Source of the DNA: Gammaproteobacteria bacterium
GTDB taxonomy: Bacteria > Pseudomonadota > Gammaproteobacteria > Eutrophobiales > Eutrophobiaceae
Direction of reading: 5' to 3'
Assembly: GCA_965240365.1 (NCBI GenBank)
Contig: OZ251218.1
Coordinates: 258,689-322,688, forward strand
DNA length: 64,000 bases
Shown here: positions 1 through 64,000 of the stretch, piece after piece
Numbering within the stretch: the stretch's first letter is position 1
Layout of the letters: every line of letters begins with the position of its first letter
Made by a program: the position numbers and the translations under genes
The notes under the pieces: generated by a model
The model's input: only the letters and a program-made list of their open reading frames with translations
Database searches by the model: none
Told to the model about the DNA's origin: nothing

Positions 1-805
1 TGGCGCGCGCGGCCGGAATGCGCACCTTCCAGAGCATCTGTCTGGCCGTGCAACCGGCCGTGATGCCGGCCTCCAGGACCTCATCGGCGACCCGCCCGAG
101 GCCGAGTAGGGTCAGGCGCGCCATAGGCGGCACGGCAAACACGATGGTGGCGATGGCGCCGGCCCGGTGGGAAACGCCGATAAACACCGCGATGGGGATC
201 AAATAGGAAAAATGGGGCAGGGATTGCATGACATTCAGGCAGGGCCAAAGCAGGCGCTCAAAGGATTTATATTTCAATGCCAGGATCCCGAGCAACAGCC
301 CGCCAAGGGCGCTGACAGGCGCGCACACCAGCACCATGGCCAGGGTGGTCATCGCCAGCTTCCACTTGCCAAACAGGGCCAGGTAAAAAATACAGCCGCC
401 GGCCAGTAAACCCAGCCGCCAGCCCTTTAGCCAGCAGCCAAAAACGGCGAACAGGCCCGCGGTCATTATCCACGGCAAGGCCGGAAGCCCGCTCCGGTCA
501 AACCCCGAGACCAGTATGCCCTCTACCATGTCGATCAGCCATTCGACCGCGAGGGCGATAAAACGGGTCAGATCCCTGAGGCTGAACCAGACGAATATAT
601 CCTTCGTTTTCAGGAACTTGAAAATGGCATTGATCCAGTCCACAAAGGGGAGAATCAATGCCTCGGCCGGCGTATTCAACCAGGCCGGCAACAGCGGCCT
701 GGCGGCAAAAATAATAATGACCGGGAGCAGCGCCAGCCCCCACCGGTTGAGGGCCTGGCCGGGGGCCGGCCGGCGGCCGGCCAGGGCAGGTTGCGCGGCC
801 GCCAC
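1..805 (-). CDS. proW: glycine betaine/proline ABC transporter permease (ProW-like), partial; runs off the window start
   Basis: The minus-strand frame starting at a GTG that overlaps the proV stop translates to a hydrophobic N-terminus (VAAAQPALAG...LPFVDWINAIFKFLKTKDIF...) like the ProW N-terminal region. It lies downstream of proX-proV in the canonical order. It is not in the ORF track because it is truncated. Confidence 0.55.
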   Translation of the reverse strand, partial: MAAAQPALAGRRPAPGQALNRWGLALLPVIIIFAARPLLPAWLNTPAEALILPFVDWINAIFKFLKTKDIFVWFSLRDLTRFIALAVEWLIDMVEGILVSGFDRSGLPALPWIMTAGLFAVFGCWLKGWRLGLLAGGCIFYLALFGKWKLAMTTLAMVLVCAPVSALGGLLLGILALKYKSFERLLWPCLNVMQSLPHFSYLIPIAVFIGVSHRAGAIATIVFAVPPMARLTLLGLGRVADEVLEAGITAGCTARQMLWKVRIPAARA

Positions 806-1848
806 TATCCGCCCGCCACCGCGTCCGCTTTGCTAAACACGGCGTCAATAAAACGCTGACGCCGGACCAGGCCCACCACGGCCCCCTGCTCATCATGCAC
901 GGCCAGCGTATCCTGCCGGCTCTGCAATATCTCATGCGCCACGGCGGCCAGCCGCTCATCCCGGGAAATCGCCACGGCGGGGGTGACCCCGGCGGCCGGC
1001 GGTTCCATAATCGAACGCACGGTCAATACCTTTTCGCGGGCAATGCCCCTGGTAAATTCACGCACATGATCGGTCGCCGGGCTCAGCAGCAGTTGTTCCG
1101 GGGCGCCCGCCTGGTGAATCTCGCCCTCGCTCATAATGACGGTGCGGTCAGACAGGCGTATGGCCTCATCAAAATCATGCGTGATAAACACGATGGTCTT
1201 GTGCAGCCTGGACTGCAAGCGCAGGAATTCGTCCTGCATCTCGCGCCGGATCAGCGGGTCCAATGCCGAAAAAGGCTCGTCAAGAAACCAGATATCAGGG
1301 TCAACCACCAATGAGCGCGCGATCCCGACCCGCTGTTGCTGACCGCCCGAGAGTTCGTGCGGATAATAGCCTTCGCGGCCCTCAAGGCCCACCAGCGCGA
1401 TCAATTCGCGCGCGGCCGCCTGCCGTTCAGTGCGCCCCACGCCCTGTACTTCCAGCGGGAAGGCCACGTTTTCAAGCACCGTGCAGTGCGGCAACAGGGC
1501 AAAGTGTTGAAACACCATGCCCATCTTGTGGCGGCGGATTTCGATCATTTCCCTGGCCGAGGCCGCGAGTAAATCCGCGCCCTGAAAATGGATACTGCCG
1601 ACCGTCGGCTCGATCAGACGCGCCAGCAAACGCACCAACGTGGATTTACCGGAACCGCTGAGGCCCATAACAACCAGTATTTCGCCGGGATACACGGAAA
1701 TATCGACCCGGCGCACGGCGGGAATATAGCCTGACTGCCTGAGCAGCGCGGGTTCGACATTTTCCCCGTGCCGCTCAAGAAAAGCCGCGGGATCGGGCCC
1801 ATACAGCTTCCACAGTCCGCGACAGGAGATGATCGGTTCTGTATTCAC
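805..1848 (-). CDS. proV: glycine betaine/proline ABC transporter ATP-binding protein with C-terminal CBS domains
   Basis: Walker A motif GLSGSGKST, ABC signature LSGGQQQRV, Walker B/D-loop DEPFSALD, and a long C-terminal CBS-like extension. Confidence 0.9.
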   Translation of the reverse strand: MNTEPIISCRGLWKLYGPDPAAFLERHGENVEPALLRQSGYIPAVRRVDISVYPGEILVVMGLSGSGKSTLVRLLARLIEPTVGSIHFQGADLLAASAREMIEIRRHKMGMVFQHFALLPHCTVLENVAFPLEVQGVGRTERQAAARELIALVGLEGREGYYPHELSGGQQQRVGIARSLVVDPDIWFLDEPFSALDPLIRREMQDEFLRLQSRLHKTIVFITHDFDEAIRLSDRTVIMSEGEIHQAGAPEQLLLSPATDHVREFTRGIAREKVLTVRSIMEPPAAGVTPAVAISRDERLAAVAHEILQSRQDTLAVHDEQGAVVGLVRRQRFIDAVFSKADAVAGG

Positions 1849-1915
1849 CGTTGATTTGTGATCTGTAAAATCATTTCAACAGGAAAGTGCGAGGTGGACT
1901 TGTGCAGACTTTTTC

Positions 1916-2860
1916 TTATTTCCCCCAGGCCAGCCACTTTGCCTCATTATCGGCCAGCCATTTGTCGGCCGCTTCTTCAGGCTCCATGCCGTCAATGTCG
2001 GCCAGTTTGGCCATGAGCGCTATATCGGCATTGCTGAATGTCAGTTGTTGCAGGACCCGGTAAGCCTTTGGCCATTTTTCCTCGAAGCCCTGCCATACGC
2101 CGATCTTCAGATAACCGTCCTTCGGGTTGCCGCAGTCATGGGTCTTGTCGGGATTCAGCCCCCAGGCCGGCTCTTCCTTGCACTTTGCGTCATACTCGGG
2201 GAATTCAATGAATTTTCCGGCATAGACGGCCTCAATGAAATTGGGCGTCCAGTTAAACAGGACGATTGGCTTCTGCTGTTTCGAGGCCGCCGCCAGTTCG
2301 GCCCACAAGGCCGCGGCCGAACCCGCGTTGACGACCTGGAAATTCATGCCCAGACCCTCGACCCGTTCCTTGTCGTACTTCAGCCAGTCCACCGGCCCGG
2401 CCAGAAAACGCCCTTTGGCGCCGGTCTCGGCAACGGCAAAAAGCGCCGCGCACCGGTTCAATGCCTGCCAGTCGGGCAGGCCGGGACATTGCCGCTCGAC
2501 ATAGTCGGGATACCACCATTCCTCGCGCGTCTTGGCCGCATGGGTGGCGATATCAATGACACAACCTTCACGCACGACTTTTTCAAAGGCGACGCCGAAC
2601 GCCCCCTGCCAGACTTCATGCACAAGATGCACATCGCCTTCACACATGGAGGTATAAACCACCTGACTGTCGGACGGCACATATTCGGTCTTGTAGCCAT
2701 GATGATTCAGTATCTTGCCGACAATATGGGCGCCGACAATCTGGCTGGACCAATTATGAATCGGGATATTGATCGGGTCGCCGGATTCCGCCAGAACAGG
2801 CAGGGCCAGCGCGGCAAGGATAAGCGACAGTAATAATCGCCTGCTTGATTTATAACTCAT
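1916..2860 (-). CDS. proX: glycine betaine ABC transporter substrate-binding protein, secreted
   Basis: Signal peptide MSYKSSRRLLLSLILAALALPVLA. Size and aromatic-rich composition fit a ProX/OpuAC-type binding protein. It sits directly upstream of proV. Confidence 0.8.
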   Translation of the reverse strand: MSYKSSRRLLLSLILAALALPVLAESGDPINIPIHNWSSQIVGAHIVGKILNHHGYKTEYVPSDSQVVYTSMCEGDVHLVHEVWQGAFGVAFEKVVREGCVIDIATHAAKTREEWWYPDYVERQCPGLPDWQALNRCAALFAVAETGAKGRFLAGPVDWLKYDKERVEGLGMNFQVVNAGSAAALWAELAAASKQQKPIVLFNWTPNFIEAVYAGKFIEFPEYDAKCKEEPAWGLNPDKTHDCGNPKDGYLKIGVWQGFEEKWPKAYRVLQQLTFSNADIALMAKLADIDGMEPEEAADKWLADNEAKWLAWGK

Positions 2861-2962
2861 GGTGGTGCTCCTCTCTGATTTTATCTGGATTACAACGGCC
2901 CTTGTAATCAGAAACGGCCGTGTATCGATCTGCTTATTTTCATTTTCTGGGGGGCGGGGTCC

Positions 2963-3349
2963 CTAACTGAACTTCTCATAGGCCCTTCTCAAGTCCACCA
3001 GCGGGTGGTTGGGCGACATCTGAAACTTGACCAGCAATTCGCGCGCGATCATATCACGCTCCTGCTGATTGTCGGGCAGATCTATGGATTCCGGCACCGT
3101 CACCCAGCCGTTGATGTTGCGGTCAAACACGGCCGCCCGGCCTTCTTCATAGCCCATATGCACATCTTCCAGCCAGTTCAGGTCTTGCCAGCCCATGATC
3201 TCGATGTATTTTTTGAGGAAGGGGGTGATTATGTTGAGATCCGGCACCAGGTTTACGTCATAACGGTAACCGATATGCTGGCCGATGATCTTTTCGCGTT
3301 CGCTGTCGAGGCCATCGCTCTCCAAAAAATGATCAATATCTTTGCTCAT
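2963..3349 (-). CDS. hypothetical acidic 128-aa protein at the distal end of module 1
   Basis: Clean ORF co-directional with and 55 nt downstream of the FMN-domain gene. No motif recognised. Confidence 0.45.
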   Translation of the reverse strand: MSKDIDHFLESDGLDSEREKIIGQHIGYRYDVNLVPDLNIITPFLKKYIEIMGWQDLNWLEDVHMGYEEGRAAVFDRNINGWVTVPESIDLPDNQQERDMIARELLVKFQMSPNHPLVDLRRAYEKFS

Positions 3350-3404
3350 GTTCTTCTCCCGCCGCGCTTATCCGGCTGGCTAAAAAAGCAGGGTATTCCT
3401 TACT

Positions 3405-4748
3405 TCAGAAACGGGTCATGTCGGGGCAGCCTACGGTATGCTGGGAACCGGCCAGCGGCACTTGCGCGAGCGCGGAGGCTTCCATCGTCAGGGCCGCCAG
3501 GTCTTCCGGTTCGAGCGAATGAATATTGGTCTTGCCGCAGGCGCGGGCAAAAAGCTGCGCTTCTATCGCCAGGGTGTGCAGAAAGTTGTAAACGCGCACC
3601 GCGGCCTCGTCCGGGTTCAGGCGTTGGCGCAGTTTTGGATCCTGGGTGGCGATACCGACCGGGCAGCGACCGGTATGGCAGTGGTAACAGTAGCCCGCCT
3701 CGACCCCCAATTCATTTTCATAATCGGCCTCGGGGATATCCTTGTTACAGTTCATCGCCATCATGGCCGAGTGACCGATCGCAACGGCGTCGGCGCCGAG
3801 GGCGATGGCCTTGGCCAAGTCCGCGCCGTTGCGAATCCCGCCGGCATAGATCAGGGATATTTTGCCTTCCATGCCCACTTCCTGGATGGCGCGGCGGGCC
3901 TGCCGGATCGCGGCGATGCCGGGCACCCCGGTGTCTTCCGTGGCCAGATGCGGCCCGGCCCCGGTGCCGCCTTCCATGCCGTCTATGTATATGGAATCGG
4001 GATCGGTCTTGGCCGCCATGCGCACGTCATCATAGACCCGGGCCGCGCCCAGTTTTAACTGGATCGGGATCTGCCAGTCCGTCGCTTCACGAATTTCCTC
4101 GATCTTCAGGGCGAGGTCGTCCGGCCCCATCCAGTCCGGGTGACGCGCCGGTGAACGCTGGTCGATACCGGCCGGCAAGGAACGCATCTCCGCCACCTGA
4201 TCGGTCACTTTTTGTCCCATCAGGTGCCCGCCCAGGCCCACCTTGCAGCCCTGACCAATGAAGAATTCAACGCCATCGGCGAGCCGCAGATGTTGCGGAT
4301 TAAAACCGTAACGGGATTGAATACATTGATAGAACCATTTTTCCGAATAGCGGCGTTCATCCGGGATCATGCCGCCTTCGCCGGAGCAGGTCGCGGTGCC
4401 GGCCATGGTCGCCCCGCGGGCCAGCGCGGTCTTGGCTTCGTAGCTCAACGCGCCAAAGCTCATGCCGGTGATGTAAACCGGGATGTCCAGTTCCAGCGGC
4501 CGTTTGGCGCGCGGGCCGATGATGGTCCGGGTCGCGCATTTTTCCCGGTAGCCCTCGATCACAAAGCGGGTCAGCGTGCCCGGCATAAAGGTCAGGTCAT
4601 CCCAGGTCGGGATCTTTTTGAACAGTGAAAAGCCGCGCATCCGGTAGCGGCCGAGTTCGGCCTTGACATGGATGTCGTTGATCACTTCGGGCGGAAAGAT
4701 AAAACTCTTTCCCAACTGATATTTTTTGGCTTCTTTTACGGCAGACAT
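3405..4748 (-). CDS. glutamate synthase FMN-binding central domain protein (GltB domain 2; MgsC/GlxD-like), module 1
   Basis: GltB central-domain motifs: GMSFGALS, GEGG, QGAKPG-like GQGCKVGLGGHL, SGGIRNG, CHTGRCPVGIATQDP. The start was chosen at the internal ATG preceded by a GAGAGGG RBS. Confidence 0.85.
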   Translation of the reverse strand: MSAVKEAKKYQLGKSFIFPPEVINDIHVKAELGRYRMRGFSLFKKIPTWDDLTFMPGTLTRFVIEGYREKCATRTIIGPRAKRPLELDIPVYITGMSFGALSYEAKTALARGATMAGTATCSGEGGMIPDERRYSEKWFYQCIQSRYGFNPQHLRLADGVEFFIGQGCKVGLGGHLMGQKVTDQVAEMRSLPAGIDQRSPARHPDWMGPDDLALKIEEIREATDWQIPIQLKLGAARVYDDVRMAAKTDPDSIYIDGMEGGTGAGPHLATEDTGVPGIAAIRQARRAIQEVGMEGKISLIYAGGIRNGADLAKAIALGADAVAIGHSAMMAMNCNKDIPEADYENELGVEAGYCYHCHTGRCPVGIATQDPKLRQRLNPDEAAVRVYNFLHTLAIEAQLFARACGKTNIHSLEPEDLAALTMEASALAQVPLAGSQHTVGCPDMTRF

Positions 4749-4770
4749 AATTTTTACCCTCTCGTGGTTT

Positions 4771-5613
4771 TTACAGCACCAGTTTCTTTTCGGTCGGCTC
4801 CAGATTGTCATAGTTCCATAACTGTTTGCCTGACTCGATCTTGCTCATGTTTTCAACGCCATCCGGCGCGGACAGCCCATACAAACGGAGCTTGTGTTCA
4901 AGGTATTGAATATCAAGTTCGGTTAAATCGGCCTGCACGGCGTCCACGCCCAGGCTTTTGGCCTTGCCGCCCAGATAGATCGTGCCGTCGTACATGGAAT
5001 CACCGAGATTTTCGCCGGCATCGCCCAAGATGATCAGCCGGCCGCGCTGCATCATAAAACCGGTAAAGGCCCCCACGCTGTCACCGACAATGATAGTGCC
5101 GCCCTTCTGGTCAATGCCGACCCGGGCGCCGGCGCGCCCTTTGCAAACCAGATCGCCGCCCCGGATCGCGGCGCCGAACAATGAGCCGGCATTCTTTTCA
5201 ATCACGACCGTGCCGGCCAGCATATTTTCGCCGCATGACCAGCCCACGCGGCCATTGATGCGGACATTCGGCCCGTCGATCAAGCCGCAGGCGAAATAAC
5301 CCAAGCTGCCCTCAAAATCCAGCTTAAGGCGATTGAGGATGCCCACCCCCAGGGCATGTTTGCCCATTGGATTGGTAATCGTGATCGCGCCATAACCTTC
5401 CTTCATCAGTTCCCGCAGCCGGCGATTGATCTCGGAGTTGCTCATTTCGGCGCAGTCGAATTCCGCTGCCTTGTCGAAATCTACGGCATAGGCATAGGCA
5501 TGCACAAAGTTTTCTTCCTCGGAAGACGAGAAATAAATTTGCTGGCTGCGCCCGGCCAGTTGTTCATCGTGCATCCCCATTGCATGGGATTTATGTTCTT
5601 CTACGCCTGCCAT
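4771..5613 (-). CDS. glutamate synthase GXGXG-domain protein (GltB C-terminal domain; MgsB/GlxC-like), module 1
   Basis: Repeated glycine-rich GxGxG motifs typical of the GltB C-terminal domain: GDLVCKGRAGARVG, IIVGDSVGAFTGFMM, LIILGDAGENLGDSM. Confidence 0.85.
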   Translation of the reverse strand: MAGVEEHKSHAMGMHDEQLAGRSQQIYFSSSEEENFVHAYAYAVDFDKAAEFDCAEMSNSEINRRLRELMKEGYGAITITNPMGKHALGVGILNRLKLDFEGSLGYFACGLIDGPNVRINGRVGWSCGENMLAGTVVIEKNAGSLFGAAIRGGDLVCKGRAGARVGIDQKGGTIIVGDSVGAFTGFMMQRGRLIILGDAGENLGDSMYDGTIYLGGKAKSLGVDAVQADLTELDIQYLEHKLRLYGLSAPDGVENMSKIESGKQLWNYDNLEPTEKKLVL

Positions 5614-6539
5614 ACCAGCACCTCTCCTTCGTAGGGATCAAAAGTGTCAATCTCGCGCGGGAAGATGCTGCGTATCGCAATTTCTTCCGATGCCAGCCCG
5701 ACAAATTCATCACTTTCATAAACGACCATGGGCTTTGCCGCCATGGTGTCTTTGGCCATGCCTAATTGATCACGGGTCGCTACCAGATAGGAAAACACGC
5801 CGTCAAGGTATTTAACGGAACTGTTCATGGCCGTTTCCAGGTCATCGCCCTGGCGCATGCGATCGGCGATATAGACCGCGATCAGTTCAGAGTCGCAGTT
5901 GGACATAAAGCGGTGGCCGCGCCGCTCCAGGTCGCGGCGGTGGCTCCAGTAATTGGTCAACTGGCCATTGTGCACCAGCGACACATCACTGAACGGATAG
6001 GCCCAATAGGGATGGGCGGAACGAATATCCACATCGGACTCCGTGGCCATGCGGCTGTGGCCTATGGCATGGGTGCCCTCAAAGCCGGCCAGGTCATATT
6101 GCGCGGACACGGTGCTGGAATCGCCGAGATCCTTGATCAACTCCAGCGCGTTGCCCAGGGACAACACTTCGACCCCCTCGATGTCCTCGATGTAATCAAT
6201 CAGGCGGGTCATATCGCCAGCGAAACCGAACACATAACGATGCGAGTATTCGGTCGCGGCCGCTTGGTCTTTAAGCCTGACCCCCATTTCCCGCAAACGG
6301 GTCTTGACCGTCTGTTCGCGTTCCTTGATCTGTTTATGGATATAAAATCCGGTACGCAGATCTTCCTGCTCGGCCGTTTTGAAACGCATGACATAATCGT
6401 CCTTGTCCGCCTTGCCATAAAGGGCAAAACCGGTTGAATCCGGCCCCCTGTGCTTCAGCGCCTGCAACATTGAGGTCATTTCCATGCCGATGTTCGAGGT
6501 CGTGCCTCCCTTCCAGATAAGTCCGGCAATACCACACAT
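5601..6539 (-). CDS. class-II (Ntn) glutamine amidotransferase domain protein (GltB N-terminal domain; MgsA/GlxB-like), module 1
   Basis: N-terminal MCGIAGL with catalytic Cys at position 2, and a HNGQLTNY-type motif. Confidence 0.85.
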   Translation of the reverse strand: MCGIAGLIWKGGTTSNIGMEMTSMLQALKHRGPDSTGFALYGKADKDDYVMRFKTAEQEDLRTGFYIHKQIKEREQTVKTRLREMGVRLKDQAAATEYSHRYVFGFAGDMTRLIDYIEDIEGVEVLSLGNALELIKDLGDSSTVSAQYDLAGFEGTHAIGHSRMATESDVDIRSAHPYWAYPFSDVSLVHNGQLTNYWSHRRDLERRGHRFMSNCDSELIAVYIADRMRQGDDLETAMNSSVKYLDGVFSYLVATRDQLGMAKDTMAAKPMVVYESDEFVGLASEEIAIRSIFPREIDTFDPYEGEVLVWQA

Positions 6540-6559
6540 AATTCTTTTGCCTCTTGAAT

Positions 6560-6780
6560 TAATAACAAATTACAGCCTTGAATCTGGCGCTGTAAACAGA
6601 AACTACGGGTTATTCAACACCCCGGCATCCTTTCCCTGGATTCCTCGGCAGCTTGTTCCAGACCTGCCTGCAGCAGGCAGGCGCTGCTCTACCACCTGCG
6701 TCCATGCAGGCGGGCTTTCGCTGGAATGACGATGGAGTGATACGGACAAATCACGGCAATCCCGGTTTTCACTCCCGCTC
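6560..6780. repeat. composite small repeat (palindromic unit CCTGCCTGCAGCAGGCAGG plus a ggctttcgctggaatgac unit) in the GS-like/amidotransferase intergenic gap
   Basis: The sequence recurs near 41540-41660, 43920-43990 and 48780-48900 in this window. Confidence 0.6.
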
Positions 6781-6805
6781 CTGGCATCACTGAATCAGGA
6801 TTTCC

Positions 6806-8278
6806 TCAAGGCAGACAATCCATATAGGTTTCGCGGTCCCAGTCCGTGACCATGTGATTGAATCTTTCCCACTCGTCATTCTTGTAGTGCATGTAAACAT
6901 CATACATTTCGCCCGGCAGGGCCGACTTAATGATGTCATCCTGCTGCAGTTTTTCGAGCGCCGCGCCCAGTGACATCGGCAGTTTCCTGACCTGCTTGCC
7001 GGCGTCCATGGCCTCGTAAATATTGCGTTCTTCCGGTTCGCCCGGATCCAGATCGCGCGTGATCCCGTCATCAAACGCCTTTAACAGGGCCGCGGCCATC
7101 AGGTACGGATTCACCATGGAATCCACGGAACGATATTCGAAGCGGCCCGGCGCCGAGACGCGCAGGGCGCAGGTGCGGTTTTGATAGCCCCAGTCGGCGA
7201 ACACCGGCGCCCAGAAACCGGTGTCCCACAGGCGCCGGTATGAGTTGACCGTTGATGAGCCGATTGCGGTCAATGCTCCCAGATGTTTAATCACGCCACC
7301 GATGGCTTGCAGACCGACCGGCCCCGGTTTGCGCGCGTCAATTTCCGGCGCCGGCAGAAACAGATTCTCGCCGCCTTCAAGATAGGTAAAGACCCCCGCC
7401 ATGGCCGGCAGTGTGTCCTGATGCAGGTTTTTAACCTTGTCTTCGCCGCCGCGCCATAAAGAGACGTTATGATGACAACCCGAGGCCGACACGCTCATAA
7501 ACGGTTTGGTCATAAAACAGGCAATCAGGTTTTGCTCACGGGCAACCTGGGCGCAGATCTGGCGATAGGTCGTCAGGCGATCACAATTACGCATCACTTC
7601 ATCAAACATCCAGTTCAATTCCAGTTGGCCCGGCGCGTCTTCATGGTCGCCCTGAATCATGTCAAAGCCCATTTTCTGGGCGTATTCGATCACTTTTATT
7701 GAAGCGGGACGCAGTTCTTCAAATTGATCGATGTGATAACAGTTGGGCTTGGTCACGCCGCCATCGGGGCGGCCGTCTTCGCCCCGTTTTAACCACATCA
7801 TTTCCGGTTCGGTGCCGATTCGAAGATGCAGGCCATTGTGCTTCTGCTTGAACGCCTCGTGGATGATACGCAGGTTGCCGCGGCAATCCGAGCTTAAATG
7901 CGCGCCCGGATTTTCCTTTTCTTCGCGGTTGCGGAAACAGGTGCAGAAGACCCGGGCAAAGCGTTTGTCCCAGGGCAGTTGACAGAAGGTCTCCGGGTCC
8001 GGGATGCCCACCAGTTCCGACGCCTCCGGCCCGTAGCCGATGTAATTGCCGTGCCGGTCGATGAACAGGTTGGCCGTTGAACCATAAACCAGTTGAAAGC
8101 CTCTTTCGGCAATGCGTTCCCAATGATCGGCCGGGGCCCCTTTACCCACGATACGGCCCGTTACCGAGACAAACTGAAAATAAATATAGGTGATACCCAG
8201 TTCGTCAATCTTTGCGCGTACCTGTTCGACCCGTTCGGCCCGGCCCGGCGCTGCCACATGCGCTTCCAGTTCTGTCAT
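6806..8278 (-). CDS. glutamine synthetase family protein, type III/GmaS/PuuA-like gamma-glutamyl ligase (490 aa), module 1
   Basis: GS catalytic-domain conservation (NGLHLRIGTEPEMMW, HEDAPGQLELNW) and an N-terminal beta-grasp region. Its length and position match a gamma-glutamyl-amide synthetase next to split-GOGAT genes. Confidence 0.8.
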   Translation of the reverse strand: MTELEAHVAAPGRAERVEQVRAKIDELGITYIYFQFVSVTGRIVGKGAPADHWERIAERGFQLVYGSTANLFIDRHGNYIGYGPEASELVGIPDPETFCQLPWDKRFARVFCTCFRNREEKENPGAHLSSDCRGNLRIIHEAFKQKHNGLHLRIGTEPEMMWLKRGEDGRPDGGVTKPNCYHIDQFEELRPASIKVIEYAQKMGFDMIQGDHEDAPGQLELNWMFDEVMRNCDRLTTYRQICAQVAREQNLIACFMTKPFMSVSASGCHHNVSLWRGGEDKVKNLHQDTLPAMAGVFTYLEGGENLFLPAPEIDARKPGPVGLQAIGGVIKHLGALTAIGSSTVNSYRRLWDTGFWAPVFADWGYQNRTCALRVSAPGRFEYRSVDSMVNPYLMAAALLKAFDDGITRDLDPGEPEERNIYEAMDAGKQVRKLPMSLGAALEKLQQDDIIKSALPGEMYDVYMHYKNDEWERFNHMVTDWDRETYMDCLP

Positions 8279-8391
8279 TTTGCTGACTCCCTATTTCGTT
8301 ATGAATCTTTTTCCGCTTGCCTTTCCGCTGGCAACACGGCGCTCTGGCGGCCCTTGTAGAGACGCGAAATTTTACGTCTCCAGCGTCCGGC

Positions 8392-9735
8392 TCAACTCCA
8401 TGGAAAAGGACTGTTGGATACCGGATGCAGACGGCCTTCACGGTACCTTGAAAACCGGAATGGTTCAAGCAGGCGGGAAGCATGTCCCATGATCTCGCCG
8501 GCGACCAGCTTGCCGACGCCCAGCATCTTGTAGCCATGATTCGAATCGGCAATGAAATAACAGTTTTCACGAAATACATCAAACACGGGGAAACTGTCGG
8601 GGGTGAAGGCGCCAATGCCGCCGGACGCCTCCTTTTTATAGACGCCGAGCCGCCCTTCAAAGCGTTTTTGACAATGGGCCAATGCCGAGCACCACATGTG
8701 GGCAAAGTCCTCGCCCATGACATAGTCCGGTGATTCCGGGCCATAGGGATCAACGGCCACCTCATCCGGGTCAGTGCTGATCGGACAGGGGGCCGCCCCG
8801 CCCTGGACGCCGCCAAAATTAAAATCGGGCTTGTAGTAGATGCCCCACATCTCGTCGCTGATCAAGCTGCCGTTGACATCCGAATAAAGGGGCGCGTCAC
8901 TGTCAACATGGATAACCGGCGGTGTCCGGCCGTCATTCGTTTTAAGATAATTCGGATCGACGCCCAGGGTGCCTTCCTGCAAGGACCAGTAAATCCACAT
9001 ATTGATATCGGTATGCAGGCTGCCGTCGGCGGCCTTGACGCTGATCGTCTTCGGCAAGGCCAGCATATCCCAAAAGCGCTTTGCCCAGGGACCGGCGCCA
9101 ACGATGACATAATCGCACTCAATGCTGCCCTGATCGGTTTCGACCGCGCTGATCGCGGCGCTGCCGTTGGCGCTCTTAAAGCCGGTCACCGTGACACCGG
9201 ATTCAATCCTGACGCCTTCCGCCTCGGCCTTGCCGGCCAGGCCATACATCGACTTGCGATTGTGCGCATAACCGCCGCGCTTTTCATGCAGGACAGAGGT
9301 GATACCCTGGGCCTGCCAGTCATCAAACAGGGCTTTCATATATTTGCGGCTGTCGGCGGCGCCCTCGACAAAGACCGATTCATAGCCGATATCCCTTTGC
9401 TGATCGGCGATGGCCGCCACATCTGCGCGCATGGATTCCGGGCTGATCTGCAAATAACCGACCGGCCGGTAGGCGTAGGCCTCTGTATCCGCCTCCCAGA
9501 TATCAACGCTGTGCGCCATGAGTTCGCGCATCGCGGGTTGATAGTAATTGTTTCGAATCACGCCGCAGGCGATACCGGAGGCCCCGGCGGCAATGCCGCG
9601 CTTGTCAATAACCAGAATATCAACGCCGCCGCCCCTGCCGCCGGCCTTTAGTTCAAGGGCAAGATGATAAGCCGTGCTCAAGCCATGAATGCCGGCGCCA
9701 ATAATTAAATACTTGCTGTGTGTCGGGAATGTCAT
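8392..9735 (-). CDS. FAD-dependent oxidoreductase (sarcosine oxidase beta / gamma-glutamyl-amine oxidase PuuB-like)
   Basis: Rossmann dinucleotide motif IIGAGIHGLSTAYHLA near the N-terminus. The start was chosen at the ATG preceded by a GAGGGGG RBS (MTFPTH...). Confidence 0.75.
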   Translation of the reverse strand: MTFPTHSKYLIIGAGIHGLSTAYHLALELKAGGRGGGVDILVIDKRGIAAGASGIACGVIRNNYYQPAMRELMAHSVDIWEADTEAYAYRPVGYLQISPESMRADVAAIADQQRDIGYESVFVEGAADSRKYMKALFDDWQAQGITSVLHEKRGGYAHNRKSMYGLAGKAEAEGVRIESGVTVTGFKSANGSAAISAVETDQGSIECDYVIVGAGPWAKRFWDMLALPKTISVKAADGSLHTDINMWIYWSLQEGTLGVDPNYLKTNDGRTPPVIHVDSDAPLYSDVNGSLISDEMWGIYYKPDFNFGGVQGGAAPCPISTDPDEVAVDPYGPESPDYVMGEDFAHMWCSALAHCQKRFEGRLGVYKKEASGGIGAFTPDSFPVFDVFRENCYFIADSNHGYKMLGVGKLVAGEIMGHASRLLEPFRFSRYREGRLHPVSNSPFPWS

Positions 9736-9955
9736 GTGGCCCCCTCGTTCAAGATAAAAACATAACATTAAATGAACCGGGAATAACCGATTACAATCTC
9801 ATATTCGATTGTTGCAAGGCAGCGGTCAATTTATCTGTCGATATACCACTTCGGTGGTAAATGTTGGCGCCTTAAACTTTCCCGGCGACGGCAAACTTTA
9901 CGCGATTTTGTCCTTTATCCTTGCAAATCAGGCAGATTTTGCCTAATTTACAAGG

Positions 9956-10495
9956 ATGATCGCCCGATTTATTACTTCAAAGGTGCAACAAGCCCTGCGG
10001 CGCCAGGCCGCGGTTGCGCTCATTGGACCCAGACAGGCCGGCAAAACGACGCTTGCGCTTGAAATCGGCAAGGCAGCCGGCGGTCTGGATCTGGAAGATA
10101 GCAATGATCGCAATCGCCTGACCGAACCCATTCTGTTTTTTGAGAAATTTGAAGATCGGCTCATCATTCTGGACGAAATTCATCGCGCGCCGGATTTATT
10201 TGAGGCCTTGTGCGGCGTGGTAGATAAGGGCCGGCGTAGGAAGAAGGACAAAAACCGGTTTTTGATTTTGGGTTCTACCTCAATTGACCTGCTGAGACAA
10301 TCCAGAGAAACCCTGGCAGGCCGGATTGCCTATGTCGATATGGGCACATTGGCGACCATTACTCTTTCATCATTTCACCCTGACACCGTAAACAAAAACC
10401 GAGGGCTGTCCAGCATTCCGACAGCGCCTTCCTGGATTCCAGCTTTTGCCTGCCTGCTACAGGCAGGTCAAGCTAATCGGTCTGACGCAGTATAA
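9956..10495 (+). pseudogene. AAA ATPase (AAA_14/DUF4143-type) 5' fragment, truncated by insertion of the palindromic repeat unit
   Basis: Walker A motif GPRQAGKTT and Walker B ILDEIH. The reading frame ends inside the repeat (IPAFACLLQAGQ = cctgcctgctacaggcaggtc) at about 160 aa, where about 400 aa is usual. Confidence 0.55.
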
Positions 10496-10955
10496 ATCCG
10501 CCGGCTTTTCTTTCTACCATAAATACGGCCTGCCGCGGCGTGAGCGTCGTTTCCCGCAAATCGAAGGCGATTATCTCATTGTTGAAGTCGATAACTCTGT
10601 TGCCGTCTCTGGTGGCGAAGGCGATCACACTCAACTGCGCCTCTGCCATCATCCGCCTTCTTTCCCGCTGGCTCAAGTCCCAGTTAAACGGGCAGTCCGG
10701 GAGCCTGATCCTGCTCTGGAAATGGGTGATTATTCTGGCCCTTTGCCAGGCAAAGGGAATCATATCGCTCAGCCGGATTTTTTTGCCCGCATTTTGCCTC
10801 ACCTTTTCATAAAGCGCGGCCCGCAGCATGCCGATATCCGTACAGATTCGATATTGCTGAACATAAAAAGCCGCTAAAACGATAACGGCAAGCACAACGG
10901 CAATGACCATCCCCGGCCTGCCGGGCAGGCTGTTCAAGGCGTTTCTGATGTTCAT
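10473..10955 (-). CDS. hypothetical membrane-anchored protein (one N-terminal TM helix)
   Basis: 160-aa ORF with an N-terminal hydrophobic helix. No recognised motif. Confidence 0.4.
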   Translation of the reverse strand: MNIRNALNSLPGRPGMVIAVVLAVIVLAAFYVQQYRICTDIGMLRAALYEKVRQNAGKKIRLSDMIPFAWQRARIITHFQSRIRLPDCPFNWDLSQRERRRMMAEAQLSVIAFATRDGNRVIDFNNEIIAFDLRETTLTPRQAVFMVERKAGGFILRQTD

Positions 10956-10971
10956 GCGGCGCGTTTCCTGT

Positions 10972-11132
10972 TTTTAAGGAAACTCTGATTGAATCAGAGT
11001 TTCCTGCGGTACAGGGATGTACCGCCAAAATCAATGATGCAAGTCATTGATTTTGAAGCAAGGTGAAAATCGCATTTTCACCTTGCGTGCTCTGAGAAAT
11101 CCAGGATGGATTTATTCAGAGCTTCCTTAAAT
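10972..11132. mobile_element. MITE-like element 'E' copy 1 (about 155 bp, TTAA-flanked, imperfect 15-bp terminal inverted repeats, three internal hairpins)
   Basis: It starts TTAAGGAAACTCTGATTGAATCAGAGTTTCC and ends TCAGAGCTTCCTTAA. Near-identical copies lie at 39770-39950 and 57439-57592, and a fragment at 31020-31060. Confidence 0.7.
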
Positions 11133-11227
11133 AAGCCGCCCAACTCCGCTCAAGCCCGGGGTCTGTTGCAAACGCCTTCGCGGCGCCCCGGCAACCGGTT
11201 TCAGCCGGGCCGGGGCCGCGCGGTCGA

Positions 11228-11461
11228 TCAGGACGACATGTGGCCCGCGTCCGGTTGCAGCACCTTGTTGGCCTGCGCCTTGTCCTTCATCTCCTTGATT
11301 TCAACATCGCATTCCCTGGATTCATTCCTGAGTTGCCAGATATGCCAGCCCAGCCAGAACAGGACACAGAGTAAAACCAGTAAACCCTCGCTGCCCTGAA
11401 AGGGATAAATCGCGCCCAGTTCAGCCGCCTTGTCAAAACTTTCCACGCCCGTTGACATCAT
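11228..11461 (-). CDS. small single-pass membrane protein (77 aa) immediately downstream of amt
   Basis: ORF 16 nt after the amt stop, with one hydrophobic helix (LLVLLCVLFWLGWHIW). Confidence 0.35.
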   Translation of the reverse strand: MMSTGVESFDKAAELGAIYPFQGSEGLLVLLCVLFWLGWHIWQLRNESRECDVEIKEMKDKAQANKVLQPDAGHMSS

Positions 11462-11476
11462 TATGTCCTCCTGTGT

Positions 11477-12913
11477 TTAAAGTAAACCAATCTTCTTCGC
11501 CTCATCACGCACCGCGTTATTGAGGGCTTCGGCCGCCCTGGTGTCTTCAAGGTCGTAATCCAGATCCAGGCCCGCCAGTTCGATTTCCCTGGGTATGCGT
11601 AACAGGCCCACGCCGTTCAGGAGTCTGGCCACGATATAACCGGGGATAAAACCCAATACAAAAAACATGATGACCGCGCCCGCAAGCTGGCCGAGCGGGT
11701 TGATGGTGGATTCCATAAACGGCGATGCCGGATAACCCCAGAGCATGAAACCGCAGACGACCACGCCGTAAAAACCGGCATAACCATGCACGGCAACGGC
11801 GCCGACGGCGTCATCGATCTTGAACCGGCGTTCCACCCAGTAATGCAGCTTGTAGATCAGGCAGACGCCCACCGCGGCGATCAGCATGGACTGGATCGGA
11901 TGATAGAGATCATTACCGGCCGAGGCCGCAATCACGCCGGCCAGGCCGCCCGAGTAGGTCCAGAAGGGATCGCCTCTGGACATGAAATAACCGGCCAGCA
12001 GGCCGCCGGACAGGGACATCAGGAAGGTGAAGGTAATGCCCGACAGGGAGGTGGGGCCGAGATAGATATTGGTGGCGGTAAAAAAGCTGCCCTCTATATC
12101 CAGCACATCCGGCCCGTAAAAATCAATAATGGGTATATTACAGGCGGCATAAAAGCCCCAGAAACCGGTATAGATCAGGAACAGGCCGATGGTCACCAGC
12201 CACGGATTATGCGGGCGAATGGCGCGCGGGCTGCCATCGGCCCTGAATTTGCCGATACGCGGGCCGAGCACGGTGAGCACTGCCAGGGCGAAGCCGCCGG
12301 CAATCGCATGCACCACCCCGGAGGCATAGGCGTCATGGTAACCCAGCTTGTGCACCATCCAGCCGTCCCAGTGCCAGCCCCAGGCCGCATCCGTAATCCA
12401 GAGCACGGAACCCAGCAGCACCGCCAGCATCCAGAACGCGCCTGAACGGATACGTTCGATCACCGCGCCGGACACAATTGAACCCGTGGTCCAGGAGAAC
12501 AACAGGAACGCGGCCCAGAAGGCGCCGTTGATACGCGCCCAATAGCCGGTGTCGTCCGCCGTGACGCCTTCCTGAAAGGCGGCCCCGCCCATGTGGACCC
12601 CCATCAATTCGCTCCAGGGCACCGCGTTCACGGCCGCGATCAGGCCGCCGCCTTCCTGTTGCAGCCCGGCAAAATTCAGAAACGGCCCGTTCGGCAGGGC
12701 AAAATAGATCCACCAGCCAAACAGAAAGAAAGTCACCGTGATCAACGGTATCAGCATCGTATTCTTCATCAGCGTGTGCAACTGATTCTTGCGCCTTGAA
12801 ACACCAACTTCATACATGCAGAATCCGACATGGATCAAAAACATCAACACCACGGTGATCCAGTAGTAGAATTCTGTGAATATTACGACCAATGACGATA
12901 ATTCATTATCCAT
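11477..12913 (-). CDS. amt: ammonium/methylammonium transporter, Amt/MEP family
   Basis: About 11 TM segments, typical Amt composition and length (478 aa), with a cytoplasmic C-terminal tail. Confidence 0.85.
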   Translation of the reverse strand: MDNELSSLVVIFTEFYYWITVVLMFLIHVGFCMYEVGVSRRKNQLHTLMKNTMLIPLITVTFFLFGWWIYFALPNGPFLNFAGLQQEGGGLIAAVNAVPWSELMGVHMGGAAFQEGVTADDTGYWARINGAFWAAFLLFSWTTGSIVSGAVIERIRSGAFWMLAVLLGSVLWITDAAWGWHWDGWMVHKLGYHDAYASGVVHAIAGGFALAVLTVLGPRIGKFRADGSPRAIRPHNPWLVTIGLFLIYTGFWGFYAACNIPIIDFYGPDVLDIEGSFFTATNIYLGPTSLSGITFTFLMSLSGGLLAGYFMSRGDPFWTYSGGLAGVIAASAGNDLYHPIQSMLIAAVGVCLIYKLHYWVERRFKIDDAVGAVAVHGYAGFYGVVVCGFMLWGYPASPFMESTINPLGQLAGAVIMFFVLGFIPGYIVARLLNGVGLLRIPREIELAGLDLDYDLEDTRAAEALNNAVRDEAKKIGLL

Positions 12914-13194
12914 GATATTCCCCCTTTTTGTGGTCTGTTACACAAACAGTTTGTTGCAAAAGTCAACACTTGATGACTATTGATCAGGACTTTAGCATAA
13001 TAATTCTTTGATTGACATATCTATTAATATGTATCTATTTAGTGATACTTAGAAAGCGCTGAATAAATCTATCCCGGACTTACTTTAGAGCAAACTGCGG
13101 TATAGCGCGAACTCATTTTTTTTTGAAATCAATAATTTACCTGATTTATTTTGGCGGCGCATCATTATGCCGCCGGCGAAATTGGAATTAAAAA

Positions 13195-14856
13195 ATGGAA
13201 CAACGTAGTCTATCTGGCAAAACTGAATCACCTACTACAGTTACTATCGAGCAATCAGCGAGTCGCCTGGGCGTCTCCACTGCAACCATTCGAAACTGGA
13301 TAAAAACCAAATATCTGGAGCAGGTAGGGAAGGGAAGGATTACACAAGATTCGCTGGAGCAGTTTCAGTTGGAAGTTCTGGCTAAGGAAAAATTGATTCA
13401 AAGGGCAAACAAGTCATTAAAAGACGCGCATGACCATGAAAAAACGGTATCCATGTTTCTTGCCAGGGTCACTTCAGCTATCAATTCGCCAGAGAAGATA
13501 AGTATAGAATATGAATCGAGTTTATCAGATTCCTACCGCAACAAAGAAGGAATCTACTACACCCCTGCTAGTGTAGTAAGCAATCTATTTTCAGCGCCAG
13601 AAGATGATATCCGAAACGCCTCATTCTGTGACCCGTGCTGCGGTTCCGGGAACTTTATTGTCCGCGCCCTGGAGTTGGGCTTTCAGCCGCAAAATATCTA
13701 TGGCTATGATACTGACCCGGTTGCCGTGGAAATAACAAAGGCCAGAATCTATAAACTCAGCGGCTATAAAAGCCCGCATATCAAGCTGGCCGATTTCCTG
13801 GATATAACGGCCGGGCAAGGGCACGCCGGGTTTGATTTTATCTACACCAATCCGCCCTGGGGCAAGAAGATTCGGAAGAAAACCAGGGCGGCAATCGGAT
13901 TAAGACTTAAAGCAGGGAACAGCACAGACACCTGCTCACTCTTTTTCTTTGCCTGTCTCAAATATCTTAAAGACAACGGGGTTTTGGGCCTGCTGTTGCC
14001 CGAGTCCTTTTTCAATATTGCCGTTTTCGAGGAAGCCAGGGCCAGGGCGTTGCGGCTTTCCATCGAGAGGCTCATCGACTATGGCAGAGTCTTCAAAGGT
14101 CTGATGACAAAGGCACAGGCGCTGGCGCTCAAAAACAGACCGCCCGTGTCTCATGCAAGGATTTCATGCGAGCTTATGGGGGCTTTTTATCACAGATCGA
14201 TGGCTTCATTTGCCGGCAACCCAAAGTCTATCCTCAATCTACATTGTGATACCCAAGCGGCGCGCACCCTGCAACATCTTTGGTCTATACCCCATATCAC
14301 GCTAAAAAACCGGGCGGCATGGGGACTGGGCATCGTTACCGGCAATAATAAAAAGTTTATAAGATCAAAGCCTGCAAAGGGATATATACCCGTTTACAGG
14401 GGCGCCGATATTCTGCGAGGACGCCTGAAACCGGCGAGCGGTTTCATACCCGCCGATATGGACCTGTATCAGCAGGTCGCGCCGCTTCAATTTTATGAAG
14501 CTAAGGAGAAACTGATCTATAAGTTCATATCCGACAGACTGGTGTTTTTTTATGACGACCGGCAGAGGTATGTGCTCAACAGCGCCAATATGCTGATCCC
14601 GGATAATACCTTCCCCGTTCCGGCCAGAGTGCTTGCTGAACTCTTGAACAGCGATGTTATGAATTGGGTATTTGCAAAACTGTTCAGTACTCGCAAAATA
14701 TTAAGAGGCGATCTGGAATCACTGCCGATTCACGGCCGGTTTCTTGCAAAGGCATCCGGGTTTGACGAGGCCCGCTATCTTCGGCAGCTTGGGATAGAGC
14801 AAGACGGCAATGGCGCTTACCGGCCCATGAAGCGGGCCGGCGCGGGGCTTTGCTAA
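13195..14856 (+). CDS. HTH-fused N6-adenine DNA methyltransferase (gamma-class, TaqI-like target-recognition domain), no visible endonuclease partner
   Basis: An N-terminal excisionase/MerR-type HTH (LGVSTATIRNWIKTKYL), methyltransferase motif I FCDPCCGSGNF and motif IV FIYTNPPWGK. The gene and its upstream spacer are visibly AT-richer than the flanks. Confidence 0.8.
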   Translation: MEQRSLSGKTESPTTVTIEQSASRLGVSTATIRNWIKTKYLEQVGKGRITQDSLEQFQLEVLAKEKLIQRANKSLKDAHDHEKTVSMFLARVTSAINSPEKISIEYESSLSDSYRNKEGIYYTPASVVSNLFSAPEDDIRNASFCDPCCGSGNFIVRALELGFQPQNIYGYDTDPVAVEITKARIYKLSGYKSPHIKLADFLDITAGQGHAGFDFIYTNPPWGKKIRKKTRAAIGLRLKAGNSTDTCSLFFFACLKYLKDNGVLGLLLPESFFNIAVFEEARARALRLSIERLIDYGRVFKGLMTKAQALALKNRPPVSHARISCELMGAFYHRSMASFAGNPKSILNLHCDTQAARTLQHLWSIPHITLKNRAAWGLGIVTGNNKKFIRSKPAKGYIPVYRGADILRGRLKPASGFIPADMDLYQQVAPLQFYEAKEKLIYKFISDRLVFFYDDRQRYVLNSANMLIPDNTFPVPARVLAELLNSDVMNWVFAKLFSTRKILRGDLESLPIHGRFLAKASGFDEARYLRQLGIEQDGNGAYRPMKRAGAGLC

Positions 14857-16163
14857 CAATCAAAGGTATGTTTCTTTTCCCATTCGCTGAGATGGGCCGT
14901 ATATTCGGCCCACTCGCTCATCTTTAATTTGATAAAGGCATCAATCAAGTCATCGCCCATGGCGTCACGCAGCACCTTGCTTTTTTCCAGTAAGCGCAGC
15001 GCGTCCAGCAGGGTCGCCGGCAGCTTCCTGGCCGACTTGATCTTGTGCCCTTCCTCATACATATTAATATGCAACGGGTCGCCCGGGTCACGTTTGTGAT
15101 TTATGCCATCCAAAAGCGCCGCCGCCACCCCGGCCTGAAGCAGGTAAGGATTCGCCGCGCCATCCATCAGGCGCAGTTCAAAGCGGCCGTCTTCCGGGAT
15201 CCGAATCATGTGGGTGCGGTTATTACCGGCATAAGTGACGGTATTGGGCGACCAGGTGGCGCCGGACAGGGTGCGCGGCGCATTGATGCGTTTATAGCTG
15301 TTCACGGTTGGATTGAACAGGGCGCACAGCGAGGTGGCATTGTGCATAACGCCGCCCAACGCGGCATAGGCCAGTTGCGACAGGCCGAGCTTGTCCTTTT
15401 TATTTAGAAACAGATTCTTCTTGCCCGTTTTGTCCCAGACGGAGACATGCGCATGACAGCCGTTGCCGGTCAAGCCGGCAAACGGCTTGGGCATAAAGGT
15501 CGCCCGATAGCCGTGTTTTTCGGCAATGGTCTTGACCATGAATTTAAAAAACACATGCCGATCGGCAGTTTTTAAGGCGTCATCAAAGTCCCAGTTCATT
15601 TCAAACTGGCCATTGGCGTCTTCATGGTCATTCTGGTACGGGTTATAACCGAGTTCGATCATGCTGTCGCAGATCTCGCTGATCACCGGATAACGCCGCA
15701 TCAGGGCCTGCTGGTCATAGCAGGGCTTGACTTGTGTGTCATACTCATCGGACAAGGCCATGCCATCGGCCCTGGTCAGAAAAAACTCGCATTCCACGCC
15801 GGTTTTAACGCGGTATCCCTTTTTCCCGGCGTTTGCCAGTTGCCGCTTCAAGGCAACCCGTGGCGAGGCCGCTATAGGCTTGCCGTCCAGCCATAAATCA
15901 GCCGCCAGCCAGGCCGTCTCCCGCTGCCACGGGAGGATAATCAGGCTGTCCGGGTCAGGCACGCCAAACATATCCGGGTCGGCCGGGGTCAAATCCAGCC
16001 AGGCCGCAAAACCGGCGAAACCGGCTCCTTCTTTCTGCATGGTTTTAATGGCCCGCGCCGGCACCAGCTTGGAACGCAGCACGCCGAATAGATCCACGAA
16101 ACTGATCAGAAAATATTTGATCCCTTTCTCTTTTGCGGCCTTGGCCAGATCGGTTGTCATCAC
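14853..16163 (-). CDS. glutamine synthetase family protein, GmaS/GlnT-type gamma-glutamyl ligase (436 aa), module 2
   Basis: GS catalytic-domain motifs (YQNDHEDANGQFEMNW, NGCHAHVSVW). The 436-aa length is typical of gamma-glutamylmethylamide synthetase or GSIII-like GlnT. It is adjacent to split-GOGAT genes. Confidence 0.8.
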   Translation of the reverse strand: MMTTDLAKAAKEKGIKYFLISFVDLFGVLRSKLVPARAIKTMQKEGAGFAGFAAWLDLTPADPDMFGVPDPDSLIILPWQRETAWLAADLWLDGKPIAASPRVALKRQLANAGKKGYRVKTGVECEFFLTRADGMALSDEYDTQVKPCYDQQALMRRYPVISEICDSMIELGYNPYQNDHEDANGQFEMNWDFDDALKTADRHVFFKFMVKTIAEKHGYRATFMPKPFAGLTGNGCHAHVSVWDKTGKKNLFLNKKDKLGLSQLAYAALGGVMHNATSLCALFNPTVNSYKRINAPRTLSGATWSPNTVTYAGNNRTHMIRIPEDGRFELRLMDGAANPYLLQAGVAAALLDGINHKRDPGDPLHINMYEEGHKIKSARKLPATLLDALRLLEKSKVLRDAMGDDLIDAFIKLKMSEWAEYTAHLSEWEKKHTFDC

Positions 16164-16268
16164 GTCACTCCTGTTGTTTTAGCGATACAGAATAGAATAG
16201 CATGCCCGCAAACGCGGCAATAATGTTGTTGCCGGCAAGAATGGCATTTCCCCCAGATAAATGTAAGG

Positions 16269-17591
16269 CTATTTGTAACTGTCGCCCCCCGGGATCCAGT
16301 CCGTCCCGGCCAGCGGCACACCGGCCATCGCGGCGGCTTCGACGGTCAGCGCGACCAGATCTTCCGGCTCAAGATTATGCAGATGCGATTTGCCACAGGC
16401 GCGCGCCAGGGTTTGCGCCTCCAGTGTCATGGTCTGCAACAGATTTTTAATCCGCCGCCCGCCGAGTTCCGGGTCACACCGCCGCGCCAGTTCCGGTTCC
16501 TGGGTTGAAATACCGGCCGGGCAGCGGCCGAGGTGATAGGCGTCATAATAACCGGGGGCCGTGCCCATCTTGCGGTAATCCTCGGCGTATTTGGGCGAGT
16601 TACAGCCTAATGCGTACATCGCGGCCATGCCGATCGATACGGCATCGGCCCCCAGCGCCATACACTTGGCGACATCGGCGCCGTTGCGGATGCCGCCGGA
16701 CACAATAAGCTGTACCTTGCGGTGCATGCCCATATCCTTTAATGCCTCGACGGCGATGCGTACCGCTGGCAAGGTCGGAATACCGACATGCTCAATAAAC
16801 ACATCCTGGGTCGCCGCCGTGCCGCCCTGCATACCGTCAACCACGATCACATCGGCCCCGGCCTTGACCGCCAGTTGCACATCATAGCGCGTGCGGGTCG
16901 CGCCGATCTTCACATAAACCGGTTTTTCCCAGTCCGTGATCTCGCGGATCTCCGCGAGCTTGATCGCCAGATCATCGGGGCCGGTCCAGTCCGGATGCCG
17001 GCAGGCGCTGCGTTGATCAATCCCCTTTGGCAGGGTGCGCATTTCCGCCACCCGGTCGCTGATCTTGTGGCCCAGCAACATGCCGCCGCCGCCGGGCTTC
17101 GCGCCCTGCCCGCAGACGACTTCTATCGCGTCGGCCTGGCGTAAATCATCCGGGTTCATACCGTAGCGTGAAGGCAACATCTGATAGACCAGGGTTTCCG
17201 AAGAGCGGCGTTCCTCCGCGGTCATGCCGCCGTCACCGGTCGTGGTCGAGGTGCCCATGGCCGCCGCGCCCTTGCCCAGGGCATCCTTGGCCTCGGCCGA
17301 CAGGGCGCCGAAGCTCATGCCGGCGATGGTGATCGGTATCTTCAAGTGCAGCGGTTTTTTCGCATGGCGCGCGCCGAGCCTGACATCGGTATCGCAACGT
17401 TCACGATAGCCTTCCAGCGGATAGCGCGACATGCTGGCGCCTAAAAACAATAAATCGTCAAAGTGCGGCAGCCTGCGCCGCGCGCCCCCGCCACGGATAC
17501 TGTAGATGCCTTCGGTCGCGGCGCGCTGGATTTCCTGAATGGTATGCCGGTTCCAGATATACGATTCCTGCAACACGGGGTCTTCATTCAT
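16269..17591 (-). CDS. glutamate synthase FMN-binding central domain protein (MgsC/GlxD-like), module 2
   Basis: Same motif set as the module-1 paralogue: GMSFGALSAEAK, GDGG, GQGAKPGGGG, SGGIRNG, HLGRCPAGISTQEP. The start is at the ATG after an AAGGAG RBS. Confidence 0.85.
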   Translation of the reverse strand: MNEDPVLQESYIWNRHTIQEIQRAATEGIYSIRGGGARRRLPHFDDLLFLGASMSRYPLEGYRERCDTDVRLGARHAKKPLHLKIPITIAGMSFGALSAEAKDALGKGAAAMGTSTTTGDGGMTAEERRSSETLVYQMLPSRYGMNPDDLRQADAIEVVCGQGAKPGGGGMLLGHKISDRVAEMRTLPKGIDQRSACRHPDWTGPDDLAIKLAEIREITDWEKPVYVKIGATRTRYDVQLAVKAGADVIVVDGMQGGTAATQDVFIEHVGIPTLPAVRIAVEALKDMGMHRKVQLIVSGGIRNGADVAKCMALGADAVSIGMAAMYALGCNSPKYAEDYRKMGTAPGYYDAYHLGRCPAGISTQEPELARRCDPELGGRRIKNLLQTMTLEAQTLARACGKSHLHNLEPEDLVALTVEAAAMAGVPLAGTDWIPGGDSYK

Positions 17592-17670
17592 ATCGGCTTG
17601 CTCCTTTGTTTGAATTGTGGGTTCCTGCGCCTGCTCTCGGGCTTGATCGCGCCACCTGCCCGGCCGCGAT

Positions 17671-18351
17671 CTACAAGGCCGCATGATCGATCTTGAAGTT
17701 ATACAGGGTCCTTGCCGGCCCGTAGAGCCTGAATTTTTTCCAGTCGGCCTTTATCCCGGCCCTGTCAAGCAGGGACTGCAGGGTTTCGGTCTGTTCCGGC
17801 CCCATCTCTTTCGCTTCGCAATCATGGCCCAGGCTCTTTACCTCGCCCCGCACAAAAATCTGCAACTCAAGGATAGAATCGCCCAGCGCATCCCCGGCGT
17901 CGCCGCAGATCACCATGTTGCCCGCCTGACCCAAAAAGGCGCACATGTGCCCGGCCGAACCGCCCACGACAATATCGACCCCCTTCATGGATATGCCGCA
18001 ACGCGCGGCGGCGTCGCCTTCGACCACGACCAGACCACCGCGGCCGCTGGCGCCGGTATATTGGGAGGCGTTGCCCTTGACCCGCACCACGCCGGACATG
18101 ATGTTCTCGGCCAGCCCGGCGCCGGCATTGCCGTTGACGGTGATACGCGCGTGTTTATTCATGCCGCCGGCATAATGCCCGGCATGACCGGCTATGGCGA
18201 TGTCCGCCTCGGCATCGACACCGACCGCGATATTATGCTTGCCGTTTGGATGCAGGATTCTAAAACGCTTGTCGCTGTCTTTATGGTTGAGCTTATGCAG
18301 CCTGGCGTTCAACTCGCGCACGGCCTGTTTATCCAGATCGATTTCCTGCAT
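17671..18351 (-). CDS. glutamate synthase GXGXG-domain protein (MgsB/GlxC-like), module 2
   Basis: Glycine-rich repeats (NGNAGAGLAENIMSG, VVVEGDAAARCG, VVGGSAGHMCAFLG). Confidence 0.85.
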   Translation of the reverse strand: MQEIDLDKQAVRELNARLHKLNHKDSDKRFRILHPNGKHNIAVGVDAEADIAIAGHAGHYAGGMNKHARITVNGNAGAGLAENIMSGVVRVKGNASQYTGASGRGGLVVVEGDAAARCGISMKGVDIVVGGSAGHMCAFLGQAGNMVICGDAGDALGDSILELQIFVRGEVKSLGHDCEAKEMGPEQTETLQSLLDRAGIKADWKKFRLYGPARTLYNFKIDHAAL

Positions 18352-18650
18352 TACCGCCGGCCCCGAACCGATTGTGTGTTTATGCTTACTCCAAGCGCCA
18401 TCAATGCCACCTGCAGGCGGGAGCGCGCCCGCAGCTTCCGCATCAGATTCTTGACATGGATCTTTACGGTGCCTTCACAGATGCCCAGCTCTCTGGCGAT
18501 CATCTTGTTGCTCATCCCGGCCGTGATCAGCCGTTGTATTTCCTGCTCTCTGGCCGTTAGCGGATGCGCGCTGTCATTGTTTATTTGAGGCTCGGTAGCG
18601 CCTTGCGTATGGATTAATGCCGGATTATTCATTGTGATGACCTCTGCCAA
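18351..18650 (-). CDS. solo LuxR/GerE-type HTH transcriptional regulator (99 aa, DNA-binding domain only)
   Basis: LuxR-type HTH: LTAREQEIQRLITAGMSNKMIARELGICEGTVKIHVKNLMRKL. Its ends overlap the upstream amidotransferase gene by 22 nt and the downstream GXGXG gene by 1 nt. Confidence 0.75.
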   Translation of the reverse strand: MAEVITMNNPALIHTQGATEPQINNDSAHPLTAREQEIQRLITAGMSNKMIARELGICEGTVKIHVKNLMRKLRARSRLQVALMALGVSINTQSVRGRR

Positions 18651-19534
18651 CTGTAGATTTTTGCCGGTTCGGGTTCCCAGATTCGGGCGTTCTCTACGCC
18701 GGGCAAACAGGCGATGGAACGAAATTCGGAGGCCATGGCCACCCAGTCCCCGGTCTCGGCCAGAATGGCGGGCTTGGCGCCGATAGGGTCGCGCATCACG
18801 GCAAAGCCGTCATGGGTCCCGATCGCAAAGGTATAGAAACCGTCCAGGTCTTCCAGGCCTTCGGCCAACGCCTCGTCCAGCGTCGCGCCCTGTTGCAATT
18901 TCCAGGTCAGGTATCCGGCCGCCACTTCGCTGTCGTTTTCGGTCTGGAATGTCACGCCTTCCCTTTGCAGGGCCCGGCGCAGACGATTGTGATTAGATAA
19001 AGAGCCGTTGTGCACGAGGCAGAGGTCTTCACCGGTCGAGAAAGGATGGGAGGCCGATGTGCTGACCGCGCTCTCGGTCGCCATGCGGGTATGGCCGAGC
19101 GCATGAGTGCCGGACATGCCCTCTACTTCAAAGCGCCGGATGACATCCCGCGGCAGCCCCTGCTCTTTGTAGATGACGATATTGGTGCCGGAACTGGTCA
19201 TGTACAACTCCGGGTGTTCATGCTGCAACCAGCCCTGCAGGGTCTTGGCAGCGGCCCGCACCGTTAAAACGGCATGATTGCTCTTGATCTCGACCGCCGA
19301 GTCCGCGCCGAAGACCTCCTTGAGCCCGGCGCCGAGTCTCTCCCAGGAATAATCGGGGTCGATTGAAAGCACGGTGATCCGGGTCATGCCCTCGGCCGCG
19401 GTATCGCCGTAAATGGCAATACCGGCGCTGTCCGGCCCGCGCTCGGTCATTTCGACCAGCATGGGCGACAACAAGGCCCCGAGTTTATCTTCCAGCTCGG
19501 GCGCCTTGATAAAAATTCCGACAATTCCGCACAT
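18629..19534 (-). CDS. class-II (Ntn) glutamine amidotransferase domain protein (MgsA/GlxB-like), module 2
   Basis: N-terminal MCGIVGIF with catalytic Cys at position 2, and LVHNGSLSNH. Confidence 0.85.
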   Translation of the reverse strand: MCGIVGIFIKAPELEDKLGALLSPMLVEMTERGPDSAGIAIYGDTAAEGMTRITVLSIDPDYSWERLGAGLKEVFGADSAVEIKSNHAVLTVRAAAKTLQGWLQHEHPELYMTSSGTNIVIYKEQGLPRDVIRRFEVEGMSGTHALGHTRMATESAVSTSASHPFSTGEDLCLVHNGSLSNHNRLRRALQREGVTFQTENDSEVAAGYLTWKLQQGATLDEALAEGLEDLDGFYTFAIGTHDGFAVMRDPIGAKPAILAETGDWVAMASEFRSIACLPGVENARIWEPEPAKIYSWQRSSQ

Positions 19535-19590
19535 TGCTCCCCCTGCATAGTATTGGCGATCAGGTCTGATGCCTACAGCACCTTCGATAA

Positions 19591-19617
19591 TATATTATTC
19601 ATCTGGCGAATAATATA
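19591..19617. promoter_or_regulatory. candidate operator, a perfect 10-bp inverted repeat TATATTATTC-N7-GAATAATATA in the module-2 promoter region
   Basis: Read directly from the sequence, 57 bp upstream of the amidotransferase start. A second perfect palindrome, ATAATATTAT, lies at 19714-19723. Confidence 0.5.
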
Positions 19618-19763
19618 AGGCTTTTTGAGGTCGTTCTATTGGCCTTCCGCTAATCTGAAAACGACTTGAATTGAGTTTAGTAGAGGATATGGCCGCTGTC
19701 AACTTTGAGTAATATAATATTATTATCAGGAATATTAAGTTCATCCGCAAGGTCAGGCAGCGC

Positions 19764-20438
19764 TTATTCTTCCAGATTGGGCCGATAGATACAGGCCAGT
19801 AGCCGGATCGGGAGCCGGAGCAATTCCTCCGGCCCATGCGGCGCGTCCGAGTCAAAAAACAGCGAATCGCCCGGCTGCATCAAATAGGTCTCATTGCCAT
19901 GCCGGTAGATGACTTCCCCCTCCAGCAGATAGATAAATTCAACGCCGGTATGCTGAAACAGCGGAAAGACCTCGGATTGATCGGTCAAGGTGATCAGATA
20001 GGGTTCCAGTGACGCCAGCCGGTTGATATTGTGCCCGAGCAGTTGATACTGATGCCCGGCGCGCGTGCCCCGGCGTTCAATCAACAGGCCCTTGCCCGAC
20101 TTTACAAAACTGCAATCACGCTGTTCTTCATATTTTCTGAACAAGGACGTGACCGGGACATTCAACGCCCTGGCCAGGGCATACAGGGTCCCGAGCGAAG
20201 GCGCGGTCACGCCGCGCTCGATCTTCGACAACATGCCCTGCGACAGGCCGGCCTGCTTGGCCACTTCGCCGGCCGTCATCTTAAGCTGCTTGCGAAACGT
20301 GCGGATCTGCGAGCCGACAGCCATCTCCAGTTGTTTTTCCCCGGCCTCATCCGCCGCCAGATTTATAAATCCCGGGGTAGTTTCGCTGTTATAATCGTGT
20401 TTTAGGCTATTGGACATTGTGTAATTCCGTATCATCAA
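19764..20438 (-). CDS. XRE-family HTH plus cupin transcriptional regulator (PuuR-like)
   Basis: An HTH_XRE region (LKMTAGEVAKQAGLSQGMLSKIERG) followed by a C-terminal cupin fold, the PuuR architecture. The exact start is uncertain because there are several in-frame ATGs. Confidence 0.75.
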   Translation of the reverse strand: MMIRNYTMSNSLKHDYNSETTPGFINLAADEAGEKQLEMAVGSQIRTFRKQLKMTAGEVAKQAGLSQGMLSKIERGVTAPSLGTLYALARALNVPVTSLFRKYEEQRDCSFVKSGKGLLIERRGTRAGHQYQLLGHNINRLASLEPYLITLTDQSEVFPLFQHTGVEFIYLLEGEVIYRHGNETYLMQPGDSLFFDSDAPHGPEELLRLPIRLLACIYRPNLEE

Positions 20439-20582
20439 TACACGGGTTGACCGCCGCTCTGCGGCCGCGCCCCGAGTTTAGACGCCGCGCGCCGGAATAC
20501 TTATACCCATTTGGAGATATAGTGTTTCATTCTTGCGCCATCTAAACTTGATGTTTCCATCAAAGACGGGCCATGATAACCC

Positions 20583-21308
20583 ATGAAAGTGCTTGTATTT
20601 CAACATATTGCCATAGAGCATCCCGGCATCTTCCGTGACTTTCTGAGAGAAGACGGCATAGCATGGGACACCGTTGAACTGGATATGGGCGCCGCCATCC
20701 CGGAACTGGAGGATTATGCCGCGCTGATTGTCATGGGCGGGCCGATGGATGTCTGGCAAGAGCGGGAACACCCCTGGCTGATAGCTGAAAAGCAGGCCAT
20801 CCGCCGGGCCATCATGGATTTAAAGATGCCCTTCCTGGGCTTTTGCCTTGGGCATCAGCTTATGGCTGACGCGCTGGGCGGCAAAGTCGGCAAGATGAGC
20901 GAGCCGGAAGTGGGCATTCTGGAGGTTGAACTGACTTCGGCGGGTCGGGCCGCACAAATCCTTGCCGGCCTGCCCGCAACATTCAAAAGCCTGCAATGGC
21001 ACGGGGCCGAGATCTGCGAGGCGCCGCCGGACAGCCTGATACTGGCGCGCTCGCCGCTGTGCGGCATACAGGCGCTGCAATACGGCGAGTCTGCATTCAG
21101 CCTGCAATTCCATATTGAAATAATCGATTCGACCGTGGCCGATTGGGGCAAGATACCGGCCTACAAACAGGCGCTTGAACAGACACTGGGGCCGGGTTCG
21201 CTGGAAAGATTAGGGGCCGAAACGCATGAACAGATGGATGATTTTAATCACTCGGCCAGATTGATCTATGACAACTTTATCTCTGCCGTAAAAAAACGTT
21301 CGGCATGA
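20583..21308 (+). CDS. class-I glutamine amidotransferase-like protein (GATase1; candidate gamma-glutamyl-amide hydrolase, PuuD-like role)
   Basis: Nucleophile elbow GFCLGHQL and a C-terminal His-Glu pair (FHIEII). Confidence 0.75.
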   Translation: MKVLVFQHIAIEHPGIFRDFLREDGIAWDTVELDMGAAIPELEDYAALIVMGGPMDVWQEREHPWLIAEKQAIRRAIMDLKMPFLGFCLGHQLMADALGGKVGKMSEPEVGILEVELTSAGRAAQILAGLPATFKSLQWHGAEICEAPPDSLILARSPLCGIQALQYGESAFSLQFHIEIIDSTVADWGKIPAYKQALEQTLGPGSLERLGAETHEQMDDFNHSARLIYDNFISAVKKRSA

Positions 21309-21487
21309 AACCCGTCACGGCCGGCATCTTCCTGTTTATCGTTATCATACTCTGCGGCTATGTGGTTTCAAGCAGCACCGGGGTATATAAGATTGCCGGT
21401 TTCAGTCTGGGTATCCTGGCGACATTGGCCGCAATTTACCTGCACAGAAAAACCCGCAATGAGAATGGCAGTAAAGGGCATTTCTAA
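21305..21487 (+). CDS. 60-aa two-helix membrane protein between the twin amidotransferase genes
   Basis: An ATGA start/stop overlap with the upstream gene, and two hydrophobic helices (IFLFIVIILCGYVV, FSLGILATLAAIYL). Confidence 0.45.
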   Translation: MKPVTAGIFLFIVIILCGYVVSSSTGVYKIAGFSLGILATLAAIYLHRKTRNENGSKGHF

Positions 21488-21504
21488 AATCTGAATAACA
21501 GCCC

Positions 21505-22218
21505 GTGGGCCTTATGAAACCGATTTACATATTTCGGCATGAAGACTGGATTCAGGCCGGGCGGTTTACCGAAGTGCTCGACAAACAGGGCATGGATTAC
21601 AAAATCATTGCCATCGACCGGGGCGATCCGGTACCCGCGGATACTGGCGCGATGTCCGCCCTGGTCTTCCTCGGTGGGACCATGAGTGTCAATGACGGGC
21701 ATGACTGGCTGGCCGCTGAACTCAGGCTGATTCGGAAGGCCGCAGACAAGGGCCTGCCGCTCTTGGGGCATTGCCTGGGTTCACAATTAATCAGCAAGGC
21801 TCTGGGCACAACGGTGCAAACCATGCCCGAGAACGAGATCGGCTGGCATCCCATAAGAGCGGCCGCAAACAACACAAGCCGGGAATGGCTTGGTGATCTG
21901 CCGGAGCAACTCGAAGTCATGGCCTGGCACCATGACGAATTCTCACTGCCCGAGGGCGCGGTGCAACTGTTTGCCAGCCCTTACTGTCAATGCCATGCCT
22001 TCGTGCTCGATCATACCCTGGCCACGGTCGCCCATATCGAAGTAACCGTTGCCATGTTAAACGTCTGGCTCCACAAGTACGGTCACGACATAAAACCCAA
22101 CGGCGCCAGCGTGCAATCGATCGCGCAGATTCGCCATAATATGGCGGCGCGGGTTGCAAAGATGCATCAATTGACGGATCGGCTTTATCAAAAGTGGCTA
22201 CAAAATATTACCGATTAA
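21505..22218 (+). CDS. class-I glutamine amidotransferase-like protein (GATase1), second paralogue
   Basis: Nucleophile elbow GHCLGSQL and a His-Glu pair (AHIEVTV). Confidence 0.75.
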   Translation: MGLMKPIYIFRHEDWIQAGRFTEVLDKQGMDYKIIAIDRGDPVPADTGAMSALVFLGGTMSVNDGHDWLAAELRLIRKAADKGLPLLGHCLGSQLISKALGTTVQTMPENEIGWHPIRAAANNTSREWLGDLPEQLEVMAWHHDEFSLPEGAVQLFASPYCQCHAFVLDHTLATVAHIEVTVAMLNVWLHKYGHDIKPNGASVQSIAQIRHNMAARVAKMHQLTDRLYQKWLQNITD

Positions 22219-22296
22219 TTCAAAAGGCGATATCTGCCATACCGAGAATCTTTAAGTGCCAAAAACCGGCCTCTCTTCTATCCTAATCACCTGAAT

Positions 22297-23274
22297 CTAA
22301 AGTTCGTCACATAGGTTTGGCTGAGTTCGCAGGCAGAAGCGCTTGACGGATGCGAGGATTTCATCGGCTGATTTGACCCATTTGCAGGGTTTAGGGTTTT
22401 CATCATGCGCCTTGATGAACGCGGCGATGTCGGCCTCCAGTTCGGCAATAGAGCAATGAACGCCCCGTTGCAATTGTTTACGGGTCAACTCTGCAAACCA
22501 TCGCCCGACCTGATTGACCCAACTTGCCGAGGTAGGTGTGAAGTGAATATGCCAGTGCGGGCGGCGGGCGAGCCAGGCCTTGATCTTCGGTGCCTTAATG
22601 GGTGGCGTAGTTATCCATCACCAGATGCACGTCCGGCCCCTCTGGCATAGCGGCATCAAGCCTTTTCAGGAAGTCCAGAAACTCAGTCGCCCGGTGGCGC
22701 TGTTAGCATTTGCCGACCACCGCTCCTGTTGCGACATCGAGGGCGGCAAACAGCGAAGTGGTCCCATGCCGGACATAGGTGTAGGTTCTCTGCTCGGCGA
22801 CACCCGGCGCCATCGGCAAAACCGGTTGCTCGCGATCTGTCGACGAACAACGGGTCGGTGGAAAGTTTGAATGTCTCGCTCCGGTGCGGTTGAAGGCCGA
22901 AAGCGGTCCAGATTCGGCGGCCATGCAACGGGTCGACCAATGGGTGGCGTCCTTCGGAGTAGAGTTCAATGTGCGCTCGACCAACCCGGCCACCTGATCG
23001 TCTGACACCGTGCGCGGACGGTCAGACCGGTATTCGTCGGTGAGACCTTCGATTCGCTCGCGCATAAAACGCCTGCGCCATTTGCCGACCGTGTGCTCAT
23101 GCACGCCAAGCCGGGCGCCGACCTCCTTGCTTTGCAGTCCCTGCGCACAGAGCAGGAGCATCCGGTAGCGCTCTGAAAGCGAGCGCGCCGCTTTATGCCG
23201 ACAAACCTGCCCCTCCAGAAAAGCTCGCTCATCGTCGCTCAGAACAACTTCATCCGCCACACGGCCTAACATCG
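22297..23274 (-). mobile_element. IS630-family transposase pseudogene (one in-frame TAA and one 1-nt insertion frameshift)
   Basis: An N-terminal HTH region (LSDDERAFLEGQ..., KEVGARLGVHEHTVGKWRRRF) and a C-terminal DDE region ending ...KPCKWVKSADEILASVKRFC. The frame is broken at GAVVGKC* and at DNYATH*; the downstream segment resumes in the +1 frame. Confidence 0.75.
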
Positions 23275-23575
23275 TATCATCTCCCGAAAACGCTCGAAAA
23301 CAATAATACGAACTGCGGGAATGTATTACAAAAACCAATGGATTCCGGCTTTCGCCGGAATGACGGCGGGGGTGTAATCTGCGTAACCTGCCTATAGCAG
23401 GCAGGTCTGCAAATTCCCTGCCTGATTCGCCTCATAGGTATTGACCCCGGATACTGTCCTTGCCCTCTCGCCGCTGACCTGTCATCCTCGGCGGCTGATT
23501 TTAGGCCCGCCTGCCTGCTTCCTTGCGGGTGTGAAGATAAATGACGGCTTCGCAAATATTAGAGATCCCCTGAAT

Positions 23576-24742
23576 ATGATCAAGGTTGACGGCCTGCCGT
23601 ATTGGCGCTTGTCCGGTTTTTACTTTTTGTTTTTTCTGAGCCTCGGCGCCTTTATGCCGTATTGGTCTTTGTATCTCAAGTCTCTGGGTATGACGGCCGG
23701 GGCGATCGGTATATTGTCAGCCATGGTGGTCGTCACCCGAATCTTTTCCTCTTTTCTGTGGGGCTGGGTTGTGGATTACAGCGGCAAACGCCGGCAGGTG
23801 ATTCGTTGGAGCTCGCTGTTTTCGCTGTTGTCTTTCTCTTTGCTGTTGTTTTATCAGGACTTCGGCGCCCTGCTGGTGATCCTGTTTGTCTTCTCGATAT
23901 TCTGGAGCGCGGCCCTGCCGCAGATCGAGGCGGTCACGCTGTCGCATCTGGGGGAGGCCAGTGACCGCTACACGGTCGTCAGGCTGTGGGGGTCAATCGG
24001 TTTTATCGTGTCGGTATTGTTGCTGGGCCGGTTTTTTGATCAAAACCCGATCTATCTGTTGACGCCGATATTGATCCTGTCGCTGCTGTTGGTGTGGTTG
24101 CAAAGTCTGGCTATCCCGGATTTTCATTGCCCGTCAGCCGGGACAGGCGGCGTGCGGTTCAGATCAACCCTGTTAAAACCGCCCGTCATGGCCTTGCTGA
24201 CCGTGTGTTTTTTGATGCAGGCCAGTCATGGGGCGTATTACACTTTTTTTTCTATTTATCTTGAGCAATATCATTACAGCACCGGCTTTATCGGCGCGGC
24301 CTGGGCGCTGGGCGTGTTTGCCGAGGTGCTGGTCTATGTTTTTATCCATCGGGTGATCGGCCGTTTCGGCCTGCGCCGGCTGATGTTACTGGCCTTGCTG
24401 TTGACAACGCTGCGCTGGTGCTTGACCGCCGGTCTGGCGGAATACGTGGCCGTGCTGGTGTTTGCCCAATGTCTGCACGCCGCCAGTTTCGGTGTTTATC
24501 ATGCCGTTGCCATTCAGTATGTGCACCGCATATTCAAGGGCAATCATCAGGGCAGGGGGCAGGCGCTCTACAGTAGTATCAGTTTTGGCGCGGGCCCGGC
24601 CGCGGGCAGCCTGCTGAGCGGCTATCTATGGGAGATACTGGGCGCGATGCAGACTTTTGCGTTTGCGGCTTTGTTAAGCGCGGCAGGCTTTGCCATCGCC
24701 TGGTTCCGGCTGCGCGAGCCAGGGAGTCCGGGCGGGACTTAA
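23576..24742 (+). CDS. MFS transporter (12 TM segments)
   Basis: Hydrophobicity periodicity and an MFS loop motif region (VVDYSGKRRQV). The upstream part of the track ORF overlaps a repeat and is probably not translated. Confidence 0.7.
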   Translation: MIKVDGLPYWRLSGFYFLFFLSLGAFMPYWSLYLKSLGMTAGAIGILSAMVVVTRIFSSFLWGWVVDYSGKRRQVIRWSSLFSLLSFSLLLFYQDFGALLVILFVFSIFWSAALPQIEAVTLSHLGEASDRYTVVRLWGSIGFIVSVLLLGRFFDQNPIYLLTPILILSLLLVWLQSLAIPDFHCPSAGTGGVRFRSTLLKPPVMALLTVCFLMQASHGAYYTFFSIYLEQYHYSTGFIGAAWALGVFAEVLVYVFIHRVIGRFGLRRLMLLALLLTTLRWCLTAGLAEYVAVLVFAQCLHAASFGVYHAVAIQYVHRIFKGNHQGRGQALYSSISFGAGPAAGSLLSGYLWEILGAMQTFAFAALLSAAGFAIAWFRLREPGSPGGT

Positions 24743-24761
24743 TCAGAGTTGCCGGCGAAAC

Positions 24762-26204
24762 TCAGGTGCTGGTTCCGCCGACGGTCAGGTCGTCAATGCG
24801 CAGGGTGGGCTGGCCGACCCCGACCGGCACTGACTGCCCATCTTTGCCGCAGGTGCCGATGCCTGAATCGAGCGCCATGTCGTTGCCGACCATGCTGACC
24901 CGGGTCAACACATCCGGGCCATTGCCGATCAATGTGGCGCCTTTGACCGGCGCCGTAATCCTGCCGTTCTCGATCTTGTAAGCCTGGCTGGCGCTGAATA
25001 CGAATTTGCCGCTGGTAATATCAACCTGGCCGCCGCCGAATTGTTGGGCGTAAATCCCCTTGTCCACCGAGGCGATGACGGCTTCAGGCTCATGCCGGCC
25101 GCCCAGCATGTAGGTGTTGGTCATGCGCGGCATCGGCAGGTGGGCGTAGGATTCCCGGCGGCCGTTGCCGGTGGGCTTCGCGCCCAGCAACCGGGCATTG
25201 TGTTTGTCCTGCATGTAGGCCTTGAGTATGCCGCGTTCGATCAGCGTGGTGGACGCGGTCGGCGTGCCTTCATCATCAATATTGAGCGAGCCGCGGCGGT
25301 TTTCGATCGTGCCGTCATCAACTACGGTCACCTCGGGCGAGGCCACCCGCTCGCCGATGCGATCCGAAAAGGCGGAGGTTTGCTTGCGATTGAAATCGCC
25401 TTCCAGGCCGTGTCCGATCGCCTCGTGTAACAGGATCCCGGGCCAGCCGGGCCCCAATACCACCGGCATGGTTCCGGCCGGGGCCGCCTCGGCCCTGAGA
25501 TTAAGCAGGGCCTGTTCGACCGCTTCTTCCACATAGCGCATGGCCATGCCGTCAGCCAAAAAGTAATCGTAGCCAAACCGGCCGCCACCGCCGGACCCGC
25601 CCTTTTCAATGCGGCCGTCCTGCTCGACAATGATATTCACATTCAGCCTGACCAGCGGGCGCACATCGGCGCTCAAGAGGCCCTGATCATCCGCGATCAG
25701 GATGGTGGTGTGGGAGCCGGCCAGGCTGATCAGCGCCTGTTTCACCCGCGGGTCCTTGTCGCGGGCCGCCCGATCCAGCCGTTTCAGCAGATCGACCTTC
25801 TCTTCAGTGCTGATGGCGTTCAGCGGATTGTGGTCCGAATAGAGCAGCGGCGTGTCGGTCTTGCGCCAGGCTTGCAGGCGGCCGTTGTCGCCATGACTGG
25901 CGATTGAACGCGCGGCATTCGCCGCCTGGGTCAGCGCCGGCAGCATGATTTCATCGGAATAGGCGAAGCCGGTCTTTTCACCGCTGATGGCGCGCACCCC
26001 AACGCCCTGATCAATGCTGTGTGAACCTTCACGGACGATGCCGCCTTCCAGCACCCAGGACTCGGAATGCGCCGACTGAAAGTAAAGATCGGCCTGATCG
26101 ATAGAGGGCAGCATGATTCGGTCGAGCGTGTTTTGCAGATCGTTGAGTTCAAGACCGCGTTCGTTTAATAACAGATTTTGCGCAACGTTGAGTGCCTGGG
26201 TCAT
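24762..26204 (-). CDS. tldD: metalloprotease TldD
   Basis: TldD/PmbA family conservation throughout ([12 protein letters not shown] and a glycine-rich C-terminus); 480 aa is the TldD size. Confidence 0.85.
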
Positions 26205-26243
26205 TTTTTTATACCTGTATTTTATGTCTGTCTTGCCGGAGAT

Positions 26244-27062
26244 TTATAAATTCATTTTGATATGCGTTATAGCAGGGAACAGGGCGCGCAGCCGGGCCTG
26301 TTTTGCAAGGTCGATCTCGGCCGTGACGACGCCTTCGCCCTTGTCCAGTCTGGCCAGTATCCTGCCCCAGGGGTCGATGATCATGCTGTGCCCCCAGGTT
26401 TCCCTGCCATTCGCGTGCTTTCCTCCCTGGTTGGAGGCGATCACATAACACAAGTTCTCAATGGCGCGGGCTTTAAGCAATATTTCCCAGTGGGCCTCGC
26501 CGGTCTTGGCGGTAAAGGCAGACGGCGCCGCTATGATCTGGACATTATCCCGGTGCATTTTCCGGTAGAGTTCCGCAAAGCGCAGGTCATAACAAATGGA
26601 GAGGCCGATATTGCCGACGCCGGTTGCGGCCACAACCACATCCCGGCCGGGCGTGAAACAGTCGGACTCCCGGTAGGCGTCCTTGCCGCTTTCATCTATC
26701 TGCACATCAAATAAATGTATCTTGCGGTAATGGGCGCTGCATTCTCCAGCGGGATTATAAAGCAGGCTGGCCGCATAGACCTTGCCGGCCTTATCCGAAC
26801 ACAGGGGAATGGTGCCGCCCAGGAGCCAGAGCCGGTGCTTTCGGGCCTGTGCGGCGAGGAAGCTCTGCAAGCGGCCGGCGCCAAACGGCTCGCCAAGCGC
26901 GCGGGTTTCCTTATCCCGTTTTGTCATCAGCGGGAAATTCTCGGGCAGGCTGATGAATGCCGCTTTTTTCAAGGCGGCTTCGGCGATCAGCCTTTCGGCA
27001 GTGGCAAGGTTTTCGGCAACGGTATCGCTGGATACCATCTGGATGGCGGCGACTATGGACAT
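26244..27062 (-). CDS. carbon-nitrogen hydrolase family protein (nitrilase/amidase superfamily)
   Basis: CN-hydrolase catalytic Glu-Lys-Cys context (ISLPENF, HYRKIHLFD, GLSICYDLRFAELY). Confidence 0.8.
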   Translation of the reverse strand: MSIVAAIQMVSSDTVAENLATAERLIAEAALKKAAFISLPENFPLMTKRDKETRALGEPFGAGRLQSFLAAQARKHRLWLLGGTIPLCSDKAGKVYAASLLYNPAGECSAHYRKIHLFDVQIDESGKDAYRESDCFTPGRDVVVAATGVGNIGLSICYDLRFAELYRKMHRDNVQIIAAPSAFTAKTGEAHWEILLKARAIENLCYVIASNQGGKHANGRETWGHSMIIDPWGRILARLDKGEGVVTAEIDLAKQARLRALFPAITHIKMNL

Positions 27063-27249
27063 GGGCGGGATTATACTTGAGATTCATAGAAACACTAAAA
27101 GGGAAACGCTAAAGCGGCAGCCTGCATCAATGCCCGCGCGCTGCTTTTCAAAAGTGCCCCCGATTGCGGGCGGTTTAATCAAGGCTGTATCGTTGTGCGG
27201 CGATACCATATAATCACGGCTTTTTTGACCACCTTTTGAGATTCTCAAA

Positions 27250-28449
27250 TTGAACCAGGAATTTGCGCGCATCGGCCGTTTGCCGCCTTATGTCTTCAAT
27301 ATTGTCAATGAGTTGAAGATGGCCGCGCGGCGGCGCGGCGAGGATATTATCGACTTCGGTATGGGCAACCCCGACCAGCCGACACCGGCGCATATTGTTG
27401 ACAAACTGGTAGAGGTCTCCCGACGGGATGATACGCATCGCTATTCGATCTCGCGCGGTATTCCGCGCCTGCGGCGGGCGATCTGCAACTGGTACAAGTC
27501 CCGCTATGATGTTGACCTGGACCCGGATTCCGAGGCCATCGTGACGCTCGGCTCCAAAGAGGGGCTGGCGCATCTGGCGCTGGCCGTTATTGAACGGGGC
27601 GACGCGGTGCTGACGCCAAACCCGGCCTATCCGATTCATCCCTTCGGTTTTGTCATTGCCGGCGCCGATGTGAGGCATGTGCCGATCGGGCCGGATATTG
27701 ATTTCTTCCAGGAACTGCAAAAGGCGATCCGGGATTGCTGGCCAAAACCCAAGCTGCTGTTGATCAATTTTCCGGGCAACCCGACCGGGCAGTGCGTTGA
27801 TCTGGCATTCTTCAGCCGGATCATCGAGATTGCCAGGGAGCATAAGCTCTGGGTGGTGCAGGATCTGGCCTATGCGGATATTGTCTTTGACGGCTACCGC
27901 GCGCCGTCAATATTGCAAGTGCCGGGGGCGAAGGAGTTTGCCGTCGAGTTTTTCTCGCTGTCGAAGAGTTATAACATGCCGGGCTGGCGGGTCGGCTTCA
28001 TGGCCGGGAATCCAACCCTGGTGCATGCGCTGACACGGATCAAATCTTATCTGGACTACGGCATGTTTACCCCGATCCAGGTCGCCGCGATTACGGCGCT
28101 GGAGGACGATCAGCGCTGTGTCGCCGAGATTCGTGACAAGTATTGCAGACGCCGCAATATTCTGTGTGACGGTTTGAACGCCGCCGGCTGGGAAGTGGAA
28201 CGGCCACGGGCGACCATGTTTGTCTGGGCGCCGATCCCGGAACCCTGGCGTGGCATGGGCTCGCTGGAATTCTCAAAAAAGCTGCTGCTTGAGGCAAAAG
28301 TGGCCACCTCGCCCGGCATCGGCTTTGGCAGTTATGGCGATCATTATGTGCGTTTTGCCCTGATCGAAAATGAACATCGCACCCGCCAGGCATTAAGGAA
28401 TATCCGCGCCCTGTTGCGCGCGGAGCCCCCGCGCGTGAACACGGCCTGA
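27250..28449 (+). CDS. alaC: PLP-dependent aminotransferase class I/II (AlaC-like glutamate-pyruvate aminotransferase)
   Basis: Aminotransferase fold-type I motifs, with the PLP-binding lysine in [14 protein letters not shown]. Confidence 0.75.
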
Positions 28450-28536
28450 ACCCGCGGCCGGATTATGAAACTCCTGATTCAGTCAGCGCGTTTTCTTTTA
28501 TTATTTTAATCGTTCTTATAAACCGACAAATACATT

Positions 28537-29850
28537 ATGGAACCTGTAAAGATAGGCTTACTGGGACTCGGCACGGTGGGCGGCGGCACCGTCAATGTGC
28601 TCGCCCAAAATGCCGATGAAATCGCGCGCCGCGCCGGGCGCGGCATCCGCATCACGCATGCCGCGGCGCGGGAATATGACGCCGATCGGATTGAGGGACT
28701 GGACCGGATCGAAACGCTTTCAGACGACGCCTTTGCCGTGGTCAACGACCCGGCCGTGGAGATCGTCATTGAACTCATCGGCGGCTGTTCGCCGGCGCGC
28801 GAACTGGTGTTGCGGGCGATTGAGAACGGCAAGCATGTGGTGACCGCCAACAAGGCCCTGATCGCGTTGCATGGCAATCAAATCTTTGCCGCGGCCGAGG
28901 CGCGGGGGGTCATGGTCGCATTCGAGGCGGCCGTTGGTGGCGGCATCCCGATCATAAAGGCGCTGCGGGAAGGTCTGGCCGCCAACCGGATCGAATGGAT
29001 TGCCGGCATTATCAATGGCACCGGCAACTACATTCTGAGCGAAATGCGCGATATGGGCCATGATTTTGCCGCGGCCTTGGAGGAGGCGCAGGCGCTCGGT
29101 TATGCCGAGGCGGATCCGGGCTTTGATGTCGAGGGCACGGATGCGGCCCACAAACTGACCATCCTGGCCGCCATCGCCTTCGGTATGCCCTTGCAGTTTG
29201 ACCAGACCTACACCGAGGGGATCACCCGGATTGAATTACAGGATGTGGCCTACGCCGGCGAACTGGGCTATCGCATTAAACACTTGGGCATCGCGCGCCG
29301 CGGCCGGGACGGCATCGAGCAGCGCGTCCACCCGACCCTGATCCCGGAACGCCGTTTGCTGGCCAATGTCAATGGCGTGATGAACGCGGTGCTGATCAAC
29401 AGCAATGCGCTTGGGCCGACGCTTTATTACGGCGCCGGGGCCGGTTCCGAACCCACGGCCTCGGCGGTGCTGGCCGATGTCGTTGACGTGGCGCGCGCCT
29501 TAACCGGCGCGCCCGAAAACCGGGCGCCGCACCTTGCCTTTCAGGCGGATGCCCTGATCGATCTTGATATTCTGCCGATAAGCGAGATCGAAACGGCCTA
29601 TTACCTTAGAATGAACGCGCTGGACAAGCCCGGCGTGCTGGCGGATGTGACCCGCATCCTCGCCGATTTCGGGATCAGCATTGAAGCCATATTGCAGAAA
29701 GAGCCGGCGCCCGCGGCCAATTACGTGCCGATCATCTTGCTGACCCAGCGCACCAAAGAGAAAAACATGAATGCCGCGCTGGACGGGATCGAACAACTGG
29801 CCGCGATCGAGGGCCGGGTCATGCGCATTCGCATGGAAACACTGGAATAA
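28537..29850 (+). CDS. hom: homoserine dehydrogenase with C-terminal ACT domain
   Basis: N-terminal NAD(P)-binding motif [11 protein letters not shown], conserved catalytic region, and a C-terminal ACT domain. Confidence 0.9.
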
Positions 29851-29857
29851 CAATTTA

Positions 29858-31012
29858 ATGACACTGCCTTTACCAAAGCCGTATCTAAGCGGGCCGCGCC
29901 TGGCCGGCCCCCGCCAGGGCGGCCTGATCGAGCGCTACCGGGATCGCTTGCCGGTCGCCGCGGATACCCGCCTGATCAGCCTCAATGAGGGCGATACACC
30001 CCTGATAAAGCTGCATAACATCCCCAAGCTGCTGGCCGCCGAGGTCGATATCTATGTGAAGTATGAGGGCCTGAACCCGACCGGGTCCTTCAAGGACCGC
30101 GGCATGACGATGGCGGTCACCAAGGCGGTTGAAGCCGGCGCAGAGGCCATCATCTGCGCCTCGACCGGCAATACATCGGCATCGGCCGCCGCTTACGCGG
30201 CGCGGGCCGGTATCGCGGCCTTTGTGCTGATTCCGGGCGGCAAGATCGCCCAGGGCAAGCTGGCCCAGGCCATGATCGCCGGGTCGATTGTGATCCAGAT
30301 CAAGGGCAACTTTGATGACGGGATGCGTCTGGTCAAGGCCGTCGCCGCCGAAGCGCCGGTTACGCTGGTCAACTCGGTCAACCCCTATCGCTTGCAGGGA
30401 CAGAAAACGGCGGCCTTCGAGATCATCGAAGCGCTGGGCCGCGCCCCGGACTTTCACTGTTTGCCGGTGGGTAATGCCGGCAATATCACGGCCCACTGGA
30501 TGGGTTACAGCGAATATGCCGGCGCCGACAACAAAGCCGATAATAATGACCAAGGCGCCTTTGAAGGCGGCGCCCTGGGGCGGCCAAAGATGGTGGGCTA
30601 TCAGGCCAGCGGCGCGGCGCCGTTTATGCGCGGCGTCATGGTTGACAAGCCCGAGACCGTGGCCACGGCGATCCGGATCGGTCATCCGCAATCCTGGGAC
30701 TATGCCTGGAATGCGCATAAAGAATCGGGCGGCTGGTTTGATGAATGCAGCGATAAAGAAATTCTCGCCGCGCAAAAACTGCTGGCGAGCAAGGAAGGCA
30801 TTTTCTGCGAACCGGCCTCGGCGGCGTCCGTGGCCGGCGCCATGCGTGATATAAAATCCGGCAAGATCCCGGCTAACAGTTGTGTGGTATGCACCCTGAC
30901 TGGCCACGGCCTGAAAGACCCGGACACCGCGATCAAGCAAAGCACGACGCCGGTGATCGAGGTTGAAGCCGAACTGGACGGGGTCAGGGCGGCCATACTG
31001 GATAATTTGTAG
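29858..31012 (+). CDS. thrC: threonine synthase
   Basis: PLP-dependent beta-family motif with the lysine in TGSFKDRG, and hom-thrC synteny. The start was chosen 8 nt after the hom stop. Confidence 0.85.
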
Positions 31013-31288
31013 GCTGTAAATGACGCCAGTCATTGCTTTTGAAGCAGAGTAAAAATTGCATTAATTAGTATCACGTGTTCTGATCTGATTGGTCTCATAG
31101 GTATTGAACCCGGACAGTTCATTGACAGACCACCTGTAGCAATCTATGCTGACATTGTTCCCGCTCTGCCTTGCATCGGGCTTGGTAAGTCCACGAAAGT
31201 GGCCACCATACGGCGGAAATTGCAATCCGGCATGGTGTCTTGCAAGGCCTGGGATTCTCGCCGGGCCTTTTGCTTTTAGATTAAAATC

Positions 31289-32012
31289 AATGAGAATCTT
31301 TTTAATCATTTTTCTGTCTTATCCAATCAATGTTCTTGGTTGGCAGTATAGCGTAATAGATGGAAGATATAACTGTCCTGAAATAGATAACTCGTACGAG
31401 TGCGCCCTGTATATTGAGCGTCATGAACTTTCCGACCAGTCATTCTTTAGACGCACAGATGAAAAAACTATTGTTTTAAGCCTGAGGAACGGCGAGAAAA
31501 TTATCCTTGAAAATAACAATTCAGAAATTGATACGCGGGCCTCGTTTGCCGTTTTGGAATATATAGCAAAGATGGACTCTGTAGTTGTGCTGCGACAATA
31601 CTATGAAGGCGCTGCGTATTTATTGATTAACCTTTCTTCAGGTGTTCAGAAAAAGCTCAGAGGTTATCCGGCAGTTTCACCTGACGGTCGGTCAATTGTT
31701 GTTGCAGATCAAGATTTATTTGCGGGTTACAATGACAACATATTTCAGGTTTATCGTATTGAAGATGAATGGCGTCTGGAGTTCGAAGAAGAGCCAACTG
31801 ACTGGGGGCCGGATCAGGTAAAATGGATCGGAAACAATTGTCTGAGCTTTATCAAAGTCACGGTAAACTCGGAACACTTTGAAAAAAGATCTTTACCTTT
31901 ATATATAAATGAAACAATGATATTGCGGCGCGCCAGCGCCGGTTGGAAAATTGTGCCTGGCGAAGGCATGCAGTCCGACAACAATTCGGCCGCGCCGTTT
32001 CTTTGCCAATAA
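31289..32012 (+). CDS. hypothetical secreted protein (AT-rich cassette gene 1)
   Basis: Signal-peptide-like N-terminus MRIFLIIFLSYPINVLG. About 38% GC, in a roughly 60% GC background. Confidence 0.5.
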
Positions 32013-32041
32013 TACAGAACGTTAAGCGTATATAGAAATAT

Positions 32042-32518
32042 ATGAAGATTGCTCATTGGTTTAAACAATACTGGATTTTAATTTCCAGAATATTGGGGCT
32101 TTTAGCTTCCATCATCATAATAGTAACTTTTACGCTTGAACTCTTTAAGTCCGGCAGAGAGATTCCGGAATACACTGGCGCCCTGGACTCTGAGTTTTCC
32201 GAGTTTATATGGGCAAACACAGACAACATATTCAAGATGCAACTACAGTTCAATGGACAGCAAAGCAGAGAGATAGTGGATTGGCTTAATGAAAAGAATG
32301 CAGAAAAAATTATTTGGTTTTTCGTAGAACATGACGGCGCCGGCACAGAGTTTGGCTTTTTTCGCGATGACCCGGAAATTCATTTAAATACCAGATATGT
32401 GTCGGACATCCATACCAGCGGGTATTTTAAGGTGCATAGTATCCAGGGGCCATATCAGGGATGGATGTCGGTAACGCTTAAAGCCGTGGGGCGCGAGCAT
32501 ATCAAACCGCTGTGGTGA
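32042..32518 (+). CDS. hypothetical membrane-anchored protein (AT-rich cassette gene 2)
   Basis: An N-terminal TM helix (ILISRILGLLASIIIIVTF). AT-rich like its neighbour. No recognised motif. Confidence 0.5.
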   Translation: MKIAHWFKQYWILISRILGLLASIIIIVTFTLELFKSGREIPEYTGALDSEFSEFIWANTDNIFKMQLQFNGQQSREIVDWLNEKNAEKIIWFFVEHDGAGTEFGFFRDDPEIHLNTRYVSDIHTSGYFKVHSIQGPYQGWMSVTLKAVGREHIKPLW

Positions 32519-32777
32519 AACAATTTTAGGAAATGACTTAAATACTAAAGCCATCCTTGCGATAGATATAAGAATGTAAATTATAGGGTGGCGTTTGGAA
32601 CCGGCCGCCGCTCTGCCGCCTGCATTCTGTAGGCACATTTTCTCAATGAGGATTGCCCGGATGCGCCTGTCCGCCCCTCCGTCATTGCGGCAAAAAAAGG
32701 AATGGCATGACCTGTTGCTTGCCGCCGGGTTAAAATACCTGCCTACAGCAGGCCGGCAGCAAGCAGGATGAGCGGAA

Positions 32778-33800
32778 ATGCGTAAATTAACGGTGTTTAT
32801 ACCGGGACTATTGGGGCCTGATATTGCCTTTCATCCCGATGATCTGCCCGGTTTGCCTGCCTTAAACTGGTTACTCGGCCGGGGCCGGCGGCGATCAGCG
32901 GTTGCGACAGTTTCACCAGGCTACGGGCTGTGTGAATTGTGCGGCCTGGGCCGGGGGCATGAAGATGATTATCCGATTGCCGCGATAACCCGTTTGAGCG
33001 AGGGCGGCCCACGGCCGGAAGGGCTGTGGTTGCGCGCCGATCCGGCGCATGTTGCGGCCGACCGGGACGGCTTGATCCTGCTTGATGATCGGCGTTTTAG
33101 TCTGAGTCTGTCTGACGCGCATGAATTGGCCGCCGCCGTTGATCCCCTGTTAAAATCACACGGGCTGAAACTGGAAATCCCGGCGTCTTGTCGCTGGTAT
33201 ATCCGTCTCTCCGCCCGGCTGGCGTTAAAGACGACGCCCCTGGATGCGGTTGTCGGCCGGGATATTCTGCCGCGGATGCCGGGCGGGGATGACCGTATCA
33301 AACTCGCGCGGCTCTTGAATGAGATACAAATGACATTACATTCCGCGTTGATCAATGAACAGAGGCAAAGACAAAAATTACTACCGATCAACAGCCTCTG
33401 GTTCTGGGGTTACGGATCGCTGCCTGAGACCATTGAACGCCGCTGGTCGTTTATCGCGGGTGACGAAAGTCTGGCAAAGGGGCTCGCGCTGCTTGCCGAA
33501 ATCCCTTTTCAGCCCGTGCCGGGGCATTATGAGCAGCTTGAACATGCCCCGGAAGATGGCAGCGGTCTGGTGGTGATCAACGCCCTGCAAAGGTTCAGCG
33601 ACTATCAGGACCCGGAGGGCTGGCTGGCGGCCCTGCCGGAATATGAGAAAAACTGGTTTTTGCCGCTGCAACGGGCCTTTAAGTCAGGACGGATGGCCTG
33701 TCTTGAGATCAGAACGGAACGCGACAGCATTACTCTCGGCAAAAGCGCCCGTTTTAAATTCTGGAAAAATGATAAAACCCTGCAATCGTTCAGAAAATGA
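32778..33800 (+). CDS. conserved hypothetical protein (340 aa) upstream of and overlapping recJ
   Basis: Intact ORF with an ATGA overlap onto the recJ start. Family not identified. Confidence 0.5.
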   Translation: MRKLTVFIPGLLGPDIAFHPDDLPGLPALNWLLGRGRRRSAVATVSPGYGLCELCGLGRGHEDDYPIAAITRLSEGGPRPEGLWLRADPAHVAADRDGLILLDDRRFSLSLSDAHELAAAVDPLLKSHGLKLEIPASCRWYIRLSARLALKTTPLDAVVGRDILPRMPGGDDRIKLARLLNEIQMTLHSALINEQRQRQKLLPINSLWFWGYGSLPETIERRWSFIAGDESLAKGLALLAEIPFQPVPGHYEQLEHAPEDGSGLVVINALQRFSDYQDPEGWLAALPEYEKNWFLPLQRAFKSGRMACLEIRTERDSITLGKSARFKFWKNDKTLQSFRK

Positions 33801-35539
33801 ATACCCTTCAACAAACCAGGACTAAAAAGATCAGCCGGCGCCCGCTGCCGGCGGCCATTGACCTGCCCGATACGATTCACCCGGTATTAAAACGGGTGTT
33901 TGCCGCCAGAAATATCCAGAGCCGGGATGATCTGGATTATTCACTCGCGGGCTTGTGCCCTTTTCATAAGCTGTCCGGCATTGAGGCCGCGGTCGGCCTG
34001 TTGCAGGAAGCGTTGGCAGAACGAACGAAGATCCTGATCGTTGCCGATTTTGACGCCGATGGCGCGACCGGTTGCGCCCTGGCCATACGCGCGCTGACCA
34101 TGATGGGCTGTGACAATATTGTTTATGTGGTGCCGAATCGTTTTGAATATGGCTATGGCCTGAGCCCGGAGCTGGTTGATGTGGCGCTGGAATATGACCC
34201 GCAGTTGTTGATTACCGTTGATAACGGCATTGCAAGCATTGACGGCGTGGCTTATGCCAGGGCCAGCGGTCTAAAGGTCGTCGTGACCGATCACCATCTG
34301 CCGGGGGCCGTGTTGCCTGACGCCGGCGCGATTGTGAATCCGCAGTTAACGGGCGATCAATTTCCGAGCAAAAACCTGGCCGGGGTCGGCGTTATTTTTT
34401 ATGTGTTGCTGGCGCTGCGCGCAAGCCTTAGAGAATCGGGCTGGTTTGATGATAAGGGTATCGCTTGCCCAAACCTGGCAAAACTGCTGGATCTGGTGGC
34501 GCTGGGCACTGTCGCGGATGTGGTGCCGCTGGATAAAAACAACCGCATCATGGTAGCGCATGGCCTGAAGCTGATCCGCCGGGGGCAAACCGTCCCCGGC
34601 ATACTGGCCCTGCTCAGGCAGGCGCGGCGTTCGGTGGAGAATCTGTCGGCCGCCGACCTCGGCTTTAGTGTCGCGCCCCGCTTAAACGCGGCCGGCCGCC
34701 TGACCGATATGTCGCTGGGCATCGAATGCCTGCTCACCGATGACACGGAGGCCGCGACGGAAATGGCAGGCAGGCTGGATGACTTGAACAGGAAACGGCG
34801 GCAGATTCAGGATGAGATGCAGGCGGAGGCCATTATTGAACTGGAAGGCTGTGTTGATATAGCGAAGTCCGGCGTGCCTGACGGTATTTGCCTGTATAAG
34901 CCGGACTGGCATCAGGGGGTCATCGGGATTCTGGCCGCGAAGGTAAAAGAGCAATTTAACCGGCCGGTCGTGGCCTTTGCCCGGGAGCGTGACGGCGTCA
35001 TCAAGGGTTCGGCGCGTTCGATCAGCGGTTTGCATATACGTGATCTGCTGGAAGAGACCGCGCGCCGAAACCCGGAATTGATCCTGGCCTTCGGCGGCCA
35101 TGCCATGGCAGCCGGTCTGACCATCAATGAATCCTGTTTTGAGCGGTTCTCGGGCTGTTTTAATGACGTGCTTAAATCTTTTATCTCAACGGACCTGTTG
35201 CAGGATGAATACCTGACAGACGGCGAAATCACGGCGCGCGAACTCTCTTATGAATTGGCCGAGGCCATACAAGCGGCCGGCCCCTGGGGTCAGGCCTTTC
35301 CCGAACCGCTGTTTGAAGGCCATTTCAAAATCCTCGGCCGGCGCGTGGTCGGCAACAGTCATCTGCGGCTCAAGTTGCAGGTCGATGATCAGGTTGTCGA
35401 TGCCATCGCATTTAATACTACGGACGAAAACTGGCCGGCTAATCCGGACAGTATCCATTCCGTCTATCGCTTAGGCATCAATGATTATTATCAGGATAAG
35501 CGGCTGCAACTCTTTATCGAATATTTAATCCCCTGCTGA
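33797..35539 (+). CDS. recJ: single-stranded-DNA-specific exonuclease RecJ
   Basis: DHH motifs (ILIVADFDADGATG, VVVTDHHLPG) and a DHHA1 C-terminal region. Confidence 0.9.
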   Translation: MNTLQQTRTKKISRRPLPAAIDLPDTIHPVLKRVFAARNIQSRDDLDYSLAGLCPFHKLSGIEAAVGLLQEALAERTKILIVADFDADGATGCALAIRALTMMGCDNIVYVVPNRFEYGYGLSPELVDVALEYDPQLLITVDNGIASIDGVAYARASGLKVVVTDHHLPGAVLPDAGAIVNPQLTGDQFPSKNLAGVGVIFYVLLALRASLRESGWFDDKGIACPNLAKLLDLVALGTVADVVPLDKNNRIMVAHGLKLIRRGQTVPGILALLRQARRSVENLSAADLGFSVAPRLNAAGRLTDMSLGIECLLTDDTEAATEMAGRLDDLNRKRRQIQDEMQAEAIIELEGCVDIAKSGVPDGICLYKPDWHQGVIGILAAKVKEQFNRPVVAFARERDGVIKGSARSISGLHIRDLLEETARRNPELILAFGGHAMAAGLTINESCFERFSGCFNDVLKSFISTDLLQDEYLTDGEITARELSYELAEAIQAAGPWGQAFPEPLFEGHFKILGRRVVGNSHLRLKLQVDDQVVDAIAFNTTDENWPANPDSIHSVYRLGINDYYQDKRLQLFIEYLIPC

Positions 35540-35756
35540 AATGCCGTCATTTTGGCATGACTTTCCGGGTGCTATGGCGACTTGTGCCAGGCGCCGCTTG
35601 TACAGGTTCAGACAGCAGTGAGACTTTTTTGAGAAAAGAAATCGGTTAGCCTGTGAGTGATTAACACACACGGGAGACTACCCGGCCTTCTGCCGCCTGC
35701 CTGCCACAGGCAGACCGGAATCACGGAGTGTTGAGTATGAAGATTGCCGGGATGTG

Positions 35757-35935
35757 TCCATCCCTATGTCGTCATTCCGGCGAAGGCCGGAATCCAGTGG
35801 TTTATGTCATACATTCCCGCTTTAGCGGGAATGACAATTAGACAGGACTGGCGCTCATTTCACATCCCGGCCCGCACTCCTGGATTCCGGCCTTCGCCTG
35901 CCTGCCGCAGGCAGGCGCGAAGCAGCCCTGATTTG
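35757..35935. mobile_element. MITE-like element of the 'gtcattccggcgaaggccggaatccagtgg' family (units A+B+C)
   Basis: Near-identical about 140-bp copy at 41437-41580. Related copies at 43590-43790, 48636-49030 and 55905-55990. Confidence 0.65.
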
Positions 35936-35982
35936 TCTTACAGGTATTGAAACCCGGACACCGCTTTGCCACCCGCGGCCGT

Positions 35983-36684
35983 TCAAGCAGGATTGCGCCG
36001 CAACGGCCGGCCGTGAATCGTCAGATGCCGGTCGGAGACCACGCTGACGGTCAGTTCTTCCAGGCCGGCCGCAAGCAGTTGCGCCCTGACTTCGGCCGGC
36101 GTGAAGGCCGCCTTCAGGGAAGCCTTAAAATCACGTTGTAATATTTCCGCCTCGCTGCCGGCGTATTCCCGCACCAGCGCCGAAACCCGCGCGTCGTTAT
36201 CCGGCCGCATTAAATCCATGATAAAAACCGCGGGATCGCCCCTGGCATTCTTAATGCAGTCCCACAACAACATGGGATCATGCAGATGATGCAGCAGGCT
36301 GTTGCTGAATATCAAGTCATAAGCCTGTTGCGACAGGCAAGAGGCGTCAAGCCGGGCCTTGATCAGTGTAATACGATTTGACAGCCCAGCGCGCCTGCCT
36401 GCCGCAGGCAGGTCGGCCAGCGCCTTCTGCGCCTCGGCCAACATCGCGACCGCCCCGTCAATGGCGTCAATATGATAGCCGGGATAAGCCCTGGCAAAGC
36501 GAATACTGATATCCGCAGCGCCACAACCGAGATCAACGGCCCTGCCCGTGCCGGGTAAATGCCCGCCGACGGTTTCCTTCAAGAGTTGGATAAAGTGATT
36601 ATGCGGCGCTTCAAAGTCAGCCCCGGCATAGGCGGCCGCCTGCCCGGCTTCGTCCATCAATTCAGGTTCGGTAATACGCCGCAT
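35983..36684 (-). CDS. class I SAM-dependent methyltransferase
   Basis: Motif I VDLGCGAADIS. It carries an in-frame copy of the palindromic repeat unit inside the CDS at 36388-36412, encoding DLPAAGRRA. Confidence 0.7.
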   Translation of the reverse strand: MRRITEPELMDEAGQAAAYAGADFEAPHNHFIQLLKETVGGHLPGTGRAVDLGCGAADISIRFARAYPGYHIDAIDGAVAMLAEAQKALADLPAAGRRAGLSNRITLIKARLDASCLSQQAYDLIFSNSLLHHLHDPMLLWDCIKNARGDPAVFIMDLMRPDNDARVSALVREYAGSEAEILQRDFKASLKAAFTPAEVRAQLLAAGLEELTVSVVSDRHLTIHGRPLRRNPA

Positions 36685-36717
36685 GAGTTCAGCCGGTCAT
36701 TGCAGTCATTAAAAAAC

Positions 36718-36748
36718 CCGCGGGCAATGCGGGTGTTTTTGGAGGTTC
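36718..36748 (-). terminator. candidate rho-independent (bidirectional) terminator hairpin after the aldehyde dehydrogenase/DUF779 pair
   Basis: aaaaacccgcgggcaatgcgggtgttttt: a GC stem flanked by an A-run and a T-run. Confidence 0.55.
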
Positions 36749-36819
36749 TGGTTTTATGTGGGTTTTACGGACAGGCAGGCGTCGATGGGCAGGGGCAATT
36801 ACGCGAGGCCGGCGCCGCA

Positions 36820-37218
36820 TCAGTCTCGGCCCGTGGCCGGTTTGCCGCGTTCGGGGGGATTCTGTTCCAGCAGCCGGCTTTCCTCGTCGGTGTAGAGCCT
36901 GGAACGGGTCAGGAAACGCACGCCTTCCGGCGCTTCGAGTGAAAAACCGCTGCCGCGCCCCTTGACCACATCAATGATCAGGTGGGTGTGTTGCCAATAC
37001 TCGAACTGGGCGGCGCTGATATAGAAGGGACAACCGGCGATGGCGCCCAGATACACATCGCTGTTGCCAATCCTGAATTCATTGACGGGATAACACATGG
37101 GCGCGCTGCCATCGCAACAGCCGCCCGATTGATGAAAGAGTAAAGGCCCGTGCTCCGCCTTTAGCTTGTCGATCAAGCTCACCGCTTCCCCGGTGACAGA
37201 GACACGTTTTACTTCCAT
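36820..37218 (-). CDS. DUF779-family protein (typical partner of aldehyde dehydrogenase)
   Basis: Conserved Cys-rich region (SGGCCDGS, CPFY) and a position immediately downstream of an AldB-like gene. Confidence 0.7.
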   Translation of the reverse strand: MEVKRVSVTGEAVSLIDKLKAEHGPLLFHQSGGCCDGSAPMCYPVNEFRIGNSDVYLGAIAGCPFYISAAQFEYWQHTHLIIDVVKGRGSGFSLEAPEGVRFLTRSRLYTDEESRLLEQNPPERGKPATGRD

Positions 37219-37251
37219 TGGCCTTTACTCGCCGGCTGAACCGAAGCAGAC

Positions 37252-38793
37252 TCAGAAGAAGCCCAGCGCCTTGGGGCTGTAGCTGGCCAGGATATTTTTG
37301 GTCTGCTGATAATGATTCAGCATCATCTTGTGGGTCTCGCGCCCGACCCCGGATTGCTTGTAACCGCCAAACGCGGCATGGGCCGGGTAGAGGTGGTAAC
37401 AGTTGCTCCAGACGCGGCCGGCCTGAATGCCGCGCGCCATGCGATAGCTGGTATGCACGTTGCGGCTCCAGACACCCGCGCCCAGGCCATAGAGGGTGTC
37501 GTTGGCAATCGACAGGGCCTCGGCCTCATCCTTGAATTTGCCGACCGCGAGCACCGGCCCGAAGATTTCTTCCTGGAAGATGCGCATCTGGTTGTGCCCT
37601 TCGAGCACGGTGGGCTGAATGTAGTAGCCTCCGGCAAAATCGGCGCCGATGTCGGCCTTGCCGCCGCCCGTCAACAGCTTCGCGCCCTCTTCCCTGCCGA
37701 TTGAGATGTAAGACAGGATCTTTTCCTGCTGATCAGATGAGGCCTGGGCGCCGATCATGGTGCCTTCATCAAGCGGATTGCCCTGCCGGACCTGCCCGAC
37801 CCGCGCCAGCGCGCGCTCGACAAATTGATCGTAGATGGACTCGTGTATCAGCGCGCGGGAAGGACAGGTGCAGACCTCGCCCTGATTCAGGCAGAACATG
37901 GTGAAGCCTTCCAGGGCCTTGTCGAGGAAGTCATCATCGGCATCCATGACATCGGGGAAGAAGATGTTCGGGGATTTGCCGCCCAGTTCCACCGTCGAGG
38001 GGATGATGTTTTCCGAGGCGTACTGCATGATCAGGCGGCCCGTGGTGGTCTCGCCCGTGAACGCGATCTTGTTGATGCGCGCGTTGCTGGCCAGCGGCTT
38101 GCCGGCCTCGACTCCGAAGCCGTTTACCACGTTCAGCACGCCCGCCGGCAACAGGTCCGCGATCAGGTCCATGAGCACCATGATGCCCATCGGGGTCTGT
38201 TCCGCGGGTTTCAGCACGACACAGTTTCCGGCCGCAAGCGCCGGGGCCAGTTTCCAGGCCGCCATGAGCACGGGGAAGTTCCAGGGGATGATTTGCCCGA
38301 CCACGCCGAGCGGTTCATGAAAATGATAGGCGACCGTATCGTCGTCGATCTCGCAGATCGAACCTTCCTGGGCGCGGATACAGGACGCGAAGTAGCGGAA
38401 GTGATCCACCGCCAGCGGCATATCGGCCGCCGTGGTCTCACGAATCGGCTTGCCGTTATCCATGGTTTCAACCAGCGCCAGATCCGGCAGGTTGGCCTCG
38501 ATCCGGTCGGCGATCTTCAACAGGATATTGGCCCTTTCGGTGACCGCAGTCTTGCCCCATGCCGTTTTGGCCTTATGGGCCGCGTCCAGCGCCGTCTCGA
38601 TATCCTCGGCCGAGGAACGGGCGACTTCGCAGACCGTTTGACCGGTCAGGGGGGTGGGATTCTCGAAATACTGGCCTTTGGCCGGCGCCACCCATTCGCC
38701 GCCGATAAAATTTTCATAACGCTTTTGGATGGTCAGATTTGCGCTGACCGTATCCAGCGCGTTATCCGGGGTTAGCTGTACTTTTTGGTCCAT
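37252..38793 (-). CDS. NAD-dependent aldehyde dehydrogenase (AldB/ExaC-like)
   Basis: ALDH motifs: VELGGKSP, catalytic-Cys region [11 protein letters not shown], and FTGET. Confidence 0.85.
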
Positions 38794-39121
38794 GATGGGC
38801 CCTCCTCTTTAACTTATGATTTAATATAGCATGATTTAATATAGCAACCGAATTCACTAAGGAAGCTCTGAAAGACGCCCCATACCGCCCGGGCATCATG
38901 TTAAATACTGCTTGACCTTTTCAGGGGAAAGTGATTGTGATTTAGTCTGCTGGAATAATCAAGCGAAATTTGCATAATTGCCCGCCCGCGTCCGGGCTGA
39001 ATGCTGGACATGGGCAATGCCCGGCCCCGGCGCCGGGGCCGACCGCAATAATTTTCCTAAAAACCTTGACCATCCGATCCCCAAACGGCTAGGATAAATT
39101 TTATTTTCAGGGAGCTTAGAC

Positions 39122-39754
39122 ATGAGAATTCACATTTTCCCTTTGCTTGCCGCGTTGCTTTTCAGCGGCGGGCTGTTTGCCCAGGAATACGCGCGGCCGG
39201 CCTTGGCCGGATTATCCGCCGCGGACTTGATCGCCGAGATGCGGCAGGGCGGGCTGGTGATTTACATCCGCCACGCCTCCACCGAGAGCGACTACGCCGA
39301 TCAGGTCTCCGCCGATGTCAACAACGGCGCCACCCAGCGCGTGCTGAGCGAGGCGGGCTGGCACGAGGCGGTGCATATCGGCAACGCCTTCCGCTTTTAC
39401 AACATCCCGGTGGGCACGGTCTATAGCAGCGAGTATTTTCGCGCCTGGCAGACCGCCTGGCTGGCCTTCGGCCGCTACCGGAAACAGGCCGACCTGAACT
39501 TTCTGCCCTTTGAGGATTACACCGAAGCCCAGGTGCGGGAGATGCGGCGGCGGGTGCTGCCGTTGGTATCGGCCCGCCCGCCCGCGGGGGTCAACACCGT
39601 GATCGTGGGCCACGATGACCCGTTTGAGGCGGTGGCCGGGATTTACCCCGAGCCGATGGGCATTGCCTACGTGCTGCGTCCGCTCGGCGACAAGGGGATT
39701 GAAGTGCTGGGCAGCATCGCGCCCGACGGCTGGGGCCGCATCGCGGCCGATTAA
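39122..39754 (+). CDS. histidine phosphatase superfamily protein, secreted
   Basis: Signal peptide, the RHA(S) catalytic motif in VIYIRHASTE, and a C-terminal GHD motif (VIVGHDDP). Confidence 0.6.
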   Translation: MRIHIFPLLAALLFSGGLFAQEYARPALAGLSAADLIAEMRQGGLVIYIRHASTESDYADQVSADVNNGATQRVLSEAGWHEAVHIGNAFRFYNIPVGTVYSSEYFRAWQTAWLAFGRYRKQADLNFLPFEDYTEAQVREMRRRVLPLVSARPPAGVNTVIVGHDDPFEAVAGIYPEPMGIAYVLRPLGDKGIEVLGSIAPDGWGRIAAD

Positions 39755-39769
39755 CGATTACAAATAACG

Positions 39770-39950
39770 CCAGGAAACTCTGATTTAATCAGAGTTTCCT
39801 GCGGCACAGGGACCTGCCTGCTGCAGGCAGGTGTGCCGCCAAAATCAATGACGCCAGTCATTGATTTTGAAGCAAGGTGAAAATCGCATTTTCACCTTGC
39901 GTGCTCTGAGAAGTCCTGGATGGACTTATTCAGAGCTTCTACTATACACC
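39770..39950. mobile_element. MITE-like element 'E' copy 2, with the palindromic unit nested inside its second hairpin
   Basis: Same sequence as copy 1 apart from an inserted CCTGCCTGCTGCAGGCAGG within ggcacaggga...tgtgcc. Confidence 0.7.
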
Positions 39951-39966
39951 GCAGGAGAATATCGTA

Positions 39967-40443
39967 ATGGCGAGGGGCATCAACAAGGCCATCTTGATTG
40001 GCAATTTAGGCAACGATCCGGATATCCGCTACACCGCGTCAGGCACGGCGATTGCAAATATCAGTCTGGCCACGGCGGAATCCTGGCGCGACAAGGAGTC
40101 CGGCGAACAGCAGGAACGCACCGAATGGCACCGGGTCGTCTTCTTTGGCCGGCTGGCCGAAATCGTGGGTGAGTACTTACGCAAGGGTTCGCAGGTCTAT
40201 GTCGAAGGCCGGATCCAGACCCGCAAGTGGCAGGACAAGGAGGGCAACGACCGCTATACCACCGAGGTCGTCGCCAATGAAATGCAGATGCTAGGCAGCC
40301 GTGGCGGGGCCAGCGCAAATTATAACGCGCCCGCCAATGCCCCGACCAATCACCCGCAAAACAAGGCCGCGCCGGACAAACCGGCCGCCGCCAGTCCGAA
40401 TGCTGCGCCGGCGGACGATTTTGATGATGATATTCCGTTTTAG
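39967..40443 (+). CDS. ssb: single-stranded DNA-binding protein
   Basis: OB-fold N-terminus ([23 protein letters not shown]), a Gly/Pro/Ala-rich linker, and the acidic tail DDFDDDIPF. Confidence 0.95.
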
Positions 40444-40539
40444 AACGGGGGCTAAAATAATTGAAAATGGATAATGGATAGCGGGGGCGCGCATTCATTG
40501 ACCGAAACAGGCCGACCTGCCTGTTGCAGGCAAGTCGCC

Positions 40540-41352
40540 ATGAAGTCCTTTTTACTCCTATGTGCCTTGTTGCCGTTTGTCCTTTCGTCGGCAAACGCGG
40601 GCGAGGCGCGGTTGAAACTGGCCACCACCACCAGCACGGAAAATTCCGGCCTGCTGGCCGTGCTCAATCCTCCGTTTGAGGCAAAATATAATGTCAAGGT
40701 GGATGTGATCTCGGTCGGCACCGGCAAGGCCATGCGGCTTGGCCGCAACGGCGATGTGGATCTTATCCTGGCGCATGCCCCGGCCGCCGAGCAGAAATTT
40801 GTCAGCGAGGGTTATGGCATTGAACGCGAGCCGGTGATGCACAACGATTTTGTGCTTATCGGCCCGGCCTCCGACCCGGCCGGTCTGCGCCAGGCGGCCG
40901 ATATTGGCGATGCCATGACCAGGCTGCTGAATGCCAGACACCCCTTTGTCTCCAGGGGCGATGACTCCGGCACCCATAAAAAGGAAAAAAACCTGTGGCA
41001 GGCCACGGGCCGGACGCCGACCGGCGGCTGGTATCTTTCGGTCGGTCAGGGGATGGGGGTCGTGCTGCGCATCGCCAATGACAAACAGGCTTATACCTTA
41101 ACCGACCGCGGCACCTATCTGGCCTACCGCGATAAACTCTCGCTCGGCATCCTGTTTCAGGGCGCCGCGGCCCTGTTCAATCCCTATCATGTTATTTTGG
41201 TCAATCCGGCCCGACACCCTCATGCCAAGGTCGATCCGGCCCGGCAGTATTCCGCCTTTATCCGCGGCCGGCAGGGGCAGGCCATCATCGGCAATTTCAA
41301 GGTAAACGGCGAGATTCTGTTCCACCCGGATGTCATTAAAGCGCGGCCCTGA
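40540..41352 (+). CDS. tupA: tungstate/molybdate-type ABC transporter substrate-binding protein (TupA-like), with no transporter partners nearby
   Basis: Signal peptide plus the TupA signature LKLATTTSTENSGLL...DVISVGTGKAMRLGRNGDVD. Confidence 0.7.
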   Translation: MKSFLLLCALLPFVLSSANAGEARLKLATTTSTENSGLLAVLNPPFEAKYNVKVDVISVGTGKAMRLGRNGDVDLILAHAPAAEQKFVSEGYGIEREPVMHNDFVLIGPASDPAGLRQAADIGDAMTRLLNARHPFVSRGDDSGTHKKEKNLWQATGRTPTGGWYLSVGQGMGVVLRIANDKQAYTLTDRGTYLAYRDKLSLGILFQGAAALFNPYHVILVNPARHPHAKVDPARQYSAFIRGRQGQAIIGNFKVNGEILFHPDVIKARP

Positions 41353-41356
41353 GCCA

Positions 41357-41880
41357 GGGTCACCTCATCTAAAATAAGGTGTCAGTTATCCTGGCCACGG
41401 TATCGTTAGGATCACTCATAATGCGCCTATCGCCCCTGTCGTTATTCCAGCGAAAGCTGGAATCCAGTGGTTTATGCCATACATTCCCGCCCAGGCGGGA
41501 ATGACAATTAGACAGAACTGGCGCTCATTTCACATCCCGGCCGGCCCTCCTGGATTCCGGCCTTCGCCTGCCTGCAGCAGGCAGGCCGGGCGGCTACGGG
41601 CGTCCTCGGCAGCTTGTTCCAGACGCTGCTCTACCACCTACGTCCTGTAGGCGTGCCCTCACGCCGCATACAGGACATCCTGTCCATAAATGACGACGAG
41701 GTGTTGTTTTGGCTTTCCGTTATCCTGCCTGTCTGCAAGAGGCAGGGCTTTAGCGGGAACACAGGGTCACCTCATCTAAAATAACGCTCAGGTATTCTGG
41801 CCACGGTATCGTTGGTATCGCTCATATCGCCCGCTATGTTAGCAATTTAGATGAGGTGACTCTGGGCCCTAAGCCCACTC
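41357..41880. repeat. composite repeat block: about 80-bp direct repeats (gggtcacctcatctaaaata...) flanking a MITE copy, plus an inverted partial copy at the end
   Basis: Copies at 41357-41440 and 41763-41840. The inverted segment ttagatgaggtgactctggg is at 41846-41866. Confidence 0.6.
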
Positions 41881-41905
41881 ATTAAGAATTTCAACCGCCG
41901 CGCGG

Positions 41906-43378
41906 TTATAATTTCAGGGCCTCCTGCAACTCAAGCTCATATTCAAATTCGGCCAGGCGCGCGGCGATGCGCTGTGACTGATAATAATCCAGCGCATACT
42001 GCTGCCTTGTGAATTCAAGTTTATCAAGCGCCAGTTCAGTATCGCCCGCCAGATAATAATATTCCGCCTGCAGGATCGCGACCTCGATATCATTGCCCAG
42101 CAACGCCTCGGCCTGACCAAGCAGGCTGTAGGATTTAAGATCATGCGCATGCTGGCGCTCATAATCCTTCAGCAGCGCGCGCGCCTTTTTGGCCTGCTTA
42201 ACATCCAGCAGGGCCCGGCTGTAGTTCATGATCACCGGCTTGTAATCGGGATAAAGGCCATAGGCCCGCTCATAGATTTCAAAGGCCGCGGCATAATCGC
42301 CCTTGCGGGTCTCAAGCCGGGCCGCGAGCAACAGATAGGCGCTGTCATCCGGCCTGTCCTTGAGCAGAATATCGACCTGCTGCCGGGCCAGTGAAAAATC
42401 ATTATTATTGATATAGGCATAGGCCAGACCATAGCGCAGCGGCATATTCCGCCCGGCCCTCGCGGGGCCGGTTTCGAGCGCCTTGCGCAGGGCTAACGCG
42501 GCCTCTTTGGGCGTCTTATACGAATCAACCCGGAGTTTGTTGCGCACCAGTTCATAGGCTTGCGAATTGCGGAATTGGCCGGGCGGGAAACGCTCCGCGC
42601 GCGCGCGCGCGTCGGCGATACGGTCGCTGGTCAGCGGGTGGGTGCGTAAAAACTCCGGCGCGCCGCTCTGGGAATAGCGCGACAATTGTTGTAATTTTTC
42701 AAAGAACGTGGGCATCGCGCGCGGGTCATAGCCGGCCCTGGCCAGCACCTGCATGCCGATGCGGTCGGCCTCCTCTTCGTTGGCGCGGGTGAAGTTGATC
42801 CTGTTCTGCGTGTTCAGGCCGCTGATGCCCGCGATGGCGGCCGCGCCCGCGTCACGGTTGGCAATGCCCACCAGGATCGCCCCGAGCAGGGCGGCGGCGG
42901 TCGGCAGCCGGTAACGGCTGGCCTCTTCAAACTGGCGCGCCAGATGGCGCTGGGTCACATGGGCAATCTCATGCGCCATGACCCCGGCCACCTCGCTTTC
43001 ATTGGCCGAGTTCAGGATGATGCCGCTGTGCATGCCGATCACGCCGCCCGGCCCGGCAAAGGCGTTAATGGTCGGGTTATCGATCACAAAGAAGCTAAAG
43101 GGCTGGCGGGTATTATCGCTGTGCGAGGCGATGCGGTGGCCGAGCGACTGAATATAAGACTCCACCTCGGCGTCGGTCACGACCCGGGCAGACTGGCGGA
43201 TTTCACGCAAAAACATCTGCCCGAGGCGGCGCTCATACTCGGGCGAGACCACGCCGCCGGCCGAATCGCCGAAGTCCGGCAAATCCTGCAGGGTGACGGC
43301 GGCCACCACGGCCGGTATCAGGGTCAACAGCAGGATCAGCCTGAAATGATGCCGGCGTTTGTTTAGGGAAACGGTCAT
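41906..43378 (-). CDS. bepA: M48 metalloprotease with TPR repeats (BepA/YfgC-like)
   Basis: Signal/anchor sequence, HEIAHVTQRH zinc motif, and a TPR-rich C-terminal half. Confidence 0.85.
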   Translation of the reverse strand: MTVSLNKRRHHFRLILLLTLIPAVVAAVTLQDLPDFGDSAGGVVSPEYERRLGQMFLREIRQSARVVTDAEVESYIQSLGHRIASHSDNTRQPFSFFVIDNPTINAFAGPGGVIGMHSGIILNSANESEVAGVMAHEIAHVTQRHLARQFEEASRYRLPTAAALLGAILVGIANRDAGAAAIAGISGLNTQNRINFTRANEEEADRIGMQVLARAGYDPRAMPTFFEKLQQLSRYSQSGAPEFLRTHPLTSDRIADARARAERFPPGQFRNSQAYELVRNKLRVDSYKTPKEAALALRKALETGPARAGRNMPLRYGLAYAYINNNDFSLARQQVDILLKDRPDDSAYLLLAARLETRKGDYAAAFEIYERAYGLYPDYKPVIMNYSRALLDVKQAKKARALLKDYERQHAHDLKSYSLLGQAEALLGNDIEVAILQAEYYYLAGDTELALDKLEFTRQQYALDYYQSQRIAARLAEFEYELELQEALKL

Positions 43379-43559
43379 GCGTGTTTTATCGGTTCATGCC
43401 TGGATTGCGAGTTTAGCATAACAAGATAGACCGGGGCCAAGGCGATTCGGTTTCATTGCGGCGGCGCTTTTAACAGGCTCTTTTGAGTTCCGAGTGGGTT
43501 AAGCCGCATGTGGATTGAGTGTGCAGAAAATGGCATGAGCCTGTCTGCGGCAGACAGGC

Positions 43560-44000
43560 CGGAATGATGTAAAGCCGGAACAACACCCCATCGTCATTCC
43601 AGCGAAAGCTGGAATCCAGTGGTTGATACAATACATTCCCGCATAAGCGGGAATGACCATCTGAATACCTCATTCCAACCGACCCCGCTGAGTTACCTGC
43701 CACCCCGCTACCTGCCTGCGGCAGGCGTGGATTCCAGCTTTCGCTGGAATGACGAAACTGTTGTCATTTTGGCCTACCTGCTGCCCGCAGGCCATCTCCG
43801 TTCTGTCCTGGTCATCAATTAAGCCAGAATTATTGCAATTACCCACTCGGATTTTAAAAGAGGCCTTTAACACTTCTGTAAGCTCATCTTCACTGCCATA
43901 TGGCCAAAGCCGGTAATTCGTCATTCCGGCGAAGCTCGCCTACAGGACGTAGGTGGTAGAGCGGCGCCTGCCTGCTGCAGGCAGATCTGGAACAGGCCAC
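43560..44000. repeat. MITE/repeat block (units A, B, C; about 25-bp TIRs gtcattccagcgaaagctggaat...attccagctttcgctggaatgac)
   Basis: Terminal inverted repeats can be read directly. The same units recur elsewhere in the window. Confidence 0.65.
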
Positions 44001-44049
44001 CGAGGAATCCGGCGAATATTCCCTGACTTACCGCGTTTTAATCCACGCT

Positions 44050-44322
44050 TTAAGCCTGACGGCTTTCCTGAACATCTCTGGCCAGCCACGCTTTAATAAG
44101 AGACTGGTAAGGCATATCTCTTTTGTTGGCTTCCACTTTGATGCTGTCCAGCAAACCTTGTGGCAATCTCAAGGATATTGTCTGTGTTGATGGCTTCAGG
44201 TTGGGCATGACAACGCTTTCCGCCTTACTCAAGTCAAAATATTTACTTGAATCATGCGTCTCCCAAAACTTACGTTCCTCCTGCTCAGTTTTAAAGGCCG
44301 GGACTTTCTTAAGTTCGCTCAT
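44050..44322 (-). CDS. brnA: BrnA-type (CopG-like) antitoxin
   Basis: A 90-aa protein ending ...YQSLIKAWLARDV, downstream of and overlapping brnT. Confidence 0.7.
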   Translation of the reverse strand: MSELKKVPAFKTEQEERKFWETHDSSKYFDLSKAESVVMPNLKPSTQTISLRLPQGLLDSIKVEANKRDMPYQSLIKAWLARDVQESRQA

Positions 44323-44608
44323 AACTCTTTCTCTCCTTTGGATGCATGTCTCTAGCTGAGATTATCCGAATCAACGTATCATCATTTCTCAGTGTCATTG
44401 TAATATGCAGTTTCCTTTCCGAGTCTGTTTTTCCGTAGGCATGGTACCTAAACTCTTTCTTGCTATGCTTGACATCTACAAGTAATAAAAGGGGTTCGTT
44501 GAAGAAAATCTGCTCCGCCTCAGCCTGAGTAACACTATGTTTATCCTGGCTTTTCCGAGCATTTCCTGCATCCCAGTCAAAACCCGTTATCTTGCTCAAA
44601 TCGACCAT
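44309..44608 (-). CDS. brnT: BrnT-type ribonuclease toxin (DUF497)
   Basis: FDWDAGNARK...KH motif and IRIISARDMHPKERKSY. Confidence 0.75.
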   Translation of the reverse strand: MVDLSKITGFDWDAGNARKSQDKHSVTQAEAEQIFFNEPLLLLVDVKHSKKEFRYHAYGKTDSERKLHITMTLRNDDTLIRIISARDMHPKERKSYERT

Positions 44609-44914
44609 TGTTGTATATTACTAAAATATACAAAACTTACAATTCCACTACAAACTGATCGGCTATGCGCTTTAGACGCCGGATAGAGGCAGGCAGCGCT
44701 GCTTGCGAATAACCGGGCGGATCACCTCCACCCGGGCAAGTCCTTTGTGACTCAACTTGATTTATTCCTTCGCCATGTCCCCTCCTGAACACAAAAGGAG
44801 ACATTACTATCTGGGGCCAACAGAAGCCGGACATCGTCTTGAAACTGAGAAATGCTAACGTTGTGTTGTGATATGATATACTATTGAAATGTGCAATATT
44901 TATGAGCAAAATCA

Positions 44915-45490
44915 ATGCCGAATACATCAACATCAGACTTCCTGGCCCTAAAAGGGCCCCAGCCGACCACCTCAAAAGACTTGAACACATCGCCAAAGCC
45001 GGCGCTCGACGCCATGCCGCCGTCTGGTGGGGAGTTGACGGCCGAAGAGCAAGCGATTTTGAAGGCCGGGGGGATCGATTTGGACACCGAACTCAAGACC
45101 GATCCACTGGCCGAGACCGCCGCCAAATTCGCGGCCCTTTTGAAAAGCAGTCTGACAATCAAGGATATCACAAAACGCATTGGTAAGTCAGAAAGGCAGG
45201 TACGGCAAATGATCGCGAAGGGAACGCTGTACAGCATCCAGGAGAAGAACCAGTGTTACATCCCGCGTTTTCAATTTGACCACTCCGGTCGCTTGCTGCC
45301 GCACATCACCAGGGTCAATGTTGCGCTGCGGAAAACGCTGCACCCGGTGTCGGTGCTCGAATGGTACACCGAGCCACACCCGGATCTTTATCATGGTAAT
45401 GATATTGAACGGACGTTCAGCCCCGTGGCGTGGCTGAACGGTGGGCAGGACTGGCAAAGGGTTGCCACACTGGCAAAACAGATGCCATGA
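44915..45490 (+). CDS. Xre/ParS/MbcA-type antitoxin of a RES-Xre pair
   Basis: An HTH (IKDITKRIGKSERQVRQMIAKGTL) and a stop 4 nt before the RES toxin start. The N-terminus is low-complexity, so the true start may be internal. Confidence 0.6.
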   Translation: MPNTSTSDFLALKGPQPTTSKDLNTSPKPALDAMPPSGGELTAEEQAILKAGGIDLDTELKTDPLAETAAKFAALLKSSLTIKDITKRIGKSERQVRQMIAKGTLYSIQEKNQCYIPRFQFDHSGRLLPHITRVNVALRKTLHPVSVLEWYTEPHPDLYHGNDIERTFSPVAWLNGGQDWQRVATLAKQMP

Positions 45491-45493
45491 ATC

Positions 45494-46126
45494 GTGGCTA
45501 AGCTGCCACGCGAGCCGGATCTTGATGTTCTAAAAGCGCTTCAAGCCAGCACGATCCCGCTTGAACCCGATTGTCTTCTATTCCGTATCTACCGACGAGC
45601 GAGGCCGCACCCGACACGCTGGAATCAGTTTCGACACGCGGGGCCATTCGCCCGCTTTGACCATCACTTACCCGAGGACCCCGCGTCACATGAAAAGCGC
45701 GGCATTCTGTACGCGGCAACGGACTTGCCAACCGCGCTGGCGGAGTTCTTCCAGATGCCTCAACGGCGCATTGATCGGCACGAAAACGAACCCTGGCTTG
45801 CCGCGTTTCAACTGGCCTCGAAAGTTACACTGCTTGACCTGACCGACACGTTTGCCGTTCAGGCGGGCGCTTCAATGAAACTGATATGTGGCCCCTTTGG
45901 CCACGCGCAGGCATGGTCCAGAGGCTTTTATGAAGCCTACCCTGAAATCGGCGGGATACTCTATCCATCGTCAATGACGAACAGGCCCACGGTCGTTTTC
46001 TTTGAAAGGGCAGACAGCGCCGCGCTTTTCCCCAAGTCAACCCGGATAAACAGGGCGTTGGCCGACCCGGTCATGCTAAAACCACTGGCGATCGCGGCGC
46101 AGAAGATCAACTTCCGGCTGACCTGA
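45494..46126 (+). CDS. RES-domain toxin (NAD+-targeting ParT/MbcT-like)
   Basis: R...E...S signature residues within RIYRRARPHPTRWNQFRH, ALAEFF and YPSSMT. Confidence 0.75.
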   Translation: MAKLPREPDLDVLKALQASTIPLEPDCLLFRIYRRARPHPTRWNQFRHAGPFARFDHHLPEDPASHEKRGILYAATDLPTALAEFFQMPQRRIDRHENEPWLAAFQLASKVTLLDLTDTFAVQAGASMKLICGPFGHAQAWSRGFYEAYPEIGGILYPSSMTNRPTVVFFERADSAALFPKSTRINRALADPVMLKPLAIAAQKINFRLT

Positions 46127-46151
46127 CAAGGCATTATTGTCGGCAGGGCAC

Positions 46152-46823
46152 CTACCGCCCCAGGCGTTCGCCCAGCCAGACGCCGATGGCGTCGATCTCC
46201 TGCGGGCATACCGCGTGCGGCATCGGGTATTCCTGCCAGTCCACGGCATAGCCTGCTTGTTGCAATGCCTCTGCCGAGGCCAAACCCTGTGCCGACGGGA
46301 TGACCGGGTCGGTCAGGCCATGCGCCATAAATATCGGTATATCCCGGTTTGCGTCGTTGGCCTCGGCCTGAAGCCTGTCCGGCAGCGGCAAATAGGCCGA
46401 CAGGACGATGATCCCCGCCAGACGGGCGGGATGGCGCAGGCCGGTGTGCAGGGCCAGCGCGCCCCCCTGGGAAAATCCGGCCAGGATGATTTTTTCGGCG
46501 GGGATGCCGCGCTCCGTCTCGGCCTGGATATATTGCGCTATCAGGTCGGCCGAGGCGCGAATTGAAGCGGCGTCTTCCTGTTGGCGCAGATCCGGGGATT
46601 TGATGTCATACCAGGCCCGCATCCGCGCCCCGCCGTTGATGGTCACTGCCCTGAACGGCGCATGGGGAAAGATAAAGCGCGCGCCGGCCGCGTCCGGCAG
46701 CTTTAATTCCGGCGCCACCGGTTCAAAATCATGGCCGTCCGCGCCCAACCCGTGCAGCCAGATCACGCTGGCCCGGTGGCGGTCGGCAGGTTCAATGATA
46801 ACGGCGTCTGGTTTAAATGGCAT
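46152..46823 (-). CDS. alpha/beta-hydrolase carboxylesterase/phospholipase family protein
   Basis: Nucleophile elbow GFSQGG, and a His region in MAHGLTDPVI. Confidence 0.8.
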   Translation of the reverse strand: MPFKPDAVIIEPADRHRASVIWLHGLGADGHDFEPVAPELKLPDAAGARFIFPHAPFRAVTINGGARMRAWYDIKSPDLRQQEDAASIRASADLIAQYIQAETERGIPAEKIILAGFSQGGALALHTGLRHPARLAGIIVLSAYLPLPDRLQAEANDANRDIPIFMAHGLTDPVIPSAQGLASAEALQQAGYAVDWQEYPMPHAVCPQEIDAIGVWLGERLGR

Positions 46824-46949
46824 GAGTCCTATCCTGTATTTTGTTTGGGGCCCGGCTCGGATCGCGATATTTCTCCGGGCCAGATTATTTGCTATGCTGT
46901 GTCTCTCTTACTAATCTCTGTATAACACAAACATCACAGGATAGCGCAC

Positions 46950-47111
46950 ATGCGACCCAACATGCGACCCGCGCGGGCAAATTTATTCAGGCTCGGAATC
47001 ATACTGGCGCTTTTGTCCAGCGTCCCGGCCTGTGGCCAGAAAGGCGATCTCTATCTGCCGGACAAGACCGCCGCTCCGGTTGCCGATGATGATGTTGCCA
47101 AAAGCTGATCC
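46950..47111 (+). CDS. lptM: LptM/YifL-type small lipoprotein (53 aa; below the ORF-track size cutoff)
   Basis: A lipobox followed by the hallmark CGQKGDLYLP. It sits immediately upstream of lysA, which is the conserved synteny. Confidence 0.7.
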
Positions 47112-48365
47112 ATGCTGTCCGGATTCTCCTCTCAAGGCGGCGTATTACACGCCGAGGGCGTGGCCCTGCCCGATCTCGCGGCCGAGTTCGGCACGCCCTG
47201 CTATGTTTATTCCAGGCAGGCTATAGAGTCCAACTGGCGCGCCTTTGACACGGCGCTGGCCAGCCACGGGCGGCTCATCTGTTACGCCGTCAAGGCCAAT
47301 TCCAATCTGGCCGTGCTGAATATCCTGGCCCGGCTCGGTTCCGGCTTTGATATCGTCTCGGCGGGCGAATTGCACCGCGTTATCCGGGCCGGCGGCGATC
47401 CGGGCAAGGTGGTTTTTTCCGGCGTGGGCAAACGGCCCGATGAGATGGCCTTCGCGCTGCAACAGGGCATAAAATGCTTCAATGTGGAATCGGCCAATGA
47501 ATTAATCCTGCTCAATGCCGTGGCCGCCAGTCTCGATAAGACCGCGCCGGTGTCGTTGCGGGTCAACCCGGATATCGACGCCGAAACCCATCCCCATATC
47601 GCAACCGGACTGCGCGAGAACAAGTTCGGCATCGCCTTTGAACAGGCGCCGGAGCTTTATCAGGAGGCGGCCGCGATGGAACATATCAATGTGGTCGGGA
47701 TTGATTGTCATATCGGCTCGCAGATTATCAATCTGCAACCCTTCAAGGAGGCGTTGCAAAGGCTGCTGGAATTGATCGACCGGATCGAACACGGCGGCAT
47801 AAAACTGCAACATATTGACATGGGCGGCGGGCTGGGCATCACCTACCGCGAAGAAACACCGCCCACGGCGGAGGAATATGCCCATGCGATCGCCGAATGC
47901 CTGGCGGGCATTGAGTATGAGCTGATCCTTGAACCGGGCCGCAGTATCGTGGGCAACGCCGGCATCCTGCTGACCCGGGTCTTGTATCTGAACGCCACGC
48001 CCTGCCGTAATTTTGCCGTGGTCGATGCGGCCATGAATGACTTGATCCGGCCCGCGCTTTATGGCGGCTGGCATGAGATCAGGCGGGTTATTGCCGAGTC
48101 GGGCGCGGAGGAGTTGCTCTATGACGTGGTCGGCCCGATCTGCGAAACGGCCGATTGTCTGGCCCGGGAGCGGCCGCTGAGATTAAGGCAGGGCGATTTA
48201 CTGGCCGTCTGTTCCGCCGGCGCGTATGGCTTTATCATGGCGTCCAACTATAACTCCCGGCCGCGGGCTGCCGAATTGATGGTGGACGGCGGGCAGGTCT
48301 ATGAGGCCAGGAAGCGGGAGAGTATTGAAGATTTGATGAAGGGCGAAAGTCTGCTGCCCGAATAA
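47112..48365 (+). CDS. lysA: diaminopimelate decarboxylase
   Basis: PLP-binding region YAVKANSNLAVL, GGGLGI, and the typical 417-aa length. Confidence 0.9.
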   Translation: MLSGFSSQGGVLHAEGVALPDLAAEFGTPCYVYSRQAIESNWRAFDTALASHGRLICYAVKANSNLAVLNILARLGSGFDIVSAGELHRVIRAGGDPGKVVFSGVGKRPDEMAFALQQGIKCFNVESANELILLNAVAASLDKTAPVSLRVNPDIDAETHPHIATGLRENKFGIAFEQAPELYQEAAAMEHINVVGIDCHIGSQIINLQPFKEALQRLLELIDRIEHGGIKLQHIDMGGGLGITYREETPPTAEEYAHAIAECLAGIEYELILEPGRSIVGNAGILLTRVLYLNATPCRNFAVVDAAMNDLIRPALYGGWHEIRRVIAESGAEELLYDVVGPICETADCLARERPLRLRQGDLLAVCSAGAYGFIMASNYNSRPRAAELMVDGGQVYEARKRESIEDLMKGESLLPE

Positions 48366-48399
48366 CGGCGCGAGAGCGGGCCGTTTGTGATGCCACAAA

Positions 48400-49170
48400 G
48401 TCATTCCGGCCGGCTGGCCTGTTGCGGGCAGGCAAAAGCCGGGATCAATTTTACATCTTGACATTGCCTTCCTCGGCGACTGTTCCGACCTGCCCGCAGC
48501 AGGCAGGCGCCGCTCTATCACCTACCTCCTTTAGGCGAGCTTCCGCCGGAATGACGGCAGGAGTGGATGAAATACTGGTTATTATTCCGGCTTGCCTGCT
48601 GCAAGCAGGTCGAGTGACAGGAAATCAGAAAAACACTTCGTTGTCATTCCAGCGAAAGCTGGAATCCAGTGGTTTATATGACATTCCCGCCTGAGCCTGC
48701 CCAGCGGGAATAACAACAAATACTTCATTCTGACCGGCTTGGTACGGCCAGACAGCATCGCAATCCGTTTTACATCCCGGCGCCGCCCTCCTGGATTCCT
48801 CGGCGGCCTGTTCCTGACGCCGCTCTACCACCTGCATCCATGCAGGCGAGCCTTCACCTGCCTGCAGCAGACAGGCTGGAATGACGATGGGGCGTTGTTC
48901 TGGCTTTACGTCATTCCCGCCTATCTGCAACAGGTCGACCGAAATAACTTAGTTAGTTGTCATTCCCGCAGGCGGGAATGTATGACATAAACCACTGGAT
49001 TCCGGCCTTCGCTGGAATGACGACGGGGGAATAGACAAATTCCGGCAACCTTGAATGTCATTCTCAACCCCTGCATCATTCTGATCTGCTAACTGCTGCA
49101 GGCAGGTCTGCGAAATCTGCAGATGACATGCCTACCTGATTTGTCTCATAGGTATTGAACCCGCGCATAA
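48400..49170. repeat. dense block of MITE/palindromic repeat units (A, B, C, D) between lysA and vapC
   Basis: Several copies of the gtcattccagcgaaagctggaatccagtgg, acattcccgc...gcgggaat and cctgcctgcagcaggc units. The 33-bp unit D lies at 49137-49170 with a hairpin. Confidence 0.65.
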
Positions 49171-49402
49171 ACGCGGGTTTCGTTAAAATGAAGTCTGATT
49201 CCGCCGAAGACCCCACTATGGCCGAAGACATCCGAGCTTTGGCTCAATGAATTTGCAAGCACCTCACTCTGGCCAGGCAGTCTTTATGTTGGATTTATTT
49301 TTATGATGCGCCACCCTTTTCAAAGACCAAGCTGGCGCCACTAAGTAGCGGACGGCGGGCATTTGCATATGATCCACTTACAAGGCACAACGTCAGCTTG
49401 CA

Positions 49403-49864
49403 TCAAGAACTAAAAAAGATGAGCCATTTCGCGCCGCCATCAGCATGTCTATTCCCAGGGATCAACAGCGCCACCCCCGTGGACGCGAAATCTTGAATAT
49501 TACGGGTGACCACCGGCAGGCCATGCACCAGGGCTGTCGCCGCGATCAGGGCATCCCGGTCTGATTTGGCGTCAGGCACATGTAATTTGGCGCACTGTCT
49601 GGCCACGGCCATATCGACGGGCAATATGCGGCCGGCGAAGGCGGGCAACACCTGGGTTTCGAGCCAGGCGCGAAGCACGCTGCCTTGTGCAGGGTCGCGG
49701 CGCTCGGCCAGGAGCACGCCGGTTTCAAGTTCGAGCAGGGTAATCACCGACAGGTAAAGACTGGCGGCGGGAACGCTCTCCGCCCACGCCAGAACCCTCT
49801 GCCCGGCTTTACCTGACTTGGCCTTCCTCAGTTCAGAAATCACGTTGGTGTCGAGCAGATACAT
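49403..49864 (-). CDS. vapC: PIN-domain toxin VapC
   Basis: N-terminal MYLLDTNVISELRK with PIN acidic residues, coupled to the upstream antitoxin gene. Confidence 0.8.
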   Translation of the reverse strand: MYLLDTNVISELRKAKSGKAGQRVLAWAESVPAASLYLSVITLLELETGVLLAERRDPAQGSVLRAWLETQVLPAFAGRILPVDMAVARQCAKLHVPDAKSDRDALIAATALVHGLPVVTRNIQDFASTGVALLIPGNRHADGGAKWLIFFSS

Positions 49865-50121
49865 CAGGACAAGTCCGCCGGGCGGTAGAGTTCGGATTGG
49901 CCGCAGGGCGCTTCAAAATCAATGTCGGCGGCGCTCGGCATAGCCAGCAGTTCTGCAATACTTTTACCCTCGCCAGTGATCTTTTGATACGTCTCAATGG
50001 TCAACAGCACATGCGCGGCACGGCCTCGATCAGTAATAAAAACCGGCCCATCTATTGCCGCCCTTTTGGCCTGACTGACATCCTGATTGAATTCTCTGCT
50101 TGTGATGCTGGTAATGTTCAT
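49864..50121 (-). CDS. Phd/YefM-family antitoxin
   Basis: An 85-aa protein with a Phd-like N-terminus (SITSREFNQDVSQAKRAAIDGPVFITDRGR). Its stop overlaps the vapC start. Confidence 0.75.
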   Translation of the reverse strand: MNITSITSREFNQDVSQAKRAAIDGPVFITDRGRAAHVLLTIETYQKITGEGKSIAELLAMPSAADIDFEAPCGQSELYRPADLS

Positions 50122-50450
50122 CTGATTGTCCTCGCTAATGAATCGTAGTGTAGTGTATTAAATTTTTGAATGATATACACCTATGCTCCGAACCCGATAG
50201 TTTATGAGCAGGCGTAACGGGAGTAAACACCATGCAAGACATGATCAAACCACGCGCCATAAGCGCCATAAATTAACAATACAGGTATGCCGGAGTCATC
50301 GTGTGATGGAAGATAAACAAATAGAAGCCATTATAAATGCCACATTTCCGGGGCTGATATTTTTCTGCTGGGACCTGGATTTGGACGAGCAACTTATCGC
50401 GAAATACAAGCCCGATCAGATCCTGACGGAGCGGGGATCCGCCTTACCCC

Positions 50451-51697
50451 TTATGTTTGTTCAATTTGCCGTGTCCGGTCCGTGGGCGGGATTCTCAAAG
50501 GATCGGACGGCGTGAGCTCTACTTCATAGCGCGGAGTAAACGTTACGTTGCTAACCCGAGCCCCCTGAACACGATCGACACGGTAACTGCGGTGTTCGTC
50601 TTTGTTGGTATTCCATGCATGCAGAATGAGATGGTCTTCCTGTGTCCGCCGCAGCGAATAAGGTTCTATGCGTCTGGTCGAACCCTGGTAGTCCAGATCG
50701 ACACAGAGTCTGTTTGATGCGGCAAAACGGATGATTTCCAGGTAGTTTTGCTCTGTTTTGCTAACAGGAAGACGCAGTGAGCGTTCGCGAATAACGCTCT
50801 CGCCCGGCACCATTGTAAAGGCCGCGGGTATCTGCGCGACTTCGCCACCAGGCAGCCAGGTGAAAAACTCATCCAGAGCCTCCCAAAAGATTTTGATGGA
50901 TGGCAACGCGGGTAGCTGGTGGGCGAGCATAGTGGACCAGCCGCCAGCAAGGTTGTCGTAGTGGCCGTCAAGATCCTCGCGTTTCGGGACATCAATATCC
51001 TTGAATTCGCACTTTTGCCGAAGCACGTCGAGTAAAACGGATGCTGACGGACGGGTTTCGGTATTCCGGTAAAGGTTGATGACATCATAGAGGTCGCGCG
51101 GCCTCGCCCGTTCGGCGAGCGCGCGCACCTTTTCGCCAAACGCTTCTTCGTAGGCATAAGCGAGCACGGTGATACCATCTTCCGGGCAATCGCTGTAGGG
51201 GTGAAAGATGGGGACTTGCGCGGGCGATAGCACAAGAACCTCGTCCGCGGTGAGGTCCAGTTTAATCCGTGGCAGGGCCGATTTTGGAGAGACCGGTCCG
51301 CAATAGCTAAGCCTGCCCTGACAGCTTTTGTTGCCACGGGGATTTTCATAGGCCTCAAAATCCTGCTTATCGGCAACAAGTTCGAGACCGGCGCGTTCGT
51401 AGACCCACTCGGATATTTCGCCGAACACCCACTTCAGAAACGCCTCGTCAAGGTGAGCGGGTTCGGTCAGGGTGAAGTCGAGGTCTTCGGAAAAGCGGTA
51501 GGTTTCGAAGAAGTATTTTTTGAGACAGGTGCCACCCTTGAATACCCAGTGCTCGCGCAGTTCGTTATGCGCATAGATGCCGGCAAGCACCCACCGAGCG
51601 CATAGTCCTTCTCGACCACTTGAGGATTGAGGCCCAATATGCGGGCGATGTCGAGTAGTTCGCGCTTGCCGATCACGCCCGGCGCTCCCGCACCCAA
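50451..51697 (-). pseudogene. AbiEii/DUF1814 nucleotidyltransferase toxin with a C-terminal WYL-like domain; frameshifted by a 1-nt deletion near codon 30
   Basis: NTase motif FKGGTCLKKYF...RFSEDLDF. The C-terminal tail carries WYL-like RRIEPYSL...LILHAW...RSYRVDRV. Two overlapping minus-strand frames join at ggtgggtg; ggttgggtg is expected for ALGWVLAG. Confidence 0.65.
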
Positions 51698-52515
51698 CGG
51701 GCCGGAACGCGGAGTCTCCAGCGCGTGACGAGGCGCTTGTTGTCGAGCGCAGGGTCAAGCTGTGCGTGGCCCCTGGTCAGTCTCTGCCGGCAGCCTTCAA
51801 CCAGTTCGCTGGCCGTGACTTCGGTCTCAGCGAGAAAACCAAGACGCTTGAATACCGCGCCGTTGCCGAGCTTTTCCGCGTATGCAAGGAGCAACTCATC
51901 GTTGCGATCCTGGCGTTTGAAGTAAGCGGCGAGACAGTCGGCTACATGCTGAATGCCACCGCCTATCGGCGGTTCGTCGAGCATATCGATGATGGTGCGA
52001 TGGACATCCGACACCGCAATTCTTGTCCGGCCGCGCCAGACGGCCCTGGTTCCGAAGAAGAATTTTTTATCCCTGTGACGAAGAGTGAAAACCGTGCCCT
52101 GCCGTTCCAGCGCAGCCCGCCTGACGGCCCTTGCGGTAAAGACAAGAATGTCGCGAAATATCTGCTCGGTCAGATCCCAATGCTCGGCGGCGGTCCTGCC
52201 GCCGATGTAGGCGGGCTCAAAGAGCGCCGGGACCAATATCCAGGGGTCTTGTATCACCTGCCCGGCATCAAGCATTTCGATCGGCACAGGCACATAAACT
52301 CCCGGCCCGATGCGGCGAAGCCAGCCTTGAGAGACCCACCTGGAAAGCATCTTGGCCGCTTGTGTTCGGGTAAGGCGCAGGGTCTCGGCAGCGTCTTCAA
52401 TATGCACGAGATCGCTTGCCGCACCGACAACGGCAGCGAGGGCGGCCCTTCCGGCGGGCAATGTCTCAGGCGCATTCTTCATAATATAGTATAATATTAC
52501 TTCAAAAATTCGCAA
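51673..52515 (-). CDS. AbiEi-family antitoxin/transcriptional regulator (type IV toxin-antitoxin)
   Basis: An N-terminal winged HTH plus a C-terminal AbiEi-type domain, directly upstream of and overlapping the AbiEii gene. A 14-bp palindrome, AAATTCGCGAATTT, lies in its promoter at 52579-52592. Confidence 0.65.
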   Translation of the reverse strand: MRIFEVILYYIMKNAPETLPAGRAALAAVVGAASDLVHIEDAAETLRLTRTQAAKMLSRWVSQGWLRRIGPGVYVPVPIEMLDAGQVIQDPWILVPALFEPAYIGGRTAAEHWDLTEQIFRDILVFTARAVRRAALERQGTVFTLRHRDKKFFFGTRAVWRGRTRIAVSDVHRTIIDMLDEPPIGGGIQHVADCLAAYFKRQDRNDELLLAYAEKLGNGAVFKRLGFLAETEVTASELVEGCRQRLTRGHAQLDPALDNKRLVTRWRLRVPARWVRERRA

Positions 52516-52753
52516 TAATAAGGAATTTTAGTAATCATACTGTACTAAAATGATATAGCTTTGCCACGAAAATTCGCTAAATTCGCGAATTTTTGCAGTG
52601 GAAATATATCTGCCAGGCATCTAACCTTGTGCCAGTTACCTTCGCAAGGCAACAATGATTTCCAGTTCTTCCAATATTACGGTGTATGTGAATAGCTTTG
52701 AGGTGTATTCCGGCAGCGCATCGTCCGCCTCGCATGCCCCTTGCAGAACCGCC

Positions 52754-54010
52754 TCAGTTTCCGGAGCGCGGGGCGGGGCGCTGCCGGGAGCGGCGTTTCT
52801 TTTTTGGCGCCGGCCGGCGGCGGCGCTCTGCCACCGGCGGTTGGGGCGTGATCAGCAGCGCCTCGGTGATGGCCGCCGTCGGGATCGAATAGCCAATGTA
52901 GGATTCTATGTCCATCAGTGAATAGACATAGTTCTCGCAGGCAAAACTCACGGCATCGCCGCTCGCCCCGGCCCGCGCGGTGCGGCCTATGCGATGCACA
53001 TAGTCTTCCGAGTTCTGCGGCAGGTCATAATTAAAGACATGGCTCACATCCGGGATATGCAGGCCCCGCGCGGCCAGGTCGGTGGCGACCAGCACCTTCA
53101 AATCGCCCTTGCTGAAGGCGTTGAATAGACGCTGCCGCTGCCTTTGCGGGACATCGCCGGAGAGGACCGCGGCCTGTACATCATTGCCGGCCAGATACGA
53201 CCAGACGCGCTCGGCGACCCGTTTTGTGTTGACGAAGACAATGCTCCGGTTCGGTTTCACACTTTTCAACAGGCCCAGCAATAACGGCACCTTCTCGTCA
53301 TTGGCAACGTGATAGAGCACCTGACTGACCTTGTCAACGGTGAGCTTGTCCGGATTTATCCTGACCAGGGTCGGGCTGTTCATGTGCTCATAGGCCAGTT
53401 CCATCACCCGGTAAGACAAGGTCGCCGAAAACAGCATATTGCGCCGTTTTTCGGGGCGCGGCATGCGCCGCAGCAGATAACGGATATCGCTGATGAAGCC
53501 CAGGTCAAACATCCGGTCGGCCTCGTCCAGCACCACGACCTCGATCTGCTTCAAATTAAACAGGCGCTGCTTGAAATAGTCGATAGTGCGGCCGGGCGTG
53601 CCGACCAGGATATCGACCCCCTCTTTCAGCGCCGCGCGCTGCTTGTCATAGTCTATGCCGCCATAAACCAGCCCCAGCCTTAAACCGCAGTAGTGGTTGA
53701 AGAGTTCGGCGTCCTTGTGGATCTGGATCGCCAGTTCGCGCGTGGGCGCGATGATCAAGGCCCGCAGGCCGGTTTCCCTTTTGCGGTGATTGTTGAGCAG
53801 GAAGTGATAGGTTGACAATAGAAACGCGGCGGTCTTGCCCGTGCCGGTCTGGGCCTGGCCGGCAATATCGTGCCCTTGCAGCATTAACGGCAGACACTCG
53901 GCCTGAATTGGCGTACAATGGCTGAAATCAATTTCATCCAGGCGTTTCAGAAGGCGCTCATCCAGCGCAAACTGTCTGAATTCTGGCAGTTTATTCGGGT
54001 TTGTGGTCAT
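52754..54010 (-). CDS. rhlB: ATP-dependent RNA helicase RhlB (DEAD-box)
   Basis: Q-motif, AQTGTGKT, DEAD, SAT and HRIGRTAR motifs, and an Arg/Lys-rich C-tail. It is divergent from trxA-rho, the conserved synteny. Confidence 0.9.
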   Translation of the reverse strand: MTTNPNKLPEFRQFALDERLLKRLDEIDFSHCTPIQAECLPLMLQGHDIAGQAQTGTGKTAAFLLSTYHFLLNNHRKRETGLRALIIAPTRELAIQIHKDAELFNHYCGLRLGLVYGGIDYDKQRAALKEGVDILVGTPGRTIDYFKQRLFNLKQIEVVVLDEADRMFDLGFISDIRYLLRRMPRPEKRRNMLFSATLSYRVMELAYEHMNSPTLVRINPDKLTVDKVSQVLYHVANDEKVPLLLGLLKSVKPNRSIVFVNTKRVAERVWSYLAGNDVQAAVLSGDVPQRQRQRLFNAFSKGDLKVLVATDLAARGLHIPDVSHVFNYDLPQNSEDYVHRIGRTARAGASGDAVSFACENYVYSLMDIESYIGYSIPTAAITEALLITPQPPVAERRRRPAPKKKRRSRQRPAPRSGN

Positions 54011-54111
54011 TTTTTTTCGGGAAATTTAATGGGGAGCGCATGTCCGGCTTGCAATTAATGTCCAATTTCGATGAAATTGCGGTTTCACACAACGACAGGA
54101 TGACATGATCA

Positions 54112-54438
54112 ATGAGCGATACCATAGTACATATTACAGATTCCAGCTTTGAAGATGAAGTCTTAAAATCAGAACAGCCCGTAATCCTGGATTTTTGGGC
54201 GGAATGGTGCGGCCCCTGCAAGATGATCGCGCCGATCCTGGATGAACTGGCCGAACAATATAAGGGCAAATTGACCGTTGCCAAGATCAATATTGACGAG
54301 AATCAAAACACGGCCGAGACTTACGCGGTCAGGGGTATCCCGACCCTGATCCTGTTCAAGGACGGGGATGTGGCGGCCACCAAGGTCGGCGCCGCCTCAA
54401 AATCGCAACTGGAAGCCTTTATCGACACCAATATCTGA
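54112..54438 (+). CDS. trxA: thioredoxin
   Basis: WCGPC active site; 108 aa. Confidence 0.95.
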
Positions 54439-54620
54439 ACAGCGCCAGACAGGATAAATTTAACTGGACGAATGCCGGATCGCGTGCTAATTTAAAAAAG
54501 CGCCGGTATAATTCTCAACCGAAACACCAAACCCCCTTTTTCTTTAATCAATAAACGAATTTAGCGGCCGCCGCCCGTCTGCCGCCTGTTAAATCCAGAC
54601 CCGACAACCCACAGCCAGTA

Positions 54621-55886
<1,266 letters not shown>

Positions 55887-55904
55887 GCCGGCCGGAATAA
55901 TTTA

Positions 55905-55990
55905 TTTAGTTGTCATTCCCGCCTGCTTACAGCAGGCGGGAATGTATATTAAAAACCACTGGATTCCAGCTTTCGCTGGAATGACAGCGG
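55905..55990. repeat. partial MITE copy (units B+A) after rho
   Basis: gtcattcccgcctgcttacagcaggcgggaatg...ggattccagctttcgctggaatgac. Confidence 0.6.
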
Positions 55991-56058
55991 GGTTTCGGTT
56001 TACTTTCTATTTCTTCATTTTATTTCCGTCAATAACAGGCAGACACATTATCTAACAG

Positions 56059-56631
56059 GTGAGCAGACCGATACCGAAACGCTATAATCACTTTGGGCGG
56101 TTTTTATCCATGCCGGCAAAGTCCGCGAATGATGATATTCAACTGGCCTGCCTGGCCTTTGCGCCGATACTGTTGTCCGTAACAACGGCGCCGTATTTGC
56201 TCGCTACCGGGCTGTTGATCGTGTTGCTGTCTCTCTCGCTCGGTCTTTTTTTCTATCTGTTGCGTTCTTTTATCCCGCCGCGGCAAAGGCTGGTGTCCAT
56301 CATGCTGATGGGCGCGGGGTTGATCCTCACAAGCCGCCTGCTGCTTGAGGCAATGGCTTATCCCTGGCTGCAGGAGATCGGCGTATTATTCCCGTTATTG
56401 CTGTTTAACAGCTATATACTGTCAAACACGGAAGCCGTCTTTTCCCTGCCGGACGGCGGCGCGCTGCTGAAGACCCTGTTGCGCTCCGGCCTTGCCATCC
56501 TGGCCTTGTTCGCCTTGTTTGCCGCCGTGCTCGGCCTTTTGCGGCCCCTGGCGTGGTCAATCACGCCGCCGGCCTGGCTTTTTATTGCCGCGTTTATGCT
56601 GGCGGCAAATAATTATTTGAAGTCGTACTGA
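56059..56631 (+). CDS. Rnf/Nqr-family membrane subunit, RnfE/RsxE-like, orphan
   Basis: A six-TM protein whose helix pattern aligns with RsxE (LLSVTT..., VLFPLLLFNSYILSNTEAVF versus IFIPLIVTNCIVVGRAEAF). It sits next to nth as rsxE does in Escherichia coli, but no other rnf genes are present. Confidence 0.5.
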   Translation: MSRPIPKRYNHFGRFLSMPAKSANDDIQLACLAFAPILLSVTTAPYLLATGLLIVLLSLSLGLFFYLLRSFIPPRQRLVSIMLMGAGLILTSRLLLEAMAYPWLQEIGVLFPLLLFNSYILSNTEAVFSLPDGGALLKTLLRSGLAILALFALFAAVLGLLRPLAWSITPPAWLFIAAFMLAANNYLKSY

Positions 56632-56691
56632 ACAAATTGCCCGCGGTTCTTCAAGACCCGCCTCTTCAAAACAAACCGGGGCCCGCTATTC

Positions 56692-57339
56692 TTGAACAGA
56701 GAAAAACGCATCCGCATCTTTGCAAAACTCCGCCGGCAGAATCCGGCGCCGACCACGGAGTTGATCTATAATTCGCCGTTTGAATTACTGATCGCGGTGA
56801 TACTCTCCGCCCAGGCGACCGATGTCAGTGTCAATAAGGCCACGCGCAAACTGTATCCCATCGCCAATACGCCCGAGGCCATCGTCGGCCTGGGGGTGGA
56901 ACGGTTAAAGACCTATATCAAGACCATCGGCTTATACAATAACAAGGCAAAAAATATCATCGCCTGTTGCGGTCTGCTGCTGGAAAAACATAACGGCCGG
57001 GTGCCGGCAGAGCGCGAGGCGCTGGAGAGCCTGCCGGGCGTGGGCAGGAAGACGGCCAACGTGATCCTGAATACGGCCTTTGGCGAGCCGACCATCGCCG
57101 TTGACACCCATATATTCAGGGTTTCGAACCGGACCGGCATCGCGCCCGGCAAAAACGTCAACGAGGTTGAAGCAAAACTGCTTAAATTCGTGCCGGAGGA
57201 ATTTAAAAAAAACGCCCATCACTGGCTGATCCTGCACGGCCGCTATGTCTGCATTGCCCGCAAGCCCAAGTGCGGCGCCTGCATTATCTACACCGAATGC
57301 GAGTGGCAGGACCGTGGGAAGTACGCGGGGGCAAGCTGA
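56692..57339 (+). CDS. nth: endonuclease III (DNA glycosylase/AP lyase)
   Basis: HhH-GPD motif LPGVGRKTANVIL and [4Fe-4S] ligands C-x6-C-x2-C-x5-C (CIARKPKCGACIIYTEC). Confidence 0.9.
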   Translation: MNREKRIRIFAKLRRQNPAPTTELIYNSPFELLIAVILSAQATDVSVNKATRKLYPIANTPEAIVGLGVERLKTYIKTIGLYNNKAKNIIACCGLLLEKHNGRVPAEREALESLPGVGRKTANVILNTAFGEPTIAVDTHIFRVSNRTGIAPGKNVNEVEAKLLKFVPEEFKKNAHHWLILHGRYVCIARKPKCGACIIYTECEWQDRGKYAGAS

Positions 57340-57438
57340 AAGTAATGCATTTGTTGTGATTCCCGCATAAGCGGGAATGACCATAATGACGGCAGGGGTG
57401 TCCGGGCTCATACTTATGAGACAAATCAGGCAGGCTGG

Positions 57439-57592
57439 TTAAGGAAACTCTGATTGAATCAGGGTTTCCTGCGGTAGAGGGACGTACCGCCCCAGAATCA
57501 ATAACTTGGCAATGATGCAAGTCATTGATTTTGAAGCCCTGCCTGCTGCAGGCAGGGAAATCCAGGATGGATTTATTCAGAGCTTCCTTAAG
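57439..57592. mobile_element. MITE-like element 'E' copy 3 (TTAA-flanked), with its third hairpin replaced by the palindromic unit
   Basis: ggTTAAggaaactctgattgaatcagggtttcc...ccctgcctgctgcaggcaggg...tcagagcttccTTAAgc. Confidence 0.7.
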
Positions 57593-57645
57593 CAGATTTA
57601 TGGGTGGTTCTGATTGACCCGTTGCTGACAGGCAGGGATGAGGCT

Positions 57646-58362
57646 TCAGTGCAGGTTTCCCCGGCCCCGAAGCTCGGTAAATTTCATTTTGACGCCAACC
57701 AGTTCGATCAGATCATCATGCCTGAGTCGGCGGGCTTCGCGCCCGACCGCTTCCCCGTTGACCACCGGGCGCTGCTTGCCGTCGCCATCGGCGGCGACAT
57801 GAATCAAAAAATAACCCTGGGCGCGGCGTGATATCAAGGCCACCTGAATACCGGGTTTGCCAAGCATGATCAGGGCCTTGCCGAGGTCCAGTATCTGCCC
57901 CGCGAAAGGGCCGCCCACGGCCGTCAGGCGGCCGAGAGGCGTCGCCCCGGCGGTGGTTGGATTGTTAACCGGGGCGATCGCCCGCTCCGCCTTCCGGGCG
58001 GCGGCCACGGCCGCGCTGGCCGAACCCGGCTTGATGACGAGACTTCTGGCAAACGTATTATCGGCCACGCTTTCGAGTTCTTCCACATACTTTAATGTAT
58101 GCTTGCCGATCTTGATAACATCGCCGTCCTTGAGCACATGCTTTTTCACCAGCTTGCCGTTGACATAGGTGCCGTTGGTGGTGCCCAGGTCTTCCAGAAA
58201 GGAGTCATTCATTATCGTGATCGCCAGCGCATGCTTGCGGCTGACCGCCAGATTGTCAATTTGAATGTCATTGCCGGGTTTGCGCCCAATCGTCACCCGC
58301 TCCTTGTTGAGCTGGTATTCGCCCTGCGCCAGCCCGTTAATACTCAGAACCAACTTTGCCAT
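57646..58362 (-). CDS. tandem FHA-domain protein
   Basis: N-terminal FHA (VTIGRKPGNDIQIDNLAVSRKHALAI...GTTNGTYVNG) and a second FHA-like C-terminal module (VVNGEAVGR...HDDLIEL). Confidence 0.75.
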   Translation of the reverse strand: MAKLVLSINGLAQGEYQLNKERVTIGRKPGNDIQIDNLAVSRKHALAITIMNDSFLEDLGTTNGTYVNGKLVKKHVLKDGDVIKIGKHTLKYVEELESVADNTFARSLVIKPGSASAAVAAARKAERAIAPVNNPTTAGATPLGRLTAVGGPFAGQILDLGKALIMLGKPGIQVALISRRAQGYFLIHVAADGDGKQRPVVNGEAVGREARRLRHDDLIELVGVKMKFTELRGRGNLH

Positions 58363-58496
58363 TACTCATTCCCGCCCCTTGTTTCATCAGGTAATCCGGC
58401 GCCTGCCCGCGGCAGGTCGGCCTGTTTAATTATCATGTTAATACAATCCGCGAATTGTTACGGATTCAGGCCAGAAGTGCAACTTCAGGGCGTCTT

Positions 58497-60206
58497 TCAT
58501 TCGGAGAGCCTGGCGCGGATAAACTCAATGGCCTGATCCAGCGCGACGGTCTGACTGTCGCTGTCAGAGCGGGCCTTGTATTCCAGTTCGCCGTTGTCAA
58601 GCCCGCGCTCGCTAAACACCAGGCGGTGCGGAACGCCGATCAGTTCGGCATCAGCAAACATCACGCCGGGCCGCGCCTTGCGGTCATACAACAGGACCTC
58701 GACCCCGGCCGCCTGCAAGGCCGTATAAAGCGGCAGAACCGCCGCGCTCAGGCGTTGCGATTTGTGCATATTAATGGGTATCAGCGCCAGTTCAAACGGG
58801 GCGATCCGGGCCGGCCAGGCAATGCCTTTGGCGTCATGGTTTTGCTCAATGGCGGCGGCCACGATCCGGGACACGCCGATGCCGTAACAGCCCATCGCCA
58901 GCGTGACCGCCTGACCCTGCTCGTCCAGACACACGGCCTTCATGCTGCGGCTGTATTCGCGCCCCAGGCGGAAGATATGCCCGACCTCGATGCCGCGCGC
59001 CAGGGTCAATGGTCCTGAACCGTCCGGCGCCCGGTCGCCCGCGCAAACATTGCGGATATCGACCGGTTCCGGCAGGGGCAGATCCCGGCCCCAATTGACC
59101 CCGCAGAGGTGTTTATCGTTTTCATTGGCGCCGCAGACAAAATCGGCAAGGGCGGCCGCGCCGTGATCCACAAATAGCGGGATGGCCAGATTCACCGGCC
59201 CGATCGAGCCAATATCGCAGCCCAGCCCGGCCTTGATGTCCTCATTTCCGGCCAGGCAGAGGGGGGCCATGATCCCTTCGAGTTTCTCCGCCTTCACGCG
59301 GTTCAGGCTGTGATCGCCCCTGAGCGCCAGCGCGGCCAGCCCGCCGCCTTCGGCCTTGACGATCAGGGTCTTCAGGCAATTTGCCGCGGCCACATTCAGG
59401 AATTGGCACAGCGCCTCTATGGTATGCTGGCCGGGCGTATCGACTTTTTGCATGGGCCGGCCGGGCGCTGGCCGGGCAACAGCCGGGCGGGCTGCCTCGG
59501 CCCGGTCAATATTGGCCGCATAGCCGCCGTTCTCCGTAAACGCGATCAGATCTTCGCCGGACTCGGCCAGCACATGGAATTCATGCGATGTATTGCCGCC
59601 GATGTTGCCGGAATCGGCCAGCACGGCCCGGTATTCCAGTCCGAGCCGCGAGAATATCCGGCAATAGCTCTGATACATTTGCTCATAGGTCTCGCTCAGC
59701 GAGGCCTCGCTCAAATGAAAGGAATAGGCGTCCTTCATGAGGAACTCGCGCGCGCGCATGATGCCGAAGCGCGGCCGTATCTCGTCCCGAAACTTGGTCT
59801 GGATCTGGTAGAAGTTGACGGGTAATTGTTTATAGCTGCGGATCTCGCGCCGCGCCAGGTCGGTGATGATCTCTTCATGGGTCGGGCCGAAACAGAATTC
59901 GCGCTCATGCCGGTCATGGATGCGCAATAGTTCGGGGCCGTACTTTTCCCAACGCCCGGACTCCTGCCACAACTCGGCCGGCTGTACGGCCGGCATCATG
60001 ATCTCCTGCGCGCCGGCCCGGTCCATCTCTTCCCGGACGATCCGTTCCACCTTGCGCAACACGCGCAGGCCGAGCGGCAGCCAGGTATAAATGCCGGCCG
60101 CCAGTTGCCGGATCAGGCCGGCCCGCAGCATCAGTTTATGGCTGATGATCTCGGCATCGGCCGGCGCCTCGCGCAAGGTGGCAGTCAATAATTGTGATGT
60201 CTTCAT
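58497..60206 (-). CDS. proS: proline--tRNA ligase
   Basis: Class II aaRS motifs, an editing-domain insertion, and the bacterial-type 569-aa length. Confidence 0.9.
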
Positions 60207-60423
60207 AGTGTTATCCTGCTTGCCGGGCGCATAATGCGTCTGAATTCAGCAAAAGGCTTGCCCGGCGCGGCACTATAAACGGAATCGGGCAGAAGGGTAA
60301 GCGTAAATCCCGCCCGGCCCTGAAAAACAGGGGCGGGATGATAAATGGACGCAAGTCTTTGTCTGCCTGTTCTGTTTAGCGCTTCCCCAATAAATCGCAG
60401 ACACGGCTTGACCTTGTGCCGGA

Positions 60424-62199
60424 TTGTCAGTAACTTTCGGCAGTTTCGGCAACATAACAGGGCAATCACCAGTGGCAAAGCAAAATGAAATATTGCGCGG
60501 CGCGGAAATCTTCTGCCGGGCATTGAAAGATGAAGGCGTCAAACATCTGTTTGGCTATCCCGGCGGCGCCGTGCTGCATATCTATGACGAGTTGTACAAG
60601 CAGGATGCGGTCGAGCATATCCTGGTGCGGCACGAGCAGGGCGCGAGCCATGCCGCGGACGGCTACGCGCGCGCCACGGGCAGGCCCGGCGTGGTGCTGG
60701 TCACCTCCGGGCCGGGCGCGACCAATACCGTGACCGGCATCGCCACGGCCTATATGGATTCGATCCCGCTGGTGGTGTTTACCGGCCAGGTCGCAACCCA
60801 CATGATCGGCAACGACGCCTTTCAGGAGGTCGATTCGATCGGCATTACCCGGCCCTGCGTCAAGCATAATTTCCTGGTCAATCATGTCTCGGAACTGGCC
60901 ATGACCATTAAAAAGGCGTTCTATATCGCCACCAGCGGCCGCCCCGGCCCGGTCGTGGTGGATATTCCAAAGGATGTCACGGCCGATTCCTGTGCGTATC
61001 ATTACCCGAAACAGATCGACCTGCGTTCCTACCGGCCGGTCGTCAAGGGCCACCCCGGCCAGATCAAAAAGGCCGTGAAGCTGATCCTGGCGGCCAAAAA
61101 ACCGATGATCTATTCGGGCGGCGGCGTCATCCTCGGCGAGGCCAGCGCGGAGCTGACCGAATTCTGCCGCCTGCTGGGTTATCCGGTCACCAATACCCTC
61201 ATGGGGCTCGGCGCCTTCCCGGCCACAGACAGGCAGTTTACCGGCATGCTGGGCATGCACGGCACTTACGAGGCCAATATGGCCATGCATCATTGTGATG
61301 TGCTGATCGCAATCGGCGCCCGCTTTGACGACCGGGTCACGGGCGATCTGGAAAAATTCTGCCCCTATGCGCGCATCGTGCATATTGATGTGGATCCGTC
61401 CTCTATCGGGAAGAATGTGCAGGTCGAGGTCCCGATCGTGGGGGACGTGAAGCATGTCCTGGCAGATATGATCAAGCTCCTGAAGGACGGCAAGGCGCGG
61501 CCGGACGCGGCCGCGCTGGAGGCCTGGTGGGCGCAGGTGCATGACTGGGCCGCCATCGACTGTCTCAGATATGACCGCGATACCACCGTGATCAAGCCGC
61601 AGTATGTCATCGAAAAGCTGTGCGAACTGACCAACGGCGACGCCTATGTGACTTCGGACGTGGGCCAGCATCAGATGTGGGCCGCCCAGTTTTATCAATT
61701 CAACAAGCCGCGCCGCTGGATCAATTCGGGCGGCCTCGGCACCATGGGCTTTGGCCTGCCCGCGGCCATGGGCGTCAAGCTGGCCTTCCCCGAAGAAACG
61801 GTCTGTTGCGTCACGGGCGAGGCCAGTCTGGTCATGTGCATCCAGGAATTATCGACCTGTCTGCAATACAACACGCCGGTCAAGATCATCAGCCTCAATA
61901 ACCGCTATATGGGCATGGTCAGGCAATGGCAGGAGTTCTTTTATTCGAGCCGCTATTCGCATTCCTACATGGACGCCCTGCCGGATTTTGTCAAGCTGGC
62001 GGAGAGCTATGGCCACGTGGGCATGCATATCGAAAAGAGCGCCGATGTCGAGGCCGCGCTGCAAGAGGCGCTGGCGCAGAAAGAACGCACGGTGCTGATG
62101 GACTTTGTGACCGACCAGACCGAAAACGTGTACCCCATGATCGCCTCGGGCAAGGGCCACCATGAAATGCACCTGTCCACGGAACGGGAACTGGCCTGA
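60424..62199 (+). CDS. ilvI: acetolactate synthase large subunit (biosynthetic type)
   Basis: TPP-binding GDG...N motif region and FAD-binding domain. Followed by the small subunit and ilvC. The start may be the GTG at 60472 rather than the ATG at 60424. Confidence 0.9.
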   Translation: MSVTFGSFGNITGQSPVAKQNEILRGAEIFCRALKDEGVKHLFGYPGGAVLHIYDELYKQDAVEHILVRHEQGASHAADGYARATGRPGVVLVTSGPGATNTVTGIATAYMDSIPLVVFTGQVATHMIGNDAFQEVDSIGITRPCVKHNFLVNHVSELAMTIKKAFYIATSGRPGPVVVDIPKDVTADSCAYHYPKQIDLRSYRPVVKGHPGQIKKAVKLILAAKKPMIYSGGGVILGEASAELTEFCRLLGYPVTNTLMGLGAFPATDRQFTGMLGMHGTYEANMAMHHCDVLIAIGARFDDRVTGDLEKFCPYARIVHIDVDPSSIGKNVQVEVPIVGDVKHVLADMIKLLKDGKARPDAAALEAWWAQVHDWAAIDCLRYDRDTTVIKPQYVIEKLCELTNGDAYVTSDVGQHQMWAAQFYQFNKPRRWINSGGLGTMGFGLPAAMGVKLAFPEETVCCVTGEASLVMCIQELSTCLQYNTPVKIISLNNRYMGMVRQWQEFFYSSRYSHSYMDALPDFVKLAESYGHVGMHIEKSADVEAALQEALAQKERTVLMDFVTDQTENVYPMIASGKGHHEMHLSTERELA

Positions 62200-62691
62200 G
62201 TGCGCCATATTATCTCACTGCTTCTGGAAAATGAGGCGGGCGCCCTGTCGCGGGTGGCCGGACTGTTTTCCGCGCGCGCCTTCAATATTGAATCGCTGAC
62301 CGTCGCCCCGACTGAAGACACCACGGTCTCCAGGATGACGCTGGTGACCAGCGGTTCGGACGAGATCATCGAGCAGATCACCAAGCAGCTTAATAAGCTG
62401 GTGGATGTGGTCAAGGTGGTTGACCTCAACGATTACCGCCATATTGAGCGCGAGTTGCTGCTGATTAAACTGTCCGCCAGGAAGGAAGAGCGGGCCGAGA
62501 TCAAGCGTCTCGCGGAGATCTTTCGCGGCCGCATCATTGATGTCACGGAAAACGCCTATATGCTGGAACTGACCGGCGCCGGGGCCAAACTGGACGCCTT
62601 CATCCGGGCGCTGGATGAAAGTATTATCCTTGAAGTCGCGCGCTCGGGCGTGCTGGGCATCACGCGCGGCGACAAGGCCATTCAATCCTGA
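62200..62691 (+). CDS. ilvH: acetolactate synthase small (regulatory) subunit
   Basis: N-terminal ACT domain (HIISLLLENEAGALSRVAGLFSARAFNIESL); 163 aa. Confidence 0.9.
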   Translation: MRHIISLLLENEAGALSRVAGLFSARAFNIESLTVAPTEDTTVSRMTLVTSGSDEIIEQITKQLNKLVDVVKVVDLNDYRHIERELLLIKLSARKEERAEIKRLAEIFRGRIIDVTENAYMLELTGAGAKLDAFIRALDESIILEVARSGVLGITRGDKAIQS

Positions 62692-63732
<1,041 letters not shown>

Positions 63733-63849
63733 GACAGAGCTTAGCAGGGCAAGGGCAAGGCCGGTGTCGCAAGGCAAGGCGAAAAAACGCGGCGCGGCGG
63801 CCGCGGCCGCGTTCAAGCCCGCCCTGAGCCCCTTGCCTGTCCGCCATTG

Positions 63850-64000
63850 ATGCCCTCCAACCGTTACCCGATCATCGCCCGCGAGGCCTGGCCGCTGCTC
63901 TTGCTGTTGTCGGTGCTGGCCGTGCTGGCGCAATTTCTGGCGGGGCCGGCGGCATTTCTTGTCCTGGTTTTGCTGCTGATGGCGGCTGTTTTTCTGTTTC
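63850..64000 (+). CDS. psd: short-type phosphatidylserine decarboxylase-related protein, N-terminal fragment; runs off the window end
   Basis: N-terminus MPSNRYPIIAREAWPLLLLL... resembles archaeal/short-type Psd proenzymes, which follow ilvC in many beta- and gammaproteobacteria. It is absent from the ORF track because it is truncated. Confidence 0.45.
   Translation, partial: MPSNRYPIIAREAWPLLLLLSVLAVLAQFLAGPAAFLVLVLLLMAAVFLF

Follow-up and report, generated by a model that had tools for sequence, protein, structure and literature searches.

We found that the 64,000-nucleotide stretch of DNA analyzed here (contig OZ251218.1; the window) carries an island for the utilization of methylated-amine nitrogen (TMAO nitrogen) and C1 units in the genome of a marine gammaproteobacterium. 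The island holds two sets of genes for a glutamine synthetase (GS)-like ligase and a three-piece split GOGAT. In the explanation that we favor, with a probability of roughly 55%, one set (module 2) is by homology the canonical N-methylglutamate (NMG) pathway, and the other (module 1) would be an N-methylglutamate-type route for a breakdown product of TMAO, either dimethylamine or methylamine present at low levels. Genes of methylated-amine catabolism (tdm, tmm, tmoX, sox/mgd, gmaS), and not of polyamine catabolism, make up the conserved context.

Both sets, and every other gene named in a first-pass annotation of this DNA, were confirmed in place, and its view that the sets are real and non-equivalent held. 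Identity between the paralogues was 28% for the ligases, 29% for the amidotransferases, 35% for the GXGXG subunits and 52% for the FMN subunits; they are old duplicates, not recent copies. As that annotation had also reported for mgdBCD, no SoxBDAG/MgdABCD genes were found inside the window, nor were genes for Tdm or Tmm. Module 2 and its regulator comprise the following features:

14853..16163, minus strand: gmaS, gamma-glutamylmethylamide synthetase (GlnT), 436 aa, TIGR03105
16269..17684, minus strand: mgsC, N-methylglutamate synthase FMN subunit, PF01645, 300 bits
17671..18351, minus strand: mgsB, GXGXG subunit, PF01493, 36.5 bits, in a register matching the rhizobial cluster
18351..18650, minus strand: GerE/LuxR-only protein of 99 aa between mgsA and mgsB, PF00196, 74.8 bits
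18629..19534, minus strand: mgsA, class-II amidotransferase subunit, GATase_6 and GATase_7, N-terminal MCGI
19764..20438, minus strand: HTH_3 and cupin (Cupin_2) regulator of the NMG cluster, upstream of mgsA

Judged by sequence, module 2 (14853–19534) represents the gmaS-mgsABC pathway in its canonical form. The ligase passed TIGR03105 (654 bits; cut-off 469.6), matched the crystallized RhGmaS (PDB 7cql) with 618 bits, was 64% identical to rhizobial GlnT and conserved every pocket residue, and mgsC had about 74–75% nucleotide identity to glxD/mgsC on plasmids of Rhizobium, Azospirillum and Pseudomonas. With the N-methylglutamate pathway, for example the rhizobial glnT-glxBCD cluster, module 2 shares its four proteins, their order (HTH-mgsABC-glnT) and the HTH-cupin regulator; hosts of this pathway (GmaS, MgsABC, MgdABCD) include Methyloversatilis, Methylocella and Ruegeria pomeroyi. 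The doubt that had been cast on an N-methylglutamate assignment therefore fails for module 2, in view of the TIGR03105 score, the 7cql match and the rhizobial gene order. GmaS would ligate methylamine to glutamate, and MgsABC would make N-methylglutamate. The GerE/LuxR protein was missing between mgsA and mgsB in five comparison loci, and is a lineage-specific insertion.

Module 1 spans 2963–9735 and consists of these genes:

2963..3349, minus strand: u128, orphan 128-aa protein (SAR11_1309 type), module 1 partner
3405..4748, minus strand: FMN (Glu_synthase) subunit (SAR11_1308 type), PF01645, 309 bits
4771..5613, minus strand: GXGXG subunit, PF01493, 62 bits, syntenic in nearly all loci
5601..6539, minus strand: class-II (Ntn) amidotransferase, GATase_6 and GATase_7, N-terminal MCGI
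6806..8278, minus strand: GS490, GS-like ligase of 490 aa (SAR11_1305 type), Gln-synt_C, 264 bits
8392..9735, minus strand: DAO-family FAD amine oxidoreductase (SAR11_1304 type), PF01266, 121 bits, N-terminal half only

This set belongs to the SAR11_1304-1309 family, with 74–88% identity across phyla (74–86% for GS490), and is a second, anciently diverged and very widespread operon. Its core (GS490-GATase-GXGXG-FMN-u128) was syntenic in SAR11, SUP05, Arenicellales, Planctomycetota, Terriglobia and others; we found no paper characterizing an operon of this type. The earlier proposal that module 1 departs from the conventional GmaS/Mgs type was borne out by its ligase, which scored below the curated cut-offs of TIGR03105 (GmaS/GlnT), GlnA (242 bits; cut-off 429) and PuuA. 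According to residue assignments from the RhGmaS structure paper (PMC7948447), GS490 retains the GmaS pocket (K30', Y147, Q175, D177, E179, E186, N188, R312 and W300). It keeps all of the methylamine-pocket and catalytic residues of RhGmaS, and we predict that it belongs to a separate family of glutamate-amine ligases that use ATP.

We regard it as very improbable that module 1 is instead an alternative ammonium-assimilating GS/GOGAT, in which GS490 would form glutamine and the split Fe-S/FMN GOGAT, with an external reductant, would form glutamate. Such a role would agree with the adjacent Amt gene, with the best PDB sequence matches of GS490 (type I-alpha GS), with its Asp corresponding to Asp50' of GS, and with the four cysteines of the FMN subunit, which fall at the position of the Fe-S cluster in GltB (GOGAT large subunit). 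However, true GS differs from GS490 at methylamine-pocket positions, having His, Ala and Asp where GS490 has the GmaS-like Asp177, Gln175 and Asn188; GS490 has Trp, as in GmaS, in place of the GS flap Glu; and its GlnA score argues against this role. A GltD-like partner is absent from the loci. The amidotransferase, FMN and GXGXG domains are homologous to those of GltB, but are split over three proteins in the island (135 bits; GltB cut-off 1047). Furthermore, nitrogen limitation induces glnA in SAR11, whereas the SAR11_1305 and SAR11_1308 proteins are slightly lower, not higher, under this condition, which also counts against our own preferred explanation.

The remaining module 1 proteins set it further apart. 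C355, C375, C378 and C383 of the FMN subunit were invariant in 59/59 orthologues and variable in MgsC; this motif is a putative Fe-S site. The four cysteines suggest an external electron partner, and so count against the mechanism proposed below, which names none. The FMN subunit and u128 co-occurred in 44 of the 48 full loci, and u128 is an obligate partner in module 1. In the amidotransferase, Cys2, directly after the initiator Met, supplies the catalytic Cys1. The DAO protein is 447 aa in relatives, although its ORF extends to 9768; it reached 62 bits with the soxB subfamily model (cut-off 529), and a low-confidence model placed it nearest to the folds of SoxB, DMGDH, DMGO and MSOX. Its gene was present in 25/48 full loci and lacking from about half, including all SUP05 loci. 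Module 1 thus has in common with the N-methylglutamate pathway the three synthase domains and the ligase amine pocket, but differs from it in a ligase that is 28% identical to GmaS, with three insertions and Asp at position 48', in the location of the ligase gene upstream rather than downstream of the synthase genes, in the addition of the 4-Cys motif and u128, and in the monomeric DAO flavoprotein that often replaces mgdABCD.

Evidence for the substrate came from the flanking genes, which to the left of module 1 encode a TMAO importer, and between the modules an Amt-family channel and two unrelated insertions:

2..805, minus strand: tmoW, TMAO ABC transporter permease, first 270 codons only (the gene continues past the left window end)
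805..1848, minus strand: tmoV, TMAO importer ATPase, adjoining tmoX and tmoW
1916..2860, minus strand: tmoX, periplasmic TMAO-binding protein, match to PDB 4xz6
9956–10495: AAA_14 remnant, unrelated insertion
10473..10955, minus strand: u160, small conserved protein accompanying Amt
11477..12913, minus strand: divergent Amt-family channel (SAR11_1310 type), PF00909, 182 bits
13195–14856: orphan DNA methyltransferase in a 50% GC patch, unrelated insertion

The genes at 2–2860 had been read as a proXVW betaine transporter, with tmoX as 'proX', but are better identified as tmoXVW, and would import TMAO, not betaine. TmoX matched 4XZ6, the TmoX of R. pomeroyi (PMC8918994), with 408 bits (E 2.5e-121); TmoV passed the proV subfamily model TIGR01186 (335 bits; cut-off 326.6); and TmoW was 98.9% identical to residues 1-270 of a 662-aa permease at locus L087 (tblastn). 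In L087 and L088, from strains 98.7–98.9% identical, tdm lies directly next to tmoW, a position just outside the window; its product would convert TMAO to dimethylamine and formaldehyde. The Amt-family protein scored under the amt and AmtB cut-offs, and is a candidate (methyl)ammonium carrier whose orthologues (62–89% identity) adjoin one or the other module at many loci. Homologues of u160 (29–50% identity) adjoin Amt in six loci; a family-model search with u160 gave no match.

Across the 48 full loci, tdm, tmm, tmoX or sox genes lay beside module 1 in 34, with tdm or tmm near it in 24 and sox/mgd-type genes in 10 more; the other 14 had no methylated-amine gene within 10 kb. The neighboring Tdm and Tmm proteins scored above their cut-offs (NF053776, 1153 bits; NF058570, 816 bits). 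Among 80 metagenomic tdm loci, GS490 was present in 23 and gmaS in only 4, and one cyanobacterial locus had the order Tdm-Tmm-GS490 with the Mgs genes absent. Because tdm or tmm accompanies half of the full loci, and GS490 is far commoner than gmaS beside tdm, we propose a TMAO product as the substrate. The same context is seen in 'Candidatus Pelagibacter ubique' HTCC1062, whose SAR11_1304-1309 genes (annotated as sox, glnT, gltB2 and hypothetical protein) are orthologues of module 1 in the same order (57–81% identity) and also lie between tmoXVW-tdm and amt-mgsABC-gmaS, although tmoXVW-tdm and module 1 stand in inverted relative order in the window, which also carries insertions (the methyltransferase, AAA_14 remnant and GerE ORF). 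Only one protein responds to nitrogen limitation with a stronger induction than SAR11_1304 (PMC3870248), the only member of SAR11_1304-1309 to have been discussed in the literature, as a possible amine oxidase.

In the mechanism that we propose, the 490-aa ligase would, at the cost of ATP, couple a methylated amine that is small and cationic to glutamate as the gamma-glutamyl amide, and the Cys1 amidotransferase would free the amine into the GXGXG/FMN(Fe-S) synthase, of which u128 is assumed to be a fourth subunit, yielding an N-alkylglutamate. Oxidative removal of the alkyl group, by the DAO-type flavoprotein, by a SoxBDAG-type dehydrogenase with genes elsewhere or by both, would then regenerate glutamate. 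From its context, the substrate may be dimethylamine, in which case module 1 would take the place of the missing Dmm step, or else methylamine at low levels. The loci without DAO or without methylated-amine neighbors count against this explanation, and the amine pockets of GS490 and GmaS hardly differ, so that methylamine fits at least as well as dimethylamine.

It is possible, though doubtful, that module 1 duplicates the function of module 2 as a second N-methylglutamate pathway for monomethylamine, unrelated to dimethylamine, for example with high-affinity or differently regulated isozymes and with DAO as a monomeric N-methylglutamate oxidase. The shared pocket and the MgsABC-like subunit set would fit this role, as would the name 'methylglutamate dehydrogenase subunit A' given to a DAO homologue in one JGI record, and in SUP05 loci, where gmaS was not found within 10 kb of module 1, this set may be the sole methylamine route. 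However, streamlined SAR11 genomes retain both modules side by side, and in locus L052 GS490 sits within a complete mgd-mgs-gmaS cluster. The low identity of the paralogues (just 28–52%), the invariant 4-Cys motif and u128 specific to module 1, and its more frequent linkage to tdm also argue against redundancy, which would leave the dimethylamine step of HTCC1062 unexplained.

We also weighed a hybrid Puu-like gamma-glutamylation pathway for one or two amines of unknown identity (polyamines, for instance), served in both modules by PuuR-, PuuB- and PuuD-like accessories, as the first-pass annotation had suggested. GS-like ligases, a DAO flavoprotein and an HTH-cupin regulator are indeed present, as are two class-I GATase-domain proteins:

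20583–21308, plus strand: class-I GATase-domain protein, PF00117, 75 bits
21505–22218, plus strand: class-I GATase-domain protein, PF00117, 46 bits

As in the Puu (PuuA, PuuB, PuuC, PuuD, PuuR) and Ipu-type pathways, a GS-like ligase would trap the amine on glutamate before oxidation, but the partner in module 1 is a split GOGAT-type synthase and not a GATase1 hydrolase with an aldehyde dehydrogenase. Relatives of GS490 at 54–55% identity occur in P450/GATase1 alkylamine-type clusters holding GATase1, a gamma-glutamyl-GABA-hydrolase-family protein and aldehyde dehydrogenases; the wider clade is thus not restricted to methylamines, a point in favor of the Puu-like role and against our preferred explanation. 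Nevertheless, the Puu-like role is very improbable. The PuuA, PuuB and PuuR models all failed (PuuA: 209 and 256 bits, cut-off 650; PuuR: 47.7 bits, cut-off 211), and the HTH-cupin protein is the NMG-cluster regulator, sharing 59% identity with the HTH protein encoded ahead of mgsA in the Rhizobium phaseoli NMG cluster, with orthologues (65–67% identity) adjoining Amt or mgsA in four loci. The supposed PuuD-like proteins matched PF00117, with a Peptidase_C26 overlap of only ~35 residues, and PRK07053 below its cut-off (135 and 145 bits; cut-off 250); such genes are rarely near the modules at other loci, and the link of this pair to the island is uncertain. The conserved neighbors are those of methylated-amine catabolism, the nearest aldehyde dehydrogenase lies outside the island (37252–38793), and SAR11 catabolizes putrescine by a transamination route (PMC8437039).

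Returning to the N-methylglutamate-type route for a TMAO product, module 1 would be a possible functional analogue of DmmDABC, which acts on the Tdm product and adjoins tdm in some genomes. The two are unrelated in sequence; the monooxygenase Dmm depends on oxygen and NAD(P)H, whereas module 1 would use ATP and proceed by way of glutamate. None of the 80 tdm loci held both dmm-like genes (5 loci) and GS490 (23 loci), an apparent exclusion that is not significant at these counts. TMAO can serve HTCC1062 as its only nitrogen source, even though this strain lacks dmmDABC (PMC8918994), and dmm is absent from SAR11 and from marine Gamma- and Deltaproteobacteria (PMC5520151). If our explanation is true, module 1 may supply the dimethylamine step for which no enzyme is known in SAR11-type ocean bacteria, SUP05 and their relatives.

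ORF listing and Pfam and NCBIfam scans of the window found both sets of a glutamine synthetase (GS)-like ligase and a split glutamate synthase (GOGAT) as the first-pass annotation had listed them, in the following arrangement.

Genes of the island and of the remainder of the window

2-805: first 270 residues of TmoW
9735 down to 2963, minus strand: module 1, consisting of DAO (FAD flavoprotein, 8392-9735), GS490 (490-aa GS-like ligase, 6806-8278), an amidotransferase (MCGI start), a GXGXG protein, a Glu_synthase/FMN protein and u128 (128-aa orphan protein, 2963-3349)
between the modules: a truncated AAA_14 gene, a 160-aa ORF, an Amt gene, and a DNA methyltransferase gene in a patch of 50% GC
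20438 down to 14853, minus strand: module 2 and its regulator, consisting of an HTH_3 + cupin protein, an amidotransferase, a 99-aa GerE-only ORF, a GXGXG protein, an FMN protein and a 436-aa GS-like ligase
rest of the window: housekeeping genes, namely hom, thrC, recJ, rho, proS and ilvBC

Both modules encode the three synthase domains as separate proteins (a Cys1-containing class-II amidotransferase, a GXGXG protein and a Glu_synthase protein of the FMN type), and the Ntn nucleophile cysteine of the amidotransferase is retained. The gene order is the canonical mgsA-B-C-gmaS (as in Rhizobium) in module 2, while in module 1 the ligase gene precedes those of the synthase and a 128-aa gene is added. 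Identity between the modules is 28% for the ligases, 29% for the amidotransferases, 35% for the GXGXG proteins and 52% for the FMN proteins, and the two sets are ancient paralogues. No sox/mgd, tdm or tmm genes were found inside the window, where a SoxA/SoxB homology search matched only the DAO gene (24%). Since an Rfam scan at gathering thresholds gave no match in the island, it holds no known riboswitch or leader, and a promoter/terminator scan returned counts not above the shuffled expectation. Searching a plasmid DNA collection matched only mgsC (about 74% identity); the island is chromosomal, without a close relative in that collection.

Several other features of the window were observed. 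The orphan DNA methyltransferase gene (HTH_17 + N6_Mtase + TaqI_C; 13195-14856, plus strand) lies between amt and gmaS, with a stop codon overlapping that of gmaS; no restriction partner was seen, and it is probably a recent insertion. The truncated AAA_14 ATPase gene (9956-10495, plus strand, 179 aa) occupies the site at which the near-identical MAG contig L086 carries a full 392-aa AAA_14+DUF4143 gene. An AbiEii nucleotidyltransferase toxin gene (50451-51758, minus strand), fused to or followed by a WYL domain, is of the type IV toxin-antitoxin or defence type and bears no relation to the island. REP/MITE-like intergenic repeats, in units of 66-150 nt with paired CATTCC(C/A)GC...GC(G/T)GGAATG arms, are dispersed at 6672-6737, 23306-23371, 35764-35838, 41434-41508, 43586-43660, 48963-49028 and 55927-55992, with further pairs at 11003-11125/39817-39939 and 35767-35916/41437-41586. 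The gap between the GS490 and amidotransferase genes, unusually long at 266 nt, may owe its length to a weak copy of this repeat that sits there.

Module 2 is the ordinary, already known N-methylglutamate (NMG) pathway. Its 436-aa ligase scored 654 bits against TIGR03105 (cut-off 469.6) and 618 bits to the crystallised Rhodovulum GmaS (PDB 7cql), was 64% identical to Rhizobium phaseoli GlnT, and contained all of the methylamine-binding and catalytic residues, with Ala at the position of Ala48' in RhGmaS. It fell short of the models for GlnA (288 bits, cut-off 429) and PuuA (256 bits, cut-off 650). The gene order is that of the R. phaseoli plasmid (soxBDA, glxA, HTH, amidotransferase, GXGXG, FMN, glnT, purU). 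These ligase scores and the rhizobial order remove, for module 2, the doubt that the first-pass annotation had cast on the NMG assignment. Furthermore, the HTH-cupin regulator that it had called PuuR-like reached only 47.7 bits against the PuuR equivalog NF007408 (cut-off 211) and was 59% identical to the HTH protein of the R. phaseoli NMG cluster, so this regulator belongs with the NMG genes. We also observed that the 99-aa ORF consisting solely of a GerE/LuxR DNA-binding domain (18351-18650, minus strand) sits between mgsA and mgsB with an overlap at either end; none of the other mgs operons viewed, those of Rhizobium and SAR11 included, contains it, and it may be a regulator specific to this lineage that has become part of the operon.

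The importer that flanks the island had been taken for the betaine transporter proXVW. Its substrate-binding protein instead matched PDB 4xz6 with 408 bits (E 2.5e-121), which is TmoX, the trimethylamine N-oxide (TMAO)-binding protein of Ruegeria pomeroyi (PMC8918994), and the importer is accordingly identified by homology as TmoXVW, with a substrate-binding protein orthologous to the characterised TmoX. MAG contigs that share 98.7-98.9% identity with the window read DAO-GS490-GATase-GXGXG-FMN-u128-tmoX-tmoV-tmoW-tdm, which places the TMAO demethylase gene just past the left edge of the window. Strains varied at this site: tmoXVW and tdm are retained in the near-identical contigs L087 and L088 (10490-16949) and tmoXVW in the window, whereas L086 (10587-11027) lacks tmoXVW and most of tdm, with a 146-aa GCV_T_C fragment left after u128. 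Loci from several phyla carry, next to module 1 or module 2, the same trio (10473-12913, minus strand; 1-1945 in L086), which comprises the Amt gene, an ORF of 77 aa and a protein of 160 aa. The window Amt scored below the curated amt cut-offs, and SAR11_1310, its orthologue in SAR11, vanishes when nitrogen is limiting. By homology, the island combines TMAO import, an adjoining tdm and canonical genes for the conversion of methylamine to N-methylglutamate, and contains in module 1 a second operon with the same enzyme architecture and a ligase with a GmaS-type amine pocket.

The module 1 ligase, GS490, scored below the cut-offs of TIGR03105 (293 bits, cut-off 469.6), GlnA (TIGR00653; 242 bits, cut-off 429) and PuuA (NF045547; 209 bits, cut-off 650), and its best PDB sequence matches were type I-alpha GS (about 200 bits) followed by GmaS (166-169 bits). 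We aligned the active sites of GS490 and its SAR11 and SUP05 orthologues with those of the window GmaS, RhGmaS, SAR11 GmaS and a true GS (8ool), using the published list of RhGmaS pocket and catalytic residues (PMC7948447). Lys30', Tyr147, Gln175, Asp177, Asn188 and the flap residue Trp300 of RhGmaS are Lys, Tyr, Gln, Asp, Asn and Trp in the GS490 family; in true GS these positions hold Val, Phe, Ala, His, Asp and Glu, respectively. Glu179, Glu186 and Arg312 are retained in the GS490 family and are the same in true GS. The methylamine pocket and catalytic set of GmaS are therefore complete in both window ligases and in the SAR11 and SUP05 orthologues of GS490, and in both window ligases the flap Glu of GS is replaced by Trp. 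Unlike GmaS, GS490 has Asp at position 48' (equivalent to GS Asp50', and present in the orthologues also) rather than Ala48', Ile for Tyr174 and Asn for His237, and three insertions account for its 54 extra residues relative to the 436-aa ligase. Because the GmaS-type pocket is kept, we predict that GS490 is a glutamate-alkylamine ligase for a small cationic amine and not a glutamine synthetase.

Three other proteins of module 1 set it apart from the MgsABC type. Its FMN subunit contains four cysteines (motif NCN..CYHCHTGRCPVG) that are invariant in 59 of 59 orthologues and sit at the position of the GltB Fe-S cluster; at the same positions, MgsC has two of the four in the window, none in SAR11 and all four in some proteins. 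The u128 protein has no cysteine, and an exhaustive HMMER search recovered only its own family, with no remote homologue; a PDB sequence search found no match, and its AlphaFold model (pLDDT 66) had no recognisable fold. Its conservation and strict co-occurrence with the module suggest that u128 is a tightly bound subunit. DAO, a member of the sarcosine / dimethylglycine / proline oxidoreductase superfamily, could be aligned only over its FAD-binding half, and its AlphaFold model (pLDDT 62) was poor in the substrate domain, so the fold search confirms no more than the sarcosine/dimethylglycine oxidase superfamily and is silent on the substrate.

Module 1 ranks with the most conserved gene sets of marine metagenomes: its near-identical copies number in the thousands and span phyla. 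All of the top 120 database clusters for GS490 reached at least 80% identity, with SAR324, Gammaproteobacteria, Planctomycetota and Lambdaproteobacteria among their source labels. In species-representative genomes a scan found at least 596 loci, the best 80 of which (74-81% identity) belonged to Pelagibacterales, SUP05/Thioglobus, Arenicellales, Poriferihabitaceae, Rhodospirillales, Acidimicrobiia, Terriglobia and cyanobacteria. DAO and u128 were conserved to the same degree. When the window proteins were mapped onto the GS490 loci, the core GS490-GATase-GXGXG-FMN-u128 was almost invariant among the 48 full-length loci, with FMN and u128 together in 44 and DAO in 25; a GntR or HTH-cupin regulator lies upstream of the core, and an Amt of the window type often adjoins it. 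The six genes from DAO to the 4-Cys FMN protein and u128, all in order in the window, occur in the same order in the SAR11 loci L071-L080, and three of these (L075, L077 and L078) have, like the window, both modules, as tmoX..tdm-DAO-GS490-GATase-GXGXG-FMN-u128-amt-mgsABC-gmaS. The counterparts in strain HTCC1062 are SAR11_1303 to SAR11_1316, of which SAR11_1313-1316 alone have received an interpretation, namely as the NMG pathway (PMC3160333, PMC3870248, PMC2704228); SAR11_1304 showed the second-strongest induction of all proteins when nitrogen was limiting, but what it does 'remains uncertain' (PMC3870248). The module 1 gene set has been visible in SAR11 genomes since 2005-2013 without an assigned function, and in literature available without subscription we found no characterisation of SAR11_1305-1309 or homologues, gamma-glutamyl-dimethylamide, N,N-dimethylglutamate or alternative dimethylamine (DMA) enzymes.

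In order to identify the neighbours of module 1, adjacent ORFs were clustered and then scanned with NCBIfam models. The recurrent neighbours were TMAO demethylase (1153 bits against a cut-off of 1100), trimethylamine monooxygenase (816 bits against 675), SoxB/SoxA-type genes, BHMT and TmoX-like binding proteins. Half of the full loci (24 of 48) had a tdm or tmm gene no further than 10 kb away, and sox/mgd-type genes were present in another 10. The SUP05 arrangement is BHMT-HTHcupin-GS490-GATase-GXGXG-FMN-u128-tdm-tmoX-tmoV; one cyanobacterial MAG reads SBP-Tdm-(173 aa)-Tmm-GS490 and has no Mgs genes there. GS490 stands ahead of soxBDAG-mgsABC-gmaS in L052, and the core is flanked by both DAO and soxBDAG in six loci (L001, L032, L037-L039 and L054). 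We also noted, in the cyanobacterial MAG locus L045 (11581-13563), a secreted copper amine oxidase gene directly after GS490, with tmm 5 kb upstream. As a reverse control, neighbours were counted in 80 metagenomic loci found by the Tdm profile: 27 had TmoX-like proteins, 23 GS490, 20 Tmm and 4 GmaS. Dmm-like genes (a DmmA-family protein with 106 bits against a cut-off of 60, GcvT-like DmmD candidates and ferredoxin-reductase DmmB candidates) were present in 5 of the 80, in none of the 23 loci with GS490 and 5 of the 57 without it; this anticorrelation is suggestive but not significant, and it therefore carries no weight in our argument.

Methylated amines are a major marine organic nitrogen pool and precursors of climate-active aerosols, and the accepted pathway for their use consists of Tmm, Tdm, Dmm, GmaS, Mgs and Mgd. 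We favour the reading, with a probability of roughly 0.55, that module 1 is an NMG-like route for a methylated amine. Its ligase would gamma-glutamylate the amine with ATP, its split GOGAT-like synthase would transfer the amide to the alpha position, and the alkyl group would be removed oxidatively by DAO, a Sox/Mgd enzyme, or both. A more specific and rather tentative proposal is that module 1 is the missing DMA route of the most abundant marine bacteria without DmmDABC (SAR11, SUP05, SAR324, Arenicellales and others). GS490 would then join dimethylamine, the product of Tdm, to glutamate to form gamma-glutamyl-dimethylamide, the Fe-S/FMN synthase with u128 would convert this to N,N-dimethylglutamate, and the first methyl group would be removed by DAO and the second by a SoxBDAG/Mgd-type enzyme. 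This proposal is attractive because DMA is what the neighbouring Tdm produces, because streamlined genomes retain both modules, and because DAO and SoxBDAG together would fit two successive demethylations. It would also address a known hole in the pathway: dmmDABC is absent from SAR11, SUP05-type Gammaproteobacteria and 'Deltaproteobacteria' (PMC5520151), and Dmm is lacking in other dominant clades too, yet TMAO can serve HTCC1062 as the sole source of nitrogen for growth, to explain which an unknown Dmm isoenzyme was postulated (PMC8918994).

Against DMA as the substrate, the pocket of GS490 is nearly identical to that of GmaS, SAR11_1305 and SAR11_1308 do not rise under nitrogen limitation, and DAO is missing from some module 1 loci. 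Nor is any enzyme of the GS family known to ligate a secondary amine. Only slightly less probable than DMA, in our view, is that module 1 is a methylamine isozyme set, with which the GmaS-type pocket is consistent. The route for a methylated amine that we favour would work like GmaS/MgsABC, in that architecture and pocket are the same, but module 1 falls outside the curated GmaS family and has as its defining extras the 4-Cys FMN subunit, u128 and DAO.

Other known systems were compared with module 1. A true GS/GOGAT was rejected on the evidence of the active-site residues and the nitrogen-limitation proteomics. The Puu pathway, to which the first-pass annotation had tied the island by Puu-like accessories, was rejected as well, since the PuuA and PuuR models failed and the context is that of methylated amines. 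The two GATase1 proteins did exceed the PF07722 (Peptidase_C26) cut-off of 20.5, with 22.5 and 24.9 bits, over only 33-39 residues around the nucleophile; their main match was PF00117, and no named NCBIfam model was passed. More distant relatives of GS490 (54-55% identity) are contained in Ipu/Puu-like alkylamine clusters. These homologues, on a plasmid of Ruegeria sp. SCSIO 43209 (L092) and on plasmid p2 of Paracoccus sp. TOH (L091), are accompanied by a second GS-like gene, cytochrome P450 or aldehyde dehydrogenases, a GATase1 and a gamma-glutamyl-GABA-hydrolase-family protein, and look like plasmid-borne alkylamine gamma-glutamylation clusters of the Ipu/Puu type. The annotation was right to flag the island, for reasons (Puu accessories, a betaine transporter and doubt about NMG) that were largely wrong.

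Module 2 is already known, and the papers found assign no function to module 1, whose position in the gene cluster is exactly at the Dmm gap and which is a concrete, testable candidate to fill it. Even if its substrate is methylamine, it would be new for this type of pathway in having a distinct ligase family with a GmaS pocket, a synthase apparently with an Fe-S cluster, and an obligate orphan subunit. Surveys of methylamine users that rely on gmaS as a marker miss the GS490 family. If the DMA proposal is true, an ATP-driven, oxygenase-independent pathway would close the marine 'DMA bottleneck'.

What the first reader, a model, noticed from the sequence alone, without database searches (positions are those of the whole stretch)
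39788..39832. 21-bp mobile palindrome CCTGCCTGCWGCAGGCAGG inserts into other repeats, gene ends and an intact CDS
The same palindromic unit appears at twelve or more sites: 6664, 10447, 23385, 32745, 35700, 35905, 36388, 39802, 40515, 41563, 43706, 43965, 48868, 57545 and 58395. It is nested inside hairpin 2 of MITE-E copy 2 and replaces hairpin 3 in copy 3. It truncates the AAA-ATPase gene at 10447. It abuts the tupA start codon. It also sits in frame inside the SAM-methyltransferase CDS at 36388-36412, where it encodes DLPAAGRRA. This is behaviour like that of repetitive extragenic palindromic (REP) elements, with apparent hairpin-targeted insertion and rare in-frame insertion into a coding sequence.
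Basis: seen in the sequence. Interest (0 to 1): 0.55.

Follow-up and report, generated by a model that had tools for sequence, protein, structure and literature searches.

The report
Tiny 19-bp mobile hairpin palindrome
A 19-base perfect palindrome (CCTGCCTGC-N-GCAGGCAGG) has been copied as an exact unit, with no target duplication, into hairpin loops of other repeats, gene ends and one intact gene of an uncultured gammaproteobacterium. The same 19-mer also recurs in many unrelated bacterial phyla and phages, so it looks like one of the smallest mobile DNA units known.

Summary
The window holds 22 copies at 3 mismatches or fewer, against 0.06 expected; 14 of them have 2 or fewer.

Four empty-versus-filled site pairs show clean insertions of exactly 19 bp with no target-site duplication. 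These lie at the 3' edge of a hairpin loop or at a stem junction.

The methyltransferase carries a 21-bp (7-residue, DLPAAGR) in-frame insertion. All 21 orthologues (58-84% identity) lack it.

Three secondary processes act on inserted copies:
- Recombination between two copies deletes the DNA between them. This explains the "replaced hairpin".
- Quasi-palindrome correction lengthens the stems.
- The loop cytosine is a C>T hotspot.

One claim needs correcting. The AAA-ATPase gene breaks about 70-90 nt upstream of the palindrome, not at it.

The element behaves like REP elements or cyanobacterial small dispersed repeats, but it fails the defining REP tests. It has no GTAG-like guide, no doublets, and no RAYT was found; the only relative seen is an unrelated IS200.

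Unexpectedly, the exact 19-mer occurs in more than 113 genome stretches from many phyla and in 13 viral contigs. Five control palindromes gave 0, 0, 0, 1 and 0 viral hits.

The mobilising enzyme is unknown. A single-strand HUH-type transposase is the leading guess. I class this as a new variant of a known kind, of moderately high interest.

The parts
6663..6681 (.). PAL copy (0 mismatches) inside an RS-type repeat, in the filled state
   Evidence: conserved in six strains
10449..10467 (.). PAL copy (CTAC centre variant) at the right end of the 113-bp filler that replaces the 3' part of the AAA_14 gene
23387..23405 (.). PAL copy (2 mismatches), intergenic, next to a dRS3-like repeat
32738..32756 (.). 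PAL copy (2 mismatches), 22 nt upstream of the ORF at 32778-33800
   Evidence: present in L133 and L134
35696..35714 (.). PAL copy (2 mismatches with N centre), recJ-methyltransferase spacer
35897..35915 (.). PAL copy following a half dRS3-like arm; L002 and L003 carry a degenerate version 3 bp shorter
36394..36412 (.). PAL copy inside the SAM-methyltransferase CDS; together with 2 flanking nt it forms the 21-bp in-frame insertion encoding DLPAAGR
39813..39831 (.). PAL copy in the loop of hairpin 2 of MITE-E copy 2 (the flagged site); empty in L003, +23 bp in L002 and L134
40516..40534 (.). PAL copy (2 mismatches) ending 5 nt before the ATG (40540) of the TupA-like gene
   Evidence: absent in sister species L117
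41567..41585 (.). PAL copy following a half dRS3-like arm (paralogue of 35897)
41728..41746 (.). degenerate PAL (3 mismatches)
43540..43558 (.). PAL variant CCTGTCTGC-G-GCAGACAGG with a compensatory pair change
43711..43729 (.). degenerate PAL; L002, L003 and L134 have an additional perfect PAL in tandem 5' of it (+19 bp)
43773..43791 (.). degenerate PAL (3 mismatches)
43967..43985 (.). PAL copy inside an RS-type repeat (reverse orientation, filled)
   Evidence: the same RS+PAL occurs in sister species L117 at 18743
48489..48507 (.). PAL copy inside an RS-type repeat (filled)
48591..48609 (.). PAL variant CTTGCCTGC-T-GCAAGCAGG (compensatory pair change)
48857..48875 (.). PAL copy abutting a dRS3-like right arm (ctggaatgac)
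49088..49106 (.). degenerate PAL (3 mismatches)
55922..55940 (.). PAL-like core forming the centre of a dRS3-like hairpin ATTCCCGCCTGCT-TAC-AGCAGGCGGGAAT
57538..57556 (.). PAL copy in MITE-E copy 3, replacing 36 nt (hairpin 4 plus the left arm of hairpin 5); the product of fusing PALs at sites B and C
58402..58420 (.). degenerate PAL (3 mismatches) in the FHA-proS spacer
10974..11127 (+). MITE-E copy 1: five-hairpin MITE with TTAA target duplication and no PAL. It serves as the empty reference for sites A, B and C. The orthologous copy carries PALs in L138 and L140.
39769..39950 (+). MITE-E copy 2 upstream of ssb; absent in strain L133
57439..57600 (+). MITE-E copy 3, flanked by TTAA; absent in strains L135 and L136
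41594..41650 (+). RS-type repeat in the empty state (GTTCCAGA|CGCTGCTC)
48788..48845 (+). RS-type repeat in the empty state (GTTCCTGA|CGCCGCTC)
35983..36684 (-). class I SAM-dependent methyltransferase CDS carrying the in-frame PAL insertion (residues 91-97)
40540..41352 (+). TupA-like substrate-binding protein gene whose ribosome-binding region is occupied by a PAL
9956..10495 (+). truncated AAA_14 ATPase ORF; the last ~38 codons are read from repeat filler that includes a PAL

Best explanation
PAL (CCTGCCTGC-N-GCAGGCAGG) is a discrete, non-coding, ultra-small mobile element. It is a single hairpin that gets copied or moved as an exact 19-nt unit without duplicating its target.

**Shown**
- The unit is inserted precisely, +19 bp, at four independent kinds of site.
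- The preferred positions are single-strand/double-strand junctions of pre-existing hairpins. These are the 3' edge of a loop, a bulge, or the centre of another PAL.
- In this lineage the insertion point usually lies just 3' of GA.
- Insertions in a CDS survive only when the net length is a multiple of three and the site is a surface loop.
- After insertion, three secondary processes act:
  - recombination between two PALs deletes the DNA between them;
  - quasi-palindrome template switching copies flanking bases to the other side and lengthens the stem;
  - the cytosine in the 3-nt loop mutates C>T at about 2-4 times the rate seen at any other position.

**Inferred**
- Insertion happens on single-stranded DNA, into extruded hairpins or the lagging-strand template.
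- It is catalysed in trans by an enzyme not encoded next to the copies.
- The best candidate class is an HUH/Y1 (IS200/IS605- or RAYT-like) single-strand transposase. The reasons are precise ends, no target duplication, a short sequence-specific target and a hairpin substrate.
- Many copies then multiply passively inside larger repeats (the MITE, RS elements and IS copies).
For: **Excess over chance**
- 22 copies against 0.06 expected.

**Clean 19-bp empty/filled pairs with no target duplication**
- MITE site A, CAGGGA|TGT.
- MITE sites B and C.
- RS repeat, TTCCAGA|CGCTGC.
- A tandem extra copy at 43711.

**Coding-sequence insertion**
- 21-bp in-frame insert in the methyltransferase, absent from all 21 orthologues and from sister-species DNA.
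- It lies in a helix-to-strand connector of the AF2 model.
- PALs also lie inside IS630, ISL3 and IS5 transposase ORFs in other strains, reading DLPAAGR or TCLQQAG.

**Insertion geometry**
- Taken from ssDNA folds of the empty sites.
- Self-nested PAL-in-PAL occurs in L066 and L110.
- Flanking stems of 7 bp or more: 8 observed against 0.7 expected across phyla.

**Target preference**
- GA flank in 26 of 59 own-lineage contexts against 11% expected.

**Secondary processes**
- Deletion products: window copy 3 equals the B-C fusion of an L141-type copy. L138 and L140 carry the A-B fusion.
- Stem extension GGGA...TCCC in L002 and L134 gives a perfect 20-bp stem. This matches the known quasi-palindrome template-switch mutation class (PMC7202029).
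- Loop C>T hotspot: 26 changes at arm position 9, all C>T, against 7-13 changes at each other position.

**Lineage expansion**
- About 7-11 copies in the syntenic 22 kb, against 1 in the sister species.

**Sequence specificity beyond this genome**
- 13 viral contigs against 0/0/0 for composition-matched palindromes and 1/0 for compensatory variants.
- More than 113 genome stretches against about 9 expected in the whole collection.

**Y1 transposases in the species**
- An IS200 is present in strain L143.
Against: - No enzyme has been linked to PAL. No RAYT or Y1 gene was seen among the 20 window ORFs scanned or in most strain loci.
- The one IS200 found has terminal hairpins unrelated to PAL, and it scores below the cut-off on the RAYT model.
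- No gene family recurs next to PAL in 113 unrelated loci.
- Several presence/absence differences lie inside multi-copy repeats. Conversion between repeat copies, rather than fresh PAL insertion, could produce them. The orthologous MITE at 10974 carries three different PAL configurations in three strains.
- Site B lacks a GA flank. Across phyla the GA flank is at background level, 19 of 132.
- Only about 6% of cross-phylum copies sit in clear longer hairpins.
- Known HUH elements and REPs use imperfect hairpins plus a guide tetranucleotide. PAL has neither (PMC3479197).
- No insertion event has been observed directly.
Confidence: 0.6

Rival explanations
1. PAL is a passenger only. It entered a few larger repeats once (MITE-E, RS elements, dRS3-like units, IS copies). 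It is now spread and reshuffled solely by transposition of those carriers and by homologous recombination or gene conversion between their copies. There is no PAL-specific mobility today.
For: - Many copies lie in multi-copy carriers.
- The orthologous MITE at 10974 has three different PAL configurations in three strains, and these match configurations seen at other loci.
- RS+PAL already exists in the sister species.
- The 35897 site differs between strains by a clustered block of changes that looks like conversion.
Against: - Unique-context copies have no carrier repeat: inside the methyltransferase CDS, 5 nt upstream of the TupA-like gene, and inside IS630, ISL3 and IS5 ORFs.
- At least seven unrelated insertion contexts each show an exact 19-bp boundary.
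- The same unit occurs in unrelated flanks in more than 100 genomes of other phyla.
Confidence: 0.2
2. There is no dedicated enzyme. PAL copies arise by replication template switching or repair synthesis. A nascent strand stalled at a hairpin copies a PAL from another locus through microhomology such as GA, then returns. Alternatively, PAL oligonucleotides are captured at hairpin-induced breaks.
For: - Template switching clearly operates here, as shown by the GGGA to TCCC stem extension (PMC7202029).
- PAL is associated with deletions and replacements: MITE copy 3 and the AAA_14 filler.
- GA microhomology is seen at 44% of contexts.
- This would explain occurrence in many phyla without a shared gene.
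Against: - The return jump has no microhomology, because the 3' flanks are unrelated. Yet the boundaries are exact to the base in four independent pairs.
- It does not explain why this 19-mer is enriched everywhere while compensatory or composition-matched palindromes are not.
Confidence: 0.1
3. PAL is a functional motif kept by selection. It could be a protein operator, an RNA stabiliser or terminator hairpin, or a methylation or uptake signal. Its recurrence would then reflect convergence rather than mobility.
For: - It is mostly extragenic: 36% lie in long ORFs against 82% of random positions.
- It forms a stable hairpin.
- The copy upstream of the TupA-like gene is conserved in six strains.
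- The centre GCNGC resembles known methylase sites, and the C>T hotspot could be 5mC deamination.
Against: - Copies are polymorphic between near-identical strains.
- Copies sit inside CDSs, IS genes and other repeats, self-nest, and lack a T-tract.
- Single (half-site) occurrences are rare, unlike uptake sequences.
- No Rfam family matches.
- Copy number jumped about 10-fold since the split from the sister species.
Confidence: 0.07

Closest known systems
REP / REPIN elements mobilised by RAYT (TnpA_REP) transposases (PMC3116915, PMC3479197)
   Same: - Short, G+C-rich, hairpin-forming, mostly extragenic and high in copy number.
- Variable between strains and non-coding, with no enzyme encoded in cis.
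- Presumed to move on single-stranded DNA without target duplication.
   Different: - PAL is a perfect 19-bp palindrome with a 1-nt centre.
- It has no conserved GTAG-like tetranucleotide at the foot.
- It occurs singly rather than as fixed-spacing inverted doublets.
- No RAYT was found.
- The identical sequence occurs across phyla, whereas REP families are species- or genus-specific.
Small dispersed repeats (SDR) of cyanobacteria (Elhai et al. 2008, Genome Res 18:1484; cited in PMC3116915 and PMC2884548; details recalled from my own knowledge because the paper is not held)
   Same: - Units of about 20-25 nt that appear mobile.
- They are found nested within each other and within other repeats, and occasionally in genes.
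- The enzyme is unknown.
   Different: - The sequence families and the host phylum differ.
- SDRs are described as lineage-restricted.
- Here the insertion boundaries, the absence of target duplication and the hairpin-junction geometry are defined by empty/filled pairs.
Neisserial intergenic mosaic elements (dRS3 + RS; PMC1797815)
   Same: - The window's spacers are arrays of 20-bp inverted repeats, ATTCC-N10-GGAAT (12 copies against 0.12 expected), separating RS-like units.
- Array length is strain-variable.
- PAL lives inside these arrays and inside dRS3-like loops.
   Different: - PAL itself does not fit ATTCCC-N8-GGGAAT.
- The host is a gammaproteobacterium, not Neisseria.
- dRS3 is thought to be a recombinase or phage-integration site, not an inserted unit.
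Rickettsia palindromic elements (reviewed in PMC10969869)
   Same: A palindromic repeat that inserts in frame into protein-coding genes and is tolerated as an extra surface peptide.
   Different: - RPEs are about 100-150 bp and confined to Rickettsia.
- PAL adds only 7 residues, and it is mainly extragenic.
IS200/IS605-family single-strand 'peel and paste' transposition (PMC3479197)
   Same: - Precise ends and no target duplication.
- Insertion 3' of a short specific sequence.
- Hairpin recognition and ssDNA substrates.
- An IS200 is active in this species (L143).
   Different: - Those elements have two different imperfect subterminal hairpins plus guide sequences, and they carry genes or are several hundred bp long.
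- PAL is one symmetric hairpin.
- The local IS200's end hairpins are unrelated to PAL.

Membership tests
REP / REPIN-RAYT system | Short, extragenic, hairpin-forming repeat at high copy number | tested here: met
   - 22 copies in 64 kb against 0.06 expected.
- Hairpin free energy -8 to -10.7 kcal/mol.
- Mostly extragenic.
REP / REPIN-RAYT system | Imperfect palindrome with a conserved guide tetranucleotide (GTAG-like) 5' of the hairpin foot | tested here: not met
   - PAL is a perfect palindrome.
- Flank profiles show only a non-T base at position -1, and GA in 44% of own-lineage contexts. Nothing is conserved at -3 or -4.
- Feature definition taken from PMC3479197.
REP / REPIN-RAYT system | Cognate RAYT gene in the genome, typically flanked by its REPs | tested here: inconclusive
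   - None among the 20 window ORFs scanned, nor among the precomputed Pfam labels of genes in about 190 kb of strain loci.
- The exception is one IS200 in L143: NF033573 at 110.7 bits, RAYT model at 25.4 bits against a cut-off of 80.
- The rest of the 3.66-Mb genome could not be searched.
REP / REPIN-RAYT system | Organisation as inverted doublets (REPIN/BIME) at characteristic spacing | tested here: not met
   - Copies occur singly.
- The only recurrent pair is the 55-bp-spaced pair inside MITE-E (sites B and C).
- Positions show no common spacing.
Neisserial dRS3 / NIME | 20-bp inverted repeat ATTCCC-N8-GGGAAT flanking RS units; Neisseria host | tested here: not met
   - PAL does not match the pattern.
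- The neighbouring repeats do match: 12 ATTCC-N10-GGAAT.
- The host's ProRS is closest to uncultured Gammaproteobacteria and Thiotrichaceae at 71-75% identity.
- Definition taken from PMC1797815.
MITE (non-autonomous DDE transposon derivative) | Terminal inverted repeats of a parent IS plus target-site duplication | tested here: not met
   - Four empty/filled pairs show +19 bp exactly with no duplicated target bases.
- By contrast, MITE-E in the same window has a TTAA duplication.
IS200/IS605-type non-autonomous element | No target duplication; insertion 3' of a fixed tetra- or pentanucleotide; two distinct imperfect subterminal hairpins with guide sequences | tested here: inconclusive
   - No target duplication: met.
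- Target reduced to GA, and only in 44% of contexts.
- A single symmetric hairpin, so the two-hairpin end architecture is not met.
DNA uptake sequence (DUS/USS) | Lineage-specific non-palindromic 9-12-mer at about 1 per kb, including in coding DNA, often but not only as inverted pairs | tested here: not met
   - The 9-mer arm occurs 22 times, almost entirely accounted for by the two arms of the palindromes.
- The same sequence occurs in many phyla.
Cyanobacterial small dispersed repeats (SDR) | Membership of the published SDR sequence families | not testable with these tools
   - The defining paper is not in the held library.
- The resemblance is in behaviour only: very small size, nesting, unknown enzyme.
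Known RNA families (Rfam 15) | Match to a curated covariance model | tested here: not met
   No match at gathering threshold anywhere in the window.

The most novel reading that the evidence does not exclude
PAL is a pan-bacterial, self-nesting 19-nt mobile hairpin, and the smallest transposable unit described. Its exact sequence is maintained across more than ten phyla and their phages. One possible reason is that it is the substrate of a single, horizontally spreading (perhaps phage-borne) ssDNA transposase or nuclease family. Another is that a universal replication/repair activity acts on hairpin junctions. It occasionally blooms to hundreds of copies per genome, as it has here.
Probability: 0.25. 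Interest if true: 0.85.

Novelty: new variant of a known kind. Interest (0 to 1): 0.62.

Why it matters
**Size limit of mobile DNA.** If PAL moves as a unit, it pushes the lower size limit of mobile DNA to a single 19-nt hairpin. It also gives an unusually clean system, because empty and filled alleles, nested copies and deletion products can all be read at base resolution.

**Questions it opens.** The system can be used to ask how REP-like elements actually propagate, a question still open after 40 years.

**Routes of small-scale genome change.** The data show three concrete routes:
- peptide insertions in enzymes;
- occupation of ribosome-binding regions;
- deletions mediated by recombination between PALs.

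**In vivo hairpin signature.** The C>T hotspot at the loop cytosine is a built-in sign that the hairpins form in living cells.

**Cross-phylum recurrence.** Recurrence of one exact 19-mer across phyla is not expected for REP-type repeats. It points to a shared, unidentified enzyme or process.

Tried and rejected
- **DNA uptake sequence dialect.** Prompted by the Neisseria-like dRS3 repeats. Rejected because the host is a gammaproteobacterium. The arm 9-mer hardly occurs outside the palindromes, and the motif is cross-phylum.
- **Chance or base composition.** Rejected by the window shuffles and by five control palindromes in viral contigs.
- **Associated gene in cis.** All-against-all BLASTP of 2414 ORFs from 113 unrelated PAL loci gave no recurrent family. 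The best was 9 loci of generic families.
- **ORFs between PAL pairs.** No transposase was found. ssb is flanked by PAL in L017 and L107 as well as here, probably by coincidence.
- **RAYT search.** Only an IS200 with unrelated ends was found.
- **Literature search for the sequence.** Nothing relevant. The Elhai 2008 paper could not be read.
- **Plasmid database.** No exact PAL in 7.3 Gb, so the unit is not universal among cultured taxa.
- **Rfam.** No family match.
- **Exact look-ups of the window's own proteins.** Some were not on record, so strain comparisons used 90%-cluster members instead.
- **Generality of the GA target.** It does not hold outside this lineage.
Full report

The sequence at 39799-39839 is TGCGGCACAGGGA-CCTGCCTGCTGCAGGCAGG-TGTGCCGC. 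I call the 19-bp palindrome CCTGCCTGC-N-GCAGGCAGG 'PAL'.
- At 2 mismatches or fewer there are 14 hits, against 0.00 in 100 dinucleotide-preserving shuffles.
- With a free centre base and 3 mismatches or fewer there are 22 hits, against 0.06.
- The arm CCTGCCTGC/GCAGGCAGG is the most frequent 9-mer in the window. It occurs 22 times, almost all inside palindromes.
Several further copies were missed.
- The invariant unit is 19 bp. The neighbouring pair is usually R...Y, which is where '21 bp' comes from.

**2. Host and setting**

- The window encodes ordinary housekeeping genes: ProRS, Rho, RecJ, SSB, a TupA-like binding protein and glutamine-synthetase-like enzymes.
- ProRS is 99% identical to proteins on 3.27-Mb and 1.5-Mb contigs. 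Its closest named relatives, at 71-75% identity, are uncultured Gammaproteobacteria and Thiotrichaceae.
- The spacers are packed with repeats:
  - 12 dRS3-like inverted repeats, ATTCC-N10-GGAAT, against 0.12 expected. They separate RS-like units, an architecture described for Neisseria NIMEs (PMC1797815).
  - A five-hairpin MITE of about 150 bp ('MITE-E'), with ssDNA fold -56 kcal/mol and z -14.8. It is flanked by a TTAA duplication.
- No tRNA or Rfam family lies in the window.

**3. Evidence that PAL is an inserted unit**

I fetched the same chromosomal regions from at least six strains of the species (L001-L003, L133-L136, L138-L143). I also fetched them from a sister species about 82% identical in protein (L117-L119).

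(a) Upstream of ssb there are four allelic states:
- no MITE (L133);
- MITE without PAL, where hairpin 2 is an 8-bp stem with a GGGA loop (L003);
- MITE +19 bp (window, L001);
- MITE +23 bp, where PAL is followed by TCCC, the inverted copy of GGGA (L002, L134).

(b) An RS-type repeat exists in two states:
- empty, as GTTCCAGA|CGCTGCTC (41594-41650 and 48788-48845);
- filled with exactly 19 bp (6663, 48489, and 43967 in reverse).

(c) MITE-E copies in different loci and strains carry PAL at three positions. Each adds 19 bp:
- A: CAGGGA|TGT
- B: GAAGC|AAGGTG
- C: GCTCTGA|GAAATCC

(d) At 43711, three strains have an additional perfect PAL in tandem with a degenerate one.

None of these pairs shows duplicated target bases.

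(e) The methyltransferase (35983-36684, minus strand) has seven extra residues, DLPAAGR, relative to all 21 orthologues aligned at 58-84% identity.
- At the DNA level this is a 21-bp insert containing PAL, absent from the sister species.
- In an AlphaFold model (mean pLDDT 77.6) it lies between helix 79-90 and strand 105-108, that is, in a connector.
- All eight cluster members at 97% identity or more keep it.

(f) In other strains PAL also lies inside IS630, ISL3 and IS5-type transposase ORFs. There it is read as TCLQQAG or DLPAAGR.

(g) The syntenic 22 kb has about 7-11 PALs here, against one in the sister species. That one copy lies in the same RS repeat, so the RS+PAL combination predates the split.

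**4. Where it inserts**

Folding the empty sites as ssDNA gives the geometry:
- Site A is the junction between the last loop base and the descending stem of hairpin 2.
- The RS site lies one base before the 3' stem, in an 11-nt loop.
- Site C is a stem/bulge junction, and site B is two base pairs into the foot of hairpin 4.

Other observations point the same way:
- In other strains PAL sits in loops of dRS3-like hairpins.
- In other phyla PAL sits in the centre of another PAL (L066, L110).
- Across 131 cross-phylum copies, flanks forming 7 or more further base pairs occur 8 times, against 0.7 in permutations. Most copies, however, are not in obvious longer hairpins.
- In this lineage, 26 of 59 distinct contexts have GA immediately 5' (or TC 3'), against 11% expected. 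In the empty sites the GA belongs to the target.
- Outside the lineage the GA signal vanishes.

**5. What happens afterwards**

(i) Deletion between PALs.
- An L141 copy has PALs at B and C.
- The window's copy 3 and L138_6190 have a single PAL joining GAAGC to GAAATCC, with the 36 intervening bases gone.
- L138_16255 and L140_7120 show the analogous A-B fusion.

(ii) Stem extension.
- The TCCC addition turns a bulged structure (-18.1 kcal/mol) into a perfect 20-bp hairpin (-28.4 kcal/mol).
- This is the signature of quasi-palindrome template switching (PMC7202029).

(iii) Loop hotspot.
- Among 82 distinct PAL sequences, arm position 9 carries 26 changes, all C>T. This is the cytosine in the predicted 3-nt loop.
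- Every other position carries 7-13 changes.
- This fits deamination in an extruded hairpin, or 5mC at GCNGC.
- The counts are not phylogenetically independent.

(iv) Conversion.
- The orthologous MITE at 10974 has no PAL in the window, a B-C fusion in L138, and A-B plus C in L140.
- So exchange between repeat copies also moves PALs.

**6. Correction on the AAA-ATPase**

- The 179-residue ORF (9956-10495) matches full-length AAA_14+DUF4143 proteins only up to residue ~133-141.
- Strain L138 keeps an intact 392-residue gene.
- In the window about 1 kb is replaced by a 113-bp repeat-derived filler (10361-10473). PAL sits at its right end.
- PAL is therefore at a rearrangement junction, but it is not the break point in the gene.

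**7. Beyond this genome**

My arithmetic gives about 9 expected for the whole 596 Gb.
- The hits come from Acidobacteriota, Bacteroidota, Ignavibacteriota, Desulfobacterota, Planctomycetota, Nitrospirota, Omnitrophota, CPR lineages, Gammaproteobacteria and others.
- Locus G+C ranges from 0.30 to 0.75. The flanks are unrelated, and conservation ends at the unit's edges.
- Viral contigs gave 13 stretches. The controls gave:
  - 0 for the same arms in reverse order;
  - 0 and 0 for two composition-matched palindromes;
  - 1 and 0 for two compensatory variants.
- 7.3 Gb of plasmids from cultured bacteria held no exact copy.
- Cross-phylum copies are mostly extragenic: 36% lie inside long stop-free ORFs, against 82% of random positions.
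- No gene family recurs beside them.
- Many copies sit in the same kind of GTCATTCC...GGAATGAC hairpins as in the window.

**8. Mechanism**

Shown:
- precise 19-nt unit;
- no target duplication;
- preference for hairpin junctions;
- the secondary processes above.

Inferred:
- insertion into ssDNA by a trans-acting enzyme.

The properties best match HUH/Y1 single-strand transposition and the proposed RAYT-REP reaction (PMC3479197). However:
- PAL lacks the imperfect stem and the guide tetranucleotide of those systems.
- No RAYT was found.
- The only Y1 gene seen is an IS200 that interrupts the DAO gene in strain L143. Its end hairpins are unrelated to PAL.

Rival accounts are passive carriage plus conversion, enzyme-free template switching, and a selected functional motif. 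They are weighed in the rival-explanations section. None of them explains both the unique-context exact insertions and the sequence specificity across phyla.

**9. Comparison and verdict**

- PAL works like REP elements and, even more closely, like the very small nested 'small dispersed repeats' of cyanobacteria. The latter comparison rests on my own knowledge, since the paper is cited in PMC3116915 and PMC2884548 but not held.
- Its in-frame gene insertion parallels Rickettsia palindromic elements.
- It is not a demonstrable member of the REP/RAYT, dRS3, MITE or DUS families.
- I class it as a new variant of a known kind.
- The cross-phylum recurrence of one exact 19-mer is the unexpected part. 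The mobilising activity remains the open question.

Noticed in passing
window 23342-23361, 35774-35832, 41444-41502, 43596-43750, 48646-49018, 55963-55982, 57359-57378: There are twelve dRS3-like inverted repeats, ATTCC-N10-GGAAT, against 0.12 expected. They are arranged with RS-like units in strain-variable arrays. This is NIME-like architecture in a gammaproteobacterium, although NIMEs were described as Neisseria-specific (PMC1797815). Similar GTCATTCC...GGAATGAC hairpins flank PAL in Acidobacteriota, Ignavibacteriota and others (L017, L039, L049, L058, L083, L113).
   Followed up: partly
window 10974-11127, 39769-39950, 57439-57600 (partial at 31019-31062): MITE-E is a MITE of about 150 bp made of five consecutive hairpins (ssDNA fold -56 kcal/mol, z -14.8). 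It has TIR GGAAACTCTGA.../...TCAGAGCTTCC and a TTAA target duplication. Copies are present or absent between strains: the ssb copy is absent in L133, and copy 3 is absent in L135 and L136. The parent transposon was not identified.
   Followed up: partly
PAL copies in window and strain loci (82 distinct sequences): The cytosine next to the palindrome centre is a mutational hotspot. This is the loop C of the predicted 8-bp-stem, 3-nt-loop hairpin. It shows 26 changes, all C>T, against 7-13 changes at each other arm position. Two separate loci in L134 (the methyltransferase and the ssb MITE) both carry the same CTAC centre.
   Followed up: partly
L143 4797-5337 (strain variant of window gene 8392-9768): An IS200 of about 540 bp (NF033573, 110.7 bits) interrupts the DAO-family oxidoreductase gene in one strain only. 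Its end hairpins are CCCTCGCC-TTTA-GGCGAAGGG and CCCTCAGC-TTAT-AGCTGAGGG. So Y1 single-strand transposition is active in this population.
   Followed up: yes
L017 1800-2585; L107 361-2682; window 39813-40534: The ssb gene is closely flanked by PAL copies in an Acidobacteriota MAG and in another unrelated MAG, as well as in the window. That is 2 of about 126 foreign loci, where about 0.1 would be expected. It may be coincidence, or it may relate to hairpins or ssDNA around ssb.
   Followed up: no
L011, L029, L062, L071, L074, L106 (Desulfobacteraceae / Deltaproteobacteria MAGs): PAL sits at the exact centre of long palindromes of about 80 bp, built from two alternative 30-nt arms. The arms occur in A-PAL-A' and A-PAL-B' combinations, as if PAL were a joint between exchangeable arms.
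   Followed up: no
L025, L055, L070 (Gammaproteobacteria MC-11) and L079 (Thiotrichaceae): A conserved repeat of about 60 nt has PAL in the middle (tccatcctttggttcg-PAL-taaacgccacatccatgtgccactac). It is shared between different gammaproteobacterial MAGs.
   Followed up: partly
window 31146-32518; L134 4576-6311; L117 13465-14367; L133 6959-9570: The slot between the PALP-domain gene (PF00291) and the gene at 32778 is a strain-variable island:
- two low-GC3 ORFs without Pfam hits in the window;
- an EcoRV-like endonuclease plus a D12 methylase in L134;
- a D12 methylase alone in the sister species;
- a Methyltransf_21 gene plus an IS256-type transposase in L133.
   Followed up: no
window 13195-14856: A 553-residue N6 DNA methyltransferase has Eco57I and TaqI_C specificity domains and an N-terminal HTH. 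It is conserved in L138 and is shorter (495 residues) in L140. No partner endonuclease was checked.
   Followed up: no
window 44050-44608, 49403-49864, 50451-51758: Toxin-antitoxin and abortive-infection genes (BrnT/CopG-type antitoxin, a PIN-domain protein, AbiEii-WYL) are embedded among the repeat arrays. In L136 the AbiEii gene is split by an IS630 copy that itself contains two PALs.
   Followed up: no
L136 11744-11882 (between the FHA-domain gene and proS; absent from window 58362-58497): A strain-specific 139-bp insertion is made of several hairpins with a PAL in the middle. It is a second, different multi-hairpin element that carries PAL.
   Followed up: no

Follow-up and report, generated by a model that had tools for sequence, protein, structure and literature searches.

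A likely AbiE-type module in which a WYL-bearing AbiEii toxin gene is frameshifted and the abiEi antitoxin gene is intact

The two genes described here very likely form an AbiE-type toxin-antitoxin, or abortive-infection, module of the subfamily whose toxin bears a WYL domain, one in which the toxin gene is dead and the antitoxin gene is intact. They lie within a stretch of 64 kb that we analyzed as a whole and refer to as the window. For annotation, the consequence is that abiEii should be treated as a pseudogene and abiEi as an orphan antitoxin or repressor. The window copy itself matters little, being a decayed example of a common and already catalogued defense or toxin-antitoxin module; the WYL domain, together with an unannotated zinc-finger-like tail found in most of its relatives, marks an uncharacterized branch of the well-studied AbiE/MenAT toxins. 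The coding features of the locus are as follows.

[quoted passage not shown]
50451-51676, minus strand: abiEii pseudogene for a toxin made up of a DUF1814 nucleotidyltransferase and a C-terminal WYL domain, with a GTG start and split by a 1-nt deletion
51593..51594, minus strand: the 1-nt deletion, with CTCGG^TGGGTG in the window and CTCGGCTGGGCG in relatives
50871-51590, minus strand: AbiEii/DUF1814 nucleotidyltransferase domain (Pfam PF08843, E 1e-34, ORF residues 57-296)
50553-50744, minus strand: WYL domain (Pfam PF13280), RRIEPYSL ... LILHAW ... HRSYRVDRV

The genes have the layout of an AbiE operon, in that they lie on the same strand with the antitoxin gene first, and a 4-nt overlap (GTGA) joins the stop codon of abiEi with the GTG start of abiEii. 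AbiEi matches the PADLOC AbiEi model PDLC02271 over positions 4-262 of 263 (E 1e-125) and scores 28.1 bits against Pfam AbiEi_4 (cut-off 25), which places it, with its N-terminal winged-HTH, in the AbiEi/COG5340 family. An NCBIfam scan returned no model for the toxin and gave AbiEi only 14 bits against the equivalog cut-off of 150; the subfamily thus differs from that of the NCBIfam model. An identical AbiEi protein sequence is found in NCBI/ENA, encoded by a contig of 3.66 Mb. The toxin matches the PADLOC AbiEii model PDLC02317 (E 1.8e-182) over model positions 29-395, with the N-terminal fragment accounting for positions 1-33. These matches and the overlap bear out the AbiEi-AbiEii assignment made when the locus was read from its sequence alone. 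An intact, expressible toxin reading frame, as expected of an AbiE system, is absent, given the 1-nt deletion and the near-neutral substitutions described below. A further ORF at 50204-50515 on the plus strand, overlapping the 3′ end of abiEii, is probably spurious; it has no family match, though gene calls in the relatives include it at 69 aa. Base composition gave no sign of a foreign island, and no tRNA genes lie within the 64-kb window.

Once its frame is repaired, the toxin is 408 aa long, compared with 238 positions in the Pfam AbiEii model and ~290 aa in the solved MenT toxins, and it is 94% identical to P0001, an intact homologue of 408 aa. Motifs I-IV, as defined for AbiEii (PMC3985639), are still legible in the window toxin (G48 and G49; R61, S63, D65 and D67; K183; D195), and of these residues G48, G49, R61, D65, D67, K183 and D195 are invariant across the family alignments. 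For structural comparison we used the AlphaFold model of the homologue P0002, which shares 77% identity with the window protein after repair; the best structural matches of its nucleotidyltransferase part were MenT3 and MenT4 (Foldseek E 3e-7 to 5e-6).

The C-terminal extension of ~130 codons, which the sequence-only reading had called WYL-like, is indeed a match to PF13280, with 30.4 bits for the full ORF and 33.1 bits for the segment by itself (cut-off 21.8). PADLOC WYL models also match this region (E 3.9e-10). In the P0002 model the region consists of one helix followed exclusively by beta strands, at a pLDDT of ~89-95, and it has the fold of the WYL domains of PafBC, CapW, BrxR and DriD (Foldseek probability 0.9-1.0). 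The WYL domain of the toxin most likely adds a substrate-binding or trigger-sensing input, as judged by analogy with these proteins. In particular, we infer from DriD and CapW, both solved with single-stranded DNA (ssDNA) bound, and from a prediction published in 2014 (PMC4012209) that the domain may bind a ligand such as single-stranded nucleic acid or a nucleotide.

In 58 of 78 genomic loci (~74%) the WYL domain is followed by a C-terminal linker and a C2HC zinc-finger-like tail. The window clade lacks both and belongs to a short-form minority (13 of the 78 loci). An HMM of the tail matched neither a remnant nor a separate gene in the six frames of the window, indicating that the short form is native to the clade and not the product of a recent truncation. 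The tail of most AbiEii-WYL family members is carried without annotation.

Fusion of WYL to the DUF1814 nucleotidyltransferase is not new, contrary to what the first reading implied: it was listed by Makarova et al. in 2014 (PMC4012209), is modeled in PADLOC and is very common. Homologues of the toxin number more than 7,555, and 119 of 120 among the matches listed carry both PF08843 and PF13280. The possibility that the extension is a separate, mis-merged ORF is refuted by thousands of homologues in which a single ORF includes it. Relatives are encoded at no fewer than 578 genomic loci from many phyla, and the WYL module falls into 322 clusters at 50% identity (E <= 1e-10). An exhaustive search for other architectures containing the WYL module of the window found none, returning only full-length proteins of the AbiEii type and fragments. 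(Many of these fragments begin ~20 residues before the match, as they would if gene callers took the invariant M250 for a start where a contig is cut.) Viral contigs seldom carry the family, with 4 loci in 2.9 million contigs. We found no characterized member of the WYL-bearing AbiEii subfamily in the literature searched.

The reading frame of the toxin gene changes at codon 28, close to codon 30, where the 1-nt deletion had been placed at the outset. The first 28 codons are in the frame of ORF 51467-51697 and the remainder is in that of ORF 50451-51758, resuming at position 29 of the PADLOC model, and the addition of one base after CTCGG restores the 408-aa protein. In a five-way alignment, four close relatives of ~97% identity (L001, L083, L082 and L084) read GGC TGG GCG where the window reads GG-TGGGTG. 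The deletion thus removed the third base of the Gly28 codon, which is C in the relatives and not the T that had been guessed. All four relatives keep this C, and of the five genomes compared that of the window alone has lost it. The deletion is also the only coding indel relative to L001 (window 49846-55707) or L084 (51302-56287), with no other window-unique coding indel in ~10 kb of aligned coding sequence.

The substitutions in the window copy are consistent with loss of function. Those unique to the window number 12 nonsynonymous and 6 synonymous in abiEii, 2 and 8 in abiEi, and 2 and 7 in the neighboring helicase gene. The difference between abiEii (12:6) and abiEi plus the helicase gene (4:15) is significant (Fisher one-sided p = 0.006), although it is based on small counts, 18 versus 19 substitutions, and genes for toxins may be less constrained than housekeeping genes. 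Twenty-four amino-acid differences separate the window toxin from P0001, 17 of them derived in the window; these 17 include C55Y and A208T, both in the nucleotidyltransferase domain and at positions that are otherwise invariant in 49 homologues. A caution is that abiEii compared pairwise with L083 gives a dN/dS of 0.46, which falls short of 1. Where the original choice lay between an inactivated toxin and a sequencing error, the substitution pattern now favors true inactivation, and the frameshift probably reflects a genuine mutation. A by-product of this comparison is a sequence-only argument for the reality of a frameshift, built from lineage-specific nonsynonymous and synonymous counts set against those of neighboring genes.

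In our judgment it is unlikely that the base at 51594 was lost through an error of assembly or sequencing and that the organism has an intact, working AbiEii-WYL toxin. Such an error would fit a single-base indel in what looks like a metagenome-derived chromosome, with related contigs that bear names in the style of long-read assemblers and have 4-17x coverage; indeed, the low-coverage relatives L083 (at 55642, 55585 and 54757) and L082 (at 53704) contain likely indel errors inside the helicase gene. The window, however, has no second coding indel relative to L001 or L084, the site is not in a homopolymer run, and the nonsynonymous excess (12:6 versus 4:15, p = 0.006), which includes changes at two invariant positions, would not be seen in a functional gene free of error. 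That excess, with C55Y and A208T, likewise argues that selection on the protein has ended, and so speaks against a shortened toxin that restarts at GTG codon 30 past the frameshift, lacks residues 1-29 and retains some nucleotidyltransferase activity. Directly past the frameshift there is indeed a GTG (GGT GGG TGC read as G GTG GGT G...), with an open long frame and all four catalytic motifs downstream; but no usable ribosome-binding spacing precedes this GTG, and the part that would be lost holds a predicted helix along with the invariant residues E22, K23, D24 and Y25, making such a product very improbable.

We rejected, as having a negligible probability, a programmed or phase-variable frameshift that switches toxin production through ribosomal frameshifting or slippage mutations. 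The early position of the frameshift in a toxin gene is the sole point in its favor; the site, CTCGGTGGGTG, contains no slippery heptamer, homopolymer or short tandem repeat, the four close relatives and all aligned homologues are in frame here, and unrelated lesions inactivate the toxin in other relatives. The lesions just mentioned are a stop codon at Y239 with a 3′ truncation in L082, where IS-type transposase genes lie directly downstream, and an IS insertion with truncation in L084. With inactivation of the window copy as the preferred reading, at least three separate toxin losses in this lineage, with abiEi kept, hint that the orphan AbiEi may have a selected role of its own, for example in regulation or in protection from incoming related toxins.

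Upstream of abiEi lie two candidate operators, which, with a predicted promoter, are listed below.

52488-52515, minus strand: predicted sigma-70 promoter TTGCGA-16-TATACT, from a promoter scan; 5 nt separate the end of its -10 from the abiEi ATG
52507-52527, no strand assigned: proximal candidate operator, AATTC-N11-GAATT (minus strand AAAATTCCTTATTATTGCGAATTTTT), its right arm overlapping the -35 hexamer
52569-52593, no strand assigned: distal candidate operator, a 25-bp inverted repeat AAAATTCGC-N7-GCGAATTTT with the core AATTC-N11-GAATT at 52571-52591
52579-52592, no strand assigned: 14-bp perfect palindrome AAATTCGCGAATTT, comprising the left arm of the distal operator and the start of its spacer

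The proximal operator is identical in L001, L083 and L082, and in L084 it carries two spacer substitutions with both arms unchanged. A -10-like TATATC sits 13 nt downstream of the distal operator, whose left arm is polymorphic, with A changed to G at 52590 in L001, L083 and L082. Exact matches to AATTC-N11-GAATT number three in the 64-kb window, two of them upstream of abiEi, against an expectation of 0.11 per window. Across 64 family loci there are 0.83 such sites per locus, at two preferred positions, versus 0.016 in shuffles; 24 of the 64 loci have no site within one mismatch. Fifty-three aligned family sites give the operator consensus aAATTCnC-N7-GnGAATTt, in which further columns are conserved and a TATA box follows at constant spacing. 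The locus therefore has the promoter inverted repeats of an AbiE system, two upstream of abiEi and conserved across the family, and the consensus, occurring twice with a fixed TATA box, offers a handle on AbiEi autoregulation in the AbiEii-WYL subfamily.

The 14-bp palindrome, in which the sequence-only reading had seen the element of autoregulation, is present and lies within the distal operator, but the candidate functional element is the 25-bp repeat together with the second operator at 52507-52527. As an operator in itself the palindrome was rejected: the window contains 11 perfect 14-bp palindromes, and three of the four close relatives have an imperfect version of it (AAGTTCGCGAATTT). 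It owes its meaning only to the family-conserved operator in which it lies. For abiEi, no Shine-Dalgarno sequence can be seen. Since the -10 of the predicted promoter ends 5 nt before the ATG, the abiEi transcript, with its transcription start placed by prediction, is probably leaderless or nearly so.

A mechanism can be proposed from work on AbiE and MenAT systems (PMC3985639; bioRxiv 10.64898/2026.01.19.700257; PMC11375011). The winged-HTH AbiEi would bind the two AATTC-N11-GAATT repeats, each over the -35 of a promoter-like element, and thereby repress the abiEi-abiEii operon. AbiEi would also bind AbiEii and induce its auto-phosphorylation on the motif-II Ser/Thr (here S63), turning the enzyme off, whereas free AbiEii would add nucleotides to tRNA 3′ ends and so stop translation. 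Extension of tRNA 3′ ends and control by auto-phosphorylation are suggested by the likeness of the toxin to MenT3 and MenT4, and DNA binding by AbiEi and the role of the WYL domain are likewise putative, the points on the enzyme and the WYL domain being drawn from relatives with 14-19% identity. In the window, after the deletion at codon 28 had broken the frame, abiEii has gathered substitutions at a near-neutral ratio, including those at two invariant residues, and abiEi, with its operators intact and apparently still under purifying selection, persists as an orphan autorepressor or antitoxin. More tentatively, and with the odds in our view against it, the WYL domain and the zinc-finger-like tail could together form a sensor of single-stranded nucleic acid that releases or redirects a tRNA-modifying toxin during phage infection, with the orphan AbiEi having a selected role. 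If true, this would be a toxin-borne trigger input, which is not known for AbiE/MenAT systems.

Like the AbiE systems of Streptococcus agalactiae and Lactococcus lactis (Dy et al. 2014, PMC3985639; Arrowsmith et al. 2026, preprint), the window pair is bicistronic with the antitoxin gene first and a 4-nt overlap between the genes, the overlap being that described for abiE of S. agalactiae (PMC3985639). In those systems, as here, the antitoxin has a winged-HTH and there are inverted repeats in its own promoter, and the toxins share motifs I-IV and a phosphoacceptor Ser/Thr in motif II (T65 there, S63 here). Unlike those toxins, that of the window has ~130 extra C-terminal residues, forming the WYL domain, and is a pseudogene; the window antitoxin is 269 aa long. 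The operators also differ, in that the window has two 21-bp repeats 64 bp apart, each with a -10-like box, whereas S. agalactiae has two 23-bp arms 3 bp apart. The closest known group is the PADLOC subfamily of PDLC02317 and PDLC02271, which the window pair matches end to end, with PF08843 preceding PF13280 and the conserved operator motif upstream, although the window clade is of the short form and its copy is frameshifted. MenT3 (TglT, Rv1045) and MenT4 (Rv2826c) of Mycobacterium tuberculosis are 14-19% identical to the window toxin and have no WYL domain, and MenA3, which is the antitoxin of MenT3, has no relationship to MenA1, which serves MenT1. Finally, PafBC, DriD, CapW and BrxR share the WYL fold with the toxin, and in PafBC, DriD and CapW it is this domain that binds ssDNA as the activating signal; all four proteins, however, are HTH-WYL-WCX transcription factors, whereas the WYL domain of the window is fused to an enzyme, with neither HTH nor WCX.

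Both genes of the AbiEi-AbiEii pair proposed by the sequence-only reading are matched by Pfam and PADLOC models, and they overlap by 4 nt (GTGA):

51673-52482, minus strand: abiEi, ATG start, 269 aa
50451-51676, minus strand: abiEii, GTG start at 51676, within the abiEi stop

AbiEi matches the whole of PADLOC model PDLC02271 (E 1e-125) and passes the cut-off of Pfam AbiEi_4 (28.1 bits; cut-off 25). In the ORF at 50451-51758, a match to Pfam AbiEii (PF08843; E 1e-34) is followed by one to WYL (PF13280; 30.4 bits, cut-off 21.8), the latter rising to 33.1 bits in a scan restricted to the last 139 residues, so the C-terminal segment previously called WYL-like does match that family. Nor is this segment a separate ORF merged in error: thousands of homologues encode it within a single ORF. 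One PADLOC AbiEii model (PDLC02317, 396 positions) spans both the nucleotidyltransferase and the WYL parts. The ORF at 50451-51758 covers positions 29-395 of this model (E 1.8e-182) and a short ORF in a different frame (51467-51697) covers positions 1-33. In line with the 1-nt deletion suspected near codon 30, a continuous protein of 408 aa is obtained once a single base is added behind CTCGG (between 51594 and 51593).

The missing base is present in four close relatives (L001, L083, L082 and L084), which share the gene order trx, DEAD-box helicase, abiEi, abiEii at ~96-98% DNA identity; all four carry CTCGGCTGGGCG where the window has CTCGG-TGGGTG. That the base was simply lost in assembly is unlikely. 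In particular, the deletion site lies outside any homopolymer, and comparison with L001 (window 49846-55707) and L084 (window 51302-56287) revealed just two indels, the codon-28 deletion and a short one in the gap from the -10 box to the ATG. Moreover, no further window-unique coding indel was found in ~10 kb of coding sequence aligned with the four relatives, which indicates that the window assembly is not generally indel-prone. The substitutions also speak against an error. Window-only substitutions, counted where at least three relatives agree among themselves, comprise 12 nonsynonymous and 6 synonymous changes in abiEii, against 2 and 8 in abiEi and 2 and 7 in the helicase gene (nonsynonymous excess in abiEii versus the other two genes, Fisher one-sided p = 0.006), and pairwise dN/dS relative to L083 is 0.46 for abiEii against 0.13 for both abiEi and the helicase gene. 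The window toxin differs at 24 amino acids from P0001, an intact 408-aa homologue that is 94% identical; judged by 48-49 other homologues, the minority residue is the window's at 17 of these and P0001's at 6, and two of the window's changes, C55Y and A208T, fall at positions invariant in all 49 homologues. Such a drift-like pattern would be expected after a real loss of function that is not very recent, and these comparisons argue strongly that the window abiEii is a genuine pseudogene that lost its function some time ago.

An intact 408-aa abiEii is found in L001 and L083. In L082 the gene has acquired a stop at Y239 through a substitution, and its 3' end is missing beyond residue 375, where IS-type transposase genes follow directly; in L084 an IS630-type transposase is inserted after codon ~125, and the gene is also truncated further, with an adjoining IS-type transposase gene. 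Because the lesions in the window, L082 and L084 are distinct, the alignments indicate that the toxin has been inactivated independently in three of the five genomes, each time by a different lesion. Antitoxin gene abiEi is kept in all five, its ATG being lost in L084, and the working part of the window locus is likely the repressor half only. The IS elements that landed at the abiE locus (L084 5123-7478; L082 5943-6745) are of the IS630-type DDE_3 and the DDE_Tnp_1 with DUF4096 kinds, and abiEii is interrupted or truncated there. Directly downstream of the window abiEii lies a second toxin-antitoxin pair (49403-50121):

49864-50121, minus strand: Phd/YefM antitoxin, 85 aa
49403-49864, minus strand: PIN-domain toxin, 153 aa

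In L001 and L083 the Phd/YefM gene is kept, and window 48661-49845, with the PIN gene and a repeat block, is absent; toxin loss with antitoxin retention is thus seen at the neighbouring locus too.

The abiE pair is flanked by core genes, with rho, trx and the DEAD-box helicase gene on one side and lysA on the other; the best named relatives of this LysA are from Thiotrichaceae/Gammaproteobacteria MAGs (≤70% identity), and the host is an uncultured proteobacterium. No compositional anomaly was found around the pair, and no tRNA gene nearby. A plus-strand ORF (50204-50515) that converges on the 3' end of abiEii, overlapping it by ~65 nt, corresponds to a 69-aa gene call in L001 and L083 but matched no family, and is probably spurious. 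Two families of short repeats recur in the window:

48480-49052, 35740-35916, 41437-41586, 43591-43657, 55886-55986: REP/MITE-like intergenic repeats
10974-11125, 39774-39939, 57439-57491: second repeat family, at least two near-identical copies

The former, of 50-150 bp, have a hairpin core ATTCCAGC-GAAA-GCTGGAAT, and one cluster of them, located between lysA and the PIN gene, falls in the stretch that L001 and L083 lack. The latter carry a pair of perfect inverted repeats of 25 bp, GAAACTCTGATTGAATCAGAGTTTC and AAGGTGAAAATCGCATTTTCACCTT, ~80 bp apart.

The sequence-only reading had linked a 14-bp palindrome, AAATTCGCGAATTT at 52579-52592, to autoregulation by AbiEi. The palindrome itself is unremarkable, being one of 11 perfect 14-bp palindromes in the window, and three of the four relatives have AAGTTCGCGAATTT in its place; what abiEi upstream regions share across the family is an inverted repeat built on the core AATTC-N11-GAATT, usually in two copies. 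The window has two exact copies, 64 bp apart:

52571-52591: distal core, AATTC-N11-GAATT
52507-52527: proximal core, AATTC-N11-GAATT

The distal copy extends to a perfect repeat of 25 bp (52569-52593; arms of 9 bp), of which the palindrome comprises the left arm and the beginning of the spacer. Elsewhere in the 64 kb the exact core occurs once, at 6540 (0.11 copies expected by chance in the whole window); this third match, AATTCTTTTGCCTCTTGAATT at 6540-6560, is far from abiE. With ≤1 mismatch allowed, 64 family loci average 0.83 sites each, compared with 0.016 in shuffled sequence, at two preferred positions ~60-90 bp apart. Alignment of 53 sites gave the consensus aAATTCnC..WWW.tGnGAATTTt.GC, in which columns outside the pattern used for searching are conserved as well and a TATA box follows the repeat at 13 nt. 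The sole σ70-like promoter found, TTGCGA-16-TATACT, has its -35 element overlapped by the right arm of the proximal putative operator and its -10 element ending 5 nt ahead of the abiEi ATG. This dual-repeat layout fits AbiEi autorepression. Because no Shine-Dalgarno sequence is visible for abiEi, its transcript is probably leaderless. The A/T-rich TATTA-type tract that separates the -10 box from the ATG (52483-52498) varies in length, being 5-6 nt longer in three relatives and 36 nt longer in L083, where it contains a duplicated copy of the first abiEi codons.

The AbiEii-WYL fusion is known and common, not new. Indeed, Makarova et al. 2014 (PMC4012209) already listed WYL among the fusion partners of 'AbiGII-like nucleotidyltransferase (DUF1814)' and predicted that WYL senses a ligand. 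With the repaired protein as query, more than 7,555 homologues were found, with PF08843 and PF13280 together in 119 of the best 120, and at least 578 family loci came from a survey of one genome per species, in Alpha-, Beta- and Gammaproteobacteria, Acidobacteriota, Thermodesulfobacteriota, Latescibacterota, Dadabacteria, Gemmatimonadota, Planctomycetes and others; 2.9 million viral contigs held just 4. An exhaustive search with the window WYL module gave 637 clusters at 50% identity (322 with E ≤ 1e-10), every one an AbiEii-type protein or a fragment thereof. The window locus is a decayed member of this known, abundant AbiE subfamily and of low novelty.

Most homologues are longer (typically 465-490 aa, versus 408 in the window clade), with the WYL domain followed by a low-complexity linker and a ~45-residue motif, GPTYxYQCxxCxKKFxRKxxxxxLNxHKxxxGxxCxG, whose C2HC pattern resembles a C2H2 zinc finger (YxCxxCxKxFxRKxxxxxLNxHK...C):

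5200-5434 of L002 (family loci L002-L081): example of the tail

The motif reached no Pfam cut-off, its C2H2 similarities being weak, and we found no earlier description of it. The tail is present in 58 of 78 genomic loci (~74%); 13 end just past WYL, as in the window, 4 are cut short early and 3 have aberrant tails. Because no tail remnant was found in any frame of the window and the intact P0001 stops at the same residue, the short form is a natural variant of the window clade, separate from the damage. What remains of interest is the uncharacterised WYL and zinc-finger branch overall, rather than the broken window copy; no characterised member of the WYL-bearing AbiE branch was found in the literature searched.

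A structure model of P0002, a homologue 77% identical to the repaired protein (50-sequence alignment; mean pLDDT 79.9, ~93 in the tail motif), matched MenT4 and MenT3/TglT best in a Foldseek search of the PDB, through the nucleotidyltransferase part, followed by PafBC, CapW, BrxR and DriD through the WYL part. The catalytic motif residues of Streptococcus agalactiae AbiEii (G49/G50, R63, D67, D69, K173 and D192; PMC3985639) have counterparts in the window toxin (G48, G49, R61, D65, D67, K183 and D195) that are all family-invariant in our alignments, and S63 of the window toxin aligns with the phosphoacceptor T65 (bioRxiv 10.64898/2026.01.19.700257). In characterized systems, free AbiEii/MenT toxins extend the 3' ends of tRNAs with pyrimidines and block translation (bioRxiv 10.64898/2026.01.19.700257; PMC11375011), and binding of AbiEi to AbiEii leads to auto-phosphorylation at the motif-II threonine, which abolishes activity (bioRxiv 10.64898/2026.01.19.700257). 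By analogy, intact members of the WYL subfamily would share the core mechanism of these AbiE/MenT relatives, and the WYL domain may let them bind single-stranded nucleic acid, which would serve either as substrate or as trigger. S. agalactiae AbiEi represses its own promoter via inverted repeats (PMC3985639); the putative autorepression arrangement here is alike, whereas the sequence and geometry of the operators differ.
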